Part shown: positions 1 to 64,000 of the stretch, in pieces
How the letters are laid out: each line of letters opens with the position of its first letter
How positions within the stretch are numbered: position 1 is the stretch's first letter
Virus record (IMG/VR): IMGVR_UViG_3300044957_000763
Coordinates: 310,001-374,000 of that record
Length of the DNA stretch: 64,000 nucleotides
Strand: one strand, 5' to 3'
Program-made: the position numbers and the translations under genes
Notes under the pieces: generated by a model
What the model saw: the letters and a program-made list of their open reading frames with translations, nothing else
What the model was told of the DNA's origin: nothing
Databases searched by the model: none

Positions 1-48
1 ACAAAAACCAGCCTGCTAGATGCTATACTAGAAACAGAAGTATGTTGA
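1..48 (+). CDS. 3' end of upstream paralogue of the 26-aa repeat proteins (partial)
   Basis: Frame 1 reads TKTSLLDAILETEVC*, nearly identical to the C-terminus of 42..485; overlaps next ATG. Confidence 0.8.
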   Translation, partial: TKTSLLDAILETEVC

Positions 49-485
49 CAATTACAAAAGACACTACACCAGAAGAAGCATACGCACACGCACTTAACGT
101 AATCCAAGACCGCTGGCCGGAGGCCGAACCAATCATCCAACAAAACAGGGAGTATGCATACTACTACGCAAACGGCGTCATCAAAGGACGTTGGCCGGAA
201 GCCGAACCAACTATCATGCAGAATTCAAAATACGCATTGTGTTACGCAACAGACGTAATCCAAGACCGTTGGCCGGAGGCCGAAGCAACCATCCAACAGG
301 ATGCATATTATGCGCGGCACTACACTGAACATTTCTTCCCAGGAATAAAAGTTGTTACAAAACAACAAATTAACAATAATTGGTTATGGGAGAAAAATGG
401 CGCAATAGGATTTTTTGCACCAAAAGAACTCTTCAAACCAACAACCAGCATTCTAGATACTATACTAGAAACAGAAGTATGTTGA
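42..485 (+). CDS. 26-aa repeat (RWPEAEP.IQQ..YAY.YA.DVI) solenoid-like protein, 3 repeats
   Basis: Repeat visible in translation; shares N- and C-terminal caps with 479..1714. Confidence 0.85.
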   Translation: MLTITKDTTPEEAYAHALNVIQDRWPEAEPIIQQNREYAYYYANGVIKGRWPEAEPTIMQNSKYALCYATDVIQDRWPEAEATIQQDAYYARHYTEHFFPGIKVVTKQQINNNWLWEKNGAIGFFAPKELFKPTTSILDTILETEVC

Positions 486-1714
486 CAATTACAGAAAACA
501 CCACACCAAAAGAAGCATACTGCTACGCACGAGACGTCATCAAAGGACGCTGGCCAGAGGCCGAATACATCATCCAGCAGGATGTACAACACGCATACTT
601 CTACGCACTTAACGTCATCAAAGGACGCTTTCTGGAAGCCGAACCAACTATCCAGCAGAATGCACAATACGCATACGAATACGCACGAGACGTAATCAAA
701 GGCCGCTGGGAAGAAGCTGAACCAGCCATCCAGCAGTGTAACGAGTGTGCATGCGCCTACGCACACGATGTAATCCAAGCCCGCTTCTTAGCGGCCGAAC
801 CAACTATTCAACAGTCTGCATATTACGCATACGAATACGCAAAAGACGTAATCAAAGACCGCTGGCCAGAAGCAGAACCAGCCATTCTGAAAAGTGCAAA
901 ATATGCATACTTATACGCATATGAAATCCTTGAAAACCGCTGGCCGGAGGCCGAATCAATCATCCAGCAGGATGCTGAATATGCATGTTGTTACGCACGC
1001 AACCTAATCGAAGACCGATGGTTAGAAGCCGAACCAACCATCCAGCAGGATGCAAAAGAAGCATACTTATACGCATTTAACATCATCAAAAACCGTTGGC
1101 CGGAGGCCGAATCAACCATCCAGCAGGATGCAAAATACGCATGCTTATACGCAGAATACCTAATCCAAGACCGTTGGCCGGAGGCCGAACCTATCATCCA
1201 GCAGAATGCAAAATGCGCATACAAATATGCACTGAACGTAATCCAAGACCGATGGCCGGAGGCCGAACCAATCATCCAACAAAACAGGGAGTATGCATAC
1301 TACTACGCAAACGACGTCATCAAAGGACGTTGGCCGGAGGCCGAACACATCATTCAGCAGAATTCAAAATACGCATACTACTATGCACGAGACGTAATAC
1401 AAGACCGATGGCTGGAGGCCGAACCGACCATCCGAAAGAATGCATTTTACGCATACTGCTACGCACGAGACGTAATCAAAGACCGCTTCCTAGCAGCCGA
1501 ACTAACTATCCAGCAGAGCGCCGAATACACGCAACAATACACTGACTGCTTCTTCTCAGGAACAAAAGTTGTTACAAAACAACAAATTAACGATGATTGG
1601 CTATGGGAGAAAAAGGGCGCAATAGGATTTTTTGCACCAGAAGAAATGTTCAAAACAAAAACCAGCATTCTAGATGCTATACTCCAAGAAAGTCCGCAAT
1701 GGGCCAACATATAA
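479..1714 (+). CDS. 26-aa repeat solenoid-like protein, ~13 repeats
   Basis: Start moved from 380 to ATG 479 (MLTITENTTP matches MLTITKDTTP of the paralogue; ATGTTGA overlap). Confidence 0.88.
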   Translation: MLTITENTTPKEAYCYARDVIKGRWPEAEYIIQQDVQHAYFYALNVIKGRFLEAEPTIQQNAQYAYEYARDVIKGRWEEAEPAIQQCNECACAYAHDVIQARFLAAEPTIQQSAYYAYEYAKDVIKDRWPEAEPAILKSAKYAYLYAYEILENRWPEAESIIQQDAEYACCYARNLIEDRWLEAEPTIQQDAKEAYLYAFNIIKNRWPEAESTIQQDAKYACLYAEYLIQDRWPEAEPIIQQNAKCAYKYALNVIQDRWPEAEPIIQQNREYAYYYANDVIKGRWPEAEHIIQQNSKYAYYYARDVIQDRWLEAEPTIRKNAFYAYCYARDVIKDRFLAAELTIQQSAEYTQQYTDCFFSGTKVVTKQQINDDWLWEKKGAIGFFAPEEMFKTKTSILDAILQESPQWANI

Positions 1715-1763
1715 CCCTACCAAATACCAAACAACATACTCGATACAATAAACAGGTGAAGAA

Positions 1764-2009
1764 ATGAGCGGAAATGCACTGCCAGAAGACTACGAAGAAC
1801 TATGGAGACAAGAAGAACTCAAATCAAAGAACAAGAAGGAAATCAAATGCGTGTGCGTCTGTGGAAGAGAAAGAATACTGGAAGTGGATAAAGACAACGA
1901 AGACCTGACACAAATCACAAATTACCCGTGCAAGTGCGGACTGTTTATGTGCGTGGTGGGAACAAAACCAGGACTCCATACACCAATAGACTTAATGTGG
2001 GAAAACTGA
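1764..2009 (+). CDS. small Cys-rich (zinc-ribbon-like) protein
   Basis: CVCVCG and CKCG motifs; AGGTG SD-like upstream. Confidence 0.65.
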   Translation: MSGNALPEDYEELWRQEELKSKNKKEIKCVCVCGRERILEVDKDNEDLTQITNYPCKCGLFMCVVGTKPGLHTPIDLMWEN

Positions 2010-2025
2010 AATAATGAGGTTTTGT

Positions 2026-2481
2026 TTACGATGCACCAATTGATACAGGTGCATCGTATTTTACACCACCTACACGCACCTTGAAACCCCTGGCACAAGA
2101 GCGTAACCAGCCCATGTCCATGCCGTAAAGACAATGCATGAGACTCATGTAAACACGGACGAAAGCAGGACCGTGAGAAGTAGAACGAGGCCAAAGAGTG
2201 TGGACAATATGGTGAGCCGCCTCATGTACTACAATGTCCACACGCATCATGTGAGGAGGCAAACTGATGTAACCACCATCGGGATAGTAGTACGCACACC
2301 GCTGGTTGTGAACCGTCTTGAAAACAATACGACATGGCTCGACACCATACAAAGCACAACACCGTTTTACTATGTCAATACAAGACTTGGCACTGCGACT
2401 ACGACCCAGTTTGTAACGGTCTGGAAGAATAAACAAATTACACCACAAATACACTCTGGAACGCTGAAAATCCTTTGGCAT
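2026..2481 (-). CDS. HEXXH zinc metalloprotease-like (SprT/Rv0185-like) protein
   Basis: VVHEAAHH...SHGPAF zincin motif; TGTGGTATAAT 8 nt upstream of ATG on the - strand. Confidence 0.75.
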   Translation of the reverse strand: MPKDFQRSRVYLWCNLFILPDRYKLGRSRSAKSCIDIVKRCCALYGVEPCRIVFKTVHNQRCAYYYPDGGYISLPPHMMRVDIVVHEAAHHIVHTLWPRSTSHGPAFVRVYMSLMHCLYGMDMGWLRSCARGFKVRVGGVKYDAPVSIGAS

Positions 2482-2513
2482 AGGAAACCATTATACCACA
2501 AATCACAACACTA

Positions 2514-3250
2514 GAAATATCACAAAATTATTACACTAGGTTCAAATATCAGAAAAATCCCCGGTGATGGACGCTGTTTTGCCTATATTGATATGCCTGG
2601 GACAAAGCCGGGAAGATACGAACAACCACGAACAACCACTTTAGGTTCAAAATGTGGCTGAAAATATCACAAAATTATTACACCAGGTTCAAATTTCTGG
2701 ATTTTCTCCGTGGTTTTGGTCCGTTTGGGACAAATCACGCAAACCACATAAAAAACCCGTAAACAAAGTATCGCAGGGTACTGTTTACATTTTCAATAAT
2801 GTGCCTCGCTCAAGTCTGGCGCGAGTTTTCCACATGATGGGGTAAAATCCTGGTTCAAATGAAAAAAGAAGGTCAGTACCTTTAGAAATCTGGTGGCTCA
2901 TTTGATGGAAATTTTTTCATGTGTCGAAAAAATACCGTAAACTAAGGGAATATCTTTTTTGAACCTAAATACCTTGTAAACAAAACCTATATGGTGTAAA
3001 AGTGGAGTAAAAGTGGTGGACCGTCCCACAAACGTCCCATGTTTGTCCCATGTGGTCCCATTTATCGGCACATGTGTCCTGTGTCCTTAGGTTCAGCATA
3101 TGGTGTCTCGCGAGACATGGTTCTGTTGAACCTAAAGTGGCGCACCTATGAGCAGCCAGCAGTCGCCGGCGCGCAGTGGTGATTTAGGTTCGTTCTAAAG
3201 TGGCATACCAATGGGTAGACCAGTGAACGTAGATTTAAGATTTAGGCATG
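2514..3250. repeat. non-coding, repeat-rich, origin-like region
   Basis: 33-bp direct repeat (2515-2547/2662-2694); TAGGTTCA copies in both orientations; 10-11 nt period GTGG and GTCCCA runs; strand-skew switch. Confidence 0.6.
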
Positions 3251-3258
3251 GTAGCTTG

Positions 3259-3567
3259 CTAGTACATGCGCATTGACACGGCCCTTTTCAGAAGGTCTTC
3301 TTTGCTTTGTGGGATGGTAAAAGACGAGGGTGTAAACGGCCCGGTGGAGAATGGTTTTGTGAATATCTTATTACCACCGTTACTGATTTTTGCGTTGGAA
3401 TTTATTGTACTAAAACTGGTCCCTGTCTGCAAGTATTGGTAGTTAAATTGCATCTGGTCAATAAACTCCGTGTTCACCTTGGCTTTCCCAGTATCCATCA
3501 TAAAATCCTTCTTCATATCCCTTTTGGTAAAGTCTCTGGTCGTTGATTTGTCTTGCTTTGTATGCAT
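3259..3567 (-). CDS. hypothetical protein
   Basis: 102-aa ORF filling the gap, divergent from 3733. Confidence 0.5.
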   Translation of the reverse strand: MHTKQDKSTTRDFTKRDMKKDFMMDTGKAKVNTEFIDQMQFNYQYLQTGTSFSTINSNAKISNGGNKIFTKPFSTGPFTPSSFTIPQSKEDLLKRAVSMRMY

Positions 3568-3732
3568 AAATCAATAAGGATATGCTCACAAGGAGCAATA
3601 TAAACGATTGTTTTTCTTTCAGCCAGCGTAGCATACGTGATTATAGCACTTTTCCTAAAAGCCATAATGGCTTTTAGGTTCATAATCAGTTTGTACCTGC
3701 ATGTTTTTGTTTTTTAGTGCGATAATCTAAGT

Positions 3733-4452
3733 ATGATGTTAGAACATCGAGAACATTACGCGCCGGGGTATTTGGTCGGCAAGCGTATAGGCGTATATGA
3801 TTTGGACGGTTGCATTGTGGACAGCAGCAATCGTTTGAAGAAGTACGTTGACACCGAGGCTTTGGCCGCCGGTGATTTAACAAAGTACACTCATAGTTTT
3901 TATCGCTATGGTCAAACGTCCGAAGGTGATGTACCTATCACTCGTGGGATTATGTTGGTCAAGGCTTTGGCTGAGATTTATGATGTGGACGTTTTGGTTG
4001 CTCTTACTTCTCGAGGTGAGGTAGGTCGTGGTGCAACCGAGCAATGGCTGTCCGCACATTTGCCATGGGCTGTTGGTGGTGAGTTATTAATCATGCACCG
4101 CGAGCGCCACTTTGGTCGTGGTGAAGAAAGTCTGAGGCGTATGTTGAGTGAGAAGCAGTGGGGTTATACTCCATCTTTGTCGGGTCGTAAAATCGAAGAG
4201 GCTCGTTGGGAAGATGACATTTGGTTTTTGGATGTTTCGCCTGGTGAGTTGTTCAGTCCTGAAAAATACAAGTATTGCGCTATGGAGAGGTTGCGTGCGT
4301 TTTCTGACGTGGTTTTTGCGATAGACGACCATCCTGGTATTATCCAGATGTATGATGAGATGGGTGGTTTCGATTCCTTCCGTTGTGTTTGGGACACTGT
4401 TGATTGTTTGACTCCTGCAGGCGACCCACGCACTTTAGAAACCAAGGTATAA
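3733..4452 (+). CDS. HAD-superfamily phosphatase (phage PNK 3'-phosphatase-like)
   Basis: YDLDGCI motif I, LTSR motif II, AIDDHP motif IV. Confidence 0.75.
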   Translation: MMLEHREHYAPGYLVGKRIGVYDLDGCIVDSSNRLKKYVDTEALAAGDLTKYTHSFYRYGQTSEGDVPITRGIMLVKALAEIYDVDVLVALTSRGEVGRGATEQWLSAHLPWAVGGELLIMHRERHFGRGEESLRRMLSEKQWGYTPSLSGRKIEEARWEDDIWFLDVSPGELFSPEKYKYCAMERLRAFSDVVFAIDDHPGIIQMYDEMGGFDSFRCVWDTVDCLTPAGDPRTLETKV

Positions 4453-4459
4453 TCAAGAT

Positions 4460-4759
4460 ATGTATGATAAGGTCTTGATTCAAGAATTCGAAGGCGGCAC
4501 GACTTACATTACGGAGGCTGATGATTTAGAAACAGCGAAGCGTTATATGCAGTATGCTATGATGGGTCAGCCTGGTTCTATTTGTTTGACTAATTCTGAC
4601 AAGAGTCTTTCCATGGTTGTTTATTGCGGCCCGGATTTCGAGAATCAAGAGATAAGCGAAGATTTGACCAAGGCGATGGTCAATGCTCTTGGATTATCCA
4701 TGGACGATTTGCGTGCTTGGATTTCGAGCAATAAAACTGAAGGAGGTGTATCATGTTAA
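4460..4759 (+). CDS. hypothetical protein
   Basis: ORF; TATAAT 6 nt before ATG. Confidence 0.7.
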   Translation: MYDKVLIQEFEGGTTYITEADDLETAKRYMQYAMMGQPGSICLTNSDKSLSMVVYCGPDFENQEISEDLTKAMVNALGLSMDDLRAWISSNKTEGGVSC

Positions 4760-4903
4760 CGACATTGTTCTTAATGGCGGTAGCTGGTGGAGTCGGTTAT
4801 GTTGCCGGTTCACTTAAAAAGAAGTAATCATTTCTTTTTGAGTTTATATTTTCATCCCCATTTTGCGCGAGGCTTTGGGGATTTTTTTGTGTAGAAGTGT
4901 AGT

Positions 4904-5167
4904 ATGGATACTGTTGACGCTTTTTCTGATGTGCTTTTGTCTATTGTTCTTCCTGGTGACAGGGCTGATGATATAATTGATGCTTGGTGTGCAAACGAGG
5001 GTTATGTTGAGACTATTTCTCAGAATGGTCAGATGATTCCGAATCCTGTTGACAAGACTACATTCACGATTGAATGTTTGCGCACATTGTTGACTCGTTG
5101 TTATGTACGTTCAGTTGCTGAAGCTGCTCGTATTGCTGCTGAAGTAGATGCGTCTGAGGGTTTGTAA
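4904..5167 (+). CDS. hypothetical protein, paralogue of 5169..5408
   Basis: Shared DA(W/F)CA.EGY...NP..K..FT pattern. Confidence 0.75.
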   Translation: MDTVDAFSDVLLSIVLPGDRADDIIDAWCANEGYVETISQNGQMIPNPVDKTTFTIECLRTLLTRCYVRSVAEAARIAAEVDASEGL

Positions 5168-5168
5168 T

Positions 5169-5408
5169 ATGGCTAATATTACGTTTGTTATTCCAGACAA
5201 CATGGTGGATGCAGTTGTCGATGCTTTTTGTGCGCAGGAGGGTTATCAAGATATGGTTTGGGAAAACGATGTCTTGGTTTCAAATCCTGAAACCAAGATT
5301 CAGTTTACTCGTCGCACTTTGAAAGGTATCATGAAGACGGCTTATGTCAACCAGCAATCGTTAGCTGCTAAATTGGCGACTGAGGCGGTTGCAAACGGAG
5401 AACTATAA
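5169..5408 (+). CDS. hypothetical protein, paralogue of 4904..5167
   Basis: Start moved to ATG 5169; same pattern. Confidence 0.75.
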   Translation: MANITFVIPDNMVDAVVDAFCAQEGYQDMVWENDVLVSNPETKIQFTRRTLKGIMKTAYVNQQSLAAKLATEAVANGEL

Positions 5409-5544
5409 GGAGAATTGCAATGTCGAAATTTTGGTATATTTTAGGTGTATTTGTGGCAGCGAGTATAGTTGCAGCCAGCTTGCGGCCGAGAGTGGTTAGA
5501 AATCGCGCTGTTCGAGAATTTCGAAAGTATTACGGTCTTCCGAA

Positions 5545-6192
5545 GTGAATTTCAACCATGTTGGGCCTGATGGCAAGCCATGGGCTAATATTCGCAGTGA
5601 GCTGGCTGGCAGTTTTTCGAACGGTCCAGGCAATCGTTATGTTGTTTGGTTCCAGGGTTGTGGTCATGGCTGTGTAGGTTGCTATAATCCTGGTTCCTGG
5701 GCCGGGAAAATAATCGAGCTCGTAGAGCCAGCTACGCTGGCTGCTCGAATTTTAGATTCAGGTTGCACTGGTGTAACATTCACAGGTGGTGAACCGATGA
5801 GCCAGCCTGCGGCTTTTTTCGAGATACTGATTTGTTTACAGTCACGGGCCGGTGTTTTAGACAGTAGGTTGTCCGATGGCATTTTGCTTTTTACTGGTCA
5901 CACAATGCGCGAAGTGGCCGAGGATTATCATTGCACCGAGGCTTTATCATTAGTTGATGTAGCCATTATGGGTCGTTACGAGCGTGACAAAAGAAGTGTC
6001 GAGGGTTTGCGTGGTTCTACGAATCAGGTAATATGGTGGAACCCTTTACCGGGTCGCGGACGTTCAATTATCGAAGAAAAGTCAATTACCACCGGTCAAA
6101 ATTTCGAAATGCACGCATATAACAATGGTGTGGTGCTCACTGGCTTTCCAGACCTCGAGGGTCTTAAAATTCGAGGGTTAAAGCGCAGCTAG
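5545..6192 (+). CDS. nrdG: anaerobic ribonucleotide reductase activating radical SAM protein-like
   Basis: NGPG.R.VVWFQGCGHGCVGCYNP (CxxxCxxC), GVTFTGGEP, LRGSTNQ. Confidence 0.8.
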   Translation: MNFNHVGPDGKPWANIRSELAGSFSNGPGNRYVVWFQGCGHGCVGCYNPGSWAGKIIELVEPATLAARILDSGCTGVTFTGGEPMSQPAAFFEILICLQSRAGVLDSRLSDGILLFTGHTMREVAEDYHCTEALSLVDVAIMGRYERDKRSVEGLRGSTNQVIWWNPLPGRGRSIIEEKSITTGQNFEMHAYNNGVVLTGFPDLEGLKIRGLKRS

Positions 6193-6231
6193 TTACATCA
6201 CATTCAATCACACTGGTATAGTAGTTAAAGG

Positions 6232-7089
6232 ATGAGTGGTATACTCATTATAGAGGTATTAATATCTGTGCCCAAACCAAAGCAATATACTGTCAGTAGT
6301 AATCTCGAGTTGCTACATGCGATTTTTAATGCTCGAGTTGTTTCTCCGTACTGTGATTTGTCCGATATTGAGCTTTGCACCATGGTTCATAGGTCTGAGC
6401 ATCGAAATGCGGCGCGAAGTGAGTTGTTGCGGCGGCATGCGCCACTTATAGCTTCGCACGTTGTTCGTTGTTTCAATCGAGGTGTTGGTGGTTCTGAGTT
6501 AGGTGACTATGAGAGTTTAGCTGTAACGATTGCGTTACAGGCATACGACGAATATGACCCCAATCGCGCAGCTTCGCCAAGTTCTTACATGTTTGGTTTG
6601 GTTTTACGGAGGTTGTTAGACGCCCAGCGTCGCACTTCGCTCGAGTCGGATTGTCGTTGGCCGATTCGCAAGTTTCAATTTCGAGCTTGGTTGAATGGCG
6701 ATTACGACCACAATCCAGAATTTCGAAAGAAATTCGAGATAGAGCACGGTGTCACTGAGGCCGACCGGGCCGAGATGATTGTGATGTATAGTCATTTGCT
6801 TCATGGTCATGGTGTATATGTCGCTCCGAGTTCTTTGGATGCCAGCCCTGCTAGTGGTTCATTGTTAAATGATTCCGGGGCCGCCAGTGAGGAAGTGATT
6901 ATCAACCGAGTTCTGATAGAGAAAGCGTTTTCGAGTTTGAATGATGATGTAGACCGCCAGGTACTACATCTTTTTGCTGTTGAAGACCGGTCGATGGTTG
7001 AAATTTCGAAGGAGTTAAAGTTGCCATTGCCAGAGGTGAGAAAAAGAATCAAACGCTCTCAGGCGCATTGTGTAGCAGTTTTGTCATAA
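6232..7089 (+). CDS. sigma70-family RNA polymerase sigma factor (divergent, group 3-like)
   Basis: Region 2-like ARSELLRRHAPLI...AYDEYDPNRAASPSSY; SLD; region 4 HTH DRQVLHLFAVEDRSMVEISKELKL. Confidence 0.75.
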   Translation: MSGILIIEVLISVPKPKQYTVSSNLELLHAIFNARVVSPYCDLSDIELCTMVHRSEHRNAARSELLRRHAPLIASHVVRCFNRGVGGSELGDYESLAVTIALQAYDEYDPNRAASPSSYMFGLVLRRLLDAQRRTSLESDCRWPIRKFQFRAWLNGDYDHNPEFRKKFEIEHGVTEADRAEMIVMYSHLLHGHGVYVAPSSLDASPASGSLLNDSGAASEEVIINRVLIEKAFSSLNDDVDRQVLHLFAVEDRSMVEISKELKLPLPEVRKRIKRSQAHCVAVLS

Positions 7090-7107
7090 GTGTGGTAGAA
7101 TAGAAAA

Positions 7108-7590
7108 ATGAGTGGTGCAGGAAAAGATTTGACGGTGGTTGGTGTCATCGAGATTGATGGCAAGACTCATCGAGTTGCGCTGCCATTGCCGTTGCTAGTG
7201 CAGGACGGATTCTTATATCTGGGAACTTTAGCTGCGCGATATTTCGAAGAGGCCGAAAAATCGAAAGCCAGCGCAGCAGCACTTCGTACATTGGGTGAAA
7301 ACATTTTGTCCGGGGCCGCTGGAAATATTTCGAAGACTGGTTGCGGGCTTGCGGACTTACGTTTAGCTGTATTGCCATTGGTGGTTTACGGTTCGGCTTT
7401 TGATTCATGGAAGCGTGCTTTGTTCAAAGTGTCTACACGTGCGTCTCGAGAAGACCGTTTGAGTTTTAGAATTTCGAGCACCGGTTTTGAAGTGTGTCCT
7501 GCGCTTTTTTGGCTTGGTGAGTACACGAGTGCTTGTGATTTCAGTATCAGTCGCAAGCTGGTTGCACCCAAAACGCTATTGGCTGTATAA
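7108..7590 (+). CDS. hypothetical protein
   Basis: ORF; TGGTAGAAT 6 nt before ATG. Confidence 0.65.
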   Translation: MSGAGKDLTVVGVIEIDGKTHRVALPLPLLVQDGFLYLGTLAARYFEEAEKSKASAAALRTLGENILSGAAGNISKTGCGLADLRLAVLPLVVYGSAFDSWKRALFKVSTRASREDRLSFRISSTGFEVCPALFWLGEYTSACDFSISRKLVAPKTLLAV

Positions 7591-7597
7591 GCGCAGT

Positions 7598-7987
7598 GTG
7601 AGAATCTTCAAGCGTGAGGCCCCGGCCTTCTGGGTCGACATTTATTTTTTCGGCAGCAAGGCGGCCGATGCTTTCAATCCGGACCAAGTCCCTGGTGTTT
7701 TACGTTGGAGCCGAATTGGCACCACTCAAATTCAGGTTCTTACGACCAATCATCGTTTACTTGAGGCCGCGGCCAAGGAACACGAGCGTGCGCAGCTCGA
7801 GCTCGTCCGGCAGCAGCGCCTCGAGCAATTGGCCGCGATGGCGGAGGCTGATGCCGAGGCCAAGTCTGGGCCCAAAAAATCGGCCGGCGGCTTTGAAGAA
7901 GTTGTTCCTCGAGCAGCCAGCGTCGCTGCTCCGGCGGCCCAGTCTGGGCCAAAAAAGAAACCATGTCGCGGCTGCGGCAAGAAATAG
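7598..7987 (+). CDS. hypothetical protein with C-terminal CRGCGKK
   Basis: GTG start chosen 6 nt after TATAAG, avoiding overlap with the upstream gene. Confidence 0.55.
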   Translation: MRIFKREAPAFWVDIYFFGSKAADAFNPDQVPGVLRWSRIGTTQIQVLTTNHRLLEAAAKEHERAQLELVRQQRLEQLAAMAEADAEAKSGPKKSAGGFEEVVPRAASVAAPAAQSGPKKKPCRGCGKK

Positions 7988-8022
7988 ATATTACTACAGC
8001 AAAAATGTGGTAATATGCGAGT

Positions 8023-8376
8023 ATGAAGTTCAAAGACACTATTACTAACTTCTTATTTGGCAATCGTTTTATCAACGGAATTCTCGGTAAACCTGCGGTG
8101 ATGGACTGGTCATGTACTGTCAGCAGCACCCAACGTATGGGTGATTATTCTCTTCTTGTGACTGATGTCATGAACAAGTCATATGTCTTGGATATTGGCG
8201 GGCTGGCTGGCATGCAGATTCCCAAGAACAGTTGGCGTCAGGTTTTCGATGAGATTGGTGAGGGCAGTGAATTGCGGTTTCGCGTGCTTACTTCAAACTT
8301 TATCGAGTCCCAGACGAATGCTATTCCGATTCTTCGTTTGAGCTCATATACGAAGAAGTATCCGAGTTCGTACTAG
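8023..8376 (+). CDS. hypothetical protein
   Basis: ORF; TGGTAATAT 6 nt before ATG. Confidence 0.7.
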   Translation: MKFKDTITNFLFGNRFINGILGKPAVMDWSCTVSSTQRMGDYSLLVTDVMNKSYVLDIGGLAGMQIPKNSWRQVFDEIGEGSELRFRVLTSNFIESQTNAIPILRLSSYTKKYPSSY

Positions 8377-8511
8377 GCCATTTTCACCGGGGGCCTTGAC
8401 ACAGAAAACTCGTTTTAGTGTATAATAGACAAAGCGTCGAGTTCAAAAGCGTGGAAACATGGAAACACTGCTTGGAGATTTGGCGCAAGATAGGAGAAAA
8501 AGAACAAAATC

Positions 8512-8976
8512 ATGAAGAAGTTCCTTATGAGTCTCGTGCTTGCCGTCAGCTTTGTTGCTGGCGCGTTTGCTCAGAGCAATCAACTGCCGGTTGACGCCGG
8601 CGTTCTTAAGCCTGGTCGTGGCCAGGTTGGTGCCCAGAGCACTTCTTTCACTATGACCGAGAAGGGTTTGAACTTTCTCTGGCTCAACGACGGTTATGAG
8701 TCGCTCGGTGCGATTTCGTACACTGTCGCGCCTATCAAGGGCACTAACGGTCGCCTTCGCCTTCAGGCGTTGGGTGCCGGAAACCCCGGCAACCTCGAAG
8801 ACAGGGCTTATCTGACTTTGGGTCTTGGTTACAATCTCTTCAATGCCGCTAGTGGTTTCCGTGTCGACTTGTTCGGCGGACCGAAGGGGTTCAACGTTGC
8901 TGATGGATTCAAGTTCCAGAGCGGCAAGGCCTCGTGGGTTTTTGGTGTTGGTGTTTCTATTCCTCTTGGCAACTAA
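8512..8976 (+). CDS. exported protein with signal peptide, outer-membrane beta-barrel-like
   Basis: MKKFLMSLVLAVSFVAGAFA|Q signal peptide; amphipathic Gly/aromatic strands ending WVFGVGVSIPLGN; AGGAG upstream. Confidence 0.7.
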   Translation: MKKFLMSLVLAVSFVAGAFAQSNQLPVDAGVLKPGRGQVGAQSTSFTMTEKGLNFLWLNDGYESLGAISYTVAPIKGTNGRLRLQALGAGNPGNLEDRAYLTLGLGYNLFNAASGFRVDLFGGPKGFNVADGFKFQSGKASWVFGVGVSIPLGN

Positions 8977-8997
8977 CGTCGAGTTAGGATAATTGTC

Positions 8998-9032
8998 ATC
9001 GGGGCACCGTGATGGTGCCCCGATTTGTTTTT
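8998..9032 (+). terminator. intrinsic terminator
   Basis: ATCGGGGCACC/GGTGCCCCGAT stem followed by T-rich tract. Confidence 0.8.
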
Positions 9033-9042
9033 CGAGAAGGCC

Positions 9043-9071
9043 TTGACAGGCATCTTTCGTTGTGGTATAAT
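9043..9071 (+). promoter_or_regulatory. consensus sigma70 promoter upstream of the tRNA
   Basis: TTGACA-17 nt-TATAAT with extended -10 TG. Confidence 0.85.
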
Positions 9072-9133
9072 AACACTGTAGATAACACAACAGGGAAAAC
9101 GACCTGAAGGAATATAAAGATATTCCGAGTGTT

Positions 9134-9203
9134 TTGGAATTAGTGTATGGCAACACATCCGGGGTTGAACCGGAAGATGCGGGTTCAATTCCTGCGTTCC
9201 GAT
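9134..9203 (+). tRNA. tRNA-Gln(UUG)-like, atypical anticodon loop, CCA not encoded
   Basis: Cloverleaf: acceptor TTGGAAT/GTTCCGA, D stem GTGT/ACAC, anticodon stem TCCGG/CCGGA with loop GGTTGAA, T arm GCGGG-TTCAATT-CCTGC. Confidence 0.75.
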
Positions 9204-9314
9204 AAAAACATGGTGTGTCGGGCACTGTTGTAAAATTTAGAACAAGAGCGCGGAAAACGACTTCGGTCGGGCATCGCTCACAAAATTAAACTTTACAAAC
9301 AAATTTGAAGAAAA

Positions 9315-9344
9315 GAAAAGCCACTACTAAAGTAGTGGCTTTTC
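9315..9344. terminator. bidirectional intrinsic terminator
   Basis: GAAAAGCCACTACT/AGTAGTGGCTTTTC perfect inverted repeat. Confidence 0.8.
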
Positions 9345-9480
9345 GCTTTATAAGAGTCTTGGTCTTAATTCACTTAGCGCAAAAAATCGAGCTACGGGGC
9401 AGCGGCGCTGGTTAGGTGTTTGGTAGACCAGGGAGCACGACGAGAGGTACGACTTCCACTTGATACATGCTGCCCCGCAA

Positions 9481-9576
9481 TCACTCATCTTGATTTTCGA
9501 GCCACTCGTCAAAGCACTCTATACACATGCCACGAAAGGTTCCGGTCACTTCTTTACCACAGATTTTGCATTTCAT
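9481..9576 (-). CDS. 31-aa zinc-ribbon peptide
   Basis: Manual translation MKCKICGKEVTGTFRGMCIECFDEWLENQDE (two CxxC). Confidence 0.5.
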   Translation of the reverse strand: MKCKICGKEVTGTFRGMCIECFDEWLENQDE

Positions 9577-9689
9577 CGGTGTAATATTCCGGCGGCCTAG
9601 GTTCAAACGGACAGATTTTCGAGCTTTTTTCGAAAAAAGTCTCTTAGGGCATTATATTTTCCGACGTTTCTGGGCATAATATAATGTAC

Positions 9690-10235
9690 TTCCGCGAATG
9701 GAACGAGAAAATCGAAACGAGAAATCGTGGCGCGATTAAACTCCTCCAGGTCGAGAGACAAACTACGAAAACACTGGTTTTTTATCAGAATATCAGAAAC
9801 GTGTCGCAAGTGGTCGCGGAATTCGAAGAACAAGCGTAAGCTAGACTCTGGAACGCCACCGAGTACGGTCTTCGATGCAGGCAAGCCTCAATCGCTTTGC
9901 CGAACGTGAAAAATTTCATATCACCGACTGAGGAACGAGTCTGGAATAGCCCCCAGACAGACTGCACGGACAGTGAGTATCCAACAGAGCTCGTGAACGA
10001 AAGGAAGCTAGTAACGAGAAGCCTGGCAGGCGGAAAGAAATCGAGTCGTGAGATTCGTCGGTGGTATGAAAACTCGATAATATTGCAGGGGAGGGCTCCG
10101 ACGAATCGTCCCCTTGGATGAAGCCGGTCCGCTTAACCCCTGCAATGTTGATTTGCCCTGTAGGTCTTCGGACTGACGACGACAGTTTCATTTGTTCAAA
10201 AAGAGGCAGACCTTCGGGTCTGTCTTTTTTGTTTT
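9690..10235 (+). ncRNA. candidate large structured ncRNA
   Basis: No convincing ORF; GNRA/UUCG-capped hairpins; 10-bp long-range stem; -10-like box upstream; terminator 10201-10235. Confidence 0.5.
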
Positions 10236-10339
10236 ATGCTATACTCTGTTTGAAATCATTTCGCGGCCCCGGAAACCAGCTTCGCTGGCTGAAGAATCTG
10301 AGCGGCCCCGGAAATCGCGGCGCAGGAGTAAAACGAATC

Positions 10340-10819
10340 ATGGGATTAGACATGTATCTCTCAAAGCGTACCTATGTCAAGAACTGGAGTCACATGAAAC
10401 CAGAAGAGCGACATGAGGTCAGTGTAACTCGTAACGGTTCGACCGTTACTGCTATCAAGCCCGAACGCGTTTCGTACATCGTCGAAGAGGTGGCGTACTG
10501 GCGCAAGGCAAATGCCATTCATGACTGGTTTGTCAAGAACTGTCAGGATGGTGTCGATGAGTGCCAGGAGTCATATGTTTCACGTGAACAGCTTCAGGAA
10601 TTGCTTGACGTTGTCAACGCGATTCTCGCTGCGCCGGCGGGTGAAGAGCGTGACCGTCTGGCCGCTGAGACCCTACCACCTGTGGCTGGTTTCTTCTTCG
10701 GAAGCACGGACATTGACGAGTACTACTACGAGGACCTTGAGTTCACGCAGGAAACTCTGACTGAGCTCTTAGCTGAACCGGACGAAGGCGAAAGATTCAT
10801 CTACCAGTCGTCCTGGTAG
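10340..10819 (+). CDS. conserved phage hypothetical protein (MGLDMYL.../YWRKANAIH type)
   Basis: Start moved to ATG 37 nt after motif 10303. Confidence 0.85.
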   Translation: MGLDMYLSKRTYVKNWSHMKPEERHEVSVTRNGSTVTAIKPERVSYIVEEVAYWRKANAIHDWFVKNCQDGVDECQESYVSREQLQELLDVVNAILAAPAGEERDRLAAETLPPVAGFFFGSTDIDEYYYEDLEFTQETLTELLAEPDEGERFIYQSSW

Positions 10820-10878
10820 AGTAAATCGAGTCCGGGGTTGCGGCCCCGGACTCACGAAATCGAAGAGAAAAAACAATC

Positions 10879-11490
10879 ATGGGAACACGTAACCTAACAA
10901 TCGTTCAATCTAACGGCGAATACAAAGTCGGTCAGTACTGCCAATGGGATGGCTACCCTGCTGGTCAGGGTGTCACTATCCTTGAAGCCCTTTGCAAGAT
11001 GGACATTCTGGCATTCAAGAAGAATGTCGACAATTTGAAGCAACTCACTGCAGATGAAGTGCAAGCATACTGGAAGAAATGCGGTGCTGATGATTCTGGG
11101 TGGGTGAGCTGGGATGTCGCTAACAAATTCAATGAGAAATACCCGCACCTACATCGCGATTTCGGTGGCAAGATTATCGAAGCGATTGCTTCGGGCGAAG
11201 TCAAGGAAGTCTATTCTGATGTGAGTTTTGCCGGCGATGGTCTCTTCTGTGAATGGGCGTATGTCATCGACTTGGACAAGAACACTTTTGAAGTGTACAC
11301 TGGTTTTAGCAAGGGACCAATGAAGCGCGGTGGCCGCTTCAATTCTCTCAAGCGTCGCAAGACGAAGAAAAACCCAGAACCGTACAACCCGGTGAGCCTG
11401 CTTGCTTCTTGGTCTTTGGACTCTCTTCCTACTCAAGAAGAATTCCTTATGCTCGAGAAGTGTGAGGATGAAGAGGAAGTGATGGCATGA
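10879..11490 (+). CDS. conserved phage hypothetical protein (MGTR...QWDGYP type)
   Basis: Motif +38; recognisable MGTR/YCQWDGYP/EWAYVIDLD pattern. Confidence 0.85.
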   Translation: MGTRNLTIVQSNGEYKVGQYCQWDGYPAGQGVTILEALCKMDILAFKKNVDNLKQLTADEVQAYWKKCGADDSGWVSWDVANKFNEKYPHLHRDFGGKIIEAIASGEVKEVYSDVSFAGDGLFCEWAYVIDLDKNTFEVYTGFSKGPMKRGGRFNSLKRRKTKKNPEPYNPVSLLASWSLDSLPTQEEFLMLEKCEDEEEVMA

Positions 11491-11810
11491 CACTCACGCA
11501 AAAAGCACAATACATCGCAAATAAGTGCGCTGACGCGTACTCATTTGACCGCTACAGTTCATGGATGTCCGTGGCTCGAGAATTGCTAAAACTGGGTTGG
11601 AAACCCATTGAGGTTGAGGCATTCATGCGCAGCAAGCACACCAGGTGGGCCGGCGACGTTTCAGGCAAGCCTTACGGTAAGTGCACCGGCAATGACGTGC
11701 TCAGATATCTAGAGAACGAGCGTAATATGCCACGCGGTATTCAAGCGGAGCTGGATGAACTGGTCGCCGGAACTTGGTCTGTTAATGACCAGCCGGTGTA
11801 TCCACTTTAG
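11487..11810 (+). CDS. hypothetical protein
   Basis: ATGA overlap with upstream gene. Confidence 0.75.
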   Translation: MTLTQKAQYIANKCADAYSFDRYSSWMSVARELLKLGWKPIEVEAFMRSKHTRWAGDVSGKPYGKCTGNDVLRYLENERNMPRGIQAELDELVAGTWSVNDQPVYPL

Positions 11811-11850
11811 CGGCCCCGGAAACCAAATTTCGGTCTCTAGATAAGACATC

Positions 11851-12012
11851 ATGAAACCAATCGAACCTACAAAGTTGCTTGTTTCAGCCCACAAGCCTGT
11901 AACTCCTAAGGAGTTCAGACCTGCAGGTTGTTACTGTGATTCAGTCAAGCGACGCTGTGGCGTCTGCAATCGTGACGCCGGCGTCAAAGCCGCGTTGAAG
12001 AGGCCGGTTTAA
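11851..12012 (+). CDS. 53-aa Cys-containing peptide
   Basis: Manual ORF filling the space between motifs 11811 and 12017; CYC...CGVC. Confidence 0.55.
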   Translation: MKPIEPTKLLVSAHKPVTPKEFRPAGCYCDSVKRRCGVCNRDAGVKAALKRPV

Positions 12013-12053
12013 CCACCGGCCCCGGAATCGAGAAGAAGGAAAAAGAAACAGAT

Positions 12054-13343
12054 ATGTCAACAATGACAGTAGTTCAGAACCCGGTCAATGAGACCTATTT
12101 TCGACCATACGACTTCAACATGACCGACGGTCGTCGGGCATATGTTGATGCGAATGGTACATTTCGCACTGCATTTGACGAGACCGCCGATGCTACCCAC
12201 ACCAAGGTGGCTCTAGACTGGCGTGCTCGATGCATTCCTGCGTTGCCGTTGTTCCAGCGTGTTTATGACGCCGCTCAATACAACGTTGACATTCAGACTG
12301 CTGAAAGCAACGTTCGCATCACGAATGACTTGACCCTGCCGGATGGCACCAAGTTCACTCATGGCGGACTGCGGTCTCTGATGTTTTTCGCTGGTATTCC
12401 AATCAAGATGCAGGATTGGCTTGCGATGTACGAATACCTGCCGGACCTAGCACGTTTCTGCAACGAGTCTCTCGACCGTCGCGAAATGGAATGGGCAGAC
12501 AAAGGTAAGCCTGCTCGAAACTTCATGGTTCGAATGCGCAAGGACGAGCATGGTCAGCACGTTGTGCGTGCTGTATTGTCTGGTCAGTATGCGCGATTCG
12601 ACAATCATGAGGCGTGCAAGATGGTGGAGACTGCTTTGTCCACGATGGACGACGTGCTCGTCACTCATGGTTGGACGAACCAAGATTCGCTCATGCTGGA
12701 CTTGCTCTTGCCTGACACGATGAAGGACGACCCTACCAATCAGTGGGGTGTCGGATTCAGCTTCTCGAACAACGAGATTGGTGGTGGCACGTTCAGTGTT
12801 GAGCCGTATGTGTTTCGTTCGATTAATCGCACCGGTTACCGATGGGGTGGATTCTCCACCATCGTCAGTGTTGACCAGCGTCACATCGGACGAATCAACT
12901 ACATCAAACTGCAGGCTGACGTCAAGCGTGCAATTGACATTGCGCTGACCGAAGGTCGTTCGATGTTGAATCTTCTGAGTCTGGCTCAGTCGGTTCGCAT
13001 TAATGACCCGGCTTTGGTTATCTCTGGCTTGTCCAAGGAAGCTAAGCTGACTCAGTCTGACATCGAACTGGTGGCTCGAAAGTACGTTAAGGGTCAGAGT
13101 GACCCGCGAACGAACGGTACTGCATTCGGTGTCGTGGAAGCGATTGCCGTTGCTGCTGCTGACGAGCATGGTGAGCGACGAACAGCACTTGAGGCTTCCG
13201 CTGGACGACTTGTTGCGCCTAAGCTGAATTCGACTGTCTCTGACATCGAAAAGCACTGGGCAGACATTGAGTCCACGGCTGCGCGAAAGGGTGATAAGGA
13301 TGTCATCCAGGCTGTTCGTGACATCTTGAGTGGTGCGAAGTGA
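12054..13343 (+). CDS. DUF932-like protein
   Basis: VRAVLSGQYARFDN and FSNNEIG...HIG resemble the DUF932 family; motif +37. Confidence 0.65.
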   Translation: MSTMTVVQNPVNETYFRPYDFNMTDGRRAYVDANGTFRTAFDETADATHTKVALDWRARCIPALPLFQRVYDAAQYNVDIQTAESNVRITNDLTLPDGTKFTHGGLRSLMFFAGIPIKMQDWLAMYEYLPDLARFCNESLDRREMEWADKGKPARNFMVRMRKDEHGQHVVRAVLSGQYARFDNHEACKMVETALSTMDDVLVTHGWTNQDSLMLDLLLPDTMKDDPTNQWGVGFSFSNNEIGGGTFSVEPYVFRSINRTGYRWGGFSTIVSVDQRHIGRINYIKLQADVKRAIDIALTEGRSMLNLLSLAQSVRINDPALVISGLSKEAKLTQSDIELVARKYVKGQSDPRTNGTAFGVVEAIAVAAADEHGERRTALEASAGRLVAPKLNSTVSDIEKHWADIESTAARKGDKDVIQAVRDILSGAK

Positions 13344-13377
13344 GCACCACTCAAGCACTCTTAAGGGCACGAGGTGC

Positions 13378-14001
13378 ATGGAAATGACAGGCGCGACATT
13401 AATCGTTCGCAAAGGCAATCAGTTTGCCTTGTGCAAGGTGCGATGTGATGGTTACGATTTGCCGAAAGCAATTCCACATATCAACCAGCATCTCGCAAAC
13501 ACACCGACACTGTATTGCCAGGCATTTCTTGCGTATCACATAAAGGATATTGTTCCGACTGAAGCGCAATTCGATGCCTACAATGCGGCTGTTGCGAAAT
13601 ACAACGAAGAGGTCAAGAATCTCACACCAACAGGTGATACTCTTGAAGACTTGATGGCCATGCAGGACTTGCAACGTGCTTGTGGTGTAATGGACGCAAG
13701 TTCTGGAATGATTACCTGGATGTCGCTATTGGAGTTGACCCGCCAAGGACGTCCGTTCGAGTTTGAACTAGATGTTCCAGAAGGGTTAAGCCCGTGGGAA
13801 ATCTATCGTTTAGCTGAAGACAAGGCTGACGAACTGATGGAAGCACTGGGCGAAGAGTTTGAAGATTATCTCTGCTCATATGCAGACTATATCATGTTGG
13901 TAGACCTTGATATTCCTCAGGCATATCAGTTCAACCATTCAGTAGTGGGAGACCACGACGACCGAATCGAGACAGGAAAAAACGAAAATGGGACGCACTA
14001 A
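13378..14001 (+). CDS. hypothetical protein
   Basis: ORF with GAGGTG SD; DGY...DYIMLVDLD loosely resembles 10879 product. Confidence 0.7.
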   Translation: MEMTGATLIVRKGNQFALCKVRCDGYDLPKAIPHINQHLANTPTLYCQAFLAYHIKDIVPTEAQFDAYNAAVAKYNEEVKNLTPTGDTLEDLMAMQDLQRACGVMDASSGMITWMSLLELTRQGRPFEFELDVPEGLSPWEIYRLAEDKADELMEALGEEFEDYLCSYADYIMLVDLDIPQAYQFNHSVVGDHDDRIETGKNENGTH

Positions 14002-14488
14002 GATTATGCGCAACTACAAAGACGCTCGCGATTTCGTTCGCGGGCTTGGACTCAAGGACACGGCTGCATGGCATGCCTATGCGGCTAGTGACCAGCGACC
14101 GAAGGACATCCCGGTGAATCCGTGGGTGGCTTATCGAAGCTACTTCGCCCAGACCGGCGAGAAGTTCTCGATTAACGACTTCATTGGTGCACGCGCCAAG
14201 CGTGGTCGACCGCGCAAGGACGAAAATCGTGGTACACCGGTGAAGACCGCGAAGACCGCGAAGCAGAAGACCGAGGTGCAGAAGAGTGCATACGAGATGG
14301 CGAAGGATATCGTGCGTGGGCTCAATTTGAAGAGTCGCGCCGCCTTCACCGAGCTCTCGAAGAATGGCGGCCGCCCCGAGGGTGTGCCAGCTCGCCCAGA
14401 CCTCACCTTTGCGGGTGACGAATGGGAAGGTTGGGCCGCATTCCTTGGCAATGCGCCGGCACCTGAGCGGGAGCTCGTCAACGCTTAA
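13988..14488 (+). CDS. putative DNA-binding protein: two integrase-repeat-like units plus an AT-hook
   Basis: Two Y..A...VRGL.LK....P...P..P units flanking KRGRPRK. Confidence 0.65.
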   Translation: MGRTKIMRNYKDARDFVRGLGLKDTAAWHAYAASDQRPKDIPVNPWVAYRSYFAQTGEKFSINDFIGARAKRGRPRKDENRGTPVKTAKTAKQKTEVQKSAYEMAKDIVRGLNLKSRAAFTELSKNGGRPEGVPARPDLTFAGDEWEGWAAFLGNAPAPERELVNA

Positions 14489-14535
14489 CCTTTATGCCCC
14501 GAGACCACATGGTCTCGGGGCTATCGGTGTTTATC

Positions 14536-15036
14536 ATGACGATTAACAACGCTTTTAACCAAATTGCGGCCGTGGTGGCCGAGCTTATTCTCATCATCGA
14601 CCGAGAAATCGGCGCGATGGAGATGCTCGATAACACCGGGGCCAAGAGTACATTCATCGAGGCTAAGAACGAACTCCAGGCCTCGACCGGTGGTAGCGGC
14701 TTTGCCGGCGGAGTCAGGATGTTGAATGCCATCAACACGTGTGCTAAAGCATTCGAAGAGCGCTCGTGTACAGAATCTGAAACACCTGAATATTGGCTAT
14801 ATCATGCCTATGAATTCCGCCGGAGTGCTGAGCACGCGGCTACTGATTTGTTGCACACTGTTGGTTGCGCTCCACAATTCGAGCGTTCATTGGCCGGTTT
14901 GCGAATCAGTTGCGCCTATCTTGCGAAGCAACTGGGTTATCGCGACGCGACCATGAGGTTCGCTCAAGGTGCCCTGCGTTTAGCGGCCCCGGAATCAGAT
15001 ATCGAACTTGTGAGAAAAGTAATGCAACCGCATTAG
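14536..15036 (+). CDS. hypothetical protein
   Basis: ATG after hairpin 14496-14521; motif 14984 lies inside the 3' end. Confidence 0.65.
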   Translation: MTINNAFNQIAAVVAELILIIDREIGAMEMLDNTGAKSTFIEAKNELQASTGGSGFAGGVRMLNAINTCAKAFEERSCTESETPEYWLYHAYEFRRSAEHAATDLLHTVGCAPQFERSLAGLRISCAYLAKQLGYRDATMRFAQGALRLAAPESDIELVRKVMQPH

Positions 15037-15045
15037 GAGAAAGAA

Positions 15046-16143
15046 ATGCAAATCGCTGGATACTCATTTGAAAATCCGACGCGACACGTATACCTGCACC
15101 TTTACAATCCGAGCGCAAACCATGACAAGGTCTATCACATTGTTGCTGACAAGAACAGTGAAGGCAAAGTCCAGGTCTCGGTAATGTGGGGTCGGCGTGG
15201 AAGTTCGCTTCGGCACATGGTGAAAACCAAAGACAGGAATCAGCCCGCTTACCTATCAGAATGGTCGGCTAGAGCCGTATTTGATAAGTTGCTTGGCGAA
15301 CAAATCAAAGGTGGTTATGAGGTGAAAAACGATGAAACGTTTACACCTGGTGCCCCGGTCGTCGTCAACGAAATCGAAATCGAGTCTGAAGAGAGCACAT
15401 TAATCTGGCCTCCGCGTTCATACGCTGAGAACCCGGTTCGTGCTACGGTCGTCAATCATGACTTTGAGCTCGCTGGTTATGGTATCGTGCTCCTGCCGGA
15501 AGGCAAGCGCATTATTACCCTGATTGAGAAGGACAAGAATAAGTTCTTCGACCAACATGGGGCTGAAATCACTGTCGAACAATCGCTGTTCAACGCGGTC
15601 TATGACCTTGAAGACAACACGATTATCGACGGGGTGTGGGATGGTGACCGCTACTTTGTGTTTGACATGCCTGGTGAGAGTGATTACACAGACCGCATCA
15701 AATCCTTGGCAGAGTATATTGACGGAACGGTCGATGAAAACGTGGTCCAGATGGCTGACATCTATCTAACCACGGCCGAGGCCCAGATGGCTGTGACCGA
15801 TGCTCGTGAGCGCGGCGCGGCGACTATTCTGGGTATTTTGATGTCCGGCGGAGAGCGGCCTGGACAGAACGACAAGTCACGAGTGATGTTAAGTTTGCGG
15901 CCCCGGGCTGTGCTTTGCGTGATGAAAACTGGTAGCGCATTTGCCACACTCGGAGTTGACGACGGGCTCGGACTTATCGAAGTCGGGTCGTTCTTAATTC
16001 CAGAAGACATCAAGGCTGGAGACAGCGTTCTTGTCGAGTACGATTCTTGGGATGGTCACGGAAGTGAACTCAAGAAGCCTGTGTTCATCAAGAAAGTAGA
16101 CCAGGGAACCGACTGCTCAATCGAACAACTGCTCGCGGTGTAA
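15046..16143 (+). CDS. WGR-domain protein fused to a degenerate ATP-dependent ligase/OB fold
   Basis: DKVY...WGRRG; LPEGKR in place of KxDG.R; IIDG, YFVFD. Confidence 0.7.
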   Translation: MQIAGYSFENPTRHVYLHLYNPSANHDKVYHIVADKNSEGKVQVSVMWGRRGSSLRHMVKTKDRNQPAYLSEWSARAVFDKLLGEQIKGGYEVKNDETFTPGAPVVVNEIEIESEESTLIWPPRSYAENPVRATVVNHDFELAGYGIVLLPEGKRIITLIEKDKNKFFDQHGAEITVEQSLFNAVYDLEDNTIIDGVWDGDRYFVFDMPGESDYTDRIKSLAEYIDGTVDENVVQMADIYLTTAEAQMAVTDARERGAATILGILMSGGERPGQNDKSRVMLSLRPRAVLCVMKTGSAFATLGVDDGLGLIEVGSFLIPEDIKAGDSVLVEYDSWDGHGSELKKPVFIKKVDQGTDCSIEQLLAV

Positions 16144-16170
16144 TATCCGCGAGCAGGGAGACTCGCGGAT

Positions 16171-17217
16171 ATGAAAAACAAAAACCAATACCTCAATGCT
16201 GATGGTGAGTATTTCGAAGTCGAAGGCAGTGAGGCGTATTACATGACAGAAGATGAATTATGTGACGCTTCAGACTTATTTCAAAACGAACTCCAAGATA
16301 TCAAAATGGATTTGCAAGACTTGGTGCACCGATGGATGGGTCATGCGAACTTCGTTTGGGCTACTCTAACACCTGACCACCTGACCGAATTAAACGCTCG
16401 GTGTGGGTATATCAAGAAGAACATTGGGTTATTTCTCGAAGACGTGTATCGAGTGCTAGGAACTCGTGGTTCAGACAGTTATTACCAAACAGCGGCTGAT
16501 TACGAAGATGAGATTTACTGCAATCACGAATTCGAGTTGAACTTGATGCAAGTGATTCAGAAGTCTTTCGAGTTCAGTTCTGGACAAAGCCAAGGTATGG
16601 ATGGCATCATTGACCTTGAATGGTTTGAACAGAAGTATGCTGGCACATGGATGCGTCGATTGTTAAATCCGGTGGCTGTCAAGCCTTGGAATATGCCTGC
16701 TGCGCCTGCTTTTATTGTGCCTGAGCGGCCGCGAGTAATTCTAAAGGTACTGTCGATAGCAGACTGTGCGCCACGAATCTCCGTAGGCCTCGATGACATC
16801 TTCTGCGATAAACCAATCGGCACTGGAATCCTAGTTGATGACGATGTGCGCGTAGGTGACAGAGTCATTATCAAGACCAGTGGTTGGAAAGGCTTGGGTC
16901 ACGAGATGGAAAAGCCAGAATACGACGGCTTGGCTGAGCGAGATTGTCCATGTTCTGACATGGTTGAGGTCATGGAAGCTAAATATAACTTCGACCTTGA
17001 GTTTGAACTTGAAAGACATGAAGCACAATGGCGTAAGTCATTTCTGGAAAAGCATTTCACACTCCGTACAGAAGGAGAAATCAAGGAATCCGGCAAACGT
17101 ACATGCAACATGATTGGAGAGCGAGAAGTGCGGCACCCGGTCGAGCTTTTTGGCAAAAACTATGAGCCAGAATACTACAACCATGAGCCAGAATACTACA
17201 ACTACGAAGACAAATAA
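16171..17217 (+). CDS. hypothetical protein with ligase OB-like remnant
   Basis: RPRVILKV...VGDRVII...GHEMEKP resembles the C-terminus of 15046 product; 21-nt tandem repeat at the 3' end. Confidence 0.7.
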   Translation: MKNKNQYLNADGEYFEVEGSEAYYMTEDELCDASDLFQNELQDIKMDLQDLVHRWMGHANFVWATLTPDHLTELNARCGYIKKNIGLFLEDVYRVLGTRGSDSYYQTAADYEDEIYCNHEFELNLMQVIQKSFEFSSGQSQGMDGIIDLEWFEQKYAGTWMRRLLNPVAVKPWNMPAAPAFIVPERPRVILKVLSIADCAPRISVGLDDIFCDKPIGTGILVDDDVRVGDRVIIKTSGWKGLGHEMEKPEYDGLAERDCPCSDMVEVMEAKYNFDLEFELERHEAQWRKSFLEKHFTLRTEGEIKESGKRTCNMIGEREVRHPVELFGKNYEPEYYNHEPEYYNYEDK

Positions 17218-17258
17218 TCCCGGCCCCGGAGCCGGGATTGTCTACTTTTGAACAAACC

Positions 17259-17948
17259 ATGAAGCAAATCAATCCGGCTAGTGCCATTGAATTGAGTCAG
17301 AATCGAAAGCTCGGTGCAGTCAGTGCAACCTATGCTTCGCAATCAACCTGTCCGTCGAGCTGTCCGCTTCGCAATGCTGGTTGTTATGCTGAGGCCGGCC
17401 GTATGGGACTCCACACGCGACGCTTGAATGATTCAGACATCACCAAGCCCGAAGCTGTAGCCCAAGTCGAGGCCGATGCCATCGACCGACTTACCGGCCG
17501 GTTTCCTTTGCGCCTGCACGTCGTTGGAGACTCGCCAAACGCCGAGTGCGCGAAGATTGTTTCCGCCGCCGCCGGTCGACATACTGCGAAGTATGGTCAG
17601 CCTGTTTGGACTTACACTCATGCGCTGGACGTTCCACGCGAAGCGTGGGGTTCAGTGAGCGTGCTTCGCTCATGTGAGCGCGTTTCCGACGTAGTCAAAG
17701 CTCTCGAAGATGGCTTTGGCGCTGCAATGGTGGTTCCTGAGTTCAAAAAGGATACCGCGTATGAGATTGCCGAAGGATTGACGGGTATTCCATGCCCTGA
17801 AATGACCGGCAAGGCTGATTCGTGTTTGAGCTGTGGTCTGTGCATGAAGGCAGACAAACTGCGGGCTGGTCGCAAGGTCATCCTGTTCGCAGCTCATGGA
17901 AGTCGGACCAAAACGGTCCAGAACAATCTCCGGGTGCTGGCTTCATAG
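17259..17948 (+). CDS. Cys-rich GP88-like (Fe-S) phage protein, paralogue of 37345..38028
   Basis: TCPSSCPL...GCYA, RLHVVGD, WTYTH, CP...C..CGLC; motif +38. Confidence 0.7.
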   Translation: MKQINPASAIELSQNRKLGAVSATYASQSTCPSSCPLRNAGCYAEAGRMGLHTRRLNDSDITKPEAVAQVEADAIDRLTGRFPLRLHVVGDSPNAECAKIVSAAAGRHTAKYGQPVWTYTHALDVPREAWGSVSVLRSCERVSDVVKALEDGFGAAMVVPEFKKDTAYEIAEGLTGIPCPEMTGKADSCLSCGLCMKADKLRAGRKVILFAAHGSRTKTVQNNLRVLAS

Positions 17949-17987
17949 CCGGCCCCGGAAACGGAAATCTGAGGAAAATCAAACAAC

Positions 17988-19136
17988 ATGATGACAATGA
18001 CAGTACATCGTTCAGCATCCTTGTTTTATCGCGAGGGTTCAAGTGACAAAGAATACAATCTGTTCATCGAGGAATCGGCCGCGGGGCCTGGACTGTTCGA
18101 TGTACGGGCAACATGGGGTCGACGCGGAAGCGCCAACGACACTCAGCACAAAGCCCAAGGGGTTTCCATGCTCCAAGCTGAAGCGACTTTTGAGTCGTTA
18201 AAGCGCGCCAAGGAAGCCAAGGGATATCGAGAAGACCCGAGCATGGCACAAGGAAAACCACTTATTTCAGTGCCTGCATCATTTATTGTTGGCAATGCTG
18301 GCACCGCATCTATGCCCCTGGAGCGCGAGCTCACTGAACTCAAGCCCCAGTTACTGAATCCAATCACCGTCGATGAGATGGAGCGGTTCATCACCAGCGA
18401 TGCGTGGTTGGTACAGGAAAAACTTGATGGCAAGCGCATCATGGTTGAAGTCAGCTTTGGAAATGTGACTGCAAGTAATCGACGCTCTTGGAAGGTTGGT
18501 ATTCCGCAGGATGTGGCTGAAGAGCTCGCAAAGTTCGATGATTGCATTTTGGATGGCGAGCTGGTTGGTGGTGTGTATTACGTTTTCGATTGCCTGTCTC
18601 ACAACAGTGAAGACTTGCGGCCGGATTCGTACTTAAATCGCTTTAACACGCTTGTCGAGGAGGTGATTGGCGACCGTATGCTGTATCAAGTGGACATCGT
18701 TCCAACTGCTTACGGTACGAACGAGAAGCGCAAGCTGGTTCAGAGTTTAGAGCACAAAGAAGGTGTGGTGTTCAAGGAATTGAGCGCACCACACACTGTT
18801 GGGCGTCCTAACTCTGGTGGTTCGCAATTCAAGTGCAAGTTCTGGAGTTCGGCTACTTGTGTGGTGAGTGCGGTCAATAACGAAGCTGGTTCTACCAAGA
18901 GCAAGCGAAGCGTGGCTGTGGCTGTCGATTCGCCGGAAGGATTCGTTCAGGTTGGCAACGTCACGGTTCCCCCGAACTACGATATGCCGAATCTTGGAGA
19001 TTACGTAGAAATCAAGTATCTCTACTTCAATCCAGGCGGAGCGTTGTACCAACCCCAATATCTTGGCGTTCGCGATGACGTTGAGATAGATTTACTGTCA
19101 TCGCTAAAACCAAAATCGGAGGATTCAGACGACTAA
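17988..19136 (+). CDS. WGR-domain ATP-dependent DNA ligase
   Basis: SDKEY..WGRRG; motifs QEKLDGKR, ILDGEL, YYVFD, EGVVFK, KCK; OB domain VEIKY..LYQP. Confidence 0.85.
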   Translation: MMTMTVHRSASLFYREGSSDKEYNLFIEESAAGPGLFDVRATWGRRGSANDTQHKAQGVSMLQAEATFESLKRAKEAKGYREDPSMAQGKPLISVPASFIVGNAGTASMPLERELTELKPQLLNPITVDEMERFITSDAWLVQEKLDGKRIMVEVSFGNVTASNRRSWKVGIPQDVAEELAKFDDCILDGELVGGVYYVFDCLSHNSEDLRPDSYLNRFNTLVEEVIGDRMLYQVDIVPTAYGTNEKRKLVQSLEHKEGVVFKELSAPHTVGRPNSGGSQFKCKFWSSATCVVSAVNNEAGSTKSKRSVAVAVDSPEGFVQVGNVTVPPNYDMPNLGDYVEIKYLYFNPGGALYQPQYLGVRDDVEIDLLSSLKPKSEDSDD

Positions 19137-19193
19137 ATCCACCGGCCCCGGAACTTCGGTTCCGGGGTAAACTGTTTTTGTGAGGAACTTCAA

Positions 19194-19598
19194 ATGAACC
19201 AATCCTTTGTAATCATGGCCCCATACTGGGACTACAACGACGAATACAGTTACACTGTTGGCGAAGGTTCGGGCAGTCCGGTTGCGGTTTTTGCAGACCG
19301 GGCGCAAGCCGATGCCGAATGTGAACGACTTGAACTCGCGGCCTGGCGAATGAATCTCCAAGGTGAATCCATTGGTGGTTGGATGTGGGACTCATACGGT
19401 TATATGGTTGGTGGTGACGAAGACGAAGCCAAGGCTAAGTTGCGCGCCGCTTTTCCAGACGACTATGAACCCGATGAGGACATTGACCTTGATGACTTCA
19501 TGGTTCCAAGTAAGTTGACCGACGCGCAAGTCAATGTCCTGCGCGACGTGTTTTCGTGGATTTACTTCAATCACGTGGTTGTGGTAGAATCACACTGA
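19194..19598 (+). CDS. acidic hypothetical protein, paralogue of 19616..20032
   Basis: Shared YNDE...PVAVF...L(T/S)D.Q. Confidence 0.8.
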   Translation: MNQSFVIMAPYWDYNDEYSYTVGEGSGSPVAVFADRAQADAECERLELAAWRMNLQGESIGGWMWDSYGYMVGGDEDEAKAKLRAAFPDDYEPDEDIDLDDFMVPSKLTDAQVNVLRDVFSWIYFNHVVVVESH

Positions 19599-19615
19599 CA
19601 TTCAGGAGATAAACA

Positions 19616-20032
19616 ATGCCATTCATCGTAACTGAAACCCATTACGAATACAACGACGAGACCTACAACTCGCCTGATGCTGAACACGGCAAGGAACCGG
19701 GTGTTCCTGTTGCTGTGTTCAGCAATCGCAATGATGCCGAAAGTGACCGTTGGGCGCGAGAAATCAACCACTGGCGCGACAATGACGAACTTGGAGGTTA
19801 TGTCTACGAAATCAGCGAAGGCGAACCTTGGAGTGGTTCCAGTCGGTATCAGGAAGAACTTGACAAGTACAATGAAAAGCGTCGCAAGTTCGCTGATATC
19901 ACAGGAGTAGACCCGCTGACTGTTGAGTTTGGATATGAATTCGAGATGCCAACCGGGCTCTCTGATACTCAAATCCGAGAAGTCATCGAACTGTTCGAAG
20001 GTCCACACTTCTACAATGTGTTCGAGGTCTAA
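19616..20032 (+). CDS. acidic hypothetical protein, paralogue of 19194..19598
   Basis: Same pattern; AGGAG SD. Confidence 0.8.
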   Translation: MPFIVTETHYEYNDETYNSPDAEHGKEPGVPVAVFSNRNDAESDRWAREINHWRDNDELGGYVYEISEGEPWSGSSRYQEELDKYNEKRRKFADITGVDPLTVEFGYEFEMPTGLSDTQIREVIELFEGPHFYNVFEV

Positions 20033-20034
20033 CC

Positions 20035-20241
20035 ATGACAAAACCAATGCTGAAGTTGATTCAGGATGCCCGTGAGGCAGGACTCAATGTAAGCGAGAAA
20101 GAAAACTTCGTGTCTGTGAAGCGTGGTAGTGTTATTGTCATTTTTTGGAATGACGGCACTATCCACCGAGGAGACGTGGAACTGGCTTTGGCCTCGAAAA
20201 TGACCCAGAAAATGGCACGCCAAGCACTGGGTTTGTCGTAA
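20035..20241 (+). CDS. hypothetical protein
   Basis: ORF ending just before motif 20245. Confidence 0.7.
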   Translation: MTKPMLKLIQDAREAGLNVSEKENFVSVKRGSVIVIFWNDGTIHRGDVELALASKMTQKMARQALGLS

Positions 20242-20298
20242 TCCCGGCCCCGGAGCTTGATGCTCTGGGGTCTTTTCATTCGGAGACATCAAAAAACC

Positions 20299-21339
20299 AT
20301 GAGTCACTTTGTAACAGCAGTGTTCGCTCCAACGAACATCGCAACTAACCCGACCCTCCTTGAGAGGTATTTGGAAGATAAGCTCGCACCTTTTGACGAA
20401 AATCTTCAGGTGGACGAGTACGACCGCGACTGCCACTGCATCGGTAACGCCGCGAGAATAGCGGCGCGTGAAAAGGCGGATGCCGAGTTTGGGACGATTG
20501 AATCGTTGCGAGATTCGTTTTCCGCCTTGGTGCTGACCGATGGCCGTTGTGTTGGCGATATGCAGAAGCGCAACAGTGAGCTGATGTTTGCAATAAGCAT
20601 CAGTGAAGAGGAGAAATCAGAGTATCAAGCCCTGGATTCTGAACTTGATAAGCTCTGGAAGGGGCATATCACACGACGGAACGATGCTGAGAAGCAATAC
20701 TTCGATACCCACCCGATGAAGGATGCCCCAGACCCTACTTGTGGTTTCTATTCTGGTGAACGACAAGACTGGTGGGGTGAAGGTGTCAAAGAAGGAGACC
20801 GATACAGCGATGGGTCTGGTTGCGGAGCCACTGGCACATATCGTTCGACATACAACCCTGATGCCCAGTGGGACTGGTGGGTGATTGGAGGCCGATGGAA
20901 TGGCTGGCTTGCACCACCAGAAGCACAGCCTGAGAAAGACCCAGACAACTGGGAAACCTGCTGGTTGTGCAACGGCACTGGTATGCGAAATGATGACCTC
21001 GGTCAAAAAGCGCGCGAGGCCGACCCGACGTACACCTGCAATGGTTGTGGTGGCAATGGCAAGAGTGTGGTGTGGCCGAGCGAACAAAAGGATTCGGGCT
21101 ACAATGTTGTTTCTCCGAAATACATTGAGTCTCTGGGTCTGATTGGCGACCTGCCCACGCCTTATGCTTTTATTGACCTTAATGGTGAATGGCATCAGAA
21201 GGGTGATATGGGTTGGTGGGGTATGTCGAGTAACGAAAAGGACAGAGATGCGTGGGTCGAAGAGTGGCGCACTGCTCTTGCCGACATCAGCGATGGTGTG
21301 GATGGTTTTCGTGTCGTCGTTGTCGATATGCACATCTAA
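20299..21339 (+). CDS. conserved phage protein (YNP..WDWW.IGGRW type) with inserted DnaJ-like CxxCxGxG zinc finger
   Basis: MSHF start, YNPDAQWDWWVIGGRW, CWLCNGTG, CNGCGGNG, GWWG, VDMHI end. Confidence 0.8.
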   Translation: MSHFVTAVFAPTNIATNPTLLERYLEDKLAPFDENLQVDEYDRDCHCIGNAARIAAREKADAEFGTIESLRDSFSALVLTDGRCVGDMQKRNSELMFAISISEEEKSEYQALDSELDKLWKGHITRRNDAEKQYFDTHPMKDAPDPTCGFYSGERQDWWGEGVKEGDRYSDGSGCGATGTYRSTYNPDAQWDWWVIGGRWNGWLAPPEAQPEKDPDNWETCWLCNGTGMRNDDLGQKAREADPTYTCNGCGGNGKSVVWPSEQKDSGYNVVSPKYIESLGLIGDLPTPYAFIDLNGEWHQKGDMGWWGMSSNEKDRDAWVEEWRTALADISDGVDGFRVVVVDMHI

Positions 21340-21390
21340 CGACCTGGCCCCGGAACTTCGGTTCCGGGGCTTTTTTGATAGGAGATAGAT

Positions 21391-21918
21391 ATGCCAAACT
21401 GGGTTGAAAATCAACTAAAAATTTCAGGAGAACCTGAACATCTCACTGCATTGCGTGAATTTATCTCAGGTACAAACAGCGACGGGGAACCCTTGATGTT
21501 TGACTTTGAGAAAGTAATTCCGACTCCAGAGGAACTTGCATTGACAAATGCTCCAAATACTGTCAATGCTCAAGAGATGATTGACAAATATGGTCATGCA
21601 GACTGGTATGAATTCCGTTACAAACGATGGGGGACTAAATGGAACCTGCATGACAATCCTGAAATCATCGACACCAGCGATACAGTGCTGAAAATCAGTT
21701 TTGACACAGCATGGTGGCCGCCTGATGGTGTCATCGCAGAACTGTCTGTGCGATTCCCGCAACTCCGTTTTGAGTTGTGGTCATGTGACCCTGCAATAGA
21801 CTGGGCGTTTTATATGGAGTTCGACTTAGGTAGTGTGATTCTATTCGAAGAAGTGCCCTATGACCAGGAAATCAAAGAGATGTTTGGTCACGAAGATTGG
21901 GATGATGACTATGAATAA
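21391..21918 (+). CDS. YubB/DUF1281-like ferredoxin-fold protein
   Basis: MPNW..N.L, FDFEKVIP.P, WGTKW, FDTAW.PP. Confidence 0.75.
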   Translation: MPNWVENQLKISGEPEHLTALREFISGTNSDGEPLMFDFEKVIPTPEELALTNAPNTVNAQEMIDKYGHADWYEFRYKRWGTKWNLHDNPEIIDTSDTVLKISFDTAWWPPDGVIAELSVRFPQLRFELWSCDPAIDWAFYMEFDLGSVILFEEVPYDQEIKEMFGHEDWDDDYE

Positions 21919-21956
21919 CCGGCCCCGGAACCGAAGTTCCAGGGCTTTTTTGCACC

Positions 21957-22148
21957 ATGCTAACGCACGAACAAGAAACCGATTACAAGCTCCCCGATGG
22001 TGAATCCTGTTGGATTACCGTTGGTGAGCTTAGTATTTACATCTCGAATGGAGCTGGCGTCAGCGGCCAGATTATCGAGGTGTACCCGCTAGGCAAAGAA
22101 GCCGAAGACCCTTTGCAGGCCATTCAACTGGAGTCACTACTACAATGA
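21957..22148 (+). CDS. hypothetical protein
   Basis: Motif +37. Confidence 0.7.
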   Translation: MLTHEQETDYKLPDGESCWITVGELSIYISNGAGVSGQIIEVYPLGKEAEDPLQAIQLESLLQ

Positions 22149-22537
22149 GCGAAACCGCATACGAGAAAGCAAAACGCGAAAGTGAAGAGAACATGAAGAA
22201 ACTCGGCCGCGTTTGGAATCCAATTGTCTGCGACATTCCCGAGGATGCTTGGGAACCAGTGGGCGATTTCGACAAAGATGAAAACGGGAACATCATCGAC
22301 GCCCGGACCAAACTCAAGGTTTGTATGAGGCTGTCCGGCATCATGATGCACGTCGAGGCCATCGAGGTTTACGAAGTCGAGAGTGGCTCGGAAGCTGGAT
22401 TCTTGAAGGCTACCAATCCGTATCTCGAAGTAGACGTTGAACGCATCTGGGCCATTGCTGGTTGGGAAGGCGACAGTCCTGACTTACTGGAGGTCCAGGG
22501 TCGTCAATACCTGCTCACGATGTTTCCGTTCGCATAA
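22145..22537 (+). CDS. hypothetical protein
   Basis: ATGA overlap. Confidence 0.75.
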   Translation: MSETAYEKAKRESEENMKKLGRVWNPIVCDIPEDAWEPVGDFDKDENGNIIDARTKLKVCMRLSGIMMHVEAIEVYEVESGSEAGFLKATNPYLEVDVERIWAIAGWEGDSPDLLEVQGRQYLLTMFPFA

Positions 22538-22579
22538 CCACCGGCCCCGGAACTTCGGTTCCGGGGCACACAAACCATT

Positions 22580-23059
22580 ATGATTCACATGATTGAGGTC
22601 GATTTCGCGAGCCCTGTGCTACGCAAGTTGATGACTTCCGACCGCACCATACAAGAAGACGAGCAGATGCTCGCCATCTTTAATGGTGTCCCTGAGAACC
22701 ACACGTTCGTTGACACTTATGGACCACAGTCTATTTTCGCCCAGATTGGGTTGAGCTGGTGGCGCGATGTGGTTCCTCGACTCGATGAGGATTTCGTTCT
22801 AGGCCCAGAGGAATGCAATGCAGTTTCACAGATGCTCATGAATGCTATGCCGCCTTCACCTACAAAGGTGATTCAGGCAATGGGCGATGGTACTGAGCTT
22901 GCACACTGTGTCGAGCAATATCCTGAGGCCAACGTAATTCGAGACCCGTCTTTGCCATATGACGCAGACGAAATTGCCACTTTGTTCTTCAAATTGGGCC
23001 AGCTCACTGGCTTCTTTTTCAATGGACACAGGGGCAACGGCATCGTTGTCTCACCATAG
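22580..23059 (+). CDS. hypothetical protein
   Basis: Motif +38; followed by a terminator. Confidence 0.75.
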   Translation: MIHMIEVDFASPVLRKLMTSDRTIQEDEQMLAIFNGVPENHTFVDTYGPQSIFAQIGLSWWRDVVPRLDEDFVLGPEECNAVSQMLMNAMPPSPTKVIQAMGDGTELAHCVEQYPEANVIRDPSLPYDADEIATLFFKLGQLTGFFFNGHRGNGIVVSP

Positions 23060-23064
23060 TTACT

Positions 23065-23094
23065 GGGCGTGCTCTTCGGAGCACGCCCTTTTTT
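23065..23094 (+). terminator. intrinsic terminator
   Basis: GGGCGTGCTC-TTCG-GAGCACGCCC + T tract. Confidence 0.85.
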
Positions 23095-23452
23095 GTTTCC
23101 GGGTTTATATAAATCCGGCTTTAATCCCGGATAAATATATAAATAGGCCTGGTTATAAATCCATTAATAACTGGTTTGAACCTAAATTAAATGGCCGAGC
23201 TGCACGCTCGCGGACCGGTCCGGCGATTAATTTCGAGCCCAGAATCACAAATCGAGGCGATTTCGAGCCGCGTAGGTTCAAAATCTTATTTTTTTGAGGC
23301 CAGGTAATTAGTGGATTAATTAGTTATATAGGGGTAATTAGTGGATTTAATCTAGTTGACTTGCCTGGACCAGCCAGGGCCAGCGTGCTCCGCCGGCTGT
23401 CAAGCTGAAAAATCCGGCCCCGGAACTACATTGAGGCCGGTTTAGGTTCAGC

Positions 23453-23938
23453 ATGACCGAGCTCAGACGACAACTCGAATGGATTGCAGGCCTCGGAAAC
23501 GAACTGCGCGGCATCGGCGCATATGAGCGATTCGTCCTGAAACACGGATACGAATTCTCTGGTGCCATCGAAATCCCAGAACATGTCCAGCGCGGAGAGA
23601 TGAAGTTATGTTTTGGTAACGCAGCCTTGGTGGCCCTGGCGTTCCCAGAAGAGTTCATCTACACCGAAGGATATGCATGGCAAGAAGGAATACCAATCAC
23701 TTTGGCCCATGGTTGGATTATCAATCGACAGGGCCAAGTTATCGACCCCACATGGGGCACTGATAAGTGCGTCGACTACTTCGGCGTGCTCGTGAAACCC
23801 GAATATGTTCGGCCTCGAGCTGGACTTTCAATGATTGACGACTGGCAGAACGGCTGGCCGTTAATCCAGTCAGAAACGCCTGAAGACCACCTCGTCGAAC
23901 TTGAGCAGTGGATTTCGGGCTCCGGCCCCGGAGCTTGA
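23453..23938 (+). CDS. conserved hypothetical protein (C..NA...Y.EG.A...HGW...DPTW, transglutaminase-like triad)
   Basis: Motif +38; CFGNA, YTEGYA, AHGW, IDPTW. Confidence 0.7.
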   Translation: MTELRRQLEWIAGLGNELRGIGAYERFVLKHGYEFSGAIEIPEHVQRGEMKLCFGNAALVALAFPEEFIYTEGYAWQEGIPITLAHGWIINRQGQVIDPTWGTDKCVDYFGVLVKPEYVRPRAGLSMIDDWQNGWPLIQSETPEDHLVELEQWISGSGPGA

Positions 23939-23987
23939 TTAAGCCCCGAATTTTGAATCAAATCGGTTAGAAACCGAGAGCACGCTT

Positions 23988-25169
23988 ATGGAAACAACTA
24001 CGAAAACGATTAGGTACAATGAGGCTGTGAAAAGCCTCCCTGACGAGATTAAGGTTGAGGATTTGAAAGCCAATCCTGGAAACTACCACGCACGACAGCT
24101 CCGTAATATCGTGGTAGCCTACGGTATTGGTGATGCAAAGTGGCGCAACCTTGCACCTAAGGACGAACTGATTCAGGCACTTCAGGAGAACTTCCCTAAT
24201 GGTGTCATCAAGGTTCTGAAGGCTGGCGATGAGGTCGTAAAGACCACAGGCACACCAGCGAAGCCGAAAGTCGAAATGCCGGCACCGACGAACATCCTTC
24301 CTGGCTTGTTCATCCCTGCCGAAGATGAGTCTTTCGTCTTTGATTCAAACCTGCGTTCGTACTTGTCCGCTCTGCGACGTATGTCTCAACTTACCAAGCA
24401 AGAAGAGGCAGATGGTGTCAGAAAGGACATTATGAACACCTTGCTGGTCGGACCACAGGGATGCGGTAAGACTTCGGTGGCTTATGAGTTCGCCGCAAAG
24501 ACGGGGATGCCTTTGCTGAAGATGAACTGCCCGCTGGTTCGCGAACCCCGTGACTGGTTCGGTGCAAAACGTGCCGAAAACGGTTCGGTGTTCTGGGATA
24601 AGGCTTTGTTCGCTGAGGCAATCGCCCAAGGTGGTTTGGTCGTCCTTTTGGACGAAATCACTCGCGCAACTCCGAACGTACTGAACTCGCTTCTGCCTCT
24701 TCTGGACTGGACGCGAGAATCGTACATCGAAGAAGCCAAGGAGAAGCTGAAGGTTGGACCAAGGACTTTCTTCTTCGCAACCGCCAACATCGGTGCGCAA
24801 TTCACAGGCACTTTCAAGCTGGACTCGGCTTTGGCTGACCGGTTTGGTGCAATTGTGGAATGCTCGTTCTTGCCTGAGCAAGACGAATCCGAATTGCTGG
24901 TTAAGCGAAGTGGCATCTCGCAAGATGTTGCGAATCGCCTGGTCAGGGTGGCTAACATGGTGCGAAATGAGAATCAGACTAGCGGTAAGCTGACTGAGAC
25001 GATTTCAACCCGTGTCCTTCTTGACGTGGCACGACTGTACGTTCCTCTCAAGGAGACGGCTTTTCGGTTCACGATTTTGCCGAAATTCTCTGCTGATGGT
25101 GGAAAGCAGTCCGAACGAGCGCAAGTCATTGCGTTCATTCAGGGTCAGTTCCCCAATCTTGTTCTCTAA
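23988..25169 (+). CDS. MoxR/CbbQ/CobS-type AAA+ ATPase
   Basis: Walker A GPQGCGKT, Walker B LLDEITR, ATAN, ALADRF, ISTR. Confidence 0.9.
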   Translation: METTTKTIRYNEAVKSLPDEIKVEDLKANPGNYHARQLRNIVVAYGIGDAKWRNLAPKDELIQALQENFPNGVIKVLKAGDEVVKTTGTPAKPKVEMPAPTNILPGLFIPAEDESFVFDSNLRSYLSALRRMSQLTKQEEADGVRKDIMNTLLVGPQGCGKTSVAYEFAAKTGMPLLKMNCPLVREPRDWFGAKRAENGSVFWDKALFAEAIAQGGLVVLLDEITRATPNVLNSLLPLLDWTRESYIEEAKEKLKVGPRTFFFATANIGAQFTGTFKLDSALADRFGAIVECSFLPEQDESELLVKRSGISQDVANRLVRVANMVRNENQTSGKLTETISTRVLLDVARLYVPLKETAFRFTILPKFSADGGKQSERAQVIAFIQGQFPNLVL

Positions 25170-25264
25170 TCGGAACGGGGTTGAGCTGACCCCGAACCGA
25201 CGTGCTCAAAACGGGGTCGGCTATGCCGGCCCCGTAACTACAAAACCCAAGGAAAACAAGAATC

Positions 25265-27172
25265 ATGAAGCGTTCAGCATCACAAGTTATCACGTCCATG
25301 TTTGGCTTTGACCGACCAGACAAGATGGACGAAAAAGCACTTTTGAAGGATGGTCTACGAACCGTCAGCCGTGTCTTGTATGCTGCTGGTGGTTTGCATG
25401 ACAGGCACCTGTCGGTGGCTTATTCCAATGGAGAATCGGTCAACCAAGTTAGCGGTCGTGTTGTCTATCTGGACTCTGACGTGGTTTTACAACCGCGAAA
25501 AGAGTTTCAAGACTACGATGTGCGCAACGACGTTCTGGTTGGTTCTGCTCTGGTTGGCGCAAACGTCAAACTGACCGCAGATGCCCAATTTTACGATACG
25601 TTACAAGAAGAGGATGAGAACATCAAGCGGATTTACCAATCCACTGAGTTTCGCGCCTCTGAAATGCGCGTTGAGAACGAAGCACCTGGTTTGGTGCCGT
25701 ACTTGGATACTCGGTCTGACTACTATGTTGATGACCAGCTTGTTCAGACACTGAGCGATGCGGTACAGAATCCTGAGACGCATTCGGAAGTGGCTTGTGC
25801 GCTATTGAACAACGCACTGCTACACCGCAACGCCGGCAATGCTGTTGACATGGGTGTTTACACCGAAGCAGTCAACGAAGCTGTTGGGCGTCTTGAGCGA
25901 TGCAAAAATTCAGAAGTTCGCCATTCGGAAGCAACTGAAATCGTCAACTGGTTCAGGGAAATGTTCGACCCCGAACCTCCTCCCCCGCCTCCATCTGGTG
26001 GTAGTGGTGAGGACGAGCAGGAAGACCAAGACAATCAGGACGAAAACGAAGGTCAAGGTGGCGGGCAGGGTGACCAAGACGCAAACCAAGACCAAGGTAA
26101 AAACCAAGGTGGTCAAGGTGATGACGGTGACGGTGACGGTGACGGAAACGGTCAACCAGCGAAGCCTGATATGTCCGAAGCCAACAAGAAGTTCGACCAA
26201 GAACTGACTGCGGTTTCCGGTCAAGTCGAGAACGAAACTGGTGATAGCCAAGCAGTGCAAGCTGTTTATGGTCAACCATCGAATGGCAACAATACTCCTA
26301 GTGAGGGTGAATGTGGCTTGGAGATTGGAGCAGAAATGCCTTGCAATGGCTGGGGCGATGAAGTCGAACCAGCAACTATCACGGTGCAAAAAGTCGCAAT
26401 TGGTTATGTTGACCGATACGAAGCAATCAAGGCTGAGGTTCGCGTTGGCACTCGTGCCCTTGTGAACAAACTTGCCTGGACTGCTCAACTTCCGACCATG
26501 ACCGAACACGGTTATCGAAGTGGTGACTTGGACGAAGGTTCTTTGTCCAACCTGTTCTTGAATGACCAAAACCCTGCGGTGTTTCAGCGAACAGAGATTA
26601 CAGCACGTCCTGACGTGGCTGTAGGCATCATGGTAGACGAATCTGGTTCTATGTACGGGGAAAAGATTGAGGCTGCTAGACGGGTAACCGTCATGCTGAC
26701 CGAAGCCTTCAGCCAAGTAGCAGGAACACGGGTTCGGGTTTGGGGACACACCACCGGGTATTATCGTGATGATGAATGCGTCGTGATTCCGTATGTCACG
26801 GCACAACACAAGTCACCTCACGGTATCTCAACAATGGAAGCCAGAAGTGGCAACATTGACGGTGCCGCCTTGTGGTATGCCGCCCAAGAACTTGCCAAGT
26901 TTGACGCTGACGCCGAACGTCGTATCTTATTCTGCATCTCTGACGGATTGCCTAGCGGTGGTCAAGAGGACGGTGTGGAATACAACCGACGCAAGGCAGA
27001 AGCATCAAGGAACATCGGCGTCGAAGTGTTCGGCATCGGCATCTTGAATGCCTACACCCCTCACGTTGGCGAACGGTTGTTCGGCAAGGATGCTTTCTGC
27101 GTCTTTTCAGATGTGGAATCGGCTGGACAAGTAATCGGTGCGTTCATCACCCGTGTGGTGAACCGCCTCTGA
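25265..27172 (+). CDS. CobT/NorD-like VWA (MIDAS) protein
   Basis: VDESGSM, ISDGLP, acidic Gly/Gln/Asp linker; directly after the AAA gene. Confidence 0.9.
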   Translation: MKRSASQVITSMFGFDRPDKMDEKALLKDGLRTVSRVLYAAGGLHDRHLSVAYSNGESVNQVSGRVVYLDSDVVLQPRKEFQDYDVRNDVLVGSALVGANVKLTADAQFYDTLQEEDENIKRIYQSTEFRASEMRVENEAPGLVPYLDTRSDYYVDDQLVQTLSDAVQNPETHSEVACALLNNALLHRNAGNAVDMGVYTEAVNEAVGRLERCKNSEVRHSEATEIVNWFREMFDPEPPPPPPSGGSGEDEQEDQDNQDENEGQGGGQGDQDANQDQGKNQGGQGDDGDGDGDGNGQPAKPDMSEANKKFDQELTAVSGQVENETGDSQAVQAVYGQPSNGNNTPSEGECGLEIGAEMPCNGWGDEVEPATITVQKVAIGYVDRYEAIKAEVRVGTRALVNKLAWTAQLPTMTEHGYRSGDLDEGSLSNLFLNDQNPAVFQRTEITARPDVAVGIMVDESGSMYGEKIEAARRVTVMLTEAFSQVAGTRVRVWGHTTGYYRDDECVVIPYVTAQHKSPHGISTMEARSGNIDGAALWYAAQELAKFDADAERRILFCISDGLPSGGQEDGVEYNRRKAEASRNIGVEVFGIGILNAYTPHVGERLFGKDAFCVFSDVESAGQVIGAFITRVVNRL

Positions 27173-27220
27173 CCAGGAACGCCCGGCCCCGGAGCCGGGC
27201 GTTTCCTCATTTATCAAACT

Positions 27221-27670
27221 ATGGAAAACTCCAGAGACCCAATGGAAACAGGCACATATCCAATGCCTGACTTTGATGCGCCAAGTACGCATGAAAACCT
27301 CATCCTTCAGAACATGGCACTGTTGTTGACGGGTAGGTTTGCTGGCAAGGTCGTACAGTACCTTAGACCGGTAGACGACGTTAGCTACATTGATATGTTC
27401 TCCGCCTTGACCTTAGATGTATTGCTGGTCGCCGCTATGTCTATGGAAATGTCCAAGCCTTCACCTGATGCGCCAAAGGACTTTGGGACATGTCTTCAGG
27501 CGGCCAGTGAACGAACATTAAAACTGATGGAAGAAGGCCTAGACCCTAAAATCAAGGCGGAAATTGATGCGAACCTTGATGCACTTACGGCTATGGCATC
27601 AGCAGTTGACATGATAACTTCACTGATGAATAGGTTAAGCGGCCCCGGAAACCAACCAAAAGCCGATTGA
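27221..27670 (+). CDS. hypothetical protein
   Basis: Motif +37. Confidence 0.75.
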   Translation: MENSRDPMETGTYPMPDFDAPSTHENLILQNMALLLTGRFAGKVVQYLRPVDDVSYIDMFSALTLDVLLVAAMSMEMSKPSPDAPKDFGTCLQAASERTLKLMEEGLDPKIKAEIDANLDALTAMASAVDMITSLMNRLSGPGNQPKAD

Positions 27671-27676
27671 AACATC

Positions 27677-28045
27677 ATGAAAATTGATTGGAAACTCTTA
27701 GCAAACCAGAAAGCTACGCTGTTGGACTTAATCTCCAACGGCGTACTTACTGAACAACAGCGCGATGACCTCCAGGGTCTTGTGCACTTCATTGACTCAG
27801 AGCAAGACATGGCCGTAGAAAGGCTTGGTGCAGAAGCTGTAGTTTTCTTGTATGAAGACAGCTACCGCGATGGCGATGGAAAATTCATTAGCCATAGCGA
27901 ATGGAAGCCCGGGCCAAACTGGCGCGAACTTCTGAGCGATGTGGTAGACTCCGAGGATGACACAGGATGTGACGGCTTGACAGTCATTGACAAAGATGCA
28001 TACCGCAAGTTGTACGATGCCTGGTTGGAGGTGCCATGTGATTAG
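27677..28045 (+). CDS. hypothetical protein
   Basis: Motif +37. Confidence 0.75.
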   Translation: MKIDWKLLANQKATLLDLISNGVLTEQQRDDLQGLVHFIDSEQDMAVERLGAEAVVFLYEDSYRDGDGKFISHSEWKPGPNWRELLSDVVDSEDDTGCDGLTVIDKDAYRKLYDAWLEVPCD

Positions 28046-28352
28046 AGCAGAAGTACACGACGACGATTTCCGCACATCAGCGCGATTCGACGCTACACCT
28101 TGGTTTGAGCAAGCATCTGACAAGGAGATTGTAGATTTGGCAAAGATTGACTGGGGAGGAGACTTGGAAGCCGACGAGGTTGCTGAGTTCTTCGAGGGTC
28201 GTGATGTTGGCACGCCTGACACCGTTGATGATGTATTCAAGGCTGTAAATGTTCTAGATGTGGGTTTTGAATGCTCGGTCGAACCAGATGATGCAATTCG
28301 ATGGGTCGAGAAGAACCGTCCGCATCTGATGGAGCAATTGAACGACCTTTGA
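28038..28352 (+). CDS. hypothetical protein (FDATPWF type)
   Basis: GTG start with GGAGG SD. Confidence 0.7.
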   Translation: MIRAEVHDDDFRTSARFDATPWFEQASDKEIVDLAKIDWGGDLEADEVAEFFEGRDVGTPDTVDDVFKAVNVLDVGFECSVEPDDAIRWVEKNRPHLMEQLNDL

Positions 28353-28394
28353 ACCACCGGCCCCGGAGCATTAGCTCCGGGGCTTTTTTGCTTT

Positions 28395-28919
28395 GTGCCC
28401 GAACAGGGCGAGGAATTAACAAAAATGGGTATGGGATTTTCCGGCGCATACGCCGAAGTAATCGAGCCTGACAAGCTACAATCGCTTGTCCCTGACGTAT
28501 GGAAGAAACTCAAGGGTCTTCTGTCAGAAGACGTGAAAGATGAGTCCATGGAAATGACAGTTCTGGCATATTTGTGGATGCCAGACAACTACGGTTTGGA
28601 CATCGTAGACCCTGAATGGTTAAACGAGTCATCTAATTTGCTCAACGACGAAGACGACACTATCGTAGACCAGCGTATCGCTGAATACGACCAGGCCTTT
28701 GACGAACTCCGAAAGGCATTCACAGATGCCACGGCTGTTGGTGATAGCAAGCTGGAGCTCGACATGGGTTATCACGATTGCGACGCCGTTGGCGACCGAT
28801 ACGATGAAGTCAACGGCCCGTACTTCTGTGTTGACGGGTGCTACGCTGTCACACCGGCCGCGAAACAACTCATCGAAGATAGGGTTATCGAGCGGTGCTG
28901 GTTTGTGGTACTCTGCTGA
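28395..28919 (+). CDS. hypothetical protein
   Basis: GTG at motif +37 (alternative ATG 28425). Confidence 0.75.
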   Translation: MPEQGEELTKMGMGFSGAYAEVIEPDKLQSLVPDVWKKLKGLLSEDVKDESMEMTVLAYLWMPDNYGLDIVDPEWLNESSNLLNDEDDTIVDQRIAEYDQAFDELRKAFTDATAVGDSKLELDMGYHDCDAVGDRYDEVNGPYFCVDGCYAVTPAAKQLIEDRVIERCWFVVLC

Positions 28920-28988
28920 TGATGCGAGATGGCGAAGAATATCTCGCGCGGCCCCGGACCTAACCAAATCGAAGGACAAACAAATCTG

Positions 28989-29294
28989 ATGGATGCATTT
29001 GAAATCCCCGTAACAGACGAGCAACTTCCTGCTCCACCGACAAAGTTCTGGAAGACCACCATCACTGTGACAATTCTCACAGAGGGTGATGAGCCCCCGA
29101 GCTACAACTCACTTGAAGAAGTGGCTATGCATATGTTTGACGGCGACGCAAGTGGCCAGTGGACCACTAACGAATCCGAGGAACTCCAGCCGCAGGCCAT
29201 GGCCGATGAGCTATACGCACAAGGCTCTGACCCTGAATTCCTTGGCATCCAGGTGGATGACGACGGCAATGTGACAGGTATCGGCTATGACTAA
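28989..29294 (+). CDS. hypothetical protein
   Basis: ATG at motif +40. Confidence 0.7.
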   Translation: MDAFEIPVTDEQLPAPPTKFWKTTITVTILTEGDEPPSYNSLEEVAMHMFDGDASGQWTTNESEELQPQAMADELYAQGSDPEFLGIQVDDDGNVTGIGYD

Positions 29295-29478
29295 GTTCGA
29301 AGTCCGGTCTACCGGCTATGCTCTCATGGAGCAGGTGGTCGTGGTTGAGGCCGAAGATGCAGAGGAGGCCGAAAACATGGTCCGCTCTGACGAGTTCGAC
29401 ACCTACCACGGCAACCAAGAGTGGCAATATCGAGGCATTAAAGACACCTCAATCGAGGTCACAGTCTCCGCCATCTGA
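29287..29478 (+). CDS. small VEA.DAEEA-type protein
   Basis: VVVEAEDAEEA. Confidence 0.7.
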   Translation: MTKFEVRSTGYALMEQVVVVEAEDAEEAENMVRSDEFDTYHGNQEWQYRGIKDTSIEVTVSAI

Positions 29479-29519
29479 CATCCGGCCCCGGAATCAAACC
29501 GGGGCCTCAAAACAAAATC

Positions 29520-30065
29520 ATGAGTAAAATCATCATCATCACGGACACCGAGGAACCTGGTGCATTTGACAGCACGAGCAGCATGGCCGTTGTTACAATC
29601 GACGCGGCCCAGGTGTATCGTTTCCAGGTCCTAACCACAGAACTCAAGAAGAACCATCCTGATTTCTCAGAACTCAGGTTTTGGGGCTCCAATGCTGAGT
29701 ATTACGACAGTCTGACCCCGGACCAGTTGCTTGACGCTCTGAGCAAAATCGCAGAGGAAGATGCAACCAAGGCCAAGCCCAGAATCACCCAGGAACAGGT
29801 TGATGAGATTCATCAACTTTATGGTGACAATGGCTCATTTAAGTGGCCGAGCCACATCGAGTTCAATCTGCGTGATTTGCTCAATATGACCGCAGAAGAC
29901 TACGGAGAGGAACCATGGGAAGACGAACCTGAGTCCATGCGCGTGGACATCGAGGAAATCGTAGCCGAAGATGACGAATTTCGATGTGCGGCGTACTATG
30001 GTGACCAACAGGTCTACACCAAGTATATTCCTTACTCTTGGGCACTTGACGAGGCGGCAGTCTAA
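29520..30065 (+). CDS. hypothetical protein
   Basis: Motif +37. Confidence 0.75.
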   Translation: MSKIIIITDTEEPGAFDSTSSMAVVTIDAAQVYRFQVLTTELKKNHPDFSELRFWGSNAEYYDSLTPDQLLDALSKIAEEDATKAKPRITQEQVDEIHQLYGDNGSFKWPSHIEFNLRDLLNMTAEDYGEEPWEDEPESMRVDIEEIVAEDDEFRCAAYYGDQQVYTKYIPYSWALDEAAV

Positions 30066-30289
30066 TGTGGGTGCTCGACCTTACCGAAGAAGGTGGCGAT
30101 AGCTATGGGATGTATCTCATGGACTGCGACTTTGGAGAGAAAAACGAAGTCGCTGGGCTCATTGGCAAGATTATCGAGGATTTCGACGCGGCCGGTAACG
30201 ATGAATGGACTGTCACGGACATTTCAGAAGAACTGGCCAATCGCGGCTATCCGAACAAGTACATCGACTGCCTTAGTGTCAGTGTTTGA
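30065..30289 (+). CDS. hypothetical protein
   Basis: TAATG overlap; GAGG SD. Confidence 0.7.
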   Translation: MWVLDLTEEGGDSYGMYLMDCDFGEKNEVAGLIGKIIEDFDAAGNDEWTVTDISEELANRGYPNKYIDCLSVSV

Positions 30290-30349
30290 CCACCGGCCCC
30301 GGAGCTTCGGCTCCGGGGCTTTGTTTTGCAACGGATTGGGAATCTAACC

Positions 30350-31108
30350 ATGCCATACAGCACAAAAGAACTCAACATCATTGGCTACGCAAAGCCGCAG
30401 CCATTCAACATCACCAGCGGCCAGATGATTGTCACCGACCCTTGTTACAACAAGGAGACGTGGTGTCAGGCTAAGCTGGACAACGTCAAAATTGGCCCAT
30501 GGAAGGCTACTGTCGAATACTCGAACGAAGGCGATTGGGGCGACCGCGTTGCTCAAATCTGGGCTTGGCACGACAGCCTTGGCATCGACAATCCTGGCCG
30601 CGATATGCCGCCTTGTTCGGAATACATTCCTGCAGATATCGGAGTTGACTCTGGTCAGGCTGGTTTCTTCGACCTCCAGAAGTATCCTGATGACCCGCAC
30701 CAGGATGATGCCTTCTATCAGGCAGTTTGCAAGCTGACGCTATCTGGTGTTCCATACAGCGCTCTAGAGGAAGCCGGTGTGTATCCGATGGCAGATGTGG
30801 CCAATATGGACGATGGGCTGAAAGCGAAGCGGACGAGTTCTGATTACGATGACCGCAATGAATATTACGGCAACAAACTCCACGACCGCAAAGCTGACCA
30901 AAGCAAGCTGGCTGACGCCATTGAAATCTACGGTTCGCTCGGTTCGTTCGGCGTTCTGGACTTTGGTGCGGTGTCTTCGTCCGGCTTTGGTGATGGCGGA
31001 TACGACCTGTACGTAGAGCGAGACTCTGCAGGTGAGATTGTCGCCGCTCGTATCGAGTTCATCGTTGAGGACGACGACGACTTCTCCGACGACGAAGACG
31101 ACGAATAA
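30350..31108 (+). CDS. DUF4241-like protein
   Basis: VTDPCY, IGVDSGQAGFFD, SSSGFGDGGY. Confidence 0.75.
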   Translation: MPYSTKELNIIGYAKPQPFNITSGQMIVTDPCYNKETWCQAKLDNVKIGPWKATVEYSNEGDWGDRVAQIWAWHDSLGIDNPGRDMPPCSEYIPADIGVDSGQAGFFDLQKYPDDPHQDDAFYQAVCKLTLSGVPYSALEEAGVYPMADVANMDDGLKAKRTSSDYDDRNEYYGNKLHDRKADQSKLADAIEIYGSLGSFGVLDFGAVSSSGFGDGGYDLYVERDSAGEIVAARIEFIVEDDDDFSDDEDDE

Positions 31109-31186
31109 TCAGTCATGCCCGGAACTTAGGTTCCGGGCATTTTCACTCCGGCCCCGGAATCAAAAAAACAATCAAAACAAACAATC

Positions 31187-32848
31187 ATGGGATTAACAAC
31201 CACAGCGCCTAGCGCACATGACTTTCAGATGCACCCCGAACTACTTCGTTCGGTTATCAAGAAGCAAGCTGGTACCTTGGACAAGGCACTGCTTGAAGGC
31301 ATCATGAACTCCATCGACGCCGGCGCAAAGCGCATCGACGTCACGATTGAACCGTTGAGTGTGACCATCAACGACGACGGTCGTGGTTTCCGCGATGCCG
31401 ATGAAGTTCGAGACTTTTTCGCCACCTTTGGCACCCCGCATGAAGAAGGCGACGCCACCTATGGTCGGTTCCGTATGGGTCGTGGTCAAATGTTCGCATT
31501 TGGCATCAACTCATGGCGAACTGGCACGTTCAAGATGGACGTTGACATCAACAAGCGTCTTGGATTTGAACTGGAAACCGAACTACCCATGCAGGTTGGT
31601 TGCAGTATCGAAATCAAGCTGTATGACGTCTTGTCGTTGGCAGATGTCCACAACACGACTCGTGCTATTACGAAGATGGTCAAGTACACACCTGTCCCCG
31701 TTTTCATCAACGGCGAAAGGGCGAACGTTGACATTGACCCCAAGAAATTCCCGCAAACCATTGACGAAGCGTACATCAACACGCAATCGGCGCAATATGG
31801 TGGGTTGGATGTTTACAATCTTGGTGTTCTTGTCTGCACCATACCTGCATGGAAGTTCGGTGTGTCTGGTGTTGTCATTAGTCGTCAACAACTTGATGTC
31901 AACTTCGCACGAAACGACATTCTTTCGACGTGCAAAGTGTGGCGCAAAATCAAGGCAATTGTTGACGCATCTGGAAAGAGAGAAGTCACACGACGTGCAA
32001 CACTGACCGAAGATGAACAAGAGAACATCATTAATCGGTTGGTCACGAAAGGTCTTAATGTTTTCGAAGCAGACGGTATTCGGTTCTTGCGTGACGTAAC
32101 AGGTAAGGCTTGGACACCTGCACAAGTGCGACGCGCAAGGTTTGAAGCCTATAGTGTTGCACCGCGTGGTAACACCTACGGCGATAAGCTGATACAAACT
32201 GGCAAAGCTATCGTGTTTGACGAAGCGTGTATTGCACTATTCGAGTGTGAACCGCACGAAGTATTCAAGAAGTTCCCGTTCAAGGGTATGCCGTCGTTTG
32301 CGACTCTTGATAGTCTGACTACTGGCATTTCTGCGACTGGTACAATCTTGCCTAAAAAGCAATGGAAACCAACCGAAAAGGCTTGGAATGCTGTGGCACG
32401 TCGAATGCAAGGCTATTTGACACAAAGCAGATGGGATTCTACGCAACGCCGATACGTCTATGACTACAAGTCAAGACGCATTGACATTGGCACAAGTGAT
32501 GTTGCTAACGGTTGGACTGACGGTGCGACGTACATCGCTATTGGACGTGAATATCTGAAAAGGATTCCAATGTTCCAAAGTGGTGTACCGTCTATTCAGG
32601 CATTTACCAAGTTGGCACTTCTGCTTATTCATGAAGCCTGTCATAACACAGATTCGAGAGATAACGTACACTCTCCAGACTTCTATCGTGAGTATCACGA
32701 CACCACCATGAAACTGGTTGGTGCAATGGTGCAGGACGCTATTGCGTACATGACACCCGCACGATACAAGCATCTGTCAGGCAAGGACGTGGATTTGGAT
32801 GAAGCGGTGGAATTGCCTACTGAATTAGGCGATGAACTAGACGAGTAG
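31187..32848 (+). CDS. GHKL (Hsp90/MutL-like) ATPase with C-terminal HEXXH motif
   Basis: EGIMNSIDAGA, DDGRG, GRFRMGRG; LIHEACH...H; motif +38. Confidence 0.85.
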   Translation: MGLTTTAPSAHDFQMHPELLRSVIKKQAGTLDKALLEGIMNSIDAGAKRIDVTIEPLSVTINDDGRGFRDADEVRDFFATFGTPHEEGDATYGRFRMGRGQMFAFGINSWRTGTFKMDVDINKRLGFELETELPMQVGCSIEIKLYDVLSLADVHNTTRAITKMVKYTPVPVFINGERANVDIDPKKFPQTIDEAYINTQSAQYGGLDVYNLGVLVCTIPAWKFGVSGVVISRQQLDVNFARNDILSTCKVWRKIKAIVDASGKREVTRRATLTEDEQENIINRLVTKGLNVFEADGIRFLRDVTGKAWTPAQVRRARFEAYSVAPRGNTYGDKLIQTGKAIVFDEACIALFECEPHEVFKKFPFKGMPSFATLDSLTTGISATGTILPKKQWKPTEKAWNAVARRMQGYLTQSRWDSTQRRYVYDYKSRRIDIGTSDVANGWTDGATYIAIGREYLKRIPMFQSGVPSIQAFTKLALLLIHEACHNTDSRDNVHSPDFYREYHDTTMKLVGAMVQDAIAYMTPARYKHLSGKDVDLDEAVELPTELGDELDE

Positions 32849-32903
32849 TCAACATTGGGCAGGTGGAAACACCTGCCCTTTTTTGTTGTATAAGTCCACT
32901 GCC

Positions 32904-33239
32904 ATGAACGAAAAAGCCACACCAAAAACAGAAGAAAAAGCCAAAGCTGTTGAAGCTGAGGTTAAGCCAGAACCCAAGCCGGAACCCATCGTAGTCAAAG
33001 CCGAATCAGCAGCACCAGCACCAGCACCTGCAAAAGTCGAAGCACCAGCGGTCGAAGCATCATCTGAACTGTTCTCTGCCAAGACCCCTGCATATAGCGC
33101 ATGGGTGTCAAAGAACAGCGAAGAGTCATACTATGCCAACCTAGAACTGGTTAGTGGTTCTGCATACAGTTGGCCAGCAACCTCAGCCAGCGAAGCAGAA
33201 GAGCTACTCAAGTATCACATCACCAATCAAAAGCTGTAA
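32904..33239 (+). CDS. Pro/Ala/Glu/Lys-rich protein
   Basis: Follows terminator 32857-32885; TATAAG upstream. Confidence 0.65.
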   Translation: MNEKATPKTEEKAKAVEAEVKPEPKPEPIVVKAESAAPAPAPAKVEAPAVEASSELFSAKTPAYSAWVSKNSEESYYANLELVSGSAYSWPATSASEAEELLKYHITNQKL

Positions 33240-33319
33240 AAGATACTTGTCGGTTCATCCATGACTGCACCTCCAATTAGCGCGGCCCCGTAAACGGGGT
33301 TGCGCTTTTTTAGTTTATC

Positions 33320-33763
33320 ATGCCCACAATGGACGCAGATACATTCTTTGAACACTACAAACCCATCCAGAACCATTTGGTGCAAAGCGCATCGCATGAT
33401 GGATGTATGTTTGAGACATACGGCGAAGAACTGGAATTCGTCAGAAAACAAGAGCCCAAGAAAATTTGGACTATTGTCGATGGTGATAACGGCAACCTGT
33501 TCTATATGGCCGGCTTTCACACAGTAAACCGAATCGGATACTTCGTTACCGAAGTCCCTTGGGTGACTGGCGACGAGGAAATCGAAGTTGAGGTGACACT
33601 CAGCGAGGAAGAATTCGAGGCCCGGGTTGATGCAAAGCTGATTGAAGTCAGGAACGAGTGCGGCGAATACGGCGAAAAAATCAGACCCGAGGTGGCATAC
33701 CTAATCGCCAGAGATATGGTCTGGGCCGGCGGTAAGCCGGCCCCGGAAATCAAATCGAGGTAA
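33320..33763 (+). CDS. conserved phage protein (FETYGEE...VNRIGY type)
   Basis: Motif variant +37. Confidence 0.8.
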   Translation: MPTMDADTFFEHYKPIQNHLVQSASHDGCMFETYGEELEFVRKQEPKKIWTIVDGDNGNLFYMAGFHTVNRIGYFVTEVPWVTGDEEIEVEVTLSEEEFEARVDAKLIEVRNECGEYGEKIRPEVAYLIARDMVWAGGKPAPEIKSR

Positions 33764-33774
33764 AATCAAACATC

Positions 33775-34479
33775 ATGGCAAACCCACAGGTTCATGCACG
33801 TTCTTCAGCCCGCCGCTTTGGCGGCCGCTGGGAAGACTACATCGAGTTGCACGCCTTTCTTGACAGTTCCAAGCTGCATTATGCGAAGGCAAGTCACCGA
33901 GCTTTATTGCACCACGACTTTGGCAAGCAACTTGCTATTGTCATCTTTGGCAAAACTGAACTCGACGGTCGTGTGACCATGCCAATCTCAGAGGCTTATC
34001 TGCCTGGTAAATACCCTACGGTCGAGTCTGTGGTTGACCAGCACTTTGCTGAGGACTTCACTCGATTCACGCCAAGCGTGAGCAAGTGGTTCGAGGGGTC
34101 ATATGCTTGCGACCGGCCCGGGATGTCCAAGCCGCCGCTTACGGTTGACGAGCAATGTGCCGAAAGCGTGCGCCACTTTGGTGGCGACCCAGAGGATTAT
34201 CGAGGACTCCACGAGTTTATCGACTCCATTATGGGTGAAGTCGAAGGCGCATGGGGTATCACTCACTCCACTTTTGGGCTTGGGCTTGCAGAGCAGTATT
34301 TCGGCTACACCATCGGACCGCGATGCGTGCCAACCAGAACGGTTGCTGAGAAGCATATCCTTGCTGAGTATTATGCAATCCCTTCAGCCCAAGATTGGCT
34401 GATGGCTGTGCCGATTCAGCCTTGGATGTATAACCAAGCGGCTTCCCTGAGCGTCGAACTGGAAATGCAAAATGCTTAG
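33775..34479 (+). CDS. duplicated DUF6915-like His-rich protein
   Basis: HARSSARRFGG..EDY..LH.F.D occurs twice; motif +37. Confidence 0.7.
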   Translation: MANPQVHARSSARRFGGRWEDYIELHAFLDSSKLHYAKASHRALLHHDFGKQLAIVIFGKTELDGRVTMPISEAYLPGKYPTVESVVDQHFAEDFTRFTPSVSKWFEGSYACDRPGMSKPPLTVDEQCAESVRHFGGDPEDYRGLHEFIDSIMGEVEGAWGITHSTFGLGLAEQYFGYTIGPRCVPTRTVAEKHILAEYYAIPSAQDWLMAVPIQPWMYNQAASLSVELEMQNA

Positions 34480-34669
34480 TCCAATCTACGAGCAATGCCT
34501 TCAGGCTTACAACAAGGGTGGCTTCACAGCCGCCCTTGAAGTGGCCGAGGCCAATGGAATCACCGACAGCCGCTACTGTGAGCCATGTGAGGCCCAGTCG
34601 TTGTGCGTCGATGGCGTCTGCGCTGCGTGCGGCTCCGCCATGCCGGCCCCGGAAACAACCGGGGCTTAG
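34472..34669 (+). CDS. small zinc-finger protein
   Basis: CEPC...CAAC. Confidence 0.7.
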   Translation: MLSPIYEQCLQAYNKGGFTAALEVAEANGITDSRYCEPCEAQSLCVDGVCAACGSAMPAPETTGA

Positions 34670-34681
34670 GCCTAAACCAAC

Positions 34682-34915
34682 ATGGACGTTCTGACCGAAC
34701 ACGTCAATCATACGGTCTGGGTGTTTGAGACCGAGGTTGGTCCAAACGAATACCCACGCGACTATCACTTCGATGCAGAAGGCTTTGATGCCGCCATGCT
34801 CCACGCCAAGAAACTGCTCAAGGAAGCACTAGACGAAGGTCAAGAAGTGTTGTGGCCACGTTTGAGGCCATACGGCCTCAATGCCGATGAGACCTATGAG
34901 GTTAAGTTGGACTAG
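34682..34915 (+). CDS. hypothetical protein
   Basis: Motif +38. Confidence 0.7.
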   Translation: MDVLTEHVNHTVWVFETEVGPNEYPRDYHFDAEGFDAAMLHAKKLLKEALDEGQEVLWPRLRPYGLNADETYEVKLD

Positions 34916-34952
34916 CGGCCCCGGAGCTAAATCGAACAAGGAACAAACAATC

Positions 34953-35420
34953 ATGCAAATTGAACAAATTGCTCAAATCCTTTCCCAGCGCGAAGCTGGT
35001 CAGGTCTTCACGGTCGAGATGATTCGCCCTGCTAAGGTGCGAAAGGGCACGTCGCAGGACATTCAGAAGCACAGCGTGTTTCAGGGTCAGCATTGCGACT
35101 ACGCCAACCGCTCGCCGGTTCGTGAAGCAATCGAAGCCGGTGTTCGTGGCGAACCGGAACTTCCTGGTCACATCGCATACTCGTTCCAAGAGGACGGAGT
35201 GCGGTTCTGGCAGGGCAAGAACGGCGAAGTCTACCTTCCCGTGGTGGTGTTTGATAGCCACAAGAAGGCAACGTGGTACAGCAACGGGGTTGAAGTGCTC
35301 AAGAGCGACATTGCCATGTACCTTCTGGCTTCGGAGACTTCCAAGCCGAAGGACAATACCGACAAGGGGCAAGTGCCGTTCGTCGGTATCAACGTCAAAC
35401 ACATTCTGGACATCCGGTAA
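34953..35420 (+). CDS. hypothetical protein
   Basis: Start moved to motif +37. Confidence 0.75.
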   Translation: MQIEQIAQILSQREAGQVFTVEMIRPAKVRKGTSQDIQKHSVFQGQHCDYANRSPVREAIEAGVRGEPELPGHIAYSFQEDGVRFWQGKNGEVYLPVVVFDSHKKATWYSNGVEVLKSDIAMYLLASETSKPKDNTDKGQVPFVGINVKHILDIR

Positions 35421-35478
35421 TGTGCGACGCTTCCGGGGTTCCGGCCCCGGAAGTCAAACTTCGAGAGAAACAACAATC

Positions 35479-36015
35479 ATGGGATGGATGTCAGGCTGGA
35501 ATAGCCGCAAAGAACTCGTTGAACACCTTACTTGTCCTCAGACCGCTCAAACCAATGACGGCAAGGAACGTAAGTGGATTGTGACCAAGAAAGTGTTTCG
35601 TGGTAACAATCTATGGACTATTCTGGAAACATGGGTAGATGGCGTACTTGAAAGCAAGGGTATCGTTCTGTTCATGATGAAGCGCTTTGGTCACAATGAC
35701 TGGGGCTACAAGGACGTTTGTGAAACTTCTGGTCCGACTTACACAAATTGCCCAGTGAGTTGGCTAGACGAAGTACCGGACCCTGGCTCGTTTGCTACAG
35801 ACTGGCGAGCTGCTGTCCGCCAAGGCTCGGTTGCGCTCAAGTCATTCAAGGACGGTCAAAGAATCAAGTTTGACTTTACCGTTCGATTCAGTGACGGTGG
35901 TGAATGCAAAGAGTTCACCGTCGAGAAGTATCACCGGCTCACGAGATTCCGAAGACCAGATGGTGTGCTATGCAGGCTCACCAGACGGATGCAACAGGAG
36001 GCGAAACCCGCATAA
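35479..36015 (+). CDS. conserved protein (MGW...WGYK...GP...CP, DUF6927-like)
   Basis: Start moved to motif +37. Confidence 0.75.
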   Translation: MGWMSGWNSRKELVEHLTCPQTAQTNDGKERKWIVTKKVFRGNNLWTILETWVDGVLESKGIVLFMMKRFGHNDWGYKDVCETSGPTYTNCPVSWLDEVPDPGSFATDWRAAVRQGSVALKSFKDGQRIKFDFTVRFSDGGECKEFTVEKYHRLTRFRRPDGVLCRLTRRMQQEAKPA

Positions 36016-36056
36016 CGCCCGGCCCCGGAGCTACGGCTCCGGGGCTTTTTTCTATC

Positions 36057-36281
36057 ATGCCGGAAATCACAAACATTCGAGTAGTCAACGTGTCGTCTTT
36101 GTTCAGCGAGGACGACCTGGAACTCTTTCAAGATGAAGTCGAGAACAGGTGGACATGGGGCGATACGACTATGTCGTTGGTGCCCATCACAGATGTACGA
36201 GATGTAGCTTTCGAGCTTTCGATTCTGAAGGACGAACACAACGCCCTGGACGACGAAATCTTCGTCAACCTCAACGAATAA
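36057..36281 (+). CDS. hypothetical protein
   Basis: Motif +37. Confidence 0.7.
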   Translation: MPEITNIRVVNVSSLFSEDDLELFQDEVENRWTWGDTTMSLVPITDVRDVAFELSILKDEHNALDDEIFVNLNE

Positions 36282-36283
36282 CA

Positions 36284-36442
36284 ATGCCAAAAGTCGAGCT
36301 AAAACCGCCATACGATGAGATTCTTCGCATCGTCCTGAACTATGCACGGTCCAATGCGGCCGATATTGCAGAGGCTATCGAGTTTCCGTTCGCGGAGTCG
36401 GACGTTGAGGAACTTGCTGAAATCATGGGAGTCGAACTATGA
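36284..36442 (+). CDS. hypothetical protein
   Basis: Fills gap; ATGA overlap with next gene. Confidence 0.55.
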   Translation: MPKVELKPPYDEILRIVLNYARSNAADIAEAIEFPFAESDVEELAEIMGVEL

Positions 36443-36834
36443 AGAAGTATAACTTCGCTGTATCTTACAAGGCATCTACCACGATGTCTGTGATTGCCGA
36501 GTCTGAGGAAGCGGCGCAACAGGAAGCACAAAAGCGCTTTCAAAATCAGTCAGATTTGACCATAAGTCTGTCTGACACCAAGGAACTCGAGTGGTTCGCG
36601 TCACGTTGTGACACCGAACTCGGAGTATGGTACAACGACGAATACGAGCGAATCGAGAGCAATCACGAGAAACTCGGACCGTTTAAGTCTGCTGAGGAAG
36701 CGCTCAATGCAACACGAACTCAGTGGGGATTCTGTGGCACATTCCACAAGTCATTCAACGAATCATATACGGCGTCAGACACACAGCTCTCCGGCCTCAA
36801 GGACTATACAGTCTACGCCAAAGAGGTCGTTTGA
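36439..36834 (+). CDS. hypothetical protein
   Basis: GGAG SD. Confidence 0.7.
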   Translation: MKKYNFAVSYKASTTMSVIAESEEAAQQEAQKRFQNQSDLTISLSDTKELEWFASRCDTELGVWYNDEYERIESNHEKLGPFKSAEEALNATRTQWGFCGTFHKSFNESYTASDTQLSGLKDYTVYAKEVV

Positions 36835-36875
36835 CCACCGGCCCCGGAGCTACGGCTCCGGGGCTTTTTTGTGTC

Positions 36876-37121
36876 ATGTCCAAGCACGATTTTTCAGTCG
36901 ATGACCATGGTTCAATCTTCATTGTCACTCCACATAGCGATGCAGCTCAAGAGTGGTGGACGGAAAATGTGCCAGAAGCACAATCTTTCGGTCTCGGATA
37001 TGTAGTTGAACACCGATACATCAAAGACCTGAGTCATGGAATTCTTGAGAATGGACTCACCATTACCAAGGATGACAAGACAATGCAGGTTTCGGACACA
37101 GGAGAACTGATACTGATATGA
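36876..37121 (+). CDS. hypothetical protein
   Basis: Motif +37. Confidence 0.75.
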   Translation: MSKHDFSVDDHGSIFIVTPHSDAAQEWWTENVPEAQSFGLGYVVEHRYIKDLSHGILENGLTITKDDKTMQVSDTGELILI

Positions 37122-37344
37122 AACTCAAAATCTCAGGGGTCACTGGCTGCTATGCCACTTACAGCGGAATCCGCAAATGGCATTGGTACACCTACAATGG
37201 CGGACTCAAGTTCAGACTTGAGCGATTGTGGAACTACATCCGCTCACGATTCGGATGGGACCCTTTCAAAGATGAGTAAGCCGGATACGCTACCTGCGTA
37301 TGGCGACCGGCCCCGGAACTTCGGTTCCGGGGCAAACCTACATC

Positions 37345-38028
37345 ATGAGCAAACCGGCAACCGCAGTCGAACTGAGTCGAAACTCGAAGATTGGCGACGC
37401 AAGCGCAACCTACGTTTCGCAAGCGTCGTGCCCGCCCACTTGCCCTTTCCAGAATTCTGGCTGCTATGCAGAAACTGGAATGACGGGTATTCATACCCAC
37501 CGACTTAACCGCTCGGTTATAAGCGACCCCGAGGCTATCGCACAGTGCGAGGCTGAAGAGATTCGCAAGCTGACCGGTCGCTTCCCGTTGCGTTTGCACG
37601 TTGTCGGAGACTGTACAACCGACGCCTGTGCGGATATCGTTTCGCTCGCGGCCTCGGAACATCAGTCCAAGCACGGACAACCGGCATGGACGTACACTCA
37701 TGCCCACAACGTCCGACGTGAGTCGTGGCGTGACATCAGTGTACTTCGGTCGTGCGAGAACATCGAGCAGGTTCAGCAAGCCCACGAGGATGGCTTCGCC
37801 ACCGCGATGGTCGTGCCTGAATTCGAGCGTGACACCGCCTATCCGATTGCCGAGGATATTGTGGGTATTCCGTGCCCGCAACAGACCGGCAAGGTTGCGA
37901 ACTGTATGGAGTGTCGCCTGTGTATGCAGGACGTCAAACTGCACCGCTCGCGACGCACCATTCTATTCGAGGCACATGGCACCGGGCGAACTCGCCTTGT
38001 GAACGTCCTCGCCGGCCCCGGAGCTTAA
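37345..38028 (+). CDS. Cys-rich GP88-like protein, paralogue of 17259..17948
   Basis: LTGRFPLRLHVVGD identical; WTYTHA; motif +37. Confidence 0.75.
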   Translation: MSKPATAVELSRNSKIGDASATYVSQASCPPTCPFQNSGCYAETGMTGIHTHRLNRSVISDPEAIAQCEAEEIRKLTGRFPLRLHVVGDCTTDACADIVSLAASEHQSKHGQPAWTYTHAHNVRRESWRDISVLRSCENIEQVQQAHEDGFATAMVVPEFERDTAYPIAEDIVGIPCPQQTGKVANCMECRLCMQDVKLHRSRRTILFEAHGTGRTRLVNVLAGPGA

Positions 38029-38049
38029 CTCCGGGGCGCAACAAACATC

Positions 38050-38250
38050 ATGGCAAATCCGAAAACATTTCAATGCCTAACCTTGGCGGCGGCCATCGAC
38101 CTGTACGCTAAGACTGGAGTCAAGGCAAACAGGTCGTATACTCCGACCAATATGCTCAGAACTGCCAGCCAATTGACTGGCAAGACGTTCAAACGAGGTC
38201 AATATCAAGCGGCCTCGGATGCGCTCAGGGAGTGCGCACAAACATCATGA
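38050..38250 (+). CDS. hypothetical protein
   Basis: Motif +37. Confidence 0.75.
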   Translation: MANPKTFQCLTLAAAIDLYAKTGVKANRSYTPTNMLRTASQLTGKTFKRGQYQAASDALRECAQTS

Positions 38251-38648
38251 AACTCACGTTCGACGCAAAACTAGTCCAACAACTGCTGGACGATTCAAAG
38301 AACGCCAAGGAATGGCGACTAGCATACGGTGAAGAGTTTAGCGACAAATCTGAAGCCCAACCAGGGCTATGGATTGTCGGAGACCAGGGCGTGTACCTGA
38401 TGTCCAACTCTAAGACCGGAGTCTTCAAGCCGAGCAAGGCTGGAGAGGAACCGAGTCACCTTGTGGCATATGCTCATCAATGTGACCCAACGGGTGACTT
38501 TGACACTTGGTGGGAGAACAAGCGCGCATCTTTTGGTGGCGATGATGGTGTCGAGTTTCTCGGTGCTGGTTTAATCGAATCTGCGCTGGCTAAGGCAAAA
38601 AACGGCAAGGTTGCACTCAACGTGACTCCGACCCGAATCTCGGTCTAA
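38247..38648 (+). CDS. DUF3085-like protein
   Basis: VGDQGVYLMSN, VAYA..CDP, FGGDD. Confidence 0.75.
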   Translation: MKLTFDAKLVQQLLDDSKNAKEWRLAYGEEFSDKSEAQPGLWIVGDQGVYLMSNSKTGVFKPSKAGEEPSHLVAYAHQCDPTGDFDTWWENKRASFGGDDGVEFLGAGLIESALAKAKNGKVALNVTPTRISV

Positions 38649-38690
38649 CGAACCGGCCCCGGAGCTTCGGCTCCGGGGCTTTTTTCATTC

Positions 38691-39275
38691 ATGTCAAGTT
38701 TCGAAGTCTATCGAGAACTCAAAGGCGTCGAGCCGCACCGGCTTACCAGAAAAGAGTATGCGGTCTTGGTCCGCGCCGCGTCGCAACGAGTCATCAAGCG
38801 ATACATCAACGACCGAAATGAGGCCCGAGCCGCCTTTAATGCTTGGAACGAAGCCAACCCAGGCCCAGACCCAAAGAAATTTGGATACAGCGAAATCAAT
38901 GGCTGGCCCAGCGCTGCCGCACAAGACCGGTACGTCGATGTCTATGAGCCGCATCGTGGACTATGGGGGCAGCAATATCAGGCACTCTATCAACTGGGCC
39001 AATATGTCACTCAGCTCAAGAAGAACATCATCTTGTCTCGAATGATTGAAAATGGTCGATATGAAGCGGCAAGCCGAGAGAACAACTTCTTTGTGAACTT
39101 TGGAGGCGTGAACAATCCACTCCTTAACCATGGCCAGGACGTATTCCGAGCCCTCTATGCTAAACTTGACATCCCAGAACAAGTTCTGGCCGAATGGCCT
39201 GAGGGTGTCGAACAAGTCCGCAAAGAAATCGCGGCCCGGGAACGATGGAATCAACTAAATCCTGAATACACATGA
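38691..39275 (+). CDS. hypothetical protein
   Basis: Motif +37. Confidence 0.75.
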   Translation: MSSFEVYRELKGVEPHRLTRKEYAVLVRAASQRVIKRYINDRNEARAAFNAWNEANPGPDPKKFGYSEINGWPSAAAQDRYVDVYEPHRGLWGQQYQALYQLGQYVTQLKKNIILSRMIENGRYEAASRENNFFVNFGGVNNPLLNHGQDVFRALYAKLDIPEQVLAEWPEGVEQVRKEIAARERWNQLNPEYT

Positions 39276-40150
39276 GCATTCGAAACAACCTACACACCGA
39301 CCACGGCCTTGAAACTTATGCACAAGGAATGTGCAACTCGGCCGGCGACAAAGCACGCATCAACCACTACCTGGTCCCAGGAACTATCTTGGAACTGGGA
39401 TGTGGCAACGGTGCATACCTGCAAACACTTCCAGAAGACAGGCTTAAGCAAACTACAGCCGTGGACATGAACGCACTGCTGCTGCTAAAAGCCCAAGCCA
39501 ATCTTCGAGACAAGGCCCGGTTGGTGACATTCAAACGCGCCAATGTGCTTCGAGACGACTTCTTAGAAGAGTTCGACAGCACACAATACGATAACGTCGT
39601 ACTGTGCAGCGTGCTCCACGAGTTGTACTCAGAAGCAAGGACTCAATCACTTGGCATACGCCACGATGAGCAGATTGCTGAGGTGGAAGCGCGGCAGGTT
39701 ATAACCAGCTTGCTTTCAAGCATCTGGGACTTGCTGAAGGTCGGTGGTCGACTGATTATCCGAGATGGATGCAAGGCACCGAACGACGACGTGACTATCC
39801 GGTTTAAGAACGCTGAAGTGCGACAGGCCTTTGCGAAGTTCGTGGACGACCACCCTTGGTTTATCACGTACACCGAACTGGACTACGGCGTTACCCTGAG
39901 TATGCCAGATGCCTACGAGTTCCTAACCAAATACTTCTATACGGAGAATTGGAATGTCGAGGTGCTGGAAAGATTCGGCTGGTGCAACTATAATGACATC
40001 ATCCAGATGCTCGGAGATAGAGAACTGCAAACCATCGAAGTCACTTCGTACCTGATTCCTTGGCTTGGTTCCAAGTGGGAACAAGACTTCGAGCTATCTG
40101 ACAGGTATCCACACAGCACTATGCTGGTGGCGATTCAGAAAATCGGGTAA
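39272..40150 (+). CDS. class I SAM-dependent methyltransferase
   Basis: ILELGCGNG, AVD, SVLHE, LKVGGRLIIRD. Confidence 0.85.
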   Translation: MSIRNNLHTDHGLETYAQGMCNSAGDKARINHYLVPGTILELGCGNGAYLQTLPEDRLKQTTAVDMNALLLLKAQANLRDKARLVTFKRANVLRDDFLEEFDSTQYDNVVLCSVLHELYSEARTQSLGIRHDEQIAEVEARQVITSLLSSIWDLLKVGGRLIIRDGCKAPNDDVTIRFKNAEVRQAFAKFVDDHPWFITYTELDYGVTLSMPDAYEFLTKYFYTENWNVEVLERFGWCNYNDIIQMLGDRELQTIEVTSYLIPWLGSKWEQDFELSDRYPHSTMLVAIQKIG

Positions 40151-40195
40151 ACGAAACCGGCCCCGGAGCTACGGCTCCGGGGTATAACAAACATC

Positions 40196-40798
40196 ATGGG
40201 AACAAACTTCTATTGGAATACCGAAGAACCCAGGGTACTCGAAACTATCGAGACACTTGGTTCGTGGCGTGCTCCTTTGCGGTCTGGATACAGTGAACCA
40301 GCGAAGCCTGAAACGATAGAGGAACTGCGAGGTCTAGGTGTGCCAGAGGGCGTACTCGAAAACATGGCCAATCCGACACCTCCGTCGTTGAATGACTTGA
40401 GCCACATCGGCAAGCGGTCGGCTGCTGGGTTGTACTGTTACAGTTGCAACTCGTGGTTTCACGACCCTGCAAACTGCGATAGCCGGCCAGAACGTGAGCG
40501 AACGTCATGCCAGTATTGCGGCACGAAACATGATAACCAGATGGGTCGCTCGGCCTCGGTTGAACTGGGCTTCTCCGAGGCGGCCAAGCAAAGACCAGAC
40601 TCTGGAGTCAATGGTACATGCTCATTCAGTTGGGCTAACTGGCCAGATACGGTGTATCGCATCGCACTGACCGCACCAGCCGAGATGCCATTGGTGATTG
40701 ACGAATATGGCCGGACCATGACAGGACAAGAGTTTTTGGACATGCTTCGAGCCAACGTCGATATCACCAAAATGTCGATTGGCCAAATGTTTTCGTGA
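40196..40798 (+). CDS. conserved phage protein (MGTNFY...HIGKRS) with zinc ribbon
   Basis: Motif +38; CYSC...CQYC; IDEYGR. Confidence 0.8.
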   Translation: MGTNFYWNTEEPRVLETIETLGSWRAPLRSGYSEPAKPETIEELRGLGVPEGVLENMANPTPPSLNDLSHIGKRSAAGLYCYSCNSWFHDPANCDSRPERERTSCQYCGTKHDNQMGRSASVELGFSEAAKQRPDSGVNGTCSFSWANWPDTVYRIALTAPAEMPLVIDEYGRTMTGQEFLDMLRANVDITKMSIGQMFS

Positions 40799-40840
40799 AC
40801 CACCGGCCCCGGAGTTCAACTCCGGGGCTCAACAAACATC

Positions 40841-41131
40841 ATGAGTAATCAGGGCATACTCACCAAGTCCGTCAGCGGAATTCCATGCATCTGCATAGAC
40901 AACACATCTCCAGAATGGGAGAAGGCATGGGCTGCTCTCTACGAGAAGTACGAGAATCATATCTCCGTTGGGTGTGAAGTCTGGCAGTACATGGGAACAT
41001 GGCTGACTGAAGGCACGACGTGGGTTCACCAGTTCCGACACAGGGACTATCACGGTGAGCGCAAGTACGTCGACATCACGCCCACCGACGAGTTCTTAGC
41101 GAGCATCCCAGATATTCTGGCTGCGAGCTAA
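40841..41131 (+). CDS. hypothetical protein (WQYMG...HQFRHR type)
   Basis: Motif +37. Confidence 0.75.
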   Translation: MSNQGILTKSVSGIPCICIDNTSPEWEKAWAALYEKYENHISVGCEVWQYMGTWLTEGTTWVHQFRHRDYHGERKYVDITPTDEFLASIPDILAAS

Positions 41132-41175
41132 ATCGACGCGGCCCCGGATTTCAAATCCGGGGCTCAACAAGCATC

Positions 41176-41517
41176 ATGACATTCAAAGTCTTTCAGTTTT
41201 GGAACGGCCAACCGGCCACTATTCGAGAAGTCGAGTTGCCACCTTCCGTGGTCGATGACAACAAGGCCAAGCACATCACTCACGGAAACGAAGGCGTGCG
41301 CATTGGGTTCCTCAATGCCATTTACCACTATGGGCAGAATGAGGTTCAGAACCGAATGTCACCAAGCGTGTCGGTTGGTGACATTATCGAACTCGCGTTG
41401 GATGGAGAATACGAGTTTTGGATTGTGGCCAACGCTGGATTCGAGAACTTCGGCCGCGAGAAGCACTTTCTCTTCCAGCCCCGTTTTCAAAGCAACGCCG
41501 GAGTGGTCGCCGGCTAA
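41176..41517 (+). CDS. YodL-like protein
   Basis: SVSVGDII...GF; motif +37. Confidence 0.6.
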   Translation: MTFKVFQFWNGQPATIREVELPPSVVDDNKAKHITHGNEGVRIGFLNAIYHYGQNEVQNRMSPSVSVGDIIELALDGEYEFWIVANAGFENFGREKHFLFQPRFQSNAGVVAG

Positions 41518-41562
41518 GCTAGACCCGGTCCCGGATGTTGTTCCCCGGGACCACCCCTTTTT

Positions 41563-41760
41563 ATGGAAAATCCGCTCGAAGGTCGAGTACGCAAAGGTAG
41601 TCCGGCATACAACGAGGTTTATGACCCAACCCGAGTACCTACACTCAGAGTGTGCTACAATCGTTATTGTGGCTGGACATGGAACGAAGAACACAAACAA
41701 TGGACATGGACACACCGGGGATGCAATACCCAACTAACACCCAAGAACTCTTCGACTTAG
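41563..41760 (+). CDS. hypothetical protein
   Basis: Motif +37 (first T-variant copy). Confidence 0.55.
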   Translation: MENPLEGRVRKGSPAYNEVYDPTRVPTLRVCYNRYCGWTWNEEHKQWTWTHRGCNTQLTPKNSST

Positions 41761-41939
41761 CAGTGCAAAGCACAAGAGTTAGGCATAGTGAATTCGGAAA
41801 CACCGAAGACCTCGAAAACCTCTACTCATGGGCTCGGGCTTACGCTCTGAGCAATGGTTTGAAACTTCCAACCAAAGAAGACTGCGGACTTTGGGAATAA
41901 CCGGTCCCGGAAACCGAAACAACCAAACAAACAACCAAC

Positions 41940-42197
41940 ATGGCAAACCCATACGGCAAATCTCGAAAAAAAGAAGACCCATACGCCACGTACAAAGATG
42001 GCGATTGGGAGTACCGAATCCTCAAACTCAACCAGGCTCCGGCGAACGCCGCGAAGAACCAGTATGCTACTGCGTTCTGTGCAGTTAGTTCCCCGCATAC
42101 CTACGGCTCGTTCGACATGGGCGACACCTACCTGAATGACATCAGCGGCGTGCTCGTGCAGGGTCCGGATATCCTCAAGGAGTGCGGCCGGCGATAG
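41940..42197 (+). CDS. hypothetical protein
   Basis: Motif +38. Confidence 0.75.
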   Translation: MANPYGKSRKKEDPYATYKDGDWEYRILKLNQAPANAAKNQYATAFCAVSSPHTYGSFDMGDTYLNDISGVLVQGPDILKECGRR

Positions 42198-42288
42198 AGT
42201 ACACTACGTCGGATGACCACGGCCCCGGAGCTACGGCTCCGGGGCTTTCTTACTTTGTGCCACAAAGAGTGGTATAATTCGAGAACGA

Positions 42289-42468
42289 ATGTACGTAATC
42301 GCACAACCCAACAACGAATTCGTCACGGATGGCGCGGGGAAAATCCAGCGCTTCAAGAACCCAAGGTCTGCAAGAGACTTTTTGCGCGATATTGGAATTC
42401 GCAAGCCTGACAAGGAAGGAATCCGAATCATTCCGCAAGCCGAAGCGGTCCCGGAACCAGCGAAGTAA
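42289..42468 (+). CDS. 59-aa hypothetical protein
   Basis: Manual ORF MYVIAQPNNEF...; TGGTATAAT upstream. Confidence 0.55.
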   Translation: MYVIAQPNNEFVTDGAGKIQRFKNPRSARDFLRDIGIRKPDKEGIRIIPQAEAVPEPAK

Positions 42469-42482
42469 TCGAAACAACCATC

Positions 42483-42827
42483 ATGTTCCAAGTAACCGAA
42501 GAACAAGCATTGCAAATTCGGAGTAAATACTCCCACCTACTCGCAAAGAAAAGCGAAGCCTATCAGGCTGGTGCTATTCGCGCCATCGCAGCGGCGCAGT
42601 CCCTGTCAAACTCGGTCAACGAGATGGGATTCGACTACGAGACGTTCGCACAGGTTCTGGCAAGCGACCACCGCACACTGCAACAGAACTCCATGAGGGC
42701 GTTCATCGCGTTTTGCCAAGAACTTGCCAAAAGCTACGAGACTGATTTCTATGACGGTCGCAATGAGGCAAGTTGCAAGCTGGCTGCAGAAATCGTCAAG
42801 TTGCCCGTGTATCTGCCTAGCGTTTAA
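42483..42827 (+). CDS. hypothetical protein (HRTLQQ...DGRNEA type)
   Basis: Motif +37. Confidence 0.8.
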   Translation: MFQVTEEQALQIRSKYSHLLAKKSEAYQAGAIRAIAAAQSLSNSVNEMGFDYETFAQVLASDHRTLQQNSMRAFIAFCQELAKSYETDFYDGRNEASCKLAAEIVKLPVYLPSV

Positions 42828-42869
42828 GGCACCGGTCCCGGAACTTCGGTTCCGGGACTTTTTTCATTT

Positions 42870-43034
42870 ATGCTCACGAACTACACCGTAATGTTCCGTG
42901 AACCAGGGCACTATACTGCATGGGTTCGCATTGACGACACAGATATGTACTCGGCATTGCAAAGTGCCAAAGACCGATTCGGATATGATGACAACAGCAG
43001 GACATCGTTCTCTATTTGGCGCACAAATCCGTAG
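42870..43034 (+). CDS. 54-aa hypothetical protein
   Basis: Manual ORF from motif +37 to a stop 1 nt before the next motif. Confidence 0.65.
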   Translation: MLTNYTVMFREPGHYTAWVRIDDTDMYSALQSAKDRFGYDDNSRTSFSIWRTNP

Positions 43035-43073
43035 CCGGTCCCGGAACCAAAGAAACACAGGAGAACTTGAATC

Positions 43074-43370
43074 ATGGCGACAATCTACGCAATCGCACTT
43101 GGCAGTCGAGACGGCGACACGTCTACCGAACTCAAAATGGCAAACGGTGCAAAAGCCGCACTTGATGTCATGAAGGAACTTGCATCCAGGCATATTGGCT
43201 ATGTGCTGGAAGGCGAAGAGGATGCTCAGCAATTCGTTGATGAAATCAATGCTTCAATATCTATGGACATGGTAATGTCAAAGTTCAATGATGCTATGCA
43301 GGAAGCAATCAATAGCGAACTCGAAAACGCCTACTCTGCCGAACTCGTTCTTGAAGCACTAGAAGTTTAG
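43074..43370 (+). CDS. hypothetical protein
   Basis: Motif +38. Confidence 0.75.
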   Translation: MATIYAIALGSRDGDTSTELKMANGAKAALDVMKELASRHIGYVLEGEEDAQQFVDEINASISMDMVMSKFNDAMQEAINSELENAYSAELVLEALEV

Positions 43371-43414
43371 GCATCGCCGGTCCCGGAACTTCGGTTCCGG
43401 GACAAACAAGCATC

Positions 43415-43828
43415 ATGGGAATCACACCTGAAGAAATTCAAACGTTCGCCAGTGGCATCAACTGGGACAATATTCATGACGGTCTTGTGGCAAGAGCAAA
43501 AAATGGCGACCCTCGGGCAATGCTGGCATTAGCCAAGAATGATGCCGAGGCAAAAGTCGCCATCGAAAAGTGGCTTGGTGCCGACCTCATCCCGGTCAGT
43601 GCAGGCGTAATGATGAGCAATGCGCGACAATCTATGTCGCTTGCTCATATGCACGCATATACCGAGAAGGACTTCCGTACCAGCGAACCGACAGGTAATA
43701 TCCGGGTCTACGGATACCTGAAAGGCTTGAAACGTCGTGGCGAACTCATACCATCATTCGAGCTAACGCTCGACAAGGAATCAGCAAAGGCACTTGCTGA
43801 AGAGCTACTTGCCCAACTGGGCGAGTAG
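43415..43828 (+). CDS. hypothetical protein
   Basis: Motif +37. Confidence 0.75.
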   Translation: MGITPEEIQTFASGINWDNIHDGLVARAKNGDPRAMLALAKNDAEAKVAIEKWLGADLIPVSAGVMMSNARQSMSLAHMHAYTEKDFRTSEPTGNIRVYGYLKGLKRRGELIPSFELTLDKESAKALAEELLAQLGE

Positions 43829-43866
43829 CGGTCCCGGAACTACGCAAAACATCGAAACAAACAATC

Positions 43867-44457
43867 ATGGAAGCAACGCTACCTAAAACCATTGCCACTA
43901 CCGTGGCTAATCTCACCAAGAAGCCGTGGACTACGCTTGCACAAGCGGACGCCGCCGCTGACTTCATTCGAGAACTTCGACTTGAGGCTCAATCACTCGG
44001 TGCTCTCACCGATGAGGAACTCAGTTGGAAGCGACAGATTGACGCCAAGCTGGCTGCCGAAGCGAATGCTCGCAAAGACGCGAATGCGGTGGAAGCGGAA
44101 CTCAAGCCGTACTTCCTCACTTTCACCAAAGACGAAACGGAGCGAGTAAACGCCACCCTGCCCGTGAGCAAGCATCGCAAGTTCATCGAGGGCAAAGGCT
44201 GGAAGGTTCAGCTCAAGGATAAGCCTGGTCAAGTCGTGGTCACCAACCAAGGCGAAGCTATCAAGTGGCTTGAAGCCAATGAACCGACAGCGGTCAGAAC
44301 TGTCAAGACAGTCGATATGTCCGAAGTCGGACGCGAGTCGGTTGTCGCCAAGCTGAAGAAACTGGGCGCAAAACTCGCCAAAATCGGCATCATGGTGGTA
44401 GCCACCGTGCCAGATGGAAACTCCAGTCTGAAGATTCAGGACTTGGATATCCAGTAA
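43867..44457 (+). CDS. Mu Gam/Gp157-like coiled-coil DNA end-binding protein
   Basis: Helical N-half, then K......G.V..K...., AIKWLE, VRTVKTVD pattern; motif +38. Confidence 0.5.
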   Translation: MEATLPKTIATTVANLTKKPWTTLAQADAAADFIRELRLEAQSLGALTDEELSWKRQIDAKLAAEANARKDANAVEAELKPYFLTFTKDETERVNATLPVSKHRKFIEGKGWKVQLKDKPGQVVVTNQGEAIKWLEANEPTAVRTVKTVDMSEVGRESVVAKLKKLGAKLAKIGIMVVATVPDGNSSLKIQDLDIQ

Positions 44458-44500
44458 GCTCGCCGGTCCCGGAACTTCGGTTCCGGGACTTTCTTCAATC

Positions 44501-44734
44501 ATGCGACTTGACCAACTAAAACAGTTCGCCACCGTGGACGATAGCCTGCCGGTTGTGCCACAACGACCGCTGATTCGACTGAACGCAAAAACCTATGAGG
44601 AAGCAATCCGACACAACGGTACCGTATGGGCAAAGATTCCGAACGGTCTGATTGACTGGTGGATTGTCAAGGAAGGTGGCAAGGTAAAGCACAGTCCTGA
44701 TACGCTGGTCGAAGATATTCGACGGATGATGTAA
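44501..44734 (+). CDS. hypothetical protein
   Basis: Motif +37. Confidence 0.75.
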   Translation: MRLDQLKQFATVDDSLPVVPQRPLIRLNAKTYEEAIRHNGTVWAKIPNGLIDWWIVKEGGKVKHSPDTLVEDIRRMM

Positions 44735-44780
44735 ACTTCACCCGGTCCCGGAACCGAAGTTCCTAGACAAACAAAACATC

Positions 44781-44990
44781 ATGAGCGAAGCAAGAACGCG
44801 AAGAATCCGAGTCTATGAAATCGAACACGACGGCGACCTACAAAATGCCGTATACGAAATCAGACGCTGCGGCGCATCGCAAATTGAGGTGGTATCCAGC
44901 GACTTCGACTCCGAAGATGCTATAATCAGTTTTGTCGCCACCGATGAGGTGTACGACAAAGTCAAGAACGAGGCAGACATTTGTCTGTAA
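44781..44990 (+). CDS. hypothetical protein
   Basis: Motif +38. Confidence 0.75.
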   Translation: MSEARTRRIRVYEIEHDGDLQNAVYEIRRCGASQIEVVSSDFDSEDAIISFVATDEVYDKVKNEADICL

Positions 44991-44997
44991 ACAAAAC

Positions 44998-45165
44998 ATG
45001 AACATCACGTTTATCGTACTCTGCATCACCTGCCTAGTAGTGGCAGTGTTCATTGCCTTTGGCAATAAGACAGCCGAGATGGCTGCTGTCAACGCCGAAC
45101 TTGCCAAAGTTTGGGTTGGTATCGCTGCCGTTATCTTGGCACTTGGTCACTTCTGGTCGGGCTAA
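44998..45165 (+). CDS. small two-helix membrane protein
   Basis: Two hydrophobic stretches. Confidence 0.6.
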   Translation: MNITFIVLCITCLVVAVFIAFGNKTAEMAAVNAELAKVWVGIAAVILALGHFWSG

Positions 45166-45207
45166 CGCCCGGCCCCGGACACGACCTTACATTCGACTGA
45201 CTACCAC

Positions 45208-45420
45208 ATGAGCAGGTTCAAAGAAGGCGACAAGGCACTCTTCGGTTCGTTGAAGGTGCCTTGTACCGTAAAGTGCGTGAATACCTCCAGTATCGGAATT
45301 GAGGGTCTAACGCATCGAATCACTGTGCAGTTTGATGAAAGTCGGCGCACTTCGACCAAATGGGAATGGGAACTAACGCCGGCCCCGGAATCCAACATCG
45401 AACAGGAGCAAACATCGTGA
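45208..45420 (+). CDS. hypothetical protein
   Basis: Motif +38. Confidence 0.7.
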   Translation: MSRFKEGDKALFGSLKVPCTVKCVNTSSIGIEGLTHRITVQFDESRRTSTKWEWELTPAPESNIEQEQTS

Positions 45421-45692
45421 GCAACAGTACAGAACTCATCAGTCTCGCACAACAGATTGCACGACAAGACCGCGAAACCTGGAGGCGCGAGAACAATGGC
45501 AAGCAGATAGTGCTTCCAGATTTCGTTTATCACGACTTCGAGCAAAAGCGGTATATTCATCTGCTCGAAGAAATCGTCAAGGGCGAGTATGACGAAAGCA
45601 ACTTACTGTTCTTCAAACGATTGAACGACAAACGGTTGTCAGAACTCCGGGCGGCCCCGGAAACCAACACCAAACAGGAGCAAATAGCGTGA
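45417..45692 (+). CDS. hypothetical protein, tandem duplicate of 45689..45967
   Basis: GTG at motif +37; LAQQIARQDRE.WRRE. Confidence 0.75.
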   Translation: MSNSTELISLAQQIARQDRETWRRENNGKQIVLPDFVYHDFEQKRYIHLLEEIVKGEYDESNLLFFKRLNDKRLSELRAAPETNTKQEQIA

Positions 45693-45967
45693 GCAACATT
45701 TCGCAAATCATCAATCTCGCACAACAGATTGCGCGACAAGACCGCGAAATCTGGAGGCGCGAGCATCATGTCAAGGGGGCTGTGTTACCAGATTCAGCCT
45801 ATGACAAATACGAGAACTTGCGATATATTCATCTGCTCGAAGAAACCATCAAGAACGAGCGTATGCTTAGGAATCAGGATACACTAAAAATCCTACTAGG
45901 CTTGAAGCAATTGAACGACAATCGTTTACAGGCCCAAACCACCGGCCCCGGAAACCAACATTTATAG
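45689..45967 (+). CDS. hypothetical protein, tandem duplicate of 45417..45692
   Basis: GTG at motif +37. Confidence 0.75.
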   Translation: MSNISQIINLAQQIARQDREIWRREHHVKGAVLPDSAYDKYENLRYIHLLEETIKNERMLRNQDTLKILLGLKQLNDNRLQAQTTGPGNQHL

Positions 45968-45979
45968 GAATTCAACATC

Positions 45980-46423
45980 GTGAAGAAACACACTTTCACC
46001 AGCAAGACATTCTGTGGCACTCCATGGTCCTCTCCCGAAGAAAAAGCCAAGTTCGCGAACGACTTAGCCGCTCTCGTGCGGTCTGGTTTCAATCGGAATA
46101 GGTTCCACAAGGGACTCTACAATCGACTGAGCACGACGTTTGGCCATATTGCCCACTACAATATCGAGGGCTTTTATGGCGAGTGGTTCGAGACTCCGGC
46201 AAGACAGCTTGCATGGGTGCAGAACGCACTTAGGTATCCGTGCTACGGTGACCCTGGGTTTACTTACTCAGACGCTGAGCGCCAGTTCCAGAATTGGCTG
46301 CAGTCCGACGAAGGCCAAGAGCTTATCGCCGGAATCGAGCAGTTAGCAAGGGACGCCGCGATTGCCTCAGCTCGGGCGCAGAAGGAGTGCGCCGAAGCTA
46401 CGCTGGCATCATACGGTGTGTAA
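45980..46423 (+). CDS. hypothetical protein (FGHIAHYN..GFY type)
   Basis: GTG at motif +37. Confidence 0.8.
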   Translation: MKKHTFTSKTFCGTPWSSPEEKAKFANDLAALVRSGFNRNRFHKGLYNRLSTTFGHIAHYNIEGFYGEWFETPARQLAWVQNALRYPCYGDPGFTYSDAERQFQNWLQSDEGQELIAGIEQLARDAAIASARAQKECAEATLASYGV

Positions 46424-46466
46424 CCCAACCGGTCCCGGAGCTACGGCTCCGGGACTTTTTTCATTC

Positions 46467-46871
46467 ATGCCCAAACGCAGTTACGAAAACATGAAACAGG
46501 GCGGGAACGAAGAACCTATGATGACACAGATACTCAGTCAAACAACACCGTGGCTCGGTACTCAGCAAGCTGAGGACTATGTAGAAGGCAAGGAAGACGT
46601 TACCGACTTCAAAGTTATCACACTATTCGGTGAGACCAAGCTGCGCCGATTTGGAGTGATTGTCGAGATGTACGACAAGAAAGAATATGGCCGAGCTAAT
46701 CGAGCATACCTGAGCCAGTTTACAGAAGCAGAGCGCAAGGTCATGTCCGCATGGTATCTCAAGATTTATGCTTGGTTCATGCGTTCTGGCATACCGAGAG
46801 GTGGTGTGCGAATGTCCATCAAGACTTACCACACGCTTTGCAGGTTCGCGGACTTTTTCGCGACCATTTGA
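46467..46871 (+). CDS. hypothetical protein
   Basis: Motif +37. Confidence 0.7.
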   Translation: MPKRSYENMKQGGNEEPMMTQILSQTTPWLGTQQAEDYVEGKEDVTDFKVITLFGETKLRRFGVIVEMYDKKEYGRANRAYLSQFTEAERKVMSAWYLKIYAWFMRSGIPRGGVRMSIKTYHTLCRFADFFATI

Positions 46872-46913
46872 AATCCCGGTCCCGGAACTGAAGTTTCGGG
46901 ACTTTCATCAATC

Positions 46914-47456
46914 ATGCCATCCACAACCGAACGAACCCGAGAGGAACAAAAGCGTGGTGAAAACACACTACTTGTTGCTCTTTATCGCGCAAATGACCAT
47001 TACTCTTTGATGTATATGGACAGCCGCGAGTTGCGTGTGCAGTGTGAAGGTCAATTCAGGTCTTTCTTAAGTGATGGACCAGTGCTGGTGATGTACGATA
47101 ACGGCCATCTCATTCCTATCTTGTGGTCGGAATCTAAGTACCAAGAATCAGCAGGTAGCGCAATGGATAGACTGATTGCCCAGGCGACCAAAATCCAAAC
47201 GCATTTTACCATGCGCGGTTTTTCGCCCTTTGTAGCTTTCTGCGATGGTGCTGCATTTGGGATAGACCATGCAAGACGTGATATTAAACTCCACTTTCGA
47301 GAAGGGTTTGAGTCTACGTTGCCTTGCGAGTATGGCAATGCCTTTATCAAAGCCACACCTTGGAGCATCGAAGAAATCACAGAAATCCTAATCGAAATCA
47401 TTGACCGGCGGCTCAAAATCGCCGGTCCCGGAAACAAGAAATCAATCGGAAACTAA
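46914..47456 (+). CDS. hypothetical protein, possible PD-(D/E)xK-like fold
   Basis: SDG...WSESKYQ...GSAMDR; motif +37. Confidence 0.65.
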   Translation: MPSTTERTREEQKRGENTLLVALYRANDHYSLMYMDSRELRVQCEGQFRSFLSDGPVLVMYDNGHLIPILWSESKYQESAGSAMDRLIAQATKIQTHFTMRGFSPFVAFCDGAAFGIDHARRDIKLHFREGFESTLPCEYGNAFIKATPWSIEEITEILIEIIDRRLKIAGPGNKKSIGN

Positions 47457-47460
47457 CATC

Positions 47461-48369
47461 ATGTTCAACGCACAAGTCGACCAGAACAAGCCTGACCACT
47501 TCATGGCTCAGTTGCCACTATCGGCACTCGAAGCTAACCTGATTGCAAGTGATGTACAGCGCCAACCCGACTTTCGAAGGGCGAAAGAAATCACCGATGA
47601 GCTGCTCGCTGGTGGAGAAATCCACGGTGTCTTAACCGCCGAGTATCGCCCAGGAACTCTAGAATTCCGAAACGGAAAGCTCAAAATTCTCAAACCCGCA
47701 GAGCTGTTTGACGCGATGACGCGACGCAACGGTGGTGTTGGAGCGGTTCGAATCGACCCGGTAACGCAAGGTAACAAGACTGCGTGGGTACACTTCATCC
47801 CGTATGTTGACCGACGCACATCGGAGTATCGCATCGCTGAATGGAACAAGGCTCGAACTATGGACCCAGGAGTCATCCAGTTCGGTTCGTTAGAGCCAGC
47901 CGACGTATGGGCACGAGACGTGTTTGAGGCTTCTAAGTTTCTTGTGAAAGACGAGAATGTTTGCTTAGAAAGCAGGGGCAAGGGCGATAAGTTCCACTAC
48001 AACGCTATTGCAAACTTGCTCAAGCTGTTCTTGCCATTGTCTCGACAATACGGCTGGAATACAGCGCAAGCAGCGGATGCTGTGGACTATGTCCTGTCAC
48101 GGTTGTTTACCTTGGAGAACTCACTCTTGAAGAAGCCAAACATCATGAGGGCAGTAAGCACTGCTATCGTTTGGTTCATTGAAGAGAACCCAACCAACTG
48201 GAAGAGTCAGCTTCGAGTCTCGATTCCAAAGCTGAAGCTGAATGTCAACAATCCAGCATGGGAAGGTATCCTGTACTTCAATCGCGAAGGCAAGCCGCCT
48301 ACTATGGTCACCGGCGCCGGTAACGTACTATCGGCATCCCGAACTATCCGCCAGCAACTTGGCGGATAG
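47461..48369 (+). CDS. DndB/DGQHR-like (ParB-fold) protein, divergent
   Basis: VQR..D.RRAKEI, LFDAMTR at the DGQHR-equivalent position, W.GIL; motif +38. Confidence 0.5.
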   Translation: MFNAQVDQNKPDHFMAQLPLSALEANLIASDVQRQPDFRRAKEITDELLAGGEIHGVLTAEYRPGTLEFRNGKLKILKPAELFDAMTRRNGGVGAVRIDPVTQGNKTAWVHFIPYVDRRTSEYRIAEWNKARTMDPGVIQFGSLEPADVWARDVFEASKFLVKDENVCLESRGKGDKFHYNAIANLLKLFLPLSRQYGWNTAQAADAVDYVLSRLFTLENSLLKKPNIMRAVSTAIVWFIEENPTNWKSQLRVSIPKLKLNVNNPAWEGILYFNREGKPPTMVTGAGNVLSASRTIRQQLGG

Positions 48370-48421
48370 GGTAACGCGAGCCACCGGTCCCGGAACTGAA
48401 GTTTCGGGCAAACTAAGAATC

Positions 48422-49156
48422 ATGGACACCATCGGTCACATCCTAACTAACTTCGGACCTGCAATAGTCATCGCCACCACCTACGAAAATGGTGCCACGG
48501 CTGTTGTCATTAAATGCGTAGACGGTTCGCCACTCTGTATCTTGTCGGTCAATCTCGGAGACGTCAAGCTGAAGGATGGCGAGTTCCTCGCCAAGACCTG
48601 GAGCGAGAATGAAGATATTGCAAAATCTGCCTTGGATTCCGGCTTGTTTGAAGACACGGGTCGGCGGATTCCCACCGGATGGGTTGAGGCACAAGTATGG
48701 CGCTTCAAAGTGCCTGTGCCGATGCAGTGCTACGATGCCTGTATCGTGCAGGATGCCTGCAACCCAAGCGGAGTCCTGAACTCATTCATCAACCTGTGGA
48801 AGATGGAGAACTGGGGACCAAGCAACCCGATTGCAGTCATGTATGCCAGCAAGCTGTGCGACATGAGCGGAACCCGTGACGATAAAACGTCGCTGAATCT
48901 CGACTGGAAAGCTCTACTGCCCCTTGCAGAGTCCGTACTGGCAGAGATGAACGGTCTCGACACTTACGATAAGGCGAATCTTGAATCGTTCAAGAGTTGG
49001 TGCGCTACGCTTGCTGCATGGACACGATGCTGCAACTCCCAAGTATCGAACGTAGTCTTCCGACGCGTTGTGGAACTCGCTGACTGGACTGGGAAGGAAA
49101 CCCAACGCGAAGGCTTTGTAAACCGCTATTGCCGAGATATGGCAGTCAGCGGTTAA
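48422..49156 (+). CDS. two-domain hypothetical protein (DUF4313-like N-terminus)
   Basis: LSVNL...K.WSENE...GLFEDTG; motif +37. Confidence 0.7.
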   Translation: MDTIGHILTNFGPAIVIATTYENGATAVVIKCVDGSPLCILSVNLGDVKLKDGEFLAKTWSENEDIAKSALDSGLFEDTGRRIPTGWVEAQVWRFKVPVPMQCYDACIVQDACNPSGVLNSFINLWKMENWGPSNPIAVMYASKLCDMSGTRDDKTSLNLDWKALLPLAESVLAEMNGLDTYDKANLESFKSWCATLAAWTRCCNSQVSNVVFRRVVELADWTGKETQREGFVNRYCRDMAVSG

Positions 49157-49203
49157 ACCGAATACCGGTCCCGGAGCTGTAAGCTCCGGGGCTTTTTTCA
49201 TTC

Positions 49204-49581
49204 ATGAGCGAAGAACTCGATATGATGAAAGCCATGCTTGGTTGTCACTTGCTACGGGCACCAGGTCAAATCTTGTTGCAACGCGGAAGAGAAACCAAAG
49301 AAGGTGGTCACATCACGGTTGTAGGCGCCATTCTGCATACTCCAGAACCGCTATTCAGCCCGCAAGCTGTAGAAATGGGTGCTGTGCATGAGCTGATTAT
49401 TGGCGAAATGTTGATTAGACCGTTAGGAAAGTTCGCAAGTACCAGATACAAAGGGCGCGGTATTGCGGCTTGCCTGACCGGCGATGCTATGTTCCCATAT
49501 GGTCACGAAGTAGTGACACTGGATAACGGATACCCTGACCACATCCGGCCCCGGAACCCGGAACCCACAACTTCAAGTTAA
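49204..49581 (+). CDS. hypothetical protein
   Basis: Motif +38. Confidence 0.7.
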   Translation: MSEELDMMKAMLGCHLLRAPGQILLQRGRETKEGGHITVVGAILHTPEPLFSPQAVEMGAVHELIIGEMLIRPLGKFASTRYKGRGIAACLTGDAMFPYGHEVVTLDNGYPDHIRPRNPEPTTSS

Positions 49582-49583
49582 TA

Positions 49584-49937
49584 ATGGACGTAAAAGACGC
49601 CAACAAAATTATGCTGTCTGCTCGACAAGTCGCCAAAGACGAAATCGAACATCAGTTCCAAACGGCCATTGACGCAATCGAGACTGCGGTTTCAACAGCC
49701 GCTAAAAAAGGTCTCGGCCGCGTCAAAGTGTTTTTCAACACTAATCCCAAGGTAAGAGGTTGCGCCCGACACTGGTTGGGCGAACTTAGTGTCATCAAGT
49801 GGGATGGTGGAGAGCGGACTGAAATCAGTGAACAATGTGTCGAACTTGCCAGGAGAATAAGCACAAAAGGCTTTCAGGCTTCAATTGAGTTCGATGGTAT
49901 TGACATCATCTGGGAGAACGCCGGTCCCGGAACCTAG
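49584..49937 (+). CDS. hypothetical protein
   Basis: Motif +38. Confidence 0.7.
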   Translation: MDVKDANKIMLSARQVAKDEIEHQFQTAIDAIETAVSTAAKKGLGRVKVFFNTNPKVRGCARHWLGELSVIKWDGGERTEISEQCVELARRISTKGFQASIEFDGIDIIWENAGPGT

Positions 49938-49959
49938 GTTCCGGGGTTTCCCAAACATC

Positions 49960-50304
49960 ATGGACGCATTCACCCAAGCATACATCGAAGCACTACTGTG
50001 GTCGTCTTCTGGCGACCATGGGTCACCACTGGGGAAGGAAGCCAACGTCAGCGAAATCAGCCCGGAACTGATGTCTCGGATTGAATCTGATTGCAAGAAC
50101 TTTCAGCTATTCAACTCCGAGCACTTCGATGGAGACTACAAACAAGCTGGCCACGACTTCGCACTCACGAGAAACCGAGTCGGTACCGGCTTCTGGGACG
50201 GAGACTGGCCAGAACCTGCTGCCACGCTACTCACCGATGCGGCACGTGCCGTTGGTGAACTCGAGTTGTACCGTGGCGACGATGGTCTCATCTACGCACT
50301 GTAA
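49960..50304 (+). CDS. conserved phage protein (AGHDF.LTRN..G.GFWD type)
   Basis: Motif +38. Confidence 0.8.
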   Translation: MDAFTQAYIEALLWSSSGDHGSPLGKEANVSEISPELMSRIESDCKNFQLFNSEHFDGDYKQAGHDFALTRNRVGTGFWDGDWPEPAATLLTDAARAVGELELYRGDDGLIYAL

Positions 50305-50347
50305 ACGAACCGGCCCCGGAGTTTGAACTCCGGGGCTTTTTTTATTC

Positions 50348-51040
50348 ATGTTCCACACATTCACTCAAAAACACGACGATGAGCGAGGGTATTCGGGCTG
50401 GGTGCTCGATGCTAAGCCGTATTTCGACCCCATGAATGGGGCAGGTGTGGCACACGATGTGCTCGAAGAGATGCCGCACGGTGGAGAACAGCCACACGAC
50501 GAACTGATTGCACTTGGTGCTGCGATTTTCGGCCGAGCTAGTCTTTCTGGTGCATTCAACAATCGACCCGCTTCCGAGGTGCTTTCATATGAGTTTAGCG
50601 AACTGTTTCGCCATGCTTTCAATGAAGACCACTATTGGCTTAGTCCAGCACCCAAAACATTAAGACTAGACCAGGGTCGCTATGGTGAAGACTACGAACG
50701 AGAAGAGGCTATTATTCAAGCCGTCGGACCACTTGTACTCGAATACATCGACAAGTACGGTGCGGATGAGTTTAGCGACAATGAAGACAATCTCGAAGAG
50801 GCACGGGCGTGGATACCACATGCTCAAAACTGGCTTCGAATCGGCTTCAGACGGGCACGCCGACGCTTTTACCCACACATGGACGGGTGCGATGTTGCGT
50901 TCATGTTTGAGCGCATTGAGCGAGAAGTAGAAGCACTTAAAGGCGTAGAACTTGGCGACCGATTGACCATACAAGTCAAGTACCAACGCAACGACCTTAA
51001 ACTATGGCATACGCCATACTACGAACTGCCTCAGTGGTAA
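50348..51040 (+). CDS. hypothetical protein (AHD.LE)
   Basis: Motif +37. Confidence 0.8.
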   Translation: MFHTFTQKHDDERGYSGWVLDAKPYFDPMNGAGVAHDVLEEMPHGGEQPHDELIALGAAIFGRASLSGAFNNRPASEVLSYEFSELFRHAFNEDHYWLSPAPKTLRLDQGRYGEDYEREEAIIQAVGPLVLEYIDKYGADEFSDNEDNLEEARAWIPHAQNWLRIGFRRARRRFYPHMDGCDVAFMFERIEREVEALKGVELGDRLTIQVKYQRNDLKLWHTPYYELPQW

Positions 51041-51084
51041 AACCACCGGTCCCGGAGCTACGGCTTCGGGACTTTTTTCATTTC

Positions 51085-51366
51085 ATGATACACGGTTTCG
51101 ACTGGACACACACACCGAACAAAGAAGACCTCGAACGCGATGAGCAAGCACCGGAAACGTACAGATACTGGAAGAAGTTCCGGTATATTAGAACCGCAAA
51201 GAGATTCGGTATAATCGTACACACCGAGGTAATCACCGTATACGTTCGCACTGAAAGGATTTTCCATACTTTGCTTCGGTGGTGGAATGGAAGCAGTACG
51301 TCGAGCGCACCCCTGAACCCGGGCTTAACGTGGCACTACGCCCCGGCCCCGGATTCGATTTATTGA
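51085..51366 (+). CDS. hypothetical protein
   Basis: Motif +38. Confidence 0.65.
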   Translation: MIHGFDWTHTPNKEDLERDEQAPETYRYWKKFRYIRTAKRFGIIVHTEVITVYVRTERIFHTLLRWWNGSSTSSAPLNPGLTWHYAPAPDSIY

Positions 51367-51382
51367 TTCAATCTAAAACATC

Positions 51383-51787
51383 ATGGGAAGCATCAAACTT
51401 TCACCAAAACACGGGGTAAACCCAAGCATCGCCACTTGCTTCTGGTGCGGAGAAGCCACTAACTCGCTAGTACTGTTTGGCAGATTACCAAACGACCAAG
51501 AAGCGGGCATGTATTGTGGTGCTCTGGATTACGAACCTTGCGACAAGTGCAAGGAAAACTGGTCTCAGGGTATCTTGCTCATCGAGGCTGGTATGTCTCC
51601 ACAATCGGAGAACCAGCCCGAAATGCAGAAGGGCGTATACCCTACTGGTCGATATCTAGTCTTGAAGCCTGAAGCAGTAAACCGTATCTTTACCCCAGAT
51701 GCAGCGGCCGAAATACTGAAGCATCGAAAATGTTTCATGGACTTCGAGACCTTCGGTCAGTTCGTCCCGGTCCCGGAACCCCGATAG
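51383..51787 (+). CDS. zinc-binding phage protein (SPKHGVNP...CFWCG...CDKC)
   Basis: Motif +39. Confidence 0.8.
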   Translation: MGSIKLSPKHGVNPSIATCFWCGEATNSLVLFGRLPNDQEAGMYCGALDYEPCDKCKENWSQGILLIEAGMSPQSENQPEMQKGVYPTGRYLVLKPEAVNRIFTPDAAAEILKHRKCFMDFETFGQFVPVPEPR

Positions 51788-51805
51788 ACGGGGTTCCTTC
51801 AAATC

Positions 51806-52132
51806 ATGGACAAAGTGCTCTACAACCTGCACAAAGCCCGCCCTGGTGTTGGCGGCTTTTACTGCAATTGCTGCAACCCGGCATTTGGTAACTTTAAGGG
51901 TCCGAACTCTCGTTGCCATCGCCAAGCCGCCAAGCGTGCTTTTCGTCGCTCCGAGAAGCAGAAGAACCACAATGCTGGTGCCATTTATCTACACCAGCGG
52001 TTTATTGAGTCTATCCATGAATACAACAATTGTATGATTGATGTTGGTATGGAGCACAAGTGCCTAGAATACAATGTGCTTTTTGGTGTGATTACTAAGC
52101 CGGTCCCGGAACCCGACTTCATCGCTTTCTAA
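51806..52132 (+). CDS. hypothetical protein (CNCC)
   Basis: Motif +38. Confidence 0.65.
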   Translation: MDKVLYNLHKARPGVGGFYCNCCNPAFGNFKGPNSRCHRQAAKRAFRRSEKQKNHNAGAIYLHQRFIESIHEYNNCMIDVGMEHKCLEYNVLFGVITKPVPEPDFIAF

Positions 52133-52139
52133 ACTTACA

Positions 52140-52469
52140 ATGAACATCACAATGAGTCCAATGAATTTCATCGAATTCGACACGACGCCGGCAAACGAAT
52201 CGTGCGTTAGTGTCAGCAAGACCGAGGAATACATGCCTGCAATGCGGGCTGAAGCCAATCGTATGAAGGAGTTGCTTGAAAAGCGGTTCCCTGATGTGAA
52301 TGGGTACTTCACAATCAAGAGCATTACACACGACTTTGGTTCGTACCTCGAGATGCGCTTCTACTACGAGGACAACGACGCAGGCATTAAGGAGATGCAA
52401 CACGTCGAAGCGAACTACCCTCAAACGTGGTTGGACGCCGAACCCGTTTTGCTGTACGCCACGACTTAA
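52140..52469 (+). CDS. conserved phage protein (HDFGSY.E type)
   Basis: Motif +39. Confidence 0.75.
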   Translation: MNITMSPMNFIEFDTTPANESCVSVSKTEEYMPAMRAEANRMKELLEKRFPDVNGYFTIKSITHDFGSYLEMRFYYEDNDAGIKEMQHVEANYPQTWLDAEPVLLYATT

Positions 52470-52514
52470 AACCCAACCGGCCCCGGAGCTACCGCTCCGG
52501 GGCTTTTTTCATTC

Positions 52515-52835
52515 GTGCTAAAACTTCCAAGCAACATCCCTCTGCTCTATGCCACTAAAAAAGTGGATGCTGACCACAAGACCATCCACGCTCGCCTGTT
52601 TGCTCTCGGTTGTAACGCAACCTGGTTGATTGCGGAGTATGACCCCAAGAAAAAACTGGCTTACGGCTATTGTGACCTATACGGTCAAGGTCGAGAAGGT
52701 GGTGCTGAATGGGGGTACGTCTCCATCGAAGAACTGGAATCGCTCAAGTTCATGGGCATTCCCCGTGTCGAGGTTGACGCGCACTTCACACCCAAGCCGT
52801 TCAAGGATTGCGTGCGACCTGACGGTCGCATCTAA
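52515..52835 (+). CDS. DUF2958-like protein
   Basis: ATWLIAEYD...YG.CDL...EWGYVSIEEL...E.D.HF; GTG at motif +37. Confidence 0.75.
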   Translation: MLKLPSNIPLLYATKKVDADHKTIHARLFALGCNATWLIAEYDPKKKLAYGYCDLYGQGREGGAEWGYVSIEELESLKFMGIPRVEVDAHFTPKPFKDCVRPDGRI

Positions 52836-52881
52836 ACAAACCCCGGTCCCGGAACCAAAGTTTCGGGAACTTTTTTCATTC

Positions 52882-53052
52882 ATGCCGAAAACAAAGAAAC
52901 GCTGGTATATCAAGTTTCCGCTCGATGCTTACGCACTTGGACCCATTGAGGCAGATAGCGAAGCCGATGCGCGGCGCTGGGCACGAGAGTTCTCCGGCGT
53001 CAAGCGATTGCCTGCCGGGTTCGAGTGTTGGGAAACCGGTCCCGGATTTTAA
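52882..53052 (+). CDS. hypothetical protein
   Basis: Motif +38. Confidence 0.65.
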   Translation: MPKTKKRWYIKFPLDAYALGPIEADSEADARRWAREFSGVKRLPAGFECWETGPGF

Positions 53053-53215
53053 TGGCTAATCACAAACGAAAGAAATGCAAGCGGTCGACCCGTACCATTA
53101 CAGGTAACCGGTCTAACATGACGGGCAACAGCGAAAGCAAAGCATACGGTCACCACAAGGCTGGAGTGCGATGCGCTCGAAACGTCCGCAACAGACTCAC
53201 ACAGGAGGAACTATA

Positions 53216-53401
53216 ATGCCAGTTGAAATCGGACTTGCTGATGCTATCGAAGAGGTGCTGCGCACTGGTGCTGCCGACATCTACTACGATTCCTCGTTCG
53301 ATACCACGGAGGACATCGCAGAAGGCGCAACACACTCCAAAGGTGTCCAAAGACACCAGGAAGCACTGCAACGTCTCAAAGAGGCGTATAACAGCCAATA
53401 A
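53216..53401 (+). CDS. hypothetical protein
   Basis: GGAGG SD; TAATG overlap. Confidence 0.65.
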   Translation: MPVEIGLADAIEEVLRTGAADIYYDSSFDTTEDIAEGATHSKGVQRHQEALQRLKEAYNSQ

Positions 53402-53443
53402 GAGCCGGCCCCGGAAATCCGGGGTTGGCCAATCTATTCAACC

Positions 53444-53698
53444 ATGCCGAAACCAAGAAAGCCAATTCGTGTAAGTCACACACCACCACTCCGACCAGGG
53501 TGGTATGCGTATAGCCACTGTGGTGGCGAGTTTGAAGCAGTCAAGCTGGCACAAGCTGACGTAGACGACGCACAAAGCCGCTATAAGTTATCCGTATTGC
53601 TCGACTTACCTTTTGTCGATGTCTGGAGCACGCGAAAGCTGAAGAAGCGCGAGTATGATTGCAACCGGTCCCAGAATCACTCAACTTGTGCGGCATAA
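53444..53698 (+). CDS. hypothetical protein
   Basis: Motif +38. Confidence 0.65.
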   Translation: MPKPRKPIRVSHTPPLRPGWYAYSHCGGEFEAVKLAQADVDDAQSRYKLSVLLDLPFVDVWSTRKLKKREYDCNRSQNHSTCAA

Positions 53699-53704
53699 CC
53701 CATC

Positions 53705-53875
53705 ATGGTAATCAGCTTCAAGTGCCCACATTGCAAGGAACAAGTGCCACGTGACATCAAGCAAAGAACGCGTGGAACGCGATATGCCATTCTGTTTGAC
53801 TGCCCTCGATGCCGGAGAACAATTCACATCGAGGGAATCGCCCAACAATCGCCGCCTAAGGTTGTAAAACTGTAG
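53705..53875 (+). CDS. 56-aa zinc-ribbon protein
   Basis: Manual ORF with CPHC...CPRC; variant motif CGGTCCCAGA 39 nt upstream. Confidence 0.65.
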   Translation: MVISFKCPHCKEQVPRDIKQRTRGTRYAILFDCPRCRRTIHIEGIAQQSPPKVVKL

Positions 53876-53914
53876 GCGGCCCCGGAAAACAAAAACCCAG
53901 AAAACAAAAACATC

Positions 53915-54265
53915 ATGCGAAAAGCATTAACGCTCATCGAGCTACTTATCGCCACATTCATCGCCGCTATCTTGATTACGGTGATACTTGCCGGAATTCG
54001 TGGTTGCACCACCCAAGGTGTCGCTGCAGAAGACTCTATGCGGGAGTATGTAAGCAGGCTGTATCCTGGCCGCGAGGTCATTGGTGTTGCTTGCACCAAC
54101 ATGGACACTGACGGCGACGGTTACATCAGTTGCACCGCAACCATCGACATCGACAACGGACCGAATGTCGTGGAAAGACAAATCAATGCCCAGTGTGCAA
54201 CAGGACTCTTGTCCTTCAACAGTGGTTGTAAGGCTGCGATTCCTCAAGCATATCCACAACAGTAA
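53915..54265 (+). CDS. prepilin-type N-terminal cleavage/methylation domain protein
   Basis: MRKA|LTLIELLIA (E+5), hydrophobic helix, Cys residues, DTDGDG; motif +38. Confidence 0.7.
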   Translation: MRKALTLIELLIATFIAAILITVILAGIRGCTTQGVAAEDSMREYVSRLYPGREVIGVACTNMDTDGDGYISCTATIDIDNGPNVVERQINAQCATGLLSFNSGCKAAIPQAYPQQ

Positions 54266-54308
54266 CCTACCGGCCCCGGAGTTCCGTGCTCCGGGGCTTT
54301 TCTCATTC

Positions 54309-54503
54309 ATGCCAAGTTGCGAACGCTGCCAAAAGCCAACAAACGTCACAATTATGTCCATGTTCAATACCCAAACCATTTGCATGGACTGCAAGGACTC
54401 GGAGAAGAAACATCCGAAGTACAAAGAGGCACAGCAAGCCGAACTTGAAGCCGTAAAAGCCAATAACTACAACTTCCAAGGAATCGGATTTCCGGGCAAC
54501 TGA
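54309..54503 (+). CDS. small zinc-finger phage protein (C.RC...MSMFNT..IC..C)
   Basis: Motif +38. Confidence 0.75.
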   Translation: MPSCERCQKPTNVTIMSMFNTQTICMDCKDSEKKHPKYKEAQQAELEAVKANNYNFQGIGFPGN

Positions 54504-54544
54504 ACCCGGCCCCGGAAGCCCAAATCAGGGCAACATTACACATC

Positions 54545-54697
54545 ATGAGCAAGAAGCAAAAAGCACAAAAGCCCGCCTACACCCCGGTGCCCTTCACACG
54601 GGCACACTCCAAGCCACATCGACTTGAGGAGAACAGTCGTGCCCGACGAAAGCGCGAAGAACGCGATGCCAAGAACGGCAACTGGAGACAGGATTGA
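54545..54697 (+). CDS. 50-aa basic peptide
   Basis: Manual ORF at motif +38; TTGA overlap with next gene. Confidence 0.6.
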   Translation: MSKKQKAQKPAYTPVPFTRAHSKPHRLEENSRARRKREERDAKNGNWRQD

Positions 54698-55065
54698 TAA
54701 CTGAGTTCAAAGGTGAAAGGGGACAATTCTCAGTATGCCATGATGGTGAAACGCGGAGTCTTCAGGCTATCGTGTATGCATTGGAACCACCGGATGAGTT
54801 CGGAGTCAAACACAAGGAACCAATTGACTGGCGATTAAGTGAGAAAAATCATTCACCGACCGGCCTTGAATGGGGATATGGTGGCTCCGGACCAAGCCAA
54901 CTTGCATGGTGTCTGCTTCGTGAATGTGGACTGACAAAACCCCAGACAGAAGCACTCTATATGCGATTCAAAGCAGATGTAATAGCTAACCTGCCGCGAG
55001 AAGGCTTTACCCTGACAAAGAAACAAGTGATGGACTGGGTCAAGAAAAGCGGCCCCGGAAAGTAA
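54694..55065 (+). CDS. DUF6166-like protein
   Basis: HSPTGLEWGYGGSGPSQLA. Confidence 0.75.
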   Translation: MITEFKGERGQFSVCHDGETRSLQAIVYALEPPDEFGVKHKEPIDWRLSEKNHSPTGLEWGYGGSGPSQLAWCLLRECGLTKPQTEALYMRFKADVIANLPREGFTLTKKQVMDWVKKSGPGK

Positions 55066-55086
55066 ACCGTGGCATACTCATCAAGC

Positions 55087-55362
55087 ATGCCACGATACAC
55101 ACTCGACACACCAAGTCAGCACTTGCTGAACCAGAAGGATAAGGACATCACCTACTACGGTATCCTGCTGGACGGCAGGGTGCAGATTACTGGTGCCCTG
55201 TTTAATAGCAAGGCACAAGTTGTCAAGGCTATCAAAAAGCTCAACAATGCCATCGAGCAAGGCTTGCCCAAGGTAGAGGTCGAAATTCATCGCGGAATGT
55301 ACTTGTGGGACTTGCAAGAGCACAATCAAGGCATACCCGTAAAAGGTGTGGAAGTGTCCTGA
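55087..55362 (+). CDS. hypothetical protein
   Basis: Motif +37. Confidence 0.65.
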   Translation: MPRYTLDTPSQHLLNQKDKDITYYGILLDGRVQITGALFNSKAQVVKAIKKLNNAIEQGLPKVEVEIHRGMYLWDLQEHNQGIPVKGVEVS

Positions 55363-55430
55363 CTGTGGACACTCTGTCACCAAATGAAACAATCGGTCCC
55401 GGAGCTTAGGCTCCGGGACTTTTTTGCTTT

Positions 55431-55730
55431 ATGAGAAACATCCTCACGAGAAAAGTCTTGTTTCCAGTATGGTTGCTGTGCTTACTGGTCATGGCTGATA
55501 CAGCATGGACTATTTGGGTTGTCCATCGCGAACTAGCTATCGAAGCCAATCCACTGATGGCACACCTGGTCAATTACAATGTGCCAGCTTTTGTTGCCAT
55601 CAAAACTAGTGTTGTGCTTGCGTTTGCCGTAATGCTCGAACTCATACCCGACCAACGACGCAAGAACAGATTCGCACATACAGCATTTGGATTGTTTGTT
55701 GTGCTATACTGTATCTGGAGTATTTGTTAA
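55431..55730 (+). CDS. DUF5658-like membrane protein
   Basis: D...T......EANPLM......F...K; motif +37. Confidence 0.7.
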   Translation: MRNILTRKVLFPVWLLCLLVMADTAWTIWVVHRELAIEANPLMAHLVNYNVPAFVAIKTSVVLAFAVMLELIPDQRRKNRFAHTAFGLFVVLYCIWSIC

Positions 55731-55774
55731 AAATTCGGCCCCGGAATCCCAAAACAACACAAACCCAAAAGAGT

Positions 55775-55984
55775 ATGAAGAAAATTCAACGCATCGCCAC
55801 TACCCTTGGTATTCCGGCGAATGAAATCACCAAAGCCGAGCGTAAAGCTATTCAAAAAGCCAACTCGGCCACTGAAGTTTGTCGAATACTTGGGGTCGAA
55901 GTCGCCGGTAATGTACAATATGTGCAAGCCGCTATGAAGCGACCGAAGAAAAAGAAAACGCAGGTGTATGCGTATGCCGCGTAA
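55775..55984 (+). CDS. small basic protein
   Basis: Motif +39. Confidence 0.65.
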   Translation: MKKIQRIATTLGIPANEITKAERKAIQKANSATEVCRILGVEVAGNVQYVQAAMKRPKKKKTQVYAYAA

Positions 55985-56170
55985 AGGAGGACACAAATGA
56001 CACTACAAAGCTCAGGATGTATGTTCATTCTTGGAATGATATTCTGTGGAATTTTCTGGGGTGGACAAGGCGTGTTTTGGTGGGTGATTGCAAGCATCAT
56101 CATAACCATTTTGGAATCCGATAAAATCTAAGCGACCCCGGAACCACCAAGACCACTGAATCAACAAATC

Positions 56171-56545
56171 ATGTGGAAAACACAGCAACAAGCCGACACC
56201 TTCAACCGATGCCTTGATGGCGCAAAGCAGACAGGATTCAACGGTTGTATCACTTATGCCAACAAAGCAGACGCTGACAAGGCTTGCGCCACGCTCGTGC
56301 CGACGATTGATGAGGCGTATGAACTAACAGCCCATCAGGGCAAAGTCTATGCCGAAGTCAACCAAGAGTACATGAGCGAACCACGTTTGCGAGTTACAGG
56401 GTTTCTCGAAGCTATCATCGACACCAACCCGGTGAGTGCCGAGTTTGAAGCCGAGGGCGAGGATGGTGAGCAGTATCAGATACACTTTGAGTCTGGCAAA
56501 TGGGTGCTACTTCAACGCCCTTACAACTTCACAGAGGTAGCCTAA
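56171..56545 (+). CDS. hypothetical protein
   Basis: Variant motif +38. Confidence 0.75.
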   Translation: MWKTQQQADTFNRCLDGAKQTGFNGCITYANKADADKACATLVPTIDEAYELTAHQGKVYAEVNQEYMSEPRLRVTGFLEAIIDTNPVSAEFEAEGEDGEQYQIHFESGKWVLLQRPYNFTEVA

Positions 56546-56586
56546 GATGCGGTCCCGGAACTTCGGTTCCGGGACTTTTTTTATTC

Positions 56587-56751
56587 ATGCCAACAGCAAA
56601 AACACTCAGGGAACTTGGCGAAATCATCACCAAAAACTTTTCGCAGGAAAGCATTCGCGAAGGGTACCAAATCGACCCCGCCGACTTGGAAGAAGTTGGT
56701 CGCCAAGCATTACTCTTTGGCGACATTCAACAAGACGGGACACTCAATTAG
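56587..56751 (+). CDS. hypothetical protein
   Basis: Motif +37. Confidence 0.65.
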   Translation: MPTAKTLRELGEIITKNFSQESIREGYQIDPADLEEVGRQALLFGDIQQDGTLN

Positions 56752-56794
56752 GCGGTCCCGGAACCCGGACTAATTCGGACTCCCAACAAGCATC

Positions 56795-57175
56795 ATGAAG
56801 ACATGGCTAAGTGACGAGGACGCCAAGGCAATCTGCCGACATCGTGCGAAGTCAAACGATTACATTCGACGTCAATTGTCCTCGGGCACCCAAGTACCAC
56901 GAGCAACTTGGATGCAATGGGCACACGAATACGATGCCGTCCGTACAATCCTTCAGACACTTGCTAGAGTCTGTGACGGCGCAAAGTCGCACGATGGATG
57001 CGGGTTTAACAAACACGATTCAAGGAAAGGGAAGCAACTTGCTTATCAATCCGAACTTACGAACGAGGAATTTTGGATTGGAGTCAGAATCGTCCGCAAG
57101 TATCACCAACAAATAAACCCGGCACTAATGGCGTGGATACCCCGGTCCCGGAAGTCCAATAGTCCGGGTTCCTAA
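56795..57175 (+). CDS. hypothetical protein (CDGA...DG.GFNK.D...KYH.Q type)
   Basis: Motif +42. Confidence 0.75.
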   Translation: MKTWLSDEDAKAICRHRAKSNDYIRRQLSSGTQVPRATWMQWAHEYDAVRTILQTLARVCDGAKSHDGCGFNKHDSRKGKQLAYQSELTNEEFWIGVRIVRKYHQQINPALMAWIPRSRKSNSPGS

Positions 57176-57180
57176 CTCAC

Positions 57181-57498
57181 ATGAGTGAAACAGAAAACTC
57201 AGCCGACCGCTTCATCAAGTGGTTGGACTCAATCGCCAATTCAACGCTCGGCAAAATCGGGGTGTCAAAAGGATTCCATATCTGGCACTCAGGTGGTGGT
57301 TGCCATCACTTCCGAAAGGACGCCGAGAACGGGTGCTACGTTCTTGTGTGCCACGAGGGGGAGATTCCTGAAACCGACCCAGGTATTTGGATGGTGGGAA
57401 CCTACGACGCCGAAGGCGAGGAAATCCACGTTCTTGACCTCGAATACACGCTTGAGGAAGCGTTGGACTCGGCAAGCAAGTTGCTTGCCGAAGTCTGA
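57181..57498 (+). CDS. hypothetical protein (HSGGGC)
   Basis: Motif +38. Confidence 0.75.
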   Translation: MSETENSADRFIKWLDSIANSTLGKIGVSKGFHIWHSGGGCHHFRKDAENGCYVLVCHEGEIPETDPGIWMVGTYDAEGEEIHVLDLEYTLEEALDSASKLLAEV

Positions 57499-57560
57499 AA
57501 ACCACCGGTCCCGGAACCCCGAAAAGCGGGGTTCCCTAGCAATGTCCTAAGGAAAGGAAA

Positions 57561-57869
57561 ATGAGTCGACACACAACCAACACCAGCAAGTTCGAAATCG
57601 TACTCGGAGTAGACCGACCGCTCAATCATGTGTTCGCGTCGGTTTTCGACCGAAAAGGCGAAGATGCCAAGGGTTTTGACCCGTTCTCGTGGTTCGCTCC
57701 GACTTCCGCCGGCGTCGAAGATGCTATCAAGGCGGTTGAAGGATTTACCAAGTCAAAGTTGCCCGAAAGCATCAGGGAGGCACTGCTGGCTGACCTGATG
57801 GCTATGCAGGAAGGTCAAAGCATCAACTATTCCAAGACCCACGGTGCTGCCCTGTTCGGGTTCGCATAA
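57561..57869 (+). CDS. hypothetical protein (G.DRPL..F type)
   Basis: AGGAAAGG SD. Confidence 0.75.
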   Translation: MSRHTTNTSKFEIVLGVDRPLNHVFASVFDRKGEDAKGFDPFSWFAPTSAGVEDAIKAVEGFTKSKLPESIREALLADLMAMQEGQSINYSKTHGAALFGFA

Positions 57870-57936
57870 CCCTCCGGTCCCGGAACCCCGATAACGGGGT
57901 TCCTCTACTTCATCACCACGAAAGGTGAAACGAATC

Positions 57937-58224
57937 ATGGAAGATAACAAGACAGGTTTTCAACTATGCCTGGAGCGTGCCGCCGTCAAGGTAGCATGGG
58001 GCATTCTCGTCACTACTATGGCACTCCCCACTGCATGGAAGTGGGCGGTCGCCATCGACCCTGATGGCATCTTGGGCGTCACGATTGCGCTTGGCTTCCT
58101 TGGAAGCGTTGCGCTAACGCCACTGATGCTTGGATGCGGGTTCGCATCCGATGACTTGCGCAAGGCACGACGTATATGGCGTGCTTCACGACCAAGCCGG
58201 TCCCGGAACCACCGAATCGGCTAA
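57937..58224 (+). CDS. small membrane protein
   Basis: Two hydrophobic segments. Confidence 0.65.
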   Translation: MEDNKTGFQLCLERAAVKVAWGILVTTMALPTAWKWAVAIDPDGILGVTIALGFLGSVALTPLMLGCGFASDDLRKARRIWRASRPSRSRNHRIG

Positions 58225-58277
58225 ACCACTTATCATCGCCAAGCAAGAAAGCAAAGCGATAAAGGAGCAACAACACA

Positions 58278-58475
58278 ATGATGAAGGTTCTTAAATTTGA
58301 CGCAAAGACTGGTGTAGCCACCATCGAACTTCAACTCGACATGAAAGGTCGCCCGTCGACCTCTGGCAAGACCACCGTTCACTTCAGCACGAACGGAAAC
58401 CAGCGCGTTGATGAAATCCAGGTGGGCGGTCGCCCGTTGGTCATCGGCATCAACGCCTACACTCCCAAGGGGTAA
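58278..58475 (+). CDS. conserved small protein (PS.SGKT...ST.GN type)
   Basis: AAGGAG SD. Confidence 0.75.
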   Translation: MMKVLKFDAKTGVATIELQLDMKGRPSTSGKTTVHFSTNGNQRVDEIQVGGRPLVIGINAYTPKG

Positions 58476-58549
58476 CACCTATATCGCCGGTCCCGGAACC
58501 CGCCTAGTGCGGGTTCCCCTACAATGTCCCAAGGGACAGGAGCAACACG

Positions 58550-58789
58550 ATGCCAAAGCAAGACACAAGTATCGTCAATGCCGTTGCACAATACACGCAA
58601 CGCCAGACTCGTCAGCAGGTCAAAAGGTTGCTGATTCGTGCCGATAAACTCAACGGCGACCGGCTTGCCCGCATCCCTGGTGCCGGGGATGAGTTACGCA
58701 AGCTCTTGGACAAAGTCGCAACCTTAGACCAAAAGGCTGCCCATGATTTTGCCGTGAGCATCGGGTGGGGCGACCGAATCCCCGCATAA
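58550..58789 (+). CDS. hypothetical protein
   Basis: AGGAG SD in the extended leader. Confidence 0.7.
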   Translation: MPKQDTSIVNAVAQYTQRQTRQQVKRLLIRADKLNGDRLARIPGAGDELRKLLDKVATLDQKAAHDFAVSIGWGDRIPA

Positions 58790-58854
58790 ATCGCCGGTCC
58801 CGGAACCCCGCTAGGCGGGGTTCCCTAGCAATGTCCCAAGGGACAGGAGGCACC

Positions 58855-59070
58855 ATGAAGGTAGTTGATATTAGCCTGACCGCAACGTCGGAAGGCACGC
58901 TTGTCAATCTCCGCAACGCTCTCGGCCAACGCGTTGCGAAAACCCACTTGCCAGGATGCGGGGACTTTAACGTCCTCGGTTGCGATGTCATGGTCAAGAT
59001 GCCGGCAAACCTCGTCCGCTCGCTTCTGAAAGGGAAGGGTGCATACATCACGACCAACAAGACCGCCTAA
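58855..59070 (+). CDS. hypothetical protein
   Basis: GGAGG SD; in-frame upstream ATG at 58831. Confidence 0.7.
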   Translation: MKVVDISLTATSEGTLVNLRNALGQRVAKTHLPGCGDFNVLGCDVMVKMPANLVRSLLKGKGAYITTNKTA

Positions 59071-59137
59071 TCGCCGGTCCCGGAACCCCGCCTAGCGGGG
59101 TTCCCTACCAATGTCCCAAGGGACAGGAGGAACAAGC

Positions 59138-59242
59138 ATGAAACTCGCCATCTCCCTCGTCGTAGTCTACGGACTGGTCTTTCACACGACCATGACCGTT
59201 GTCATCGTTGTCGCGTTAGCGGTAATCAAGGCGATGAAATAA
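59138..59242 (+). CDS. 34-aa hydrophobic peptide
   Basis: GGAGG SD; in-frame upstream ATG at 59111. Confidence 0.55.
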   Translation: MKLAISLVVVYGLVFHTTMTVVIVVALAVIKAMK

Positions 59243-59572
59243 CGCGGCCCCGGAACTCAACCGCGTCCGCCTACCTAAAACATGGCAAGCAAGGTGCAAT
59301 CATGAAGTATTGAACGGAACGAAATTTGGAACCGACAAGCCGGGGGTGGTGCCCCGGCTCCACAAGCCATGCCGGCCCCGGACATCGAAGATGCCGGCGG
59401 TGATTAACTCCCGCCACAAACTCTTTGGTCGCCGCGGCCTGGCTGGCGACCAGCTTTGCGTTTCTCTAAGGATAGGGGGTGGCATCAAGGTTTAGGTACC
59501 ATATCTGAAATAGTAACGTCCGTATACGGGATGTTATTTTTTCTCTGTGAGCCACATAGGGGGGTGGACCTA

Positions 59573-60340
59573 GAAAACCGATTTTTGATTTGAAAAGGCC
59601 ATTTTCGAAAAAATACCACACAAAAATTTAGCTTAAAGTTTTTGACCCTTGAATTCTGACCATGATATGTTTTCAATAAACCACTTTGGCACACTCTTTT
59701 TGTGTTTGCCCCTGTGACATGTGGCACACAACAGCTCGCATTTGTCTAACTCTTTGGTAATTGCATCAATGTTATATGAATCGCTCTTATTTATTTCAAA
59801 CAATTTGTCTCTTGTGTGGTGAAAATCAAATTCACCAAAATCGTCAAAGCGATTAGACTCTCGACCACAAGATTCGCACCGCCACCCCTTATATGACATA
59901 CAAAAATAACGATACTTGTATCTATTGAATGAATTACGACATGTAATGCACAACTGTTGTTTGCGCTTGCCTAAAACTGTATTACAGCATTGACAAGTAT
60001 AATAGTCAGGTTTGGGCACACGAGTTCCTCTAGCAATGTATGGTTGTCTAGTAGTATGCGCAACTGGCAATCGTTCTGCGTTTTCACCACAATACGGTTT
60101 ACACTTAAAACAGTTCAGGCGTTTATACCCACCAACTCTAACACCAACAGAAACAACAGGTCTTGCATTAAATAACTCGCCACATGTCTTACAAATCTTT
60201 GTCATGTTTGTTTTATACAGTCATCTAGTTCGTATTTTTTCAAATATGGTACCCCCGGTGGGTCGGAAAAACCGATTTTGGTTTGAAAAGGGCCATTTTC
60301 GAAAAAATACCGCACAAAATTTTTGCCAAAAGTTTTCGAC
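59573..60340. repeat. ~75-bp imperfect A/T-tract direct repeats (59573-59646, 60266-60340)
   Basis: AAAACCGATTTT..TTTGAAAAGG(G)CCATTTTCGAAAAAATACC.CACAAAA in both copies. Confidence 0.85.
59633..60205 (-). CDS. zinc-finger HNH endonuclease
   Basis: YKG.RCESCG, FDFHH, ELDKCELLCATCHR..H; several N-terminal CxxC. Confidence 0.85.
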   Translation of the reverse strand: MTKICKTCGELFNARPVVSVGVRVGGYKRLNCFKCKPYCGENAERLPVAHTTRQPYIARGTRVPKPDYYTCQCCNTVLGKRKQQLCITCRNSFNRYKYRYFCMSYKGWRCESCGRESNRFDDFGEFDFHHTRDKLFEINKSDSYNIDAITKELDKCELLCATCHRGKHKKSVPKWFIENISWSEFKGQKL

Positions 60341-60376
60341 TTGCAAAATCCGGGCGCATGTGGTAAACTGGTTGTA

Positions 60377-60490
60377 ATGAGCGTTGCTTTGCCTGAAACA
60401 CCGATACAGCCTGAACCTGGAGCTGAAGTTCCACCACCGCAACAACCACCGAAGGCACCTCCTGTGAGTCCGCCGGAGGACGACCAATGA
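60377..60490 (+). CDS. 37-aa Pro-rich peptide
   Basis: Manual ORF MSVALPETPIQPEPG...; TGGTAAACT upstream. Confidence 0.45.
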   Translation: MSVALPETPIQPEPGAEVPPPQQPPKAPPVSPPEDDQ

Positions 60491-60502
60491 CAGGGGATAG
60501 AC

Positions 60503-61045
60503 ATGACAATTAGAAAAATCACACCTGTTAAGCCACGCTCTGAGTTCAACTGTACACTGTACTTAGCAGATTTGGGTATCGCTATCAAAATGCAAGGCCA
60601 CACAAGCTATCAAAGCCATGGTTGGCGAGACCACATTCTTATGTTGACATTTACCCCATCATACCCGCAACAAGCGGTGTATCATGGTTCTCAAAATGTC
60701 GTTGTGTTTCATGAGGCTGGCCGCACACATCATTTAACTAACTTGCGTATTCACAAGTTACACAATGGTTCGATGTATTTGGAGTGCAATGGTGTCAACC
60801 TGGTGCAATTCGAAGAACCAGCTTGCGAGTGGTTCTCATTCGACTTGGCACGATTTGATGAAGTCCTGCAGTTGCCACGGCCTACCATGGATGGTTTTTG
60901 GTGGCGGTATTCTGAAAGTCACCATGAATCTAGCTTATGTGTAGAGTATAGATACACAACACGCCAGCCCAGCGTAAATTCTCTTGGCACAAAATACATG
61001 AAACCCAACAAGTTGGACATAATGCTCGAGGAGTTAGTACAATGA
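60503..61045 (+). CDS. hypothetical protein (C-terminal LDxxL)
   Basis: ORF in a translationally coupled run. Confidence 0.75.
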   Translation: MTIRKITPVKPRSEFNCTLYLADLGIAIKMQGHTSYQSHGWRDHILMLTFTPSYPQQAVYHGSQNVVVFHEAGRTHHLTNLRIHKLHNGSMYLECNGVNLVQFEEPACEWFSFDLARFDEVLQLPRPTMDGFWWRYSESHHESSLCVEYRYTTRQPSVNSLGTKYMKPNKLDIMLEELVQ

Positions 61046-61725
61046 AAAAGCCAGTTGCAATCAAACGCGTCGACCAGGGTTCACGGGGAATTTCTGACAG
61101 TATCAGCACAAAGACATTGCTCAAAACCCATAGAGTGCGCAATTTATTCAGGAATCATTACATTGGCCATCTGTGGAATTCCTCAGAGAGCCACGAAGAC
61201 GACACCTGCCACATCCAGATTACATGGGCTGAAAAAGACTCTGATGGTCTCAGTTTACTAATTGACCCTGGTTTTGAGTATGCGATTGGCGAGTGTCTTA
61301 AAGACAAACACATGAAGCACTCTGGTGCAGTGAGCGAAGCTCAATCTCAATGGTTCCGCGCATTCGGCCGCAGAAACGACGGCATGCTGGCTATCAACCC
61401 ACTTGACAGGGTTTTGGAATACGAAAAGTACTTCGGCAATAACATCGCGCAAGACCGCATTGCCTATGCAGAGGTCGTTCCACCTGGCAACGTGCTTTGC
61501 TTTAGCTGGCTAAAAGCCAACTACATGCACTTAGAATTCAATGAAGACCGCACAGTAGACGTGTGGATGAAATACCATACTCAAATTAACCCTAAAATGT
61601 ATGCTTCGCCAGACGATATTGATTATGATGAGGATGAAGAAGAATTTATTGATTCAATGCTTGTAAATATTCGTGGACTTCAAGGGGCGTCCATGTTGGA
61701 TGAACTACTCAATGGGCTCATATAG
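61042..61725 (+). CDS. hypothetical protein (C-terminal LDxxL)
   Basis: ATGA overlap; GAGGAG SD. Confidence 0.75.
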   Translation: MKKPVAIKRVDQGSRGISDSISTKTLLKTHRVRNLFRNHYIGHLWNSSESHEDDTCHIQITWAEKDSDGLSLLIDPGFEYAIGECLKDKHMKHSGAVSEAQSQWFRAFGRRNDGMLAINPLDRVLEYEKYFGNNIAQDRIAYAEVVPPGNVLCFSWLKANYMHLEFNEDRTVDVWMKYHTQINPKMYASPDDIDYDEDEEEFIDSMLVNIRGLQGASMLDELLNGLI

Positions 61726-62281
61726 AACACCAATTAAGCACGACTGGCGATTAAGGAATATTGTTTATGTGTTTCTTGGTGATGCCAACCTGGTCATGCG
61801 TATCGAACTAAGTGTGGTTCAAAAGCCATCTTGGTATGACAAAAGGGTTTGGCTTGCGTGTCACATGCACGAAATTCAGTATGCACCGTACTCAGGGCAT
61901 TTGAACATGATACACACGCCAGCAACGCGCCGAACTCACCCGTTGATTTCATTCAAATTAAACAACAACGTGTGCGCGAACGATAAAGTCCGCTGGGTTA
62001 TTCTTGAGATTAACGCCATTGACAAATACGAACACCCATCCATACCAGAAGATTTCCAATATCTAAGCCCTCTCGATGTCATACGCATATCAAGATGTCC
62101 GGTTCCACAGCGACTTGACATAGATTGGAGTGCCGGGCATAAAACCTCCACCTTAGAAATGTCCGCAGTAAGTCAGGAGACTGGAACACCAACCGATGCC
62201 GGCGCAAGAAGGCGCATGGAATCAGACCCAAGCTACCTTGATGACATATTCCAAACATGGGGTTTGGCAAATATCACATAG
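61712..62281 (+). CDS. hypothetical protein
   Basis: Start moved to ATG 61712. Confidence 0.65.
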   Translation: MGSYRTPIKHDWRLRNIVYVFLGDANLVMRIELSVVQKPSWYDKRVWLACHMHEIQYAPYSGHLNMIHTPATRRTHPLISFKLNNNVCANDKVRWVILEINAIDKYEHPSIPEDFQYLSPLDVIRISRCPVPQRLDIDWSAGHKTSTLEMSAVSQETGTPTDAGARRRMESDPSYLDDIFQTWGLANIT

Positions 62282-62299
62282 TTATGGTATACTAATACC

Positions 62300-62824
62300 A
62301 TGAGCAAACGAACACCATTGAAGAAAGGGGAGACCGGTTACGCCTATGTGTTTTTGTCTGACCCAGGCGTTGTGTTAAAGATTCGAGGTAGTGTTGAGCA
62401 TTATTCATGGAATGGCAAGCGTTTGCATTTGGATATGAAGTCCAAGAGTATTTCGATTGCAGAGTACACCGGGAACCGTGACATTGTGTATTTCCCTGGC
62501 GTTGACCGTTGCCGTCCACTAGAGAGTTTTGATTGTTATTTCAGCAATAGTGGTTCTGAGCGTATCACGATGGAATTTAATGGCGTTGACACTGCTAATC
62601 GGCCGCAGGTTCCAGATAATTTTGACCCCAACGCATCTACGTTGAATCTTTTACGTCATTTACGTGTACCACCTCCGGTGAGTATACGGTTGAATTGGGT
62701 TGCATCAGACTATCGCAGTAAGCAGTCAAAATATTCATGCAAGCTGGAGTGCGTAGAGGGCGACCGTAAGACTTCTTCTCGTCGTCAGAGTGAAGTGGAT
62801 AGAGTTTTAGATTCACTGCTATGA
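62300..62824 (+). CDS. hypothetical protein
   Basis: TGGTATACT 6 nt before ATG. Confidence 0.75.
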   Translation: MSKRTPLKKGETGYAYVFLSDPGVVLKIRGSVEHYSWNGKRLHLDMKSKSISIAEYTGNRDIVYFPGVDRCRPLESFDCYFSNSGSERITMEFNGVDTANRPQVPDNFDPNASTLNLLRHLRVPPPVSIRLNWVASDYRSKQSKYSCKLECVEGDRKTSSRRQSEVDRVLDSLL

Positions 62825-63531
62825 AACCAAGAGTTTACAAAGACCTAAGGTCAAAGCACCGCTATCAAAGCAGTTCTTTCTGGGTCACTCTTGTAAAAAA
62901 GGGCTACCACCCTCGGACTGGCGCACATAAGCCTACAGTGAGCGTTGCAGATTACAACGATTATCTTCTCGAGGCGCAATTGAATGCTGGTTTCTTTGAA
63001 TTTGATGGTTGGAGCTATCCAGTTATTAGTTGGTCGCTTGTCGGCCGCGTGCATGACGACAGATATGATTACACCAGGTGTTTTTATGAACTTGTGCTGG
63101 GTACAACCGCATTGCCAGCTCGCAAGCCCGAGCGGATTATTTTGGACAACGAGCGTGGCTACGGTGTGCAAGACGCCAAGACAAGACACTGTTATCGGAT
63201 TAGCAACTATCGTTGCAAGCTGGTTAAGAAAAGCGTGAACGTTGACCAGTCGCACCATGTCATAGTTGTTTCAATGAAATACTATCACTATGACGCATTA
63301 AAGTATTGGCTCAAAACCAACGATGTTGTTTCTTTCAACCATATGCTATACTTGGTTCTAGGCTGTGAAGATATTCCTCGCCACGGTGCGTTGAAGAAAG
63401 ACGGCACACCTTATTGCAGCAACAATGTTTATGTTCAATTGAAACTCAAGGCCCCAGGCCGCAAAATCCAATACGACCATGAACGGCCCAGAAGCATTTT
63501 AGACGAGATACTTGAGAATGTACATTTATGA
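62821..63531 (+). CDS. hypothetical protein (C-terminal SILDEILE)
   Basis: ATGA overlap. Confidence 0.75.
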   Translation: MKPRVYKDLRSKHRYQSSSFWVTLVKKGYHPRTGAHKPTVSVADYNDYLLEAQLNAGFFEFDGWSYPVISWSLVGRVHDDRYDYTRCFYELVLGTTALPARKPERIILDNERGYGVQDAKTRHCYRISNYRCKLVKKSVNVDQSHHVIVVSMKYYHYDALKYWLKTNDVVSFNHMLYLVLGCEDIPRHGALKKDGTPYCSNNVYVQLKLKAPGRKIQYDHERPRSILDEILENVHL

Positions 63532-63925
63532 CGACCGTTGGATATTGAAGAAACCTCTAACGATTGTCGAGTTCAATTTAGACGAGGTTACTATTTTCGA
63601 ATGCAGGGCTCTGAGCGGAGAGTTTTACAACAATCGTCTTCGCAAGTTAATTGTAGCCGACCTCATCAATATTCATCGCGCAGAAGCCTACGATGGTCAC
63701 AGCACGCCAATTACTGAATCCTTTCGCATTCAGCATGGAGAACCAATGCCCAACACACGTTATATTGGAATTGCACAAACAGCGTGTGTAGTAGACCGTT
63801 ATTTCCGCATTCTATCGCAGCGCGTTACGTCCCCAGTAGGTTATTTCATGGGCATATACGAGCTCGCTGGCTTACCTGGAGAGGGGCAAGGTATGCTGGA
63901 CGATGTGCTAGAGGAGTTTGTATGA
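63518..63925 (+). CDS. hypothetical protein (C-terminal MLDDVLEE)
   Basis: Overlaps the upstream stop. Confidence 0.7.
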   Translation: MYIYDDRWILKKPLTIVEFNLDEVTIFECRALSGEFYNNRLRKLIVADLINIHRAEAYDGHSTPITESFRIQHGEPMPNTRYIGIAQTACVVDRYFRILSQRVTSPVGYFMGIYELAGLPGEGQGMLDDVLEEFV

Positions 63926-64000
63926 GTGAATTAGAACTTGAAATAATTACAACCAGCTTGCTTCTGGCCGCGTTCTGTGTGTACCATGTTGTTCGGGGTG

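What the first reader, a model, noticed from the sequence alone, without database searches (positions are those of the whole stretch)
9690..10235. Candidate ~500-nt structured ncRNA between the tRNA and the array
Seen: no credible ORF; -10-like CATAATATAAT at ~9676-9686; hairpins GTC-GAGA-GAC (~9750), GTCTGG/CCAGAC (~9939-9958), CTCGT/ACGAG around a GAA..AGTA internal loop (~9990-10018), GAGTC-GTGA-GATTC (~10043) and GGTC-TTCG-GACT (~10162); long-range ATTGCAGGGG/CCCCTGCAAT (10082/10137); strong terminator. Established: large phage ncRNAs such as GOLLD and ROOL often lie near tRNAs. I cannot assign a family, so it may be new.
Basis: partly seen in the sequence, partly recalled or inferred. Interest (0 to 1): 0.62.

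Follow-up and report, generated by a model that had tools for sequence, protein, structure and literature searches.

The report
New large structured RNA in a lake megaphage
The flagged stretch is a real, about 550-base non-coding RNA gene of a 479-kb lake-water phage; it belongs to a previously undescribed RNA family that is more conserved than the neighbouring protein gene and has a base-paired fold supported by compensatory changes, but its function is unknown.

Summary
Confirmed and extended. Window 9687-10236 (+) has no conserved reading frame under any code. It lies between a conserved -10 box and an intrinsic terminator whose stem is kept by compensatory changes.

Nine distinct homologues came from syntenic lake and freshwater metagenome contigs. 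The 390-nt core is 91% identical between pairs, against 78% for the adjacent protein gene. An 18-helix consensus fold keeps 99.4% of pair cells. Ten pairs carry compensatory changes, against 3.3 in shuffles, and 45 G-U cells stand against one C-A, so the + strand is the functional one. A variable hairpin sits at a fixed position, and two hairpin loops mostly stay within the GNRA class.

No Rfam 15 family matches, including ROOL, GOLLD, RNase P, tmRNA and SRP. The family was found only in this phage clade, once per genome.

The window's copy is atypical. It lacks the consensus -35 and a roughly 92-nt 3' module that all relatives carry, yet its core shows no excess private changes.

Best reading: an independently transcribed, trans-acting structured RNA, analogous but not homologous to ROOL and GOLLD. 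No transcript data exist, and the biochemical role is inferred only.

The parts
9624..9639 (.). Perfect 16-nt palindrome (C T6 CG A6 G) just upstream of the promoter. It is invariant in all homologues and partly duplicated in L064/L081. Possible operator or bidirectional element between the RNA gene and the divergent mini-gene.
   Evidence: Sequence; alignments.
9649..9680 (+). Promoter. The -10 box CATAAT (9675-9680) is preceded by TGG. All nine relatives have TTGACA, a 17-nt spacer, then TGG-CATAAT (consensus -35 plus extended -10). The window's copy has TTATAT in place of the -35 and one extra G before the -10.
Evidence: Alignments.
9687..9821 (+). 5' domain. Helix H1 (9690-9696/9815-9821) closes a multi-branch junction. 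Inside are a long bent arm H2-H4 (9699-9748), the GNRA hairpin H5 (9750-9759, loop GAGA or GAAA), and H6 (9762-9766/9810-9814), which carries a hairpin at 9767-9809 that varies in sequence and length. Positions 9686-9772 are almost invariant. The transcription start is inferred at about 9686-9690.
   Evidence: helices 1-6, mostly invariant and so uninformative; most homologues fold a different hairpin at the same position.
9822..9913 (+). Central domain: H7 (9823-9829/9869-9875) enclosing H8-H10, then hairpin H11 (9880-9901).
   Evidence: H9 has 3 compensatory pairs, all in L049. H11 has 1 compensatory pair and several G-C to G-U changes.
9914..10072 (+). Domain 2, the best-supported part. The 14-bp long-range helix H12 (9914-9927/10058-10071) encloses five helices. 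H13 is 9928-9936/9977-9987. H14 is 9939-9944/9953-9958. H15 (9962-9973) has a GNRA loop in most relatives. H16 (9990-9994/10014-10018) has a 19-nt near-invariant loop holding GAA...AGUA. H17 is 10021-10031. H18 (10042-10057) has loop GUGA.
   Evidence: Alignment A2 has 95% column identity. H16 has three adjacent pairs switching U-A to C-G in 4, 3 and 2 sequences. H12 has compensatory C-G to U-A (L060) and U-A to C-G (L063). Covariance model R1 scores 190.9 bits here and hits nowhere else in the genome.
10079..10149 (+). 3' domain: a 13-bp outer helix (10079-10091/10137-10149) around an inner three-stem fold. It is present in 7 family members, replaced by unrelated sequence in L064/L081, and absent in L065, so it is dispensable for the family.
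   Evidence: pairs switching G-C to U-A and G-C to A-U; the outermost pair has four standard pair types.
10150..10198 (+). Poorly conserved linker holding the small hairpin near 10160-10172 and a CTGACGACG motif. All nine relatives carry a conserved ~92-nt multi-stem module at this point; the window has lost it.
   Evidence: Alignment; fold of the module; nhmmer finds the module nowhere in the 479-kb genome.
10199..10236 (+). Intrinsic terminator: a 14-bp stem with a UUCG loop, then a U-run. It marks the 3' end of the RNA.
   Evidence: The stem sequence differs between homologues but always pairs; 10 of its pairs show compensatory changes.

Best explanation
Window 9687-10236 (+) is a stand-alone gene for a ~550-nt, multi-domain structured non-coding RNA. 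It belongs to a new family found so far only in one clade of freshwater megaphages, where members are 0.55-0.7 kb long.

Shown:
- The sequence is non-coding.
- It is flanked by a conserved sigma-70-type promoter and a covariation-supported intrinsic terminator.
- A second conserved extended -10 box follows the terminator, so the downstream genes likely have their own start.
- The core is under stronger purifying selection than the adjacent protein gene.
- The fold is kept by compensatory and G-U changes on the + strand only.

Inferred:
- Host RNA polymerase transcribes it from the start of infection as a discrete stable RNA.
- It acts in trans through its tertiary structure, as a ribonucleoprotein scaffold, a ribozyme or a self-assembling RNA. 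I place it in the phage's take-over of RNA and translation metabolism, because it belongs to an RNA-gene cluster (tRNAs plus two small structured elements) in a genome with 62 tRNAs and a tmRNA.
- This makes it a functional analogue, not a homologue, of ROOL and GOLLD.

The window's copy is a natural variant. It has a weakened promoter and lacks the 3' module that all relatives keep.
For: - Non-coding.
- Fold strand bias: z-score -3.35 on + against -0.99 on -.
- Homologues: nine distinct ones in syntenic contigs.
- Conservation: core pairwise identity is 91% against 78% for the adjacent CDS. In L063 the neighbouring protein is 67% identical while the RNA core is 89% identical.
- Fold: 100 consensus pairs in 18 helices, 99.4% of cells paired, 10 compensatory pairs against 3.3 +/- 1.3 shuffled (0 of 500) and 1-4 in slid controls.
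- Strand: 45 G-U cells against one C-A cell, counted from the table.
- Terminator: 10 compensatory pairs.
- 3' domain outer helix covaries.
- Promoter: -35, 17-nt spacer and extended -10 conserved in all relatives.
- Variable hairpin at a fixed position.
- Unpaired columns are 72% invariant, nearly as conserved as paired ones at 78%. This suggests tertiary or partner contacts.
- Single copy per genome.
- tRNAs lie upstream in all relatives whose contigs reach that far.
- Genome-wide tRNA and tmRNA content.
Against: - No transcript evidence: no RNA-seq run holds this phage.
- Only 10 closely related sequences (89% column identity). Most helices are invariant and therefore untested, and covariation rests on about 6 helices and few independent events.
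- No partner protein, target or chemistry can be named.
- No complementarity to the adjacent 77-copy motif.
- The window's own copy lacks the consensus -35 and the 3' module, so it may be impaired.
- The family is narrow: nothing in GTDB species genomes, nothing real in IMG/VR, nothing in five more distant jumbo-phage records.
Confidence: 0.62

Rival explanations
1. The RNA family is real, but this window's copy is a crippled or decaying allele. Loss of the -35 box, shifted extended -10 spacing and deletion of the 3' module make it poorly expressed or non-functional in this phage.
For: - All nine relatives have TTGACA-17-TGGCATAAT; the window has TTATAT and an extra G.
- All nine relatives carry the ~92-nt 3' module; the window lacks it, and it is nowhere else in the genome.
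- Hairpin H15 has lost its GNRA loop and has a C-A mismatch only in the window.
Against: - The window has only 3 private substitutions in the core, within the range of the others (1-6; L049 has 25).
- The -10 box and terminator are intact.
- The 3' part of the family is modular anyway: the 3' domain is absent or replaced in three relatives.
- The phage is found with identical sequence in several independent lake studies, so this allele is not a one-off assembly artefact.
Confidence: 0.2
2. It is a cis-acting leader of the downstream ~49-kb gene block. One version would be a processive-antitermination or other co-transcriptional element that lets polymerase read through the many hairpin-plus-U-run sites between the block's genes. 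In that case the 'terminator' at 10199-10230 would be a regulated attenuator.
For: - The RNA gene sits immediately upstream of the first copy of the 77-copy motif, in the same orientation.
- RNA and motif co-occur in the same clade, and both are absent from more distant phages.
- 13-24 motif copies form terminator-like hairpins.
Against: - A strong, covariation-maintained terminator ends the RNA.
- A conserved extended -10 (TGCTATACT/TGCTATAAT, 10237-10245) follows it, so the block likely has its own start.
- Known antiterminator RNAs (HK022 put, EAR; from my own knowledge) are 5-8 times smaller.
- No RNA-motif complementarity.
Confidence: 0.1
3. It is a DNA-level element, such as a replication origin, packaging site or regulatory protein-binding region. 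In that case the conservation reflects protein binding rather than RNA structure.
For: Extreme nucleotide conservation with few substitutions; a short AAATCGAG-like word recurs, and an invariant palindrome lies at 9624-9639.
Against: - Compensatory changes keep helices.
- The G-U versus C-A asymmetry is strand-specific, which DNA-level selection does not predict.
- A promoter and a terminator bracket the element.
- The AAATCGA word is only mildly enriched.
Confidence: 0.04
4. It is a leaderless mRNA (or dual-function RNA) for a small peptide that starts at the ATG at 9684, right at the predicted transcription start.
For: An ATG lies 4-8 nt after the -10 box in all homologues, and the first 18 codons are identical or nearly so.
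Against: - That identity is at nucleotide level, with almost no synonymous variation.
- One-base deletions shift the frame after codon 18 in L049 and L081.
- The frame ends at eight different lengths between 37 and 144 aa.
- Conservation continues for 300 nt beyond the stop.
Confidence: 0.03
5. It is an extremely diverged RNase P RNA. By eye, strings resembling the five conserved regions of bacterial RNase P RNA occur in the right order in the relatives: a GAGGAA-AGUC-like string, CAACAGAG, GUGAA-GAAAGG, GAUGAA and ACAGAA-GG-UUA.
For: Only my recollection of the E. coli M1 RNA sequence compared with the alignments. A phage with 62 tRNAs could use such an enzyme.
Against: - The RF00010 covariance model finds nothing at E<=10 in the whole genome, while it rings in 11 of 14 control genomes (8 over the cut-off).
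- cmscan of all Rfam families at E<=10 lists no RNase P family for the window or for a full-length relative.
- The would-be P4 5' strand is locked in an invariant local hairpin (H14).
- The would-be P4 3' strand lies in the module that the window lacks, and it does not covary with its supposed partner.
Confidence: 0.02

Closest known systems
ROOL RNA (Rfam RF03087) and GOLLD RNA (RF01998)
   Same: All are large (ROOL averages 581 nt), ornate, multi-domain bacterial or phage RNAs of unknown function. They are often in phages or prophages and near tRNA genes (PMC5737381). The RNA here is 0.55-0.7 kb, phage-encoded, downstream of tRNA genes, with its own promoter and terminator.
   Different: - No sequence or structure match to either covariance model at E<=10.
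- Much narrower distribution: one megaphage clade, against several bacterial phyla.
- Far higher sequence conservation. ROOL has few highly conserved nucleotides; about three quarters of the columns here are invariant. Part of that is due to shallow sampling.
Phage T4 stable RNAs 'species 1' and 'species 2' (rnaD, rnaC) in the tRNA gene cluster
   Same: Phage-encoded stable RNAs of unknown function located next to the phage's own tRNA genes (from my own knowledge, not checked here).
   Different: The T4 RNAs are only ~120-140 nt and are co-transcribed and processed with the tRNAs. The RNA here is four times larger and has its own promoter ~480 nt beyond the tRNA.
Bacterial RNase P RNA (RF00010/RF00011)
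   Same: Similar size class, purine-rich conserved single-stranded strings, several GNRA hairpins, and a plausible link to tRNA metabolism.
   Different: Covariance models do not match. The defining P4 pseudoknot is not supported. The overall helix topology differs: a 14-bp helix encloses the region that would hold CR-I to CR-III.
Processive antiterminator RNAs (HK022 put, EAR)
   Same: Position at the head of a long same-strand gene block that contains many terminator-like hairpins.
   Different: Those RNAs are 60-120 nt and act in cis without an intervening terminator and promoter. Here a strong terminator and a new promoter separate the RNA from the block.

Membership tests
Structured non-coding RNA gene (generic criteria) | No conserved open reading frame | tested here: met
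   Stops of mixed types in all six frames. The only recurrent ATG frame is frameshifted in 2 of 9 homologues and ends at variable positions.
Structured non-coding RNA gene (generic criteria) | Base pairs kept by compensatory substitutions, above controls | tested here: met
   - Core: 10 compensatory pairs against 3.3 +/- 1.3 in shuffles (0 of 500) and 1-4 in slid controls; 99.4% of cells paired.
- Terminator: 10 further compensatory pairs.
- 3' domain: 3 further compensatory pairs.
- Caveat: 9-10 related sequences, and most helices are invariant.
Structured non-coding RNA gene (generic criteria) | Sequence conservation exceeding neighbouring coding sequence | tested here: met
   91% against 78% mean pairwise nucleotide identity.
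Structured non-coding RNA gene (generic criteria) | Own promoter and terminator, defined strand | tested here: met
   Conserved -35/-10 in relatives, -10 in the window. Covarying intrinsic terminator. 45 G-U cells against 1 C-A cell, and a fold z-score of -3.35 (+) against -0.99 (-).
Structured non-coding RNA gene (generic criteria) | A discrete transcript is made | not testable with these tools
   All 19 runs that hold the sequence are listed as DNA, none as RNA. The laid contigs are DNA.
ROOL (RF03087) / GOLLD (RF01998) | Match to the family covariance model | tested here: not met
   Not listed at gathering score or at E<=10 for the window or a full-length relative.
ROOL (RF03087) / GOLLD (RF01998) | Genomic context: phage or prophage, close to tRNA genes, length over 500 nt | tested here: met
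   479-kb phage record. tRNA-Gln 480 nt upstream and 1-2 tRNAs upstream in relatives. Length 553-711 nt.
Bacterial RNase P RNA (RF00010/RF00011) | Match to the covariance model | tested here: not met
   RF00010 on the whole genome: 7 candidates scored, none at E<=10, while controls ring in 11 of 14 genomes (8 over the cut-off). No RNase P family in cmscan at E<=10.
Bacterial RNase P RNA (RF00010/RF00011) | P4 pseudoknot between CR-I and CR-V with a bulged U | tested here: not met
   By inspection of the alignments:
- The CR-I-like string is part of the invariant local hairpin H14.
- The CR-V-like string pairs locally within the 3' module.
- Variation in that string (L060, L064, L065) is not compatible with P4.
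- The window lacks the module altogether.
tmRNA | tRNA-like domain plus tag reading frame | tested here: not met
   ARAGORN finds only tRNA-Gln in the window. The genome's tmRNA is elsewhere, at 144131-144485. No Rfam tmRNA match.

The most novel reading that the evidence does not exclude
This is a founding member of a new class of large, highly conserved, multi-domain RNAs encoded by freshwater megaphages. It would be made early by host polymerase and have a sophisticated biochemical role of its own: catalysis, or an RNA-only or RNA-protein assembly acting on tRNA, translation or the phage's unusual 77-gene block. Its modular 3' end would be a part that evolution adds and removes.
Probability: 0.45. 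Interest if true: 0.75.

Novelty: new variant of a known kind. Interest (0 to 1): 0.6.

Why it matters
Bacterial and phage RNAs longer than about 400 nt with conserved complex folds are rare. Apart from rRNA, group I and II introns, RNase P and tmRNA, only a handful of classes are known (OLE, GOLLD, ROOL, HEARO, raiA), and each has proved biochemically unusual.

A further class would add a tractable example to the open question of what tRNA-adjacent large phage RNAs do. It has three useful properties:
- It sits in the RNA-gene cluster of a 479-kb phage that carries 62 tRNAs.
- About three quarters of its core alignment columns are invariant across relatives whose proteins have diverged to 67-81% identity.
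- It has natural deletion variants: no 3' domain in L065, a replaced 3' domain in L064/L081, and no 3' module in this window.

The core is only ~390 nt, so it is small enough for probing and cryo-EM.

Tried and rejected
**Known families**
- Rfam at gathering score on the whole window and on seven homologous loci gave only tRNA.
- Rfam at E<=10 on the region and on a full-length relative gave only terminator-driven noise: CsrC, MicC, BTnc231, snoR145, RT-3.
- The RNase P idea came from motif strings I recalled. RF00010 finds nothing in the genome, so I rejected it.
- SRP-like and tmRNA-like readings have no model match either.

**Alternative genetic code**
- No single stop reassignment opens a frame. 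No other code was used anywhere.

**Homologue searches that gave nothing**
- GenBank phages by blastn and megablast: none.
- IMG/VR via the downstream protein: 32 loci at <=58% identity (<=53% full length), none with the RNA and no synteny.
- IMG/VR via the upstream sigma factor: one weak hit.
- IMG/VR pattern scans with the 3' helix, a 16-mer and a 22-mer: chance hits only, or none.
- GTDB species genomes with two invariant ~20-mers: none.
- Covariance model R1 on five distant jumbo-phage records and on 27 other loci: none.

**Natural variation from reads**
- Contigs of four other lake and sediment runs that lie on the RNA are 100% identical to the window there, so they give no covariation information and no RNA evidence.

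**Pairings tested and dropped**
- Alternative pairing 10052-10061 with 10098-10107: not kept in L060 or L063, so rejected.
- Base-pairing between the RNA and the 77-copy motif: weaker than in shuffled sequences.
- AAATCGA word as a shared protein site: only about 4-fold enriched in the block, so not pursued.
- All-against-all column covariation for pseudoknots: too noisy with 9 sequences.

**Neighbouring proteins**
- Pfam and PHROGs give no function except a sigma-70-like factor at 6232-7089.

Full report
**Where the window lies.** The window is bases 310001-374000 of a 478,840-bp IMG/VR virus record with direct terminal repeats, rated 100% complete. The genome has 44.5% G+C and carries 62 tRNA genes (63 ARAGORN tRNA calls, one of them listed twice) plus a tmRNA. 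DNA identical to the window occurs in lake-water and freshwater-sediment metagenomes from 19 studies. None of those runs is listed as RNA.

**The observation.**
- Between the tRNA-Gln(UUG) at 9134-9203 and the first long gene at 10340 there is no credible reading frame.
- All six frames of 9607-10340 hold 6-10 stops of mixed kinds, so no stop reassignment helps.
- As RNA, the + strand folds better than its shuffles (z = -3.35; 0 of 100 shuffles as good). The - strand does not (z = -0.99).

**Finding relatives.**
- GenBank phages and IMG/VR gave nothing useful.
- A word search with the downstream 159-aa protein found relatives at 65-83% identity. Fetching their contigs gave syntenic loci.
- One 20-mer scan of metagenome contigs added two more loci.
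- In all there are nine distinct homologues besides the window: L049, L054/L055, L056 (partial), L060, L063, L064, L065, L080 and L081.
- All share the gene order: tRNA(s), small elements, this RNA, the 159-aa gene, then the 429-aa gene.

**Conservation.**
- The 390-nt core (9684-10072) is 91% identical on average between pairs, against 78% for the adjacent coding sequence.
- In L063 the neighbouring protein is only 67% identical while the RNA core is 89% identical.
- Positions 9686-9772 are almost invariant.
- Unpaired columns are 72% invariant, nearly as conserved as paired ones at 78%.
- The only recurrent frame starts at the ATG at 9684. One-base deletions shift it in L049 and L081, and it ends after 37 to 144 codons. 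The constraint is therefore not on a protein.

**Structure.**
- RNAalifold on nine core sequences gives 100 pairs in 18 helices.
- Counted on that structure, 99.4% of pair cells are standard pairs. Ten pairs carry changes on both sides, against 3.3 +/- 1.3 in column shuffles (0 of 500) and 1-4 when partners are slid by 1-3 columns.
- The best-supported helices are:
  - H16 (9990-9994/10014-10018): three adjacent pairs switch U-A to C-G in 4, 3 and 2 sequences.
  - H12 (9914-9927/10058-10071): independent compensatory changes in L060 and L063, plus several C-G to U-G steps.
  - The outer helix of the 3' domain (10079-10091/10137-10149).
  - The terminator stem (ten compensatory pairs).
- Helices H1-H8, H13, H14 and H17 hardly vary, so they are neither supported nor contradicted.
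- The table holds 45 G-U cells against one C-A cell. On the opposite strand these would be mismatches, so the functional strand is +.
- Most homologues fold a different hairpin at the same place, 9767-9809.
- The H5 loop stays within the GNRA class (GAGA or GAAA). The H15 loop does so in eight of ten sequences (GCAA or GCGA; not in L049 or the window). The H18 loop (GUGA) is invariant.
- An alternative pairing, 10052-10061 with 10098-10107, is not kept in L060 or L063.

**Ends of the gene.**
- All relatives have TTGACA, a 17-nt spacer and TGG-CATAAT just upstream of the conserved RNA. That is a consensus sigma-70 promoter with an extended -10, so I infer transcription by host polymerase.
- The terminator is conserved as a structure rather than as a sequence.
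- A conserved TGCTATACT or TGCTATAAT box follows directly after it (10237-10245). The downstream genes therefore probably have their own start.

**How the window's copy differs.**
- It has TTATAT where the others have TTGACA, and one extra G before the -10.
- It lacks a ~92-nt multi-stem module that all nine relatives carry between the linker and the terminator. That module is nowhere else in the genome.
- Its H15 loop is no longer GNRA.
- Yet the core has only three private substitutions, within the range of the other sequences.
- The 3' part of the family is modular in any case: the 3' domain is replaced in L064/L081 and missing in L065.
- I therefore regard the window's copy as a variant that may be weakened, not as an obvious pseudogene.

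**What it is not.**
- No Rfam 15 family matches the window or the relatives at gathering scores or at E<=10. That covers ROOL, GOLLD, OLE, HEARO, RNase P, SRP, tmRNA, 6S, the group I and II introns and the known ribozymes.
- By eye I saw strings that recalled the five conserved regions of RNase P RNA, in the right order. That rests on my memory of the E. coli sequence only.
  - The RF00010 model finds nothing in the whole genome, while it rings in 11 of 14 control genomes (8 over the cut-off).
  - The supposed P4 strands are engaged in local, conserved hairpins. I reject this reading.
- A covariance model of domain 2 (R1) hits the genome once, at 190.9 bits. It hits nothing in five more distant jumbo-phage records or in 27 other loci.
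- Two invariant ~20-mers are absent from 185,579 GTDB species genomes.
- The family is therefore, as far as can be seen, confined to one clade of freshwater megaphages, with one copy per genome.

**Most likely mode of action.**
- Shown: a conserved, non-coding, + strand, base-paired element bracketed by a promoter and a terminator.
- Inferred: a discrete, early, stable RNA that acts in trans through its three-dimensional structure.
- Several features fit a scaffold, a ribozyme or a self-assembling RNA better than a simple antisense regulator:
  - its size;
  - its several domains and GNRA loops;
  - the 19-nt near-invariant loop of H16 with its GAA/AGUA elements;
  - the strong conservation of unpaired bases.
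- Its place in an RNA-gene cluster of a tRNA-rich phage points to RNA or translation metabolism, but that is a guess.
- The closest known things are ROOL and GOLLD. Both are large ornate RNAs, often in phages and near tRNAs, of unknown function (PMC5737381). They are the closest by context and size, not by homology.

**Surroundings.**
- The motif (C/G)CGG(C/T)CCCGGA occurs 77 times in the genome. All copies are on the + strand and all lie between genome positions 320263 and 369372 (window 10263-59372). That block has 51% G+C against 44% elsewhere.
- The motif starts a median 38 nt (interquartile range 38-39) before the next start codon. In 53 of 77 cases it lies within 12 nt after a stop. In 13-24 cases it forms the 5' arm of a terminator-like hairpin.
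- It is kept in the relatives and starts there too just after this RNA gene. It is absent from more distant phages.
- Most genes of the block lack a Shine-Dalgarno sequence.
- A phage sigma-70-like factor is encoded 3 kb upstream, at 6232-7089.
- The RNA shows no complementarity to the motif. A functional link is possible but unsupported.

**Limits.** There are no expression data. Only ten closely related sequences are available, most helices are invariant, and no partner or chemistry is known. 

Noticed in passing
window 10263-59382 (genome 320263-369372): The motif (C/G)CGG(C/T)CCCGGA occurs 77 times, all on the + strand and all within one ~49-kb block of 51% G+C (the rest of the genome is 44%).
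- It starts a median 38 nt (IQR 38-39) before the next start codon, and usually lies right after the previous stop.
- In 13-24 copies it forms the 5' arm of a hairpin followed by a U-run.
- Most genes in the block lack a Shine-Dalgarno sequence.
- It may be a phage-specific promoter giving near-leaderless mRNAs, or a start-associated RNA signal.
- It is conserved in the relatives and absent from more distant phages.
   Followed up: partly
window 6232-7089 (+): A phage-encoded sigma-70-like factor (Pfam Sigma70_r2 and r4; PHROG sigma factor) lies 3 kb upstream of the motif block. It is a candidate reader of the 77-copy motif.
   Followed up: no
window 9576-9481 (-): A 31-aa zinc-ribbon mini-gene (CxxC, 11 residues, CxxC) is transcribed divergently from the RNA gene. 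It is conserved at protein level in seven relatives (31-34 aa core); my CxxC pattern search missed it in L060, although the DNA aligns there. It is cleanly absent in L063.
   Followed up: partly
window 9396-9478: An ~85-nt conserved structured element. A 9-bp closing helix (GGGGCAGCG / CGCTGCCCC) has a compensatory change in L060, and an inner hairpin switches A-U to G-C in L060 and L063.
- The strand is unclear: alifold gives -31.5 on + and -28.2 on -.
- It could be a small + strand RNA behind a TATAAG/TATAAT box at about 9345-9352.
- It could instead be the 3' structure and terminator of the minus-strand mini-gene.
- It persists in L063, which lacks the mini-gene.
   Followed up: partly
window 9246-9345 (+): A conserved hairpin (GAGCG...CGCTC, switching to GGGTG...CACCC in L063) is followed by a 14-bp bidirectional terminator downstream of the tRNA(s). 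It is probably the trailer of the tRNA transcription unit or a small RNA.
   Followed up: partly
window 10237-10245 (+): A conserved extended -10 box (TGCTATACT, or TGCTATAAT in three relatives) lies directly after the RNA's terminator. It is the likely promoter of the first gene of the block.
   Followed up: no
window 9134-9203; L049 3518-3655; L063 3730-3868; L080 2068-2207; L064 800-866: The tRNA slot upstream of the RNA changes identity between relatives: Gln(UUG) alone; Gln+Ile(UAU); Gln+Arg(UCU); Lys(UUU)+Ile(UAU). In L064/L081 ARAGORN gives a tRNA with a four-base anticodon (attg) and no assigned amino acid.
   Followed up: no
genome G000 (outside the window): 157728-157803, 233368-233442, 144131-144485: ARAGORN calls tRNAs with anticodons CUA ('Pyl') and UCA ('SeC'), which would be possible stop-codon suppressors, and a tmRNA. 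Genes in the window read normally under code 11.
   Followed up: no
L083 4307-6001: A more distant relative (its 159-aa protein homologue is 63% identical) has a 1.7-kb ORF-free gap at the equivalent position. The gap has no tRNA, no Rfam match and no match to model R1. It may hold a different, non-homologous RNA in the same place.
   Followed up: partly
L027 827-1214: ARAGORN calls a permuted tmRNA 3 kb upstream of the 159-aa gene homologue in an unrelated IMG/VR contig.
   Followed up: no

What the first reader, a model, noticed from the sequence alone, without database searches (positions are those of the whole stretch)
10264..59382. 49-kb gene array in which a GC decamer sits a fixed 37-38 nt upstream of most start codons
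Seen: ~85 copies of CGG(C/T)CCCGGA (a few with 1-2 mismatches), all on +, confined to 10.26-59.4 kb. From the first C, ~61 copies have the ORF start at +37/+38 (e.g. 10841>10879, 12017>12054, 17950>17988, 22542>22580, 23415>23453, 31149>31187, 40804>40841, 44464>44501, 50311>50348, 55394>55431) and ~9 more at +36/39/40. Many of these are the first possible start of the ORF, so this is not only start-picking bias. The ~27 nt between motif and start vary in sequence but not in length, and usually have no SD and no TANNNT. They typically end in (A/T)TC-ATG. Most copies with a more distant start (14984, 19143, 20245, 57506, 58198, 58488) have an SD-like AGGA/GGAG at or after about +36. Inference: this fits a promoter with a TSS near +37, giving leaderless mRNA when the ATG is there and leadered mRNA otherwise. 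That would be a -10-less promoter class read by an element-encoded sigma factor, RNAP or activator, repeated in front of about 85 units. Alternative: it is the joint of a gene-capture cassette system. I do not recognise this motif from described systems. Mycobacteriophage start-associated sequences are the closest analogy but sit at the RBS position.
Basis: partly seen in the sequence, partly recalled or inferred. Interest (0 to 1): 0.93.

Follow-up and report, generated by a model that had tools for sequence, protein, structure and literature searches.

The report
Repeated promoter-terminator units in huge phage
A 49-kb block of a 479-kb phage genome carries about 85 copies of one GC-rich 10-base signal, each 37-38 bases before the start codon of an unrelated small gene; it is most likely a phage-specific promoter that often doubles as the stem of the previous gene's terminator and makes mRNAs with no leader.

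Summary
CGG(C/T)CCCGGA occurs 82 times (0.18 expected). Eighty copies are on + between 10264 and 59382. Fifty-eight have an ORF start at +37/+38 (3.7% for random positions), and nine more lie at +36 to +42.

The window is part of a 478,840-bp IMG/VR phage contig. The 73 motif-coupled genes form 71 unrelated families, mostly ORFans.

The pairing is supported by compensatory changes, and 19 hairpins carry a T-run ending 4-5 nt before the ATG.

Relatives keep the motif and its spacing, including variants such as CGGCCT(A/C/G)GGA. One distant relative has neither the motif nor the spacing and uses Shine-Dalgarno sites.

Best reading (confidence 0.6): these are composite terminator-promoter units. 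A phage factor, probably the divergent sigma at 6232-7089, reads the motif at about -37 to -28, and transcription starts at or next to the ATG (C-1/A+1), giving leaderless mRNA. No 5'-end data exist.

The closest known analogue is the PeSL cassette of T4-like phages. This is a new variant: no host-type -35/-10, no Shine-Dalgarno, fixed leaderless geometry. Cassette gain and loss at the units is seen, but no integrase.

The parts
10264..59382 (+). Array of 80 exact (about 87 with one-mismatch intergenic copies) CGG(C/T)CCCGGA units. Each precedes a gene on the + strand. The C variant dominates from 10.2 to 41.2 kb and the T variant from 41.5 to 59.1 kb.
6232..7089 (+). Divergent sigma70-family sigma factor (regions 2, 3 and 4). 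Its start may be the GTG at 6268. Extended -10 sites TGGTATAGT and TGGTATACT lie at 6214 and 6237. It is the candidate reader of the motif.
10237..10245 (+). Host-type extended -10 (TGCTATACT) that heads the array, just upstream of the first motif. Similar sites are at 55702-55710 (before motif 55736) and 42270-42278.
10264..10342 (+). Tandem pair of motifs (10264 and 10303, 39 nt apart) followed by GGAG and the ATG at 10340. The pair is conserved in relatives L004 and L006.
38654..38693 (+). Archetypal hairpin + T-run unit: motif 38654-38663, 11-bp stem 38655-38680, T-run, then CATTC-ATG at 38691.
31149..31189 (+). Archetypal hairpin-less unit: motif, 28-nt A/C-rich G-free spacer without SD, ATG at 31187 (553-aa HATPase protein).
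20245..20301 (+). Leadered unit: motif, hairpin, T-run, then GGAG at 20282-20285 (about +37) and ATG at 20299. The predicted transcript would begin at the SD.
42220..42291 (+). A unit used as a terminator and followed by a host-type promoter (TTACTT, 17 nt, TATAAT with TG) and an ATG at 42289. This copy is built exactly like a PeSL.
45380..45982 (+). Three consecutive units (45380, 45652, 45943). The motif lies inside the preceding ORF, the start is GTG at +37, and AGGAG or AGGA sits 8-9 nt upstream.
40804..40843 (+). Junction where relative L138 carries an extra 962-nt cassette flanked by two units (L138 19822 and 20784). The window has a single unit here.
38013..38250 (+). Cassette replaced by unrelated sequence in L138 between two units (window 38013/38210, L138 16962/17255). 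The orthologous unit shows a compensatory change: motif C to T with 3' arm G to A.
57506..59120 (+). Run of six units (57506, 57875, 58198, 58488, 58795, 59075). Five have a different hairpin (GGAACCCCG...CGGGGTTCC), and 58198 has none. Four of these (57506, 58488, 58795, 59075) have ATGTCC at +36 and an SD further downstream.
6874..6883 (-). Antisense exact copy inside the sigma gene. A second one is at 7309-7318 in the next gene. In relatives these sites carry one mismatch, so they are probably incidental to coding sequence.

Best explanation
The array is a hyperplastic accessory-gene region of a 479-kb phage. Almost every gene in it has its own compact regulatory unit, laid out as follows:
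- the stop codon of the upstream gene;
- 0-10 nt;
- (C/G)CGG(C/T)CCCGGA(A/G);
- a 26-27 nt spacer;
- (A)TC;
- ATG.

Inferred mechanism, in order:
1. Host RNA polymerase first transcribes early genes from extended -10 promoters (TGnTAnAnT). These include the phage sigma gene 3 kb upstream of the array.
2. The phage sigma, or another phage factor acting with RNA polymerase, binds the GC-rich motif. If transcription starts at the start codon, the motif lies at -37/-38 to -28/-29, which is the normal place of a -35 element.
3. The G-poor, A/T-rich stretch in front of the start codon opens, and transcription begins at the A of ATG (C at -1).
4. The resulting mRNA has no leader and is translated without a Shine-Dalgarno site.

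The spacer is free to carry other functions:
- In 44 of 80 units it holds the loop and 3' arm of a hairpin whose 5' arm is the motif itself.
- In about 19-20 of these a T-run follows. The unit then also terminates transcription coming from upstream, and the units are insulated from each other.
- In the hairpin-less units read-through is possible, and about a third of them add an SD.

Because the same unit flanks unrelated genes, recombination between units adds, removes and swaps genes.

Shown: the motif, its spacing, the hairpin pairing, conservation in relatives, the presence of the sigma gene, and indels at the units. Inferred: the transcription start site, the sigma-motif pairing, and leaderless translation.
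For: (1) Spacing. Fifty-eight of 80 exact copies have the start at +37/38, against 3.7% for random positions. Forty-seven of 67 are the first start of the ORF.

(2) The signal is read as nucleotides and is attached to unrelated genes.
- The 73 coupled genes form 71 families.
- About 20 copies sit inside the upstream ORF in all three frames.

(3) Conservation in relatives.
- L138 has 26 copies, all on +, 22 of them at +37/38.
- L004, L006, L136 and L137 have the same motif.
- L007 and L141 have CGGCCT(A/C/G)GGA at +37/38.
- L140 has CGGCCCC(A/G)GA at +38/40.
- Orthologous spacers diverge and toggle between +37 and +38, while the motif stays intact.
- Distant relative L139 lacks the motif and has tightly packed genes with AGGAG.

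(4) Hairpins are real.
- 97.4% of cells are paired.
- Three pairs show double changes: CG 15 / UA 9 at motif position 4, and AU 14 / GC 13 at position 11.
- 0 of 500 shuffles reach the observed values, and slid controls give 20-62% paired.
- The 14 best-ranked + strand terminator-like sites in 36-56 kb all start at a motif.
- The T-run ends 4-5 nt before the ATG. A start site that escapes its own terminator must therefore lie within those few bases.

(5) An 11-bp GC hairpin (-20 to -26 kcal/mol) buries the motif in RNA in half of the units and leaves it free in the other half. That argues for recognition in duplex DNA.

(6) Start signature. C at -1 in 53 of 67 and a purine at +1. ATG in 62 of 67. 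Leaderless mRNAs prefer AUG (PMC8459731). The three adjacent GTG units carry AGGAG or AGGA.

(7) Host-type sigma70-like promoters are not enriched in the array: 13 found against 14.8 expected.

(8) The same phage places extended -10 hexamers 6-9 nt before start codons at 6232, 7108 and 62300. Leaderless expression is therefore plausible in this host.

(9) The sigma gene.
- Pfam Sigma70_r2.
- TIGR02937 in all 18 homologues.
- Region 4 matches SigW/SigE.
- Every listed Foldseek match (E up to 3.5e-3) is a sigma factor.
- NrdG-sigma synteny with the array 3-4 kb downstream holds in every relative.
- The region 4.2 helix is identical where the motif is identical and differs where the motif differs.

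(10) PeSLs show that stem-loops between or over promoter boxes are compatible with promoter activity (PMC2839356).
Against: - There are no 5'-end or expression data.
- No -10 element is detectable. The -12 to -7 region is either a T-run or A/C-rich, which is unusual for a sigma70-family factor.
- Ten to thirteen conserved bases is long for a -35 element.
- About 10 of 31 hairpin-less units have an SD. Part of the array could therefore be translated from read-through transcripts.
- 25 of the 44 hairpins lack a T-run, and their role is not explained.
- The sigma-motif link rests on co-occurrence and on four lineages only.
- Only contig positions 300,001-383,531 were seen, so other factors, or a phage RNA polymerase encoded elsewhere, cannot be excluded.
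Confidence: 0.6

Rival explanations
1. RNA-level signal. The array is transcribed as long RNAs from a few host-type promoters. The motif acts in the RNA, either as a site for a translational activator or ribosome contact, or as a site for an endonuclease that cuts a fixed distance downstream and frees a 5'-AUG.
For: - Host-type extended -10 promoters lie just upstream of motifs 10264 and 55736, so those copies are transcribed.
- Hairpin-less spacers are A/C-rich and unstructured, like translation enhancers.
- About a third of them have an SD.
- The conserved ATC-ATG could be a cleavage site.
Against: - In half of the units the motif is locked in a hairpin of -20 to -26 kcal/mol, and in the rest it is single-stranded. 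One RNA-binding factor is unlikely to read both forms.
- About 19-20 strong hairpin + T-run terminators in series would stop long transcripts.
- The hairpin and T-run fill -36 to -5, where a 30S subunit would need free RNA.
- No Rfam family matches.
- The motif is absent from flanking + strand genes of the same phage.
Confidence: 0.12
2. Operator model. The motif is the binding site of a global phage regulator (repressor or activator, monomer on single sites and dimer on the inverted repeats). It overlaps promoters whose core elements are something else.
For: - Ten to thirteen invariant bases and the frequent inverted repeat CCCCGGA..TCCGGGG resemble an operator.
- No -10 consensus is found.
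Against: - No other conserved element exists in the units that could serve as the core promoter, apart from ATC-ATG.
- T-runs follow the inverted repeats on the + strand only, as expected for RNA terminators.
- G-U pairs are tolerated (GU 3 and 4, UG 2). That fits RNA pairing, not a DNA palindrome.
- The rigid +37/38 spacing to the start still requires initiation there.
Confidence: 0.1
3. Antitermination model. The units are mainly terminators. Expression depends on a processive antiterminator loaded at the head of the array, with the motif as its recruitment site.
For: - A host-type promoter and a conserved double motif sit at the head of the array.
- There are many strong terminators.
Against: - 36 of 80 units have no hairpin, yet their motif is perfect.
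- This model does not explain the fixed distance to the ATG or the lack of SD behind terminators.
Confidence: 0.07
4. Dedicated gene-capture system. The motif is the recombination joint of cassettes that are moved by a site-specific recombinase, as in integrons.
For: - All units share one orientation.
- The genes are unrelated ORFans.
- A clean cassette insertion and a cassette replacement between relatives have breakpoints in the units.
Against: - No integrase or recombinase was found among the array or flanking proteins scanned. The only nuclease is an HNH gene at 59633-60205.
- Half of the units lack any palindrome.
- The fixed distance to the start codon is a property of expression, not of recombination.
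- Other indels do not use the units: small genes are inserted at the ATG or translationally coupled.
- Homologous recombination between 40-nt repeats is sufficient, as proposed for PeSLs (PMC2839356).
Confidence: 0.05

Closest known systems
PeSL (promoter-early stem-loop) cassettes of T4-like phages (Arbiol et al. 2010, PMC2839356; Comeau et al. 2014, PMC4122927)
   Same: - Tens of copies of a short composite promoter + stem-loop terminator unit.
- Concentrated in hyperplastic regions.
- Placed directly after the upstream stop codon and in front of ORFans.
- The stem-loop lies between or over the promoter boxes.
- The units mark insertion, deletion and replacement breakpoints between related phages.
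- Window unit 42220 is even built with a host-type promoter.
   Different: - PeSL promoters match the host sigma70 consensus (-35, -10, upstream AT-rich region) and end with an SD before the start codon.
- Here there is a GC-rich 10-13-nt element, no -10 or -35 consensus, no SD in most units, and a rigid 37-38 nt distance to the ATG.
- The conserved promoter element is itself the terminator arm.
- The phage is unrelated to T4-like phages as far as was seen, and there are 80+ units in one block.
Middle/late promoters read by phage-encoded sigma factors (SPO1 gp28, phiEco32/7-11 gp36; PMC13401047, PMC4331800, PMC8948821)
   Same: An early, host-transcribed phage sigma70-family gene, and a phage-specific promoter sequence repeated before a temporal class of genes.
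   Different: - By my own recollection (not read in the papers cited here), those promoters have a recognisable -10-position element and leadered, SD-dependent genes. Copy numbers are also far lower.
- Here no -10 element is seen and the start codon sits at the predicted start site.
Leaderless genes of Actinobacteria, Deinococcus-Thermus, Caulobacter and archaea (PMC3898074, PMC8459731)
   Same: - Start codon at a fixed short distance from promoter elements.
- No SD.
- Strong preference for AUG.
- The host-type promoters of this phage (extended -10, 6-9 nt, ATG) look exactly like this.
   Different: In those organisms the fixed element is the -10 hexamer 6-7 nt upstream. Here the only fixed element is at the -35 position.
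Mycobacteriophage start-associated sequences (SAS/ESAS, cluster K; own knowledge)
   Same: A short conserved sequence repeated upstream of many phage start codons, sometimes with an inverted repeat.
   Different: SAS lies a few bases from the start codon and contains the ribosome-binding site. This motif ends 27-28 nt upstream and has no SD character.
Integron attC cassette arrays (own knowledge)
   Same: A one-directional array of unrelated small genes separated by a repeated, partly palindromic site.
   Different: - No integrase.
- Half of the sites lack a palindrome.
- The site is fixed relative to the downstream start codon and is not a 3' cassette end of variable length.

Membership tests
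PeSL-type composite promoter-terminator cassette | Short repeated unit in intergenic regions of a hyperplastic region, upstream of ORFans | tested here: met
   80 exact copies in 49 kb. The 73 coupled genes form 71 families, mostly without Pfam hits.
PeSL-type composite promoter-terminator cassette | Stable stem-loop within or overlapping the promoter, acting as terminator or attenuator | tested here: met
   44 of 80 units have a hairpin and 19 of these a T-run. Covariation supports the pairing. Activity was not measured.
PeSL-type composite promoter-terminator cassette | Promoter matching the host sigma70 consensus (-35, -10, upstream AT-rich region) | tested here: not met
   No TTGACA/TATAAT-like boxes in the units. 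Sigma70-like sites are not enriched, 13 against 14.8. Only unit 42220 has one downstream.
PeSL-type composite promoter-terminator cassette | Shine-Dalgarno and start codon at the 3' end of the unit | tested here: not met
   An accessible SD-like stretch is found in about 10 of 66 units. The start codon is fixed at +37/38.
PeSL-type composite promoter-terminator cassette | Indels and replacements between related phages break at the units | tested here: met
   L138 against the window shows one clean cassette insertion, one replacement flanked by units, and several one-sided cases. Only one 21.6-kb comparison was made.
Sigma70-family-dependent phage promoter | The phage encodes a sigma70-family protein with regions 2 and 4 | tested here: met
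   PF04542, TIGR02937 in 18 of 18 homologues, region 4 hits to SigW/SigE, and every listed Foldseek match (E up to 3.5e-3) a sigma factor.
Sigma70-family-dependent phage promoter | Conserved element at the -35 position relative to the start site | tested here: inconclusive
   The motif spans -37/-38 to -28/-29 only if the start site is the start codon. The start site is not mapped.
Sigma70-family-dependent phage promoter | Conserved -10 element | tested here: not met
   No conserved bases at -12 to -7, which is either a T-run or A/C-rich. CGA(A/G) is enriched but scattered in position and reflects a genome-wide TCGA excess.
Sigma70-family-dependent phage promoter | Transcription from the site depends on the sigma | not testable with these tools
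   Needs in vitro transcription or reporters.
Leaderless mRNA genes | Transcript 5' end coincides with the start codon | not testable with these tools
   There are no 5'-end data. The indirect argument is that terminator T-runs end 4-5 nt before the ATG.
Leaderless mRNA genes | No SD, strong AUG preference, purine at +1 and pyrimidine at -1 | tested here: met
   ATG in 62 of 67, C at -1 in 53 of 67, no accessible SD in most units. The literature basis is PMC8459731.
Intrinsic terminator | GC-rich hairpin followed directly by a U-run | tested here: met
   True for 19-20 units. Not true for the other hairpins.
Mycobacteriophage SAS | Conserved sequence a few bases upstream of the start codon, including the RBS | tested here: not met
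   The motif ends 27-28 nt upstream.
Integron/attC gene cassettes | Adjacent integrase and structured attC at each cassette end | tested here: not met
   No integrase or recombinase among the array and flanking proteins scanned. 36 of 80 sites have no palindrome.

The most novel reading that the evidence does not exclude
A promoter class without a -10 element. A divergent phage sigma, or another phage factor, anchors RNA polymerase only through a 10-13-bp GC-rich upstream element and starts 37-38 bp downstream, whatever lies between (a terminator hairpin or A/C-rich filler). This would be a 'ruler' mechanism closer in logic to archaeal BRE/TATA promoters than to bacterial -35/-10 promoters, and it would make leaderless mRNAs for about 70 unrelated genes.
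Probability: 0.25. Interest if true: 0.8.

Novelty: new variant of a known kind. Interest (0 to 1): 0.62.

Why it matters
If the units work as inferred, four things follow.

1. They define a new sigma/promoter pair whose specificity sits almost entirely in a -35-position element. That is of interest for how sigma70-family factors open DNA without a -10 consensus.

2. A huge phage would run a whole 49-kb accessory region on leaderless mRNAs. This says something about the translation apparatus of its uncultured host. An Armatimonadota MAG contig carries a relative, which is the only host clue.

3. The PeSL principle would have arisen independently outside the T4-like phages. In that principle one compact promoter-terminator unit both insulates accessory genes and serves as a recombination handle for shuffling them.

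4. Practically, the motif gives exact start-codon calls for about 70 ORFans in this clade. It also offers a 40-nt orthogonal terminator-promoter part for testing in laboratory strains.

Tried and rejected
**Searches that gave nothing useful**
- Megablast of 18 kb of the array against GenBank phages: no match.
- tblastn of the sigma against phages: no match.
- The MoxR/CobS-like ATPase has only distant hits of 25-40% identity.
- blastn of one unit finds only generic terminator hairpins in unrelated phages.
- A scan of IMG/VR for the hairpin form finds copies only inside this window, plus one stray hit.
- Profile searches for the sigma in IMG/VR and in GTDB genomes found only this contig and one Armatimonadota MAG contig.
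- Rfam finds only a tRNA.

**Ideas tested and dropped**
- An ECF-type GGAAC -35 inside the motif. The distance to the ATG (30-31 nt) is 4-5 nt too short by my reckoning of ECF geometry (own knowledge).
- A SigI-like CGWA -10. This was prompted by NCBIfam SigI hits to region 2 and by PMC10575876. CGA is enriched in spacers (39 against 22.8), but its position is scattered from -29 to -6, and TCGA is over-represented throughout the array.
- MazF-like ACA cleavage making leaderless RNA. ACA is present only in the A/C-rich class.
- Tandem gene duplication as the source of the repeats. The 73 genes form 71 families.
- The minus-strand copies as antisense promoters. In relatives they carry a mismatch and lie in conserved coding sequence.
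- A link between CCGG in the motif and restriction avoidance. CCGG outside the units is near expectation.

Full report
**What the window is.** The sigma ORF and the 635-aa VWA protein match IMGVR_UViG_3300044957_000763 at 100%. That contig is 478,840 bp, and the window is its positions 300,001-364,000. A near-identical 478,786-bp contig exists in a second sample.
- No GenBank phage is close. The window has one tRNA-Gln gene.
- The left flank (1-10 kb) carries a polynucleotide kinase, an NrdG-like radical-SAM activase and a sigma70-family gene.
- The array carries a DNA/RNA ligase, WGR proteins, a MoxR/CobS-like ATPase with a VWA partner, an HATPase protein, a methyltransferase, two DUF7227 paralogues and dozens of ORFans.
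- G+C is 0.50-0.53 in the array and 0.43-0.49 in the flanks.

- CGGYCCCGGA occurs 82 times against 0.18 expected. Eighty copies are on + between 10264 and 59382.
- The distance to a start codon opening an ORF of at least 35 aa is +37 in 33 copies and +38 in 25. It is +36 to +42 in nine more. Thirteen copies have no such start. For random positions the +37/38 rate is 3.7%.
- With one-mismatch intergenic copies the +37/38 count is 62.
- Sixty-two starts are ATG and five are GTG. Forty-seven of 67 are the first possible start of their ORF.
- The bases before the start read A-T-C (47, 49 and 53 of 67), and G is nearly absent from -11 to -2 apart from -5.
- The motif extends to (C/G) at -1 and to A/G, n, C after it.
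- There is no + copy in the window flanks or in the next 19.5 kb of the genome.

**The signal is attached to unrelated genes and acts as nucleotides.**
- The 73 coupled genes fall into 71 families.
- In 46 copies the upstream stop codon ends 0-10 nt before the motif.
- In about 20 copies the motif lies inside the 3' end of the upstream ORF, in all three frames, still at +37/38 from the next start.

- In 44 of 80 copies the motif pairs with a downstream TCCGGG(G/A)C. Typical stems have 10-11 bp and -20 to -26 kcal/mol. Nineteen are followed by a T-run that ends 4-5 nt before the ATG.
- On 33 such units from the window and from relative L138, 97.4% of cells pair.
- Motif position 4 covaries with its partner (CG 15, UA 9, UG 2). 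Position 11 also covaries (AU 14, GC 13).
- No shuffle of 500 reaches the observed values, and slid controls pair at 20-62%.
- An orthologous junction shows the double change directly: window 38013 has C...G and L138 16962 has T...A.
- The 14 best-ranked + strand terminator-like sites between 36 and 56 kb all begin at a motif. Sigma70-type promoter matches there are at the chance level, 13 against 14.8.

**Relatives.** Homologues of the sigma (44-87% identity) lie in the same NrdG-sigma-small-genes synteny in every contig fetched.
- L004, L006, L136, L137 and L138 carry the same motif on + only. L138 has 26 copies in 21.6 kb, 22 of them at +37/38.
- L007 and L141 (sigma 57-58% identical) carry CGGCCT(A/C/G)GGA at +37/38.
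- L140 (sigma 46%) carries CGGCCCC(A/G)GA at +38/40. It lies inside a 1.36-Mb contig of an Armatimonadota MAG.
- The region 4.2 helix of the sigma is identical in the genomes with the same motif and differs in the others. With four lineages this is only suggestive.
- Orthologous spacers differ in sequence, in class (hairpin or not) and by one base in length, while the motif is untouched.
- L139 is a distant relative, with an anchor protein 39% identical. It has no motif at all, and its genes are tightly packed behind AGGAG. The system is therefore a trait of one sub-clade.

**Why DNA-level promoter with a start at the ATG is the best reading.**
1. A factor that reads the sequence in RNA would meet it buried in a very stable hairpin in half of the units and free in the rest. 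Duplex DNA recognition is indifferent to this.
2. About 19-20 strong terminators in series would silence downstream genes unless each unit re-initiates. A start site upstream of the hairpin would run into its own terminator. The start must therefore lie in the 4-5 nt between the T-run and the ATG, or at the ATG.
3. With the start at the A of ATG, the motif covers -37/-38 to -28/-29, which is the -35 position. The start has the usual pyrimidine at -1 and purine at +1.
4. ATG is used in 62 of 67 units, in line with the AUG preference of leaderless mRNAs (PMC8459731). The three neighbouring GTG units carry AGGAG or AGGA.
5. The units whose start codon is further away place an SD at or just after +36. 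In 20245, for example, GGAG is at +37. This is expected if the RNA begins there.
6. The same phage puts host-type extended -10 hexamers 6-9 nt before start codons at 6232, 7108 and 62300. Leaderless expression is therefore already its habit with the host polymerase.
7. A sigma gene that is itself behind host-type promoters sits 3 kb upstream.

The sigma has regions 2 and 4 by Pfam and NCBIfam. Its AlphaFold model (mean pLDDT 76) matches only sigma factors, including SigD, sigma32, sigmaS, SigB and WhiG.

**What remains weak.**
- There is no -10 element. The region is a T-run in terminator units and A/C-rich in the others.
- A SigI-like CGWA was considered and rejected.
- About a third of the hairpin-less units have an SD and may also be translated from read-through RNA.
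- 25 of the 44 hairpins have no T-run.
- The sigma-motif link is circumstantial, and most of the genome was not visible.

**Cassette behaviour.** The window was compared with L138 over 21.6 kb.
- L138 has an extra 962-nt gene cassette flanked by two units where the window has one unit (40804).
- One gene is replaced by unrelated sequence between two units (window 38013/38210).
- Several small genes are inserted right at a unit's ATG, or are translationally coupled to the upstream gene without a unit of their own.
- No integrase or recombinase is present.
- This is the pattern described for PeSLs, where homologous recombination between repeated promoter-terminator units shuffles ORFans (PMC2839356, PMC4122927).

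**Comparison with known systems.** The units work like PeSLs. They fail two PeSL-defining features, a host sigma70 consensus promoter and an SD. They resemble phage-sigma promoters but lack a -10. They resemble leaderless promoters but are anchored at -35 instead of -10. I therefore file them as a new variant of a known kind, not as a member of any of these families.

**Verdict.** The cassette alternative is true only as a by-product. Interest is 0.62.

Noticed in passing
window 1-64000; also L004, L006, L007, L138, L140, L141, L143, L144: GATC is completely absent from the 64-kb window, where about 266 are expected. It is also absent from every fetched relative that carries the motif, while the motif-less relative L139 has 155 in 21.5 kb. 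TCGA is about twice over-represented. This looks like total avoidance of a GATC-specific restriction system.
   Followed up: partly
L140 / L145 (JAFDWS010000002.1, positions 284-305 kb): A syntenic relative of the NrdG-sigma-array block lies inside a 1.36-Mb contig of an Armatimonadota MAG. It has motif variants and zero GATC. It may be a host clue (integrated or co-binned huge phage) or an assembly or binning artefact.
   Followed up: partly
window 70-1600: A 78-nt (26-codon) tandem repeat occurs about 17 times. It is bracketed by three copies of a promoter-like 29-mer ending in TGCTATACT (at 1, 438 and 1655). It is probably a repeat protein, with weak Phage_FRD3/DUF982 hits to ORF 380-1714.
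   Followed up: no
window 6874-6883 and 7309-7318, minus strand: The only two minus-strand exact copies of the motif lie antisense inside the sigma gene and the next gene. In L004 and L006 the same sites carry one mismatch, so they are probably a by-product of conserved coding sequence rather than antisense promoters.
   Followed up: yes
window 6214-6245, 7093-7101, 62285-62293: Early-type genes have extended -10 hexamers (TGGTAnAnT) only 6-9 nt before the start codon and no SD. Host-polymerase transcripts of this phage therefore also look leaderless.
   Followed up: partly
window 10264-41148 versus 41526-59084: The two motif variants are spatially separated. Only the C variant occurs up to 41.2 kb, and the T variant predominates after 41.5 kb. 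This may reflect two affinity or timing classes, or local homogenisation.
   Followed up: no
window 57506-59120: Five of six consecutive units (57506, 57875, 58488, 58795, 59075) share a different hairpin, GGAACCCCG...CGGGGTTCC. Four of them have ATGTCC at +36, in 57506 as a two-codon mini-ORF (ATG TCC TAA), before an SD-led gene. This may be a regulatory leader.
   Followed up: no
window 59633-60205, minus strand: An HNH endonuclease gene on the opposite strand sits exactly at the right-hand end of the array.
   Followed up: no
L143 11552-15847 (contig about 364.4-368.7 kb), minus strand: A 1431-aa SNF2-family helicase with a LAGLIDADG hit inside it, which may be an intein or homing-endonuclease insertion. 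It lies just beyond the window.
   Followed up: no
L139 (Ga0265327_10000075, 214-kb contig): A distant relative (anchor protein 39% identical) has no motif, normal GATC content and tightly packed SD-led genes. It is a natural contrast genome for the origin of the system.
   Followed up: partly
window 17259-17948 and 37345-38028: Two DUF7227 paralogues form one of only two paralogous pairs among the 73 motif-coupled genes. The other pair is 45417/45689.
   Followed up: no

What the first reader, a model, noticed from the sequence alone, without database searches (positions are those of the whole stretch)
10340..59242. Array cargo looks like a large early host-takeover / anti-defence library
Seen: >100 mostly small, often acidic or zinc-binding proteins and no structural or core replication genes. 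Recognisable types (DUF932-, YubB/DUF1281-, DUF3085-, DUF2958-, DUF6166-, YodL- and Gam-like) are, as I recall, typical of phage early regions and plasmid leading regions, which are enriched in anti-defence genes. Inference: a ready-delimited candidate pool. The motif also reveals ORFs under 60 aa that the ORF track missed (11851, 42870, 53705, 54545).
Basis: partly seen in the sequence, partly recalled or inferred. Interest (0 to 1): 0.6.

Follow-up and report, generated by a model that had tools for sequence, protein, structure and literature searches.

The report
Megaphage promoter-tagged array of small genes
A 479-kb lake-water phage carries a 49-kb run of about 100 small genes, each tagged by the same 12-base signal exactly 36-37 bases before its start codon. 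Some of the cargo is typical of plasmid and phage establishment regions, and blocks are swapped at the tags, but an anti-defence role is still only a plausible guess.

Summary
Window 10.3-59.3 kb holds about 100 co-oriented, mostly small ORFs with no structural or replication genes.

- **Families:** DUF3085, DUF2958, DUF6166 and DUF1281_C are confirmed. DUF932 holds only by transitive homology. YodL is below cut-off. Gam is absent.
- **"Acidic" and "zinc-binding":** both are overstated.
- **Architecture:** 80 copies of CGGYCCCGGA occur only here in the 478,840-bp genome, and most lie 36-37 nt before an ATG. That is the -35 position of a leaderless mRNA. About 20 copies also form terminator hairpins.
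- **Sigma factor:** a phage sigma gene sits 3 kb upstream. I infer a sigma-directed delayed-early or middle regulon, not shown.
- **Not loose cargo:** the array is a conserved trait of a megaphage clade. 70 of 104 ORFs are collinear in a relative whose sigma is 77% identical, and about 30 recur in a 46% relative.
- **Variable third:** it changes in cassette-sized blocks bounded by the motif. One 8-gene block is flanked by direct repeats. This resembles the PeSLs of T4-type phages.
- **Anti-defence:** no validated anti-defence family was found and no RNA data exist, so that reading is plausible for part of the array but unproven.
- **Small ORFs:** three of the four named (11851, 42870, 54545) are conserved and look real.

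The parts
6232..7089 (+). Phage sigma-70-family factor (285 aa), next to a radical-SAM gene (5545-6192). Candidate reader of the array motif.
   Evidence: Sigma70_r2 at 24.9 bits (over cut-off) plus weak r4 and r4_2. The radical-SAM, sigma, array synteny is kept in relatives with 77%, 57% and 46% sigma identity.
9043..9071 (+). Consensus sigma-70 promoter (TTGACA, 17 nt, TATAAT with TG) at the head of a 1.2-kb non-coding stretch.
   Evidence: Read directly from the sequence.
9134..9203 (+). tRNA-Gln (UUG).
   Evidence: ARAGORN and Rfam.
10203..10245 (+). Terminator-like hairpin followed by an extended -10 promoter (TGCTATACT) just before the first motif copies.
   Evidence: Read from the sequence.
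10264..59254 (+). The array: about 80 copies of CCGGYCCCGGA(A/G) and about 100 co-oriented ORFs. GC is 0.51 and GC3 is 0.55, against 0.43-0.44 and 0.42 in the rest of the genome.
12054..13343 (+). Divergent DUF932-family protein (429 aa), among the best-conserved large array proteins (93% identical in the 77%-sigma relative; 65% in the Armatimonadetes-MAG phage, whose sigma is only 46% identical).
   Evidence: AF2 pLDDT 91, with no solved fold match.
11851..12012 (+). 53-aa basic Cys-rich protein missed by gene callers and conserved in all relatives examined.
   Evidence: 81-94% identity in relatives; 17 synonymous against 3 non-synonymous changes.
15046..19136 (+). WGR protein (15046-16143), a 348-aa unknown, DUF7227/GP88 (17259-17948) and a WGR plus ATP-dependent NHEJ-like ligase (17988-19136).
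21391..21918 (+). DUF1281_C (Api92-like) protein. Absent from the 77% relative, present in the 46% relative.
23988..27172 (+). MoxR/CobS-like AAA+ ATPase (393 aa) plus CobT-like VWA protein (635 aa). The pair is shared with many other phages.
30326..36015 (+). DUF4241 (30326), GHKL ATPase HATPase_c_3 (31187-32848), DUF6915 (33775-34479) and DUF6927 (35479-36015).
37345..40150 (+). Second DUF7227 (37345), DUF3085 (38232-38648), a 194-aa unknown and a class I SAM methyltransferase (39272-40150).
38691..40798 (+). Three-gene block replaced by different genes in the 77% relative. Both ends lie in motif-hairpin units.
46467..51040 (+). Eight-gene 4.6-kb block absent from the relative. It is flanked by direct repeats of the roughly 40-nt motif-hairpin-T-run unit, and the relative has one copy.
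52515..55730 (+). DUF2958 (52515-52835), a variable six-gene block (52882-54503), the 50-aa ORF 54545, DUF6166 (54694-55065) and DUF5658 (55431-55730).
6874..6883 (-). Reverse-strand copy of the motif inside the sigma gene. A second copy lies at 7309-7318.
   Evidence: These are the only copies outside the array.

Best explanation
**What it is.** The stretch is a clade-conserved regulon of about 100 autonomous one-gene (sometimes two- to four-gene) units in a 479-kb freshwater megaphage.

**How each unit is built.** It opens with CCGGYCCCGGA(A/G) at -38 to -27 relative to the start codon. An A/T-rich stretch follows at -11 to -6, then ATC-ATG. This puts the motif where a -35 element lies if transcription starts on the A of the ATG. 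The mRNAs would then be leaderless, like the TGnTATAAT-N6-ATG genes elsewhere in this genome.

**Terminators.** In about 20 units the motif is also the 5' arm of a GC hairpin followed by a T run. That hairpin would terminate the preceding unit.

**Who reads it (inferred).** Host RNA polymerase, redirected by the phage sigma factor encoded 3 kb upstream. The array would then be a delayed-early or middle class.

**Cargo.** Non-structural and non-replicative. About 80% has no Pfam family. The rest mixes families shared with conjugative plasmids and ICEs, an NHEJ-like ligase, a MoxR/VWA pair, a GHKL ATPase, a methyltransferase and zinc ribbons. The most likely role is host takeover and establishment, and some units probably counter host defences (inferred by association only).

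**Evolution.** Two thirds of the units are a stable core. One third turns over by recombination between the repeated motif units, as with the PeSLs of T4-type phages.
For: - **Exclusivity and strand bias:** 80 copies on the + strand, all in the array, against 0.18 expected.
- **Fixed spacing and logo:**
- **Same initiation context outside the array:** Y(-1)A(+1)TG, with a 6-fold peak of TATAAT at N6 before an ATG.
- **No host-type promoters inside the array:** 16 sigma-70-like sites found against 14.3 expected. Terminator-like sites number 43 against 23.5.
- **The hairpin is optional, the motif is not:** hairpin plus T run in about 20 units, hairpin alone in about 27, none in about 36.
- **Hairpins are under selection:** compensatory changes keep them between relatives.
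- **Sigma gene adjacent, with synteny kept:**
- **Motif and spacing persist in relatives:** the same motif in the 77% relatives; CCGGCCTCGGAAC in the 57% relative; GGCCCCRGA about 40 times, on one strand, in the 46% relative.
- **Cargo families:**
- **Plasmid bias of DUF3085:**
- **Turnover at the motif:** 70 of 104 ORFs are collinear orthologues. There are 28 indel or replacement events, and 75% of breakpoints lie within 60 nt of a motif against 20% at random. An 8-gene block is flanked by direct repeats.
Against: - No transcript data exist. No listed run is on record as RNA, so the start site, the sigma dependence and the timing are all inferred.
- The -10 region has no conserved hexamer.
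- The genome encodes three sigma factors. Only proximity and synteny link this one to the motif.
- No unit matches a validated anti-defence protein.
- DUF2958 shows no conjugative-plasmid bias.
- Breakpoints near motifs are partly expected, because motifs mark gene boundaries.
- The higher GC and GC3 of the array are not explained by this model.
Confidence: 0.55

Rival explanations
1. The motif acts in RNA, not DNA. It would be a processing site, a protein-binding site or a translation enhancer at a fixed distance from the AUG. The array would be transcribed as long polycistronic RNAs from the sigma-70-type promoter at about 10.24 kb, with the hairpins acting as attenuators or stabilisers.
For: - A strong host-type promoter sits directly before the first motif.
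- There is no Shine-Dalgarno sequence, so some special initiation aid is needed.
- Strand specificity fits RNA as well as DNA.
Against: - About 20 units carry full intrinsic-terminator hairpins with T runs directly before the next ATG. Those would stop a polycistronic transcript.
- The motif occupies exactly the -35 window of a leaderless start, and the same genome uses TATAAT-N6-ATG leaderless promoters.
- A site 36 nt upstream lies outside a ribosome footprint (general knowledge).
Confidence: 0.15
2. The array is a foreign island: a plasmid- or ICE-derived segment, or an assembly chimera, inserted into the phage, with no programme of its own.
For: - GC is 0.51 against 0.43-0.44, and GC3 is 0.55 against 0.42.
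- The cargo includes plasmid-type families.
Against: - The same array lies at the same locus, with the same flanking genes, in relatives on contigs of 212 kb, 220 kb and 1.36 Mb. One of those relatives has no GC contrast.
- Array proteins diverge about as much as the sigma factor does.
- Four lake-water runs, each from its own sample and study, hold all of the sampled words, and further runs hold most or part of them. The four full holders may include the sample the window was assembled from.
- No integrase, relaxase or oriT-type gene appears in the public gene tables.
Confidence: 0.08
3. The cargo mainly serves conflict with other mobile elements, or superinfection exclusion. It would be defence rather than counter-defence.
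For: - There are weak PADLOC hits: WGR_XIII twice, mad2 at 2e-11, and IetA, BrxF and TRIP13 through the AAA domain.
- A GHKL ATPase and a MoxR/VWA pair also occur in defence systems.
Against: - Apart from mad2 (2e-11, on a protein I did not map) and two WGR_XIII matches (best 6.4e-9), the hits are weak, and the IetA, BrxF and TRIP13 hits probably run through the shared AAA+ domain. No complete known system is present.
- The MoxR/VWA pair is widespread in lytic phages.
Confidence: 0.12
4. Most units are late or virion-associated small proteins, for example injected internal proteins.
For: Nothing direct. Injected counter-defence proteins exist in other phages (general knowledge).
Against: - No structural family was hit.
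- The array lies between blocks of host-type early promoters.
- The large, conserved ORFs of the genome lie at 1-135 kb and 400-478 kb. They may include the structural genes, but I did not annotate them.
Confidence: 0.04

Closest known systems
PeSLs (promoter-early stem-loops) in the hyperplastic regions of T4-type phages (Arbiol et al. 2010, PMC2839356; Comeau et al. 2014, PMC4122927)
   Same: - Composite terminator hairpin plus promoter units repeat between small, mostly unknown genes.
- Indels and replacements between close relatives are bounded by the repeats.
- A proposed role in swapping accessory genes for adaptation to hosts.
   Different: - The conserved element here is a GC-rich 12-mer at the -35 position, not a sigma-70 early promoter.
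- The mRNAs appear to be leaderless.
- A dedicated phage sigma gene is adjacent.
- There are about 80 units in one 49-kb block.
- Two thirds of the units are conserved core.
- The phage is a 479-kb non-T4 megaphage.
Anti-defence islands in the leading regions of conjugative plasmids (Samuel et al. 2024, PMC11541004)
   Same: - Co-oriented runs of small genes with special promoters.
- Some families are shared or co-located: DUF3085 lies beside ParB, a zincin protein and ssb on a plasmid.
   Different: - There is no oriT, relaxase, ssb, psiB, ardA or klcA here.
- Frpo promoters are about 300-nt single-stranded DNA structures that mimic sigma-70 promoters, and are unlike this 12-mer.
- No validated anti-defence gene was detected.
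Phage sigma-cascade or middle-promoter regulons (T4 MotA/AsiA box at -30; SPO1 gp28)
   Same: A phage-specified element replaces the -35 hexamer and switches host polymerase to a block of phage genes.
   Different: Neither the factor nor the start sites have been shown here, and the leaderless layout and terminator overlap are not features of those systems.
Integron cassette arrays
   Same: A long co-oriented array of small, diverse, mostly unknown genes separated by a repeated site that contains an inverted repeat.
   Different: - No integrase was found nearby.
- The repeat lies upstream of each gene at a fixed distance from the ATG.
- Each unit seems to have its own promoter.
- Turnover looks like homologous recombination between repeats.

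Membership tests
PeSL-type mobile regulatory cassettes | The intergenic unit combines a terminator stem-loop with a promoter. | tested here: met
   About 20 units carry an 11-bp GC stem, a T run and then the next ATG. About 27 more have a hairpin without a T run. The promoter function is inferred from position only.
PeSL-type mobile regulatory cassettes | The promoter is a host sigma-70 early promoter. | tested here: not met
   The logo shows CCGGYCCCGGA at -38 to -28 and no TATAAT. Sigma-70-like sites are not enriched.
PeSL-type mobile regulatory cassettes | Indels between close relatives are bounded by the repeats. | tested here: met
   An 8-gene block is flanked by direct repeats, with a single copy in the relative. 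75% of 56 breakpoints lie within 60 nt of a motif, against 20% at random.
Plasmid leading-region anti-defence island | Lies next to oriT and the relaxase, on the transferred strand, with ssb, psiB, ardA or klcA. | tested here: not met
   None of these families appears in the Pfam, PHROGs or NCBIfam scans or in the public gene tables.
Plasmid leading-region anti-defence island | Contains experimentally validated anti-defence genes. | tested here: not met
   No such family was hit. No dedicated anti-defence library was available, so distant or structural matches remain untested.
Integron | An IntI tyrosine recombinase and attI lie beside the array, and attC sites lie 3' of promoterless cassettes. 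| tested here: not met
   No integrase domain appears in the gene tables for window 5-63 kb. The repeat is tied to the downstream ATG.
ECF-type sigma promoter | A -35 GGAAC element, a 16-17 nt spacer and a -10 CGT-type element. | tested here: inconclusive
   GGAAC or GGAGC is part of the motif but lies at -30 to -26. No conserved -10 element is seen. The sigma factor is very divergent; the best PDB hits are sigma-F at E 0.007 and CnrH at E 0.03.
DUF932 (PF06067), for gene 12054-13343 | Matches the family model. | tested here: inconclusive
   There is no direct match, even at E up to 5. However, 58 of 101 homologues match (best 7.8e-11), and the language-model search gives 0.97 with 28 of 30 neighbours in DUF932 clusters.
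YodL (PF14191), for gene 41176-41517 | Score over the gathering cut-off. | tested here: not met
   20.1 bits against a cut-off of 24.
Gam (PF06064 or PF07352) | Matches the family model. | tested here: not met
   No match in the whole genome at E up to 0.1.

The most novel reading that the evidence does not exclude
The array is a phage counterpart of an integron. It would be a gene-cassette store addressed by a sigma factor, in which one short element serves three purposes: promoter for a leaderless mRNA, terminator arm, and recombination site. The store would let a megaphage clade collect, shuffle and co-express plasmid-type establishment and counter-defence genes.
Probability: 0.3. Interest if true: 0.8.

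Novelty: new variant of a known kind. Interest (0 to 1): 0.62.

Why it matters
- **A ready-made candidate set.** The motif marks gene starts that gene callers miss or misplace. It therefore delimits about 100 co-regulated non-structural genes in an uncultured 479-kb phage. Comparison with relatives splits them into a conserved core (about 70) and a variable set (about 30). Expression screens against defence systems should begin with the variable set.
- **A testable promoter model.** If the motif is a promoter for a phage sigma factor driving leaderless mRNAs, this would be an unusually clean natural regulon, with 80 near-identical promoters in one genome. It could be tested in vitro with the sigma factor and core polymerase.
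- **Wider reach of repeat-mediated shuffling.** The result extends PeSL-type cassette shuffling beyond T4-type phages.
- **Unknown families in a new setting.** Plasmid-enriched families of unknown function (DUF3085, DUF932, DUF2958, DUF6166, DUF1281) are placed in a phage programme.

Tried and rejected
- **Close DNA relatives in GenBank phages:** none.
- **Motif-plus-spacing pattern across IMG/VR:** 45 contigs with one match each, consistent with chance; no second array.
- **Related loci in IMG/VR using the DUF6915 protein and the sigma factor:** no close relatives. Relatives came only from the large protein index.
- **Laying contigs of four lake runs on window 40.1-46.0 kb:** the phage was nearly identical there (one single-base difference in each of two runs). 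All loose ends were cross-mapping between repeat copies, and the one "joint" had only 21 nt on one side. This gives no evidence of population variants.
- **T7-like RNA polymerase (PF00940):** no hit, but the control did not respond either, so this is uninformative.
- **PDB sequence searches for the GHKL ATPase, DUF7227, the WGR protein and the DUF932-like profile:** nothing.
- **Fold searches with the pLDDT-91 model of the DUF932-like protein:** Foldseek best E 0.04 and VIA-align best Z 5.4, so there is no credible fold match.
- **Atlas search for the acidic 134-aa protein at 19194:** only viral hypothetical proteins.
- **Paralogy inside the array:** slight, with five pairs. The array did not arise by amplification.
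- **Genetic code:** no alternative code was needed or used.

Full report
**Source.** The window is bases 310,001-374,000 of a 478,840-bp IMG/VR virus record with direct terminal repeats, rated 100% complete by CheckV. Four lake-water metagenome runs, each from its own sample and study, hold all of the sampled words. Further runs hold 0.94, 0.63, 0.42 and smaller shares. The four full holders may include the source sample. None of the listed runs is on record as RNA. No GenBank phage is close at the DNA level.

**The observation.** About 100 + strand ORFs tile window 10.3-59.3 kb.
- I listed 104. A few gap-filling ORFs of 36-52 aa are doubtful.
- Median length is 114 aa, against 174 aa for ORFs elsewhere in the genome.
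- 35% of the 104 motif-anchored array ORFs have pI below 5 (30% in the automated ORF set used for the genome comparison), against 22% of that set genome-wide, and 28% are basic.
- Only 6 have two or more CxxC pairs.

"Small" is therefore correct, "often acidic" is a mild enrichment, and "often zinc-binding" is overstated.

**Family content.**
- Bulk scans of all 104 proteins against Pfam, PHROGs, NCBIfam and PADLOC, plus gene-by-gene Pfam tables from public gene calls, found no virion or replisome family.
- About 19 proteins (18%) carry a Pfam family:
  - WGR (two proteins)
  - WGR fused to an NHEJ-like ATP-dependent ligase
  - DUF7227/GP88 (two proteins)
  - DUF1281_C
  - a MoxR/CobS-like AAA+ ATPase with a CobT-like VWA protein
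  - DUF4241
  - a GHKL ATPase (HATPase_c_3)
  - DUF6915 and DUF6927
  - DUF3085
  - a class I SAM methyltransferase
  - DUF2958, DUF6166 and DUF5658
  - zinc ribbons

YodL is below the cut-off. Gam is absent from the whole genome.
- DUF932 is not hit directly. However, the 429-aa protein at 12054 has 417 representative homologues. Of 101 scanned, 58 match PF06067. A language-model search also points to DUF932. It is a divergent member of that family.
- Its AlphaFold model is confident (pLDDT 91) but has no solved structural relative.

**The array architecture.**
- CGGYCCCGGA occurs 80 times on the + strand, all between window 10,264 and 59,373. It occurs nowhere else on that strand of the genome. 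Chance expectation is 0.18.
- In 60 units the ATG lies exactly 36 or 37 nt after the GG of the motif. In 72 units it lies within 31-45 nt.
- The logo shows CCGGYCCCGGA at -38 to -28, an A/T-rich stretch at -11 to -6, ATC at -3 to -1, and no Shine-Dalgarno sequence.
- Outside the array, mainly at genome 140-320 kb and on both sides of the array, many genes carry TGnTATAAT exactly six bases before the ATG. A pyrimidine sits at -1. That is the geometry of leaderless mRNAs made from extended -10 host-type promoters.
- By the same geometry the array motif sits at the -35 position of a transcript that starts on the ATG.
- Sigma-70-like sites are not enriched inside the array (16 against 14.3 expected). 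Terminator-like sites are enriched (43 against 23.5), and the best of them are the motif hairpins.
- Folding each unit gives about 20 with a hairpin and T run, about 27 with a hairpin only, and about 36 with none. The 12-mer is therefore the conserved signal, and the hairpin is an optional second function.
- The C/T position of the motif changes together with its pairing partner, both within the array and between relatives. The hairpins are thus under selection.

**A sigma factor next door.**
- The genome encodes three sigma-70-family proteins. One is at window 6232-7089, 3 kb upstream of the array, beside a radical-SAM gene.
- Between it and the array lie a consensus sigma-70 promoter, a tRNA-Gln gene and an extended -10 promoter.
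- I infer that this sigma factor directs host polymerase to the motif. The array would then be a delayed-early or middle class. This step is not shown.

**Relatives.**
- The sigma protein has homologues of 87-44% identity in metagenomes.
- Contigs carrying the 77%, 57% and 46% homologues keep the same gene order: radical-SAM gene, sigma gene, non-coding stretch, array.
- The two 77% relatives use the same motif.
- The 57% relative uses CCGGCCTCGGAAC at the same +37 spacing.
- The 46% relative has about 40 one-strand copies of GGCCCCRGA in about 55 kb, against a background of about 26 in the other 3.7 Mb.
- I walked 51 kb along one 77% relative. It has 69 motif copies, 56 of them at +36 or +37.
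- 70 of the 104 window ORFs have collinear orthologues there, at 49-96% identity. About 30 are still recognisable in the 46% relative, some in a different order.
- The small ORFs 11851, 42870 and 54545 are conserved. 11851 shows 17 synonymous against 3 non-synonymous changes. None of the three is in the public gene calls. ORF 53705 lies in a block the relative lacks.

**Turnover at the motif.**
- The window and the relative differ by 28 indel or replacement events of 150 nt or more. 75% of the window breakpoints lie within 60 nt of a motif, against 20% for random positions.
- Part of that excess is expected, because motifs mark gene boundaries.
- The clearest case is the eight-gene block 46467-51040. 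It is flanked on both sides by the same roughly 40-nt unit of motif, hairpin and T run. The relative has one hybrid copy at that point. This is the signature of recombination between repeats.
- The published PeSLs of T4-type phages behave in the same way (PMC2839356, PMC4122927).

**Does the cargo look like anti-defence?**
- In favour:
  - DUF3085 matches 602 plasmid records, 481 of them conjugative, against one phage record.
  - On an Acetobacter plasmid it lies between ParB-like, zincin (ArdC-like) and ssb genes.
  - It is the family most enriched in broad-host-range plasmids, and its function is unknown (PMC12826799).
  - Leading regions are enriched in anti-defence genes (PMC11541004).
- Against:
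  - DUF2958 shows no such bias.
  - DUF7227/GP88 is a phage family.
  - The MoxR/VWA pair is common in other phages.
  - No validated anti-defence family is hit.
  - PADLOC hits are mostly weak, and several look like AAA+ domain cross-hits.
  - Most of the array is conserved core.
- The anti-defence reading is therefore reasonable for some units, especially the variable third, but it rests on association only.

**Unexplained.** The array has GC 0.51 and GC3 0.55, against 0.43-0.44 and 0.42 elsewhere in the genome. The 77% relative shows a smaller contrast and the other two show none. Synteny across the clade argues against a recent foreign insertion or an assembly chimera.

**Verdict.**
- The object is a new variant of a known kind: PeSL-like promoter-terminator cassettes, here with a non-sigma-70 motif, leaderless starts and an adjacent sigma gene, in one 49-kb block of a megaphage clade.
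- Transcript mapping and expression screens are needed to decide function.

Noticed in passing
window 380-1714: A 444-aa ORF is built of about 12 tandem 78-nt (26-aa) repeats. It has only faint Pfam matches (Phage_FRD3, DUF982).
   Followed up: partly
window 6874-6883 and 7309-7318, minus strand: These are the only two copies of the array motif outside the array. They lie antisense, inside the sigma gene and inside the gene after it. They may give antisense feedback on the sigma factor.
   Followed up: no
window 9000-10260; also L075 5573-6830 and L080 11449-12895: A 1.2-kb non-coding stretch holds strong sigma-70 promoters, a tRNA-Gln gene and a box GAAAACGACCTGAAG that recurs after promoters in distant relatives. 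Unannotated small RNAs may be encoded here.
   Followed up: partly
genome 140-320 kb and window flanks (for example 4460, 7108, 8023, 62300): TGnTATAAT sits exactly 6 nt before the ATG, with a pyrimidine at -1. This marks a class of leaderless genes with host-type extended -10 promoters. On the + strand 24 cases have a spacing of 6 nt, against 3-8 at other spacings.
   Followed up: partly
G001:C5 1-532,000 (GCA_018268375.1, Armatimonadetes MAG contig of 1.36 Mb): The first 531 kb or so is collinear with the whole of this phage genome, at GC 0.53-0.56. GC then steps up to 0.60-0.62. The junction lies at groEL/groES, which the phage also encodes (genome 135.8-137.8 kb; GroEL E 3e-196). This is either an assembly join through groEL or a prophage. 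It gives a host lead to Armatimonadota.
   Followed up: partly
window 10264-41148 versus 41526-59084: The motif is GGCCCCGGA throughout the first 31 kb and mostly GGTCCCGGA after 41.5 kb. The orthologous units of the relative keep C. This suggests concerted evolution or gene conversion among neighbouring units.
   Followed up: partly
relative contig Ga0364482_10084 (L076 12936-13532; L078 13462-13935): GIY-YIG and HNH homing-endonuclease genes are inserted in the relative's array but are absent from the window.
   Followed up: no
window 31187, 37345, 40196, 53444 and others: Public gene calls often pick a downstream start or miss the gene altogether. For example, the 200-aa ORF at 40196 is called as 85 aa, and the 84-aa ORF at 53444 is not called. 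Without a Shine-Dalgarno sequence, the motif gives the better start.
   Followed up: partly
window 10264-59254: GC3 is 0.55 in the array against 0.42 in the rest of the genome. This is unexplained. It is not due to the motif itself, which makes up only about 1 kb.
   Followed up: partly
window 57144-59105: The last six or seven units use a different hairpin (GGAACCCCG...CGGGGTTCC), formed by the 3' half of the motif. Three of them share a 65-nt intergenic repeat.
   Followed up: no
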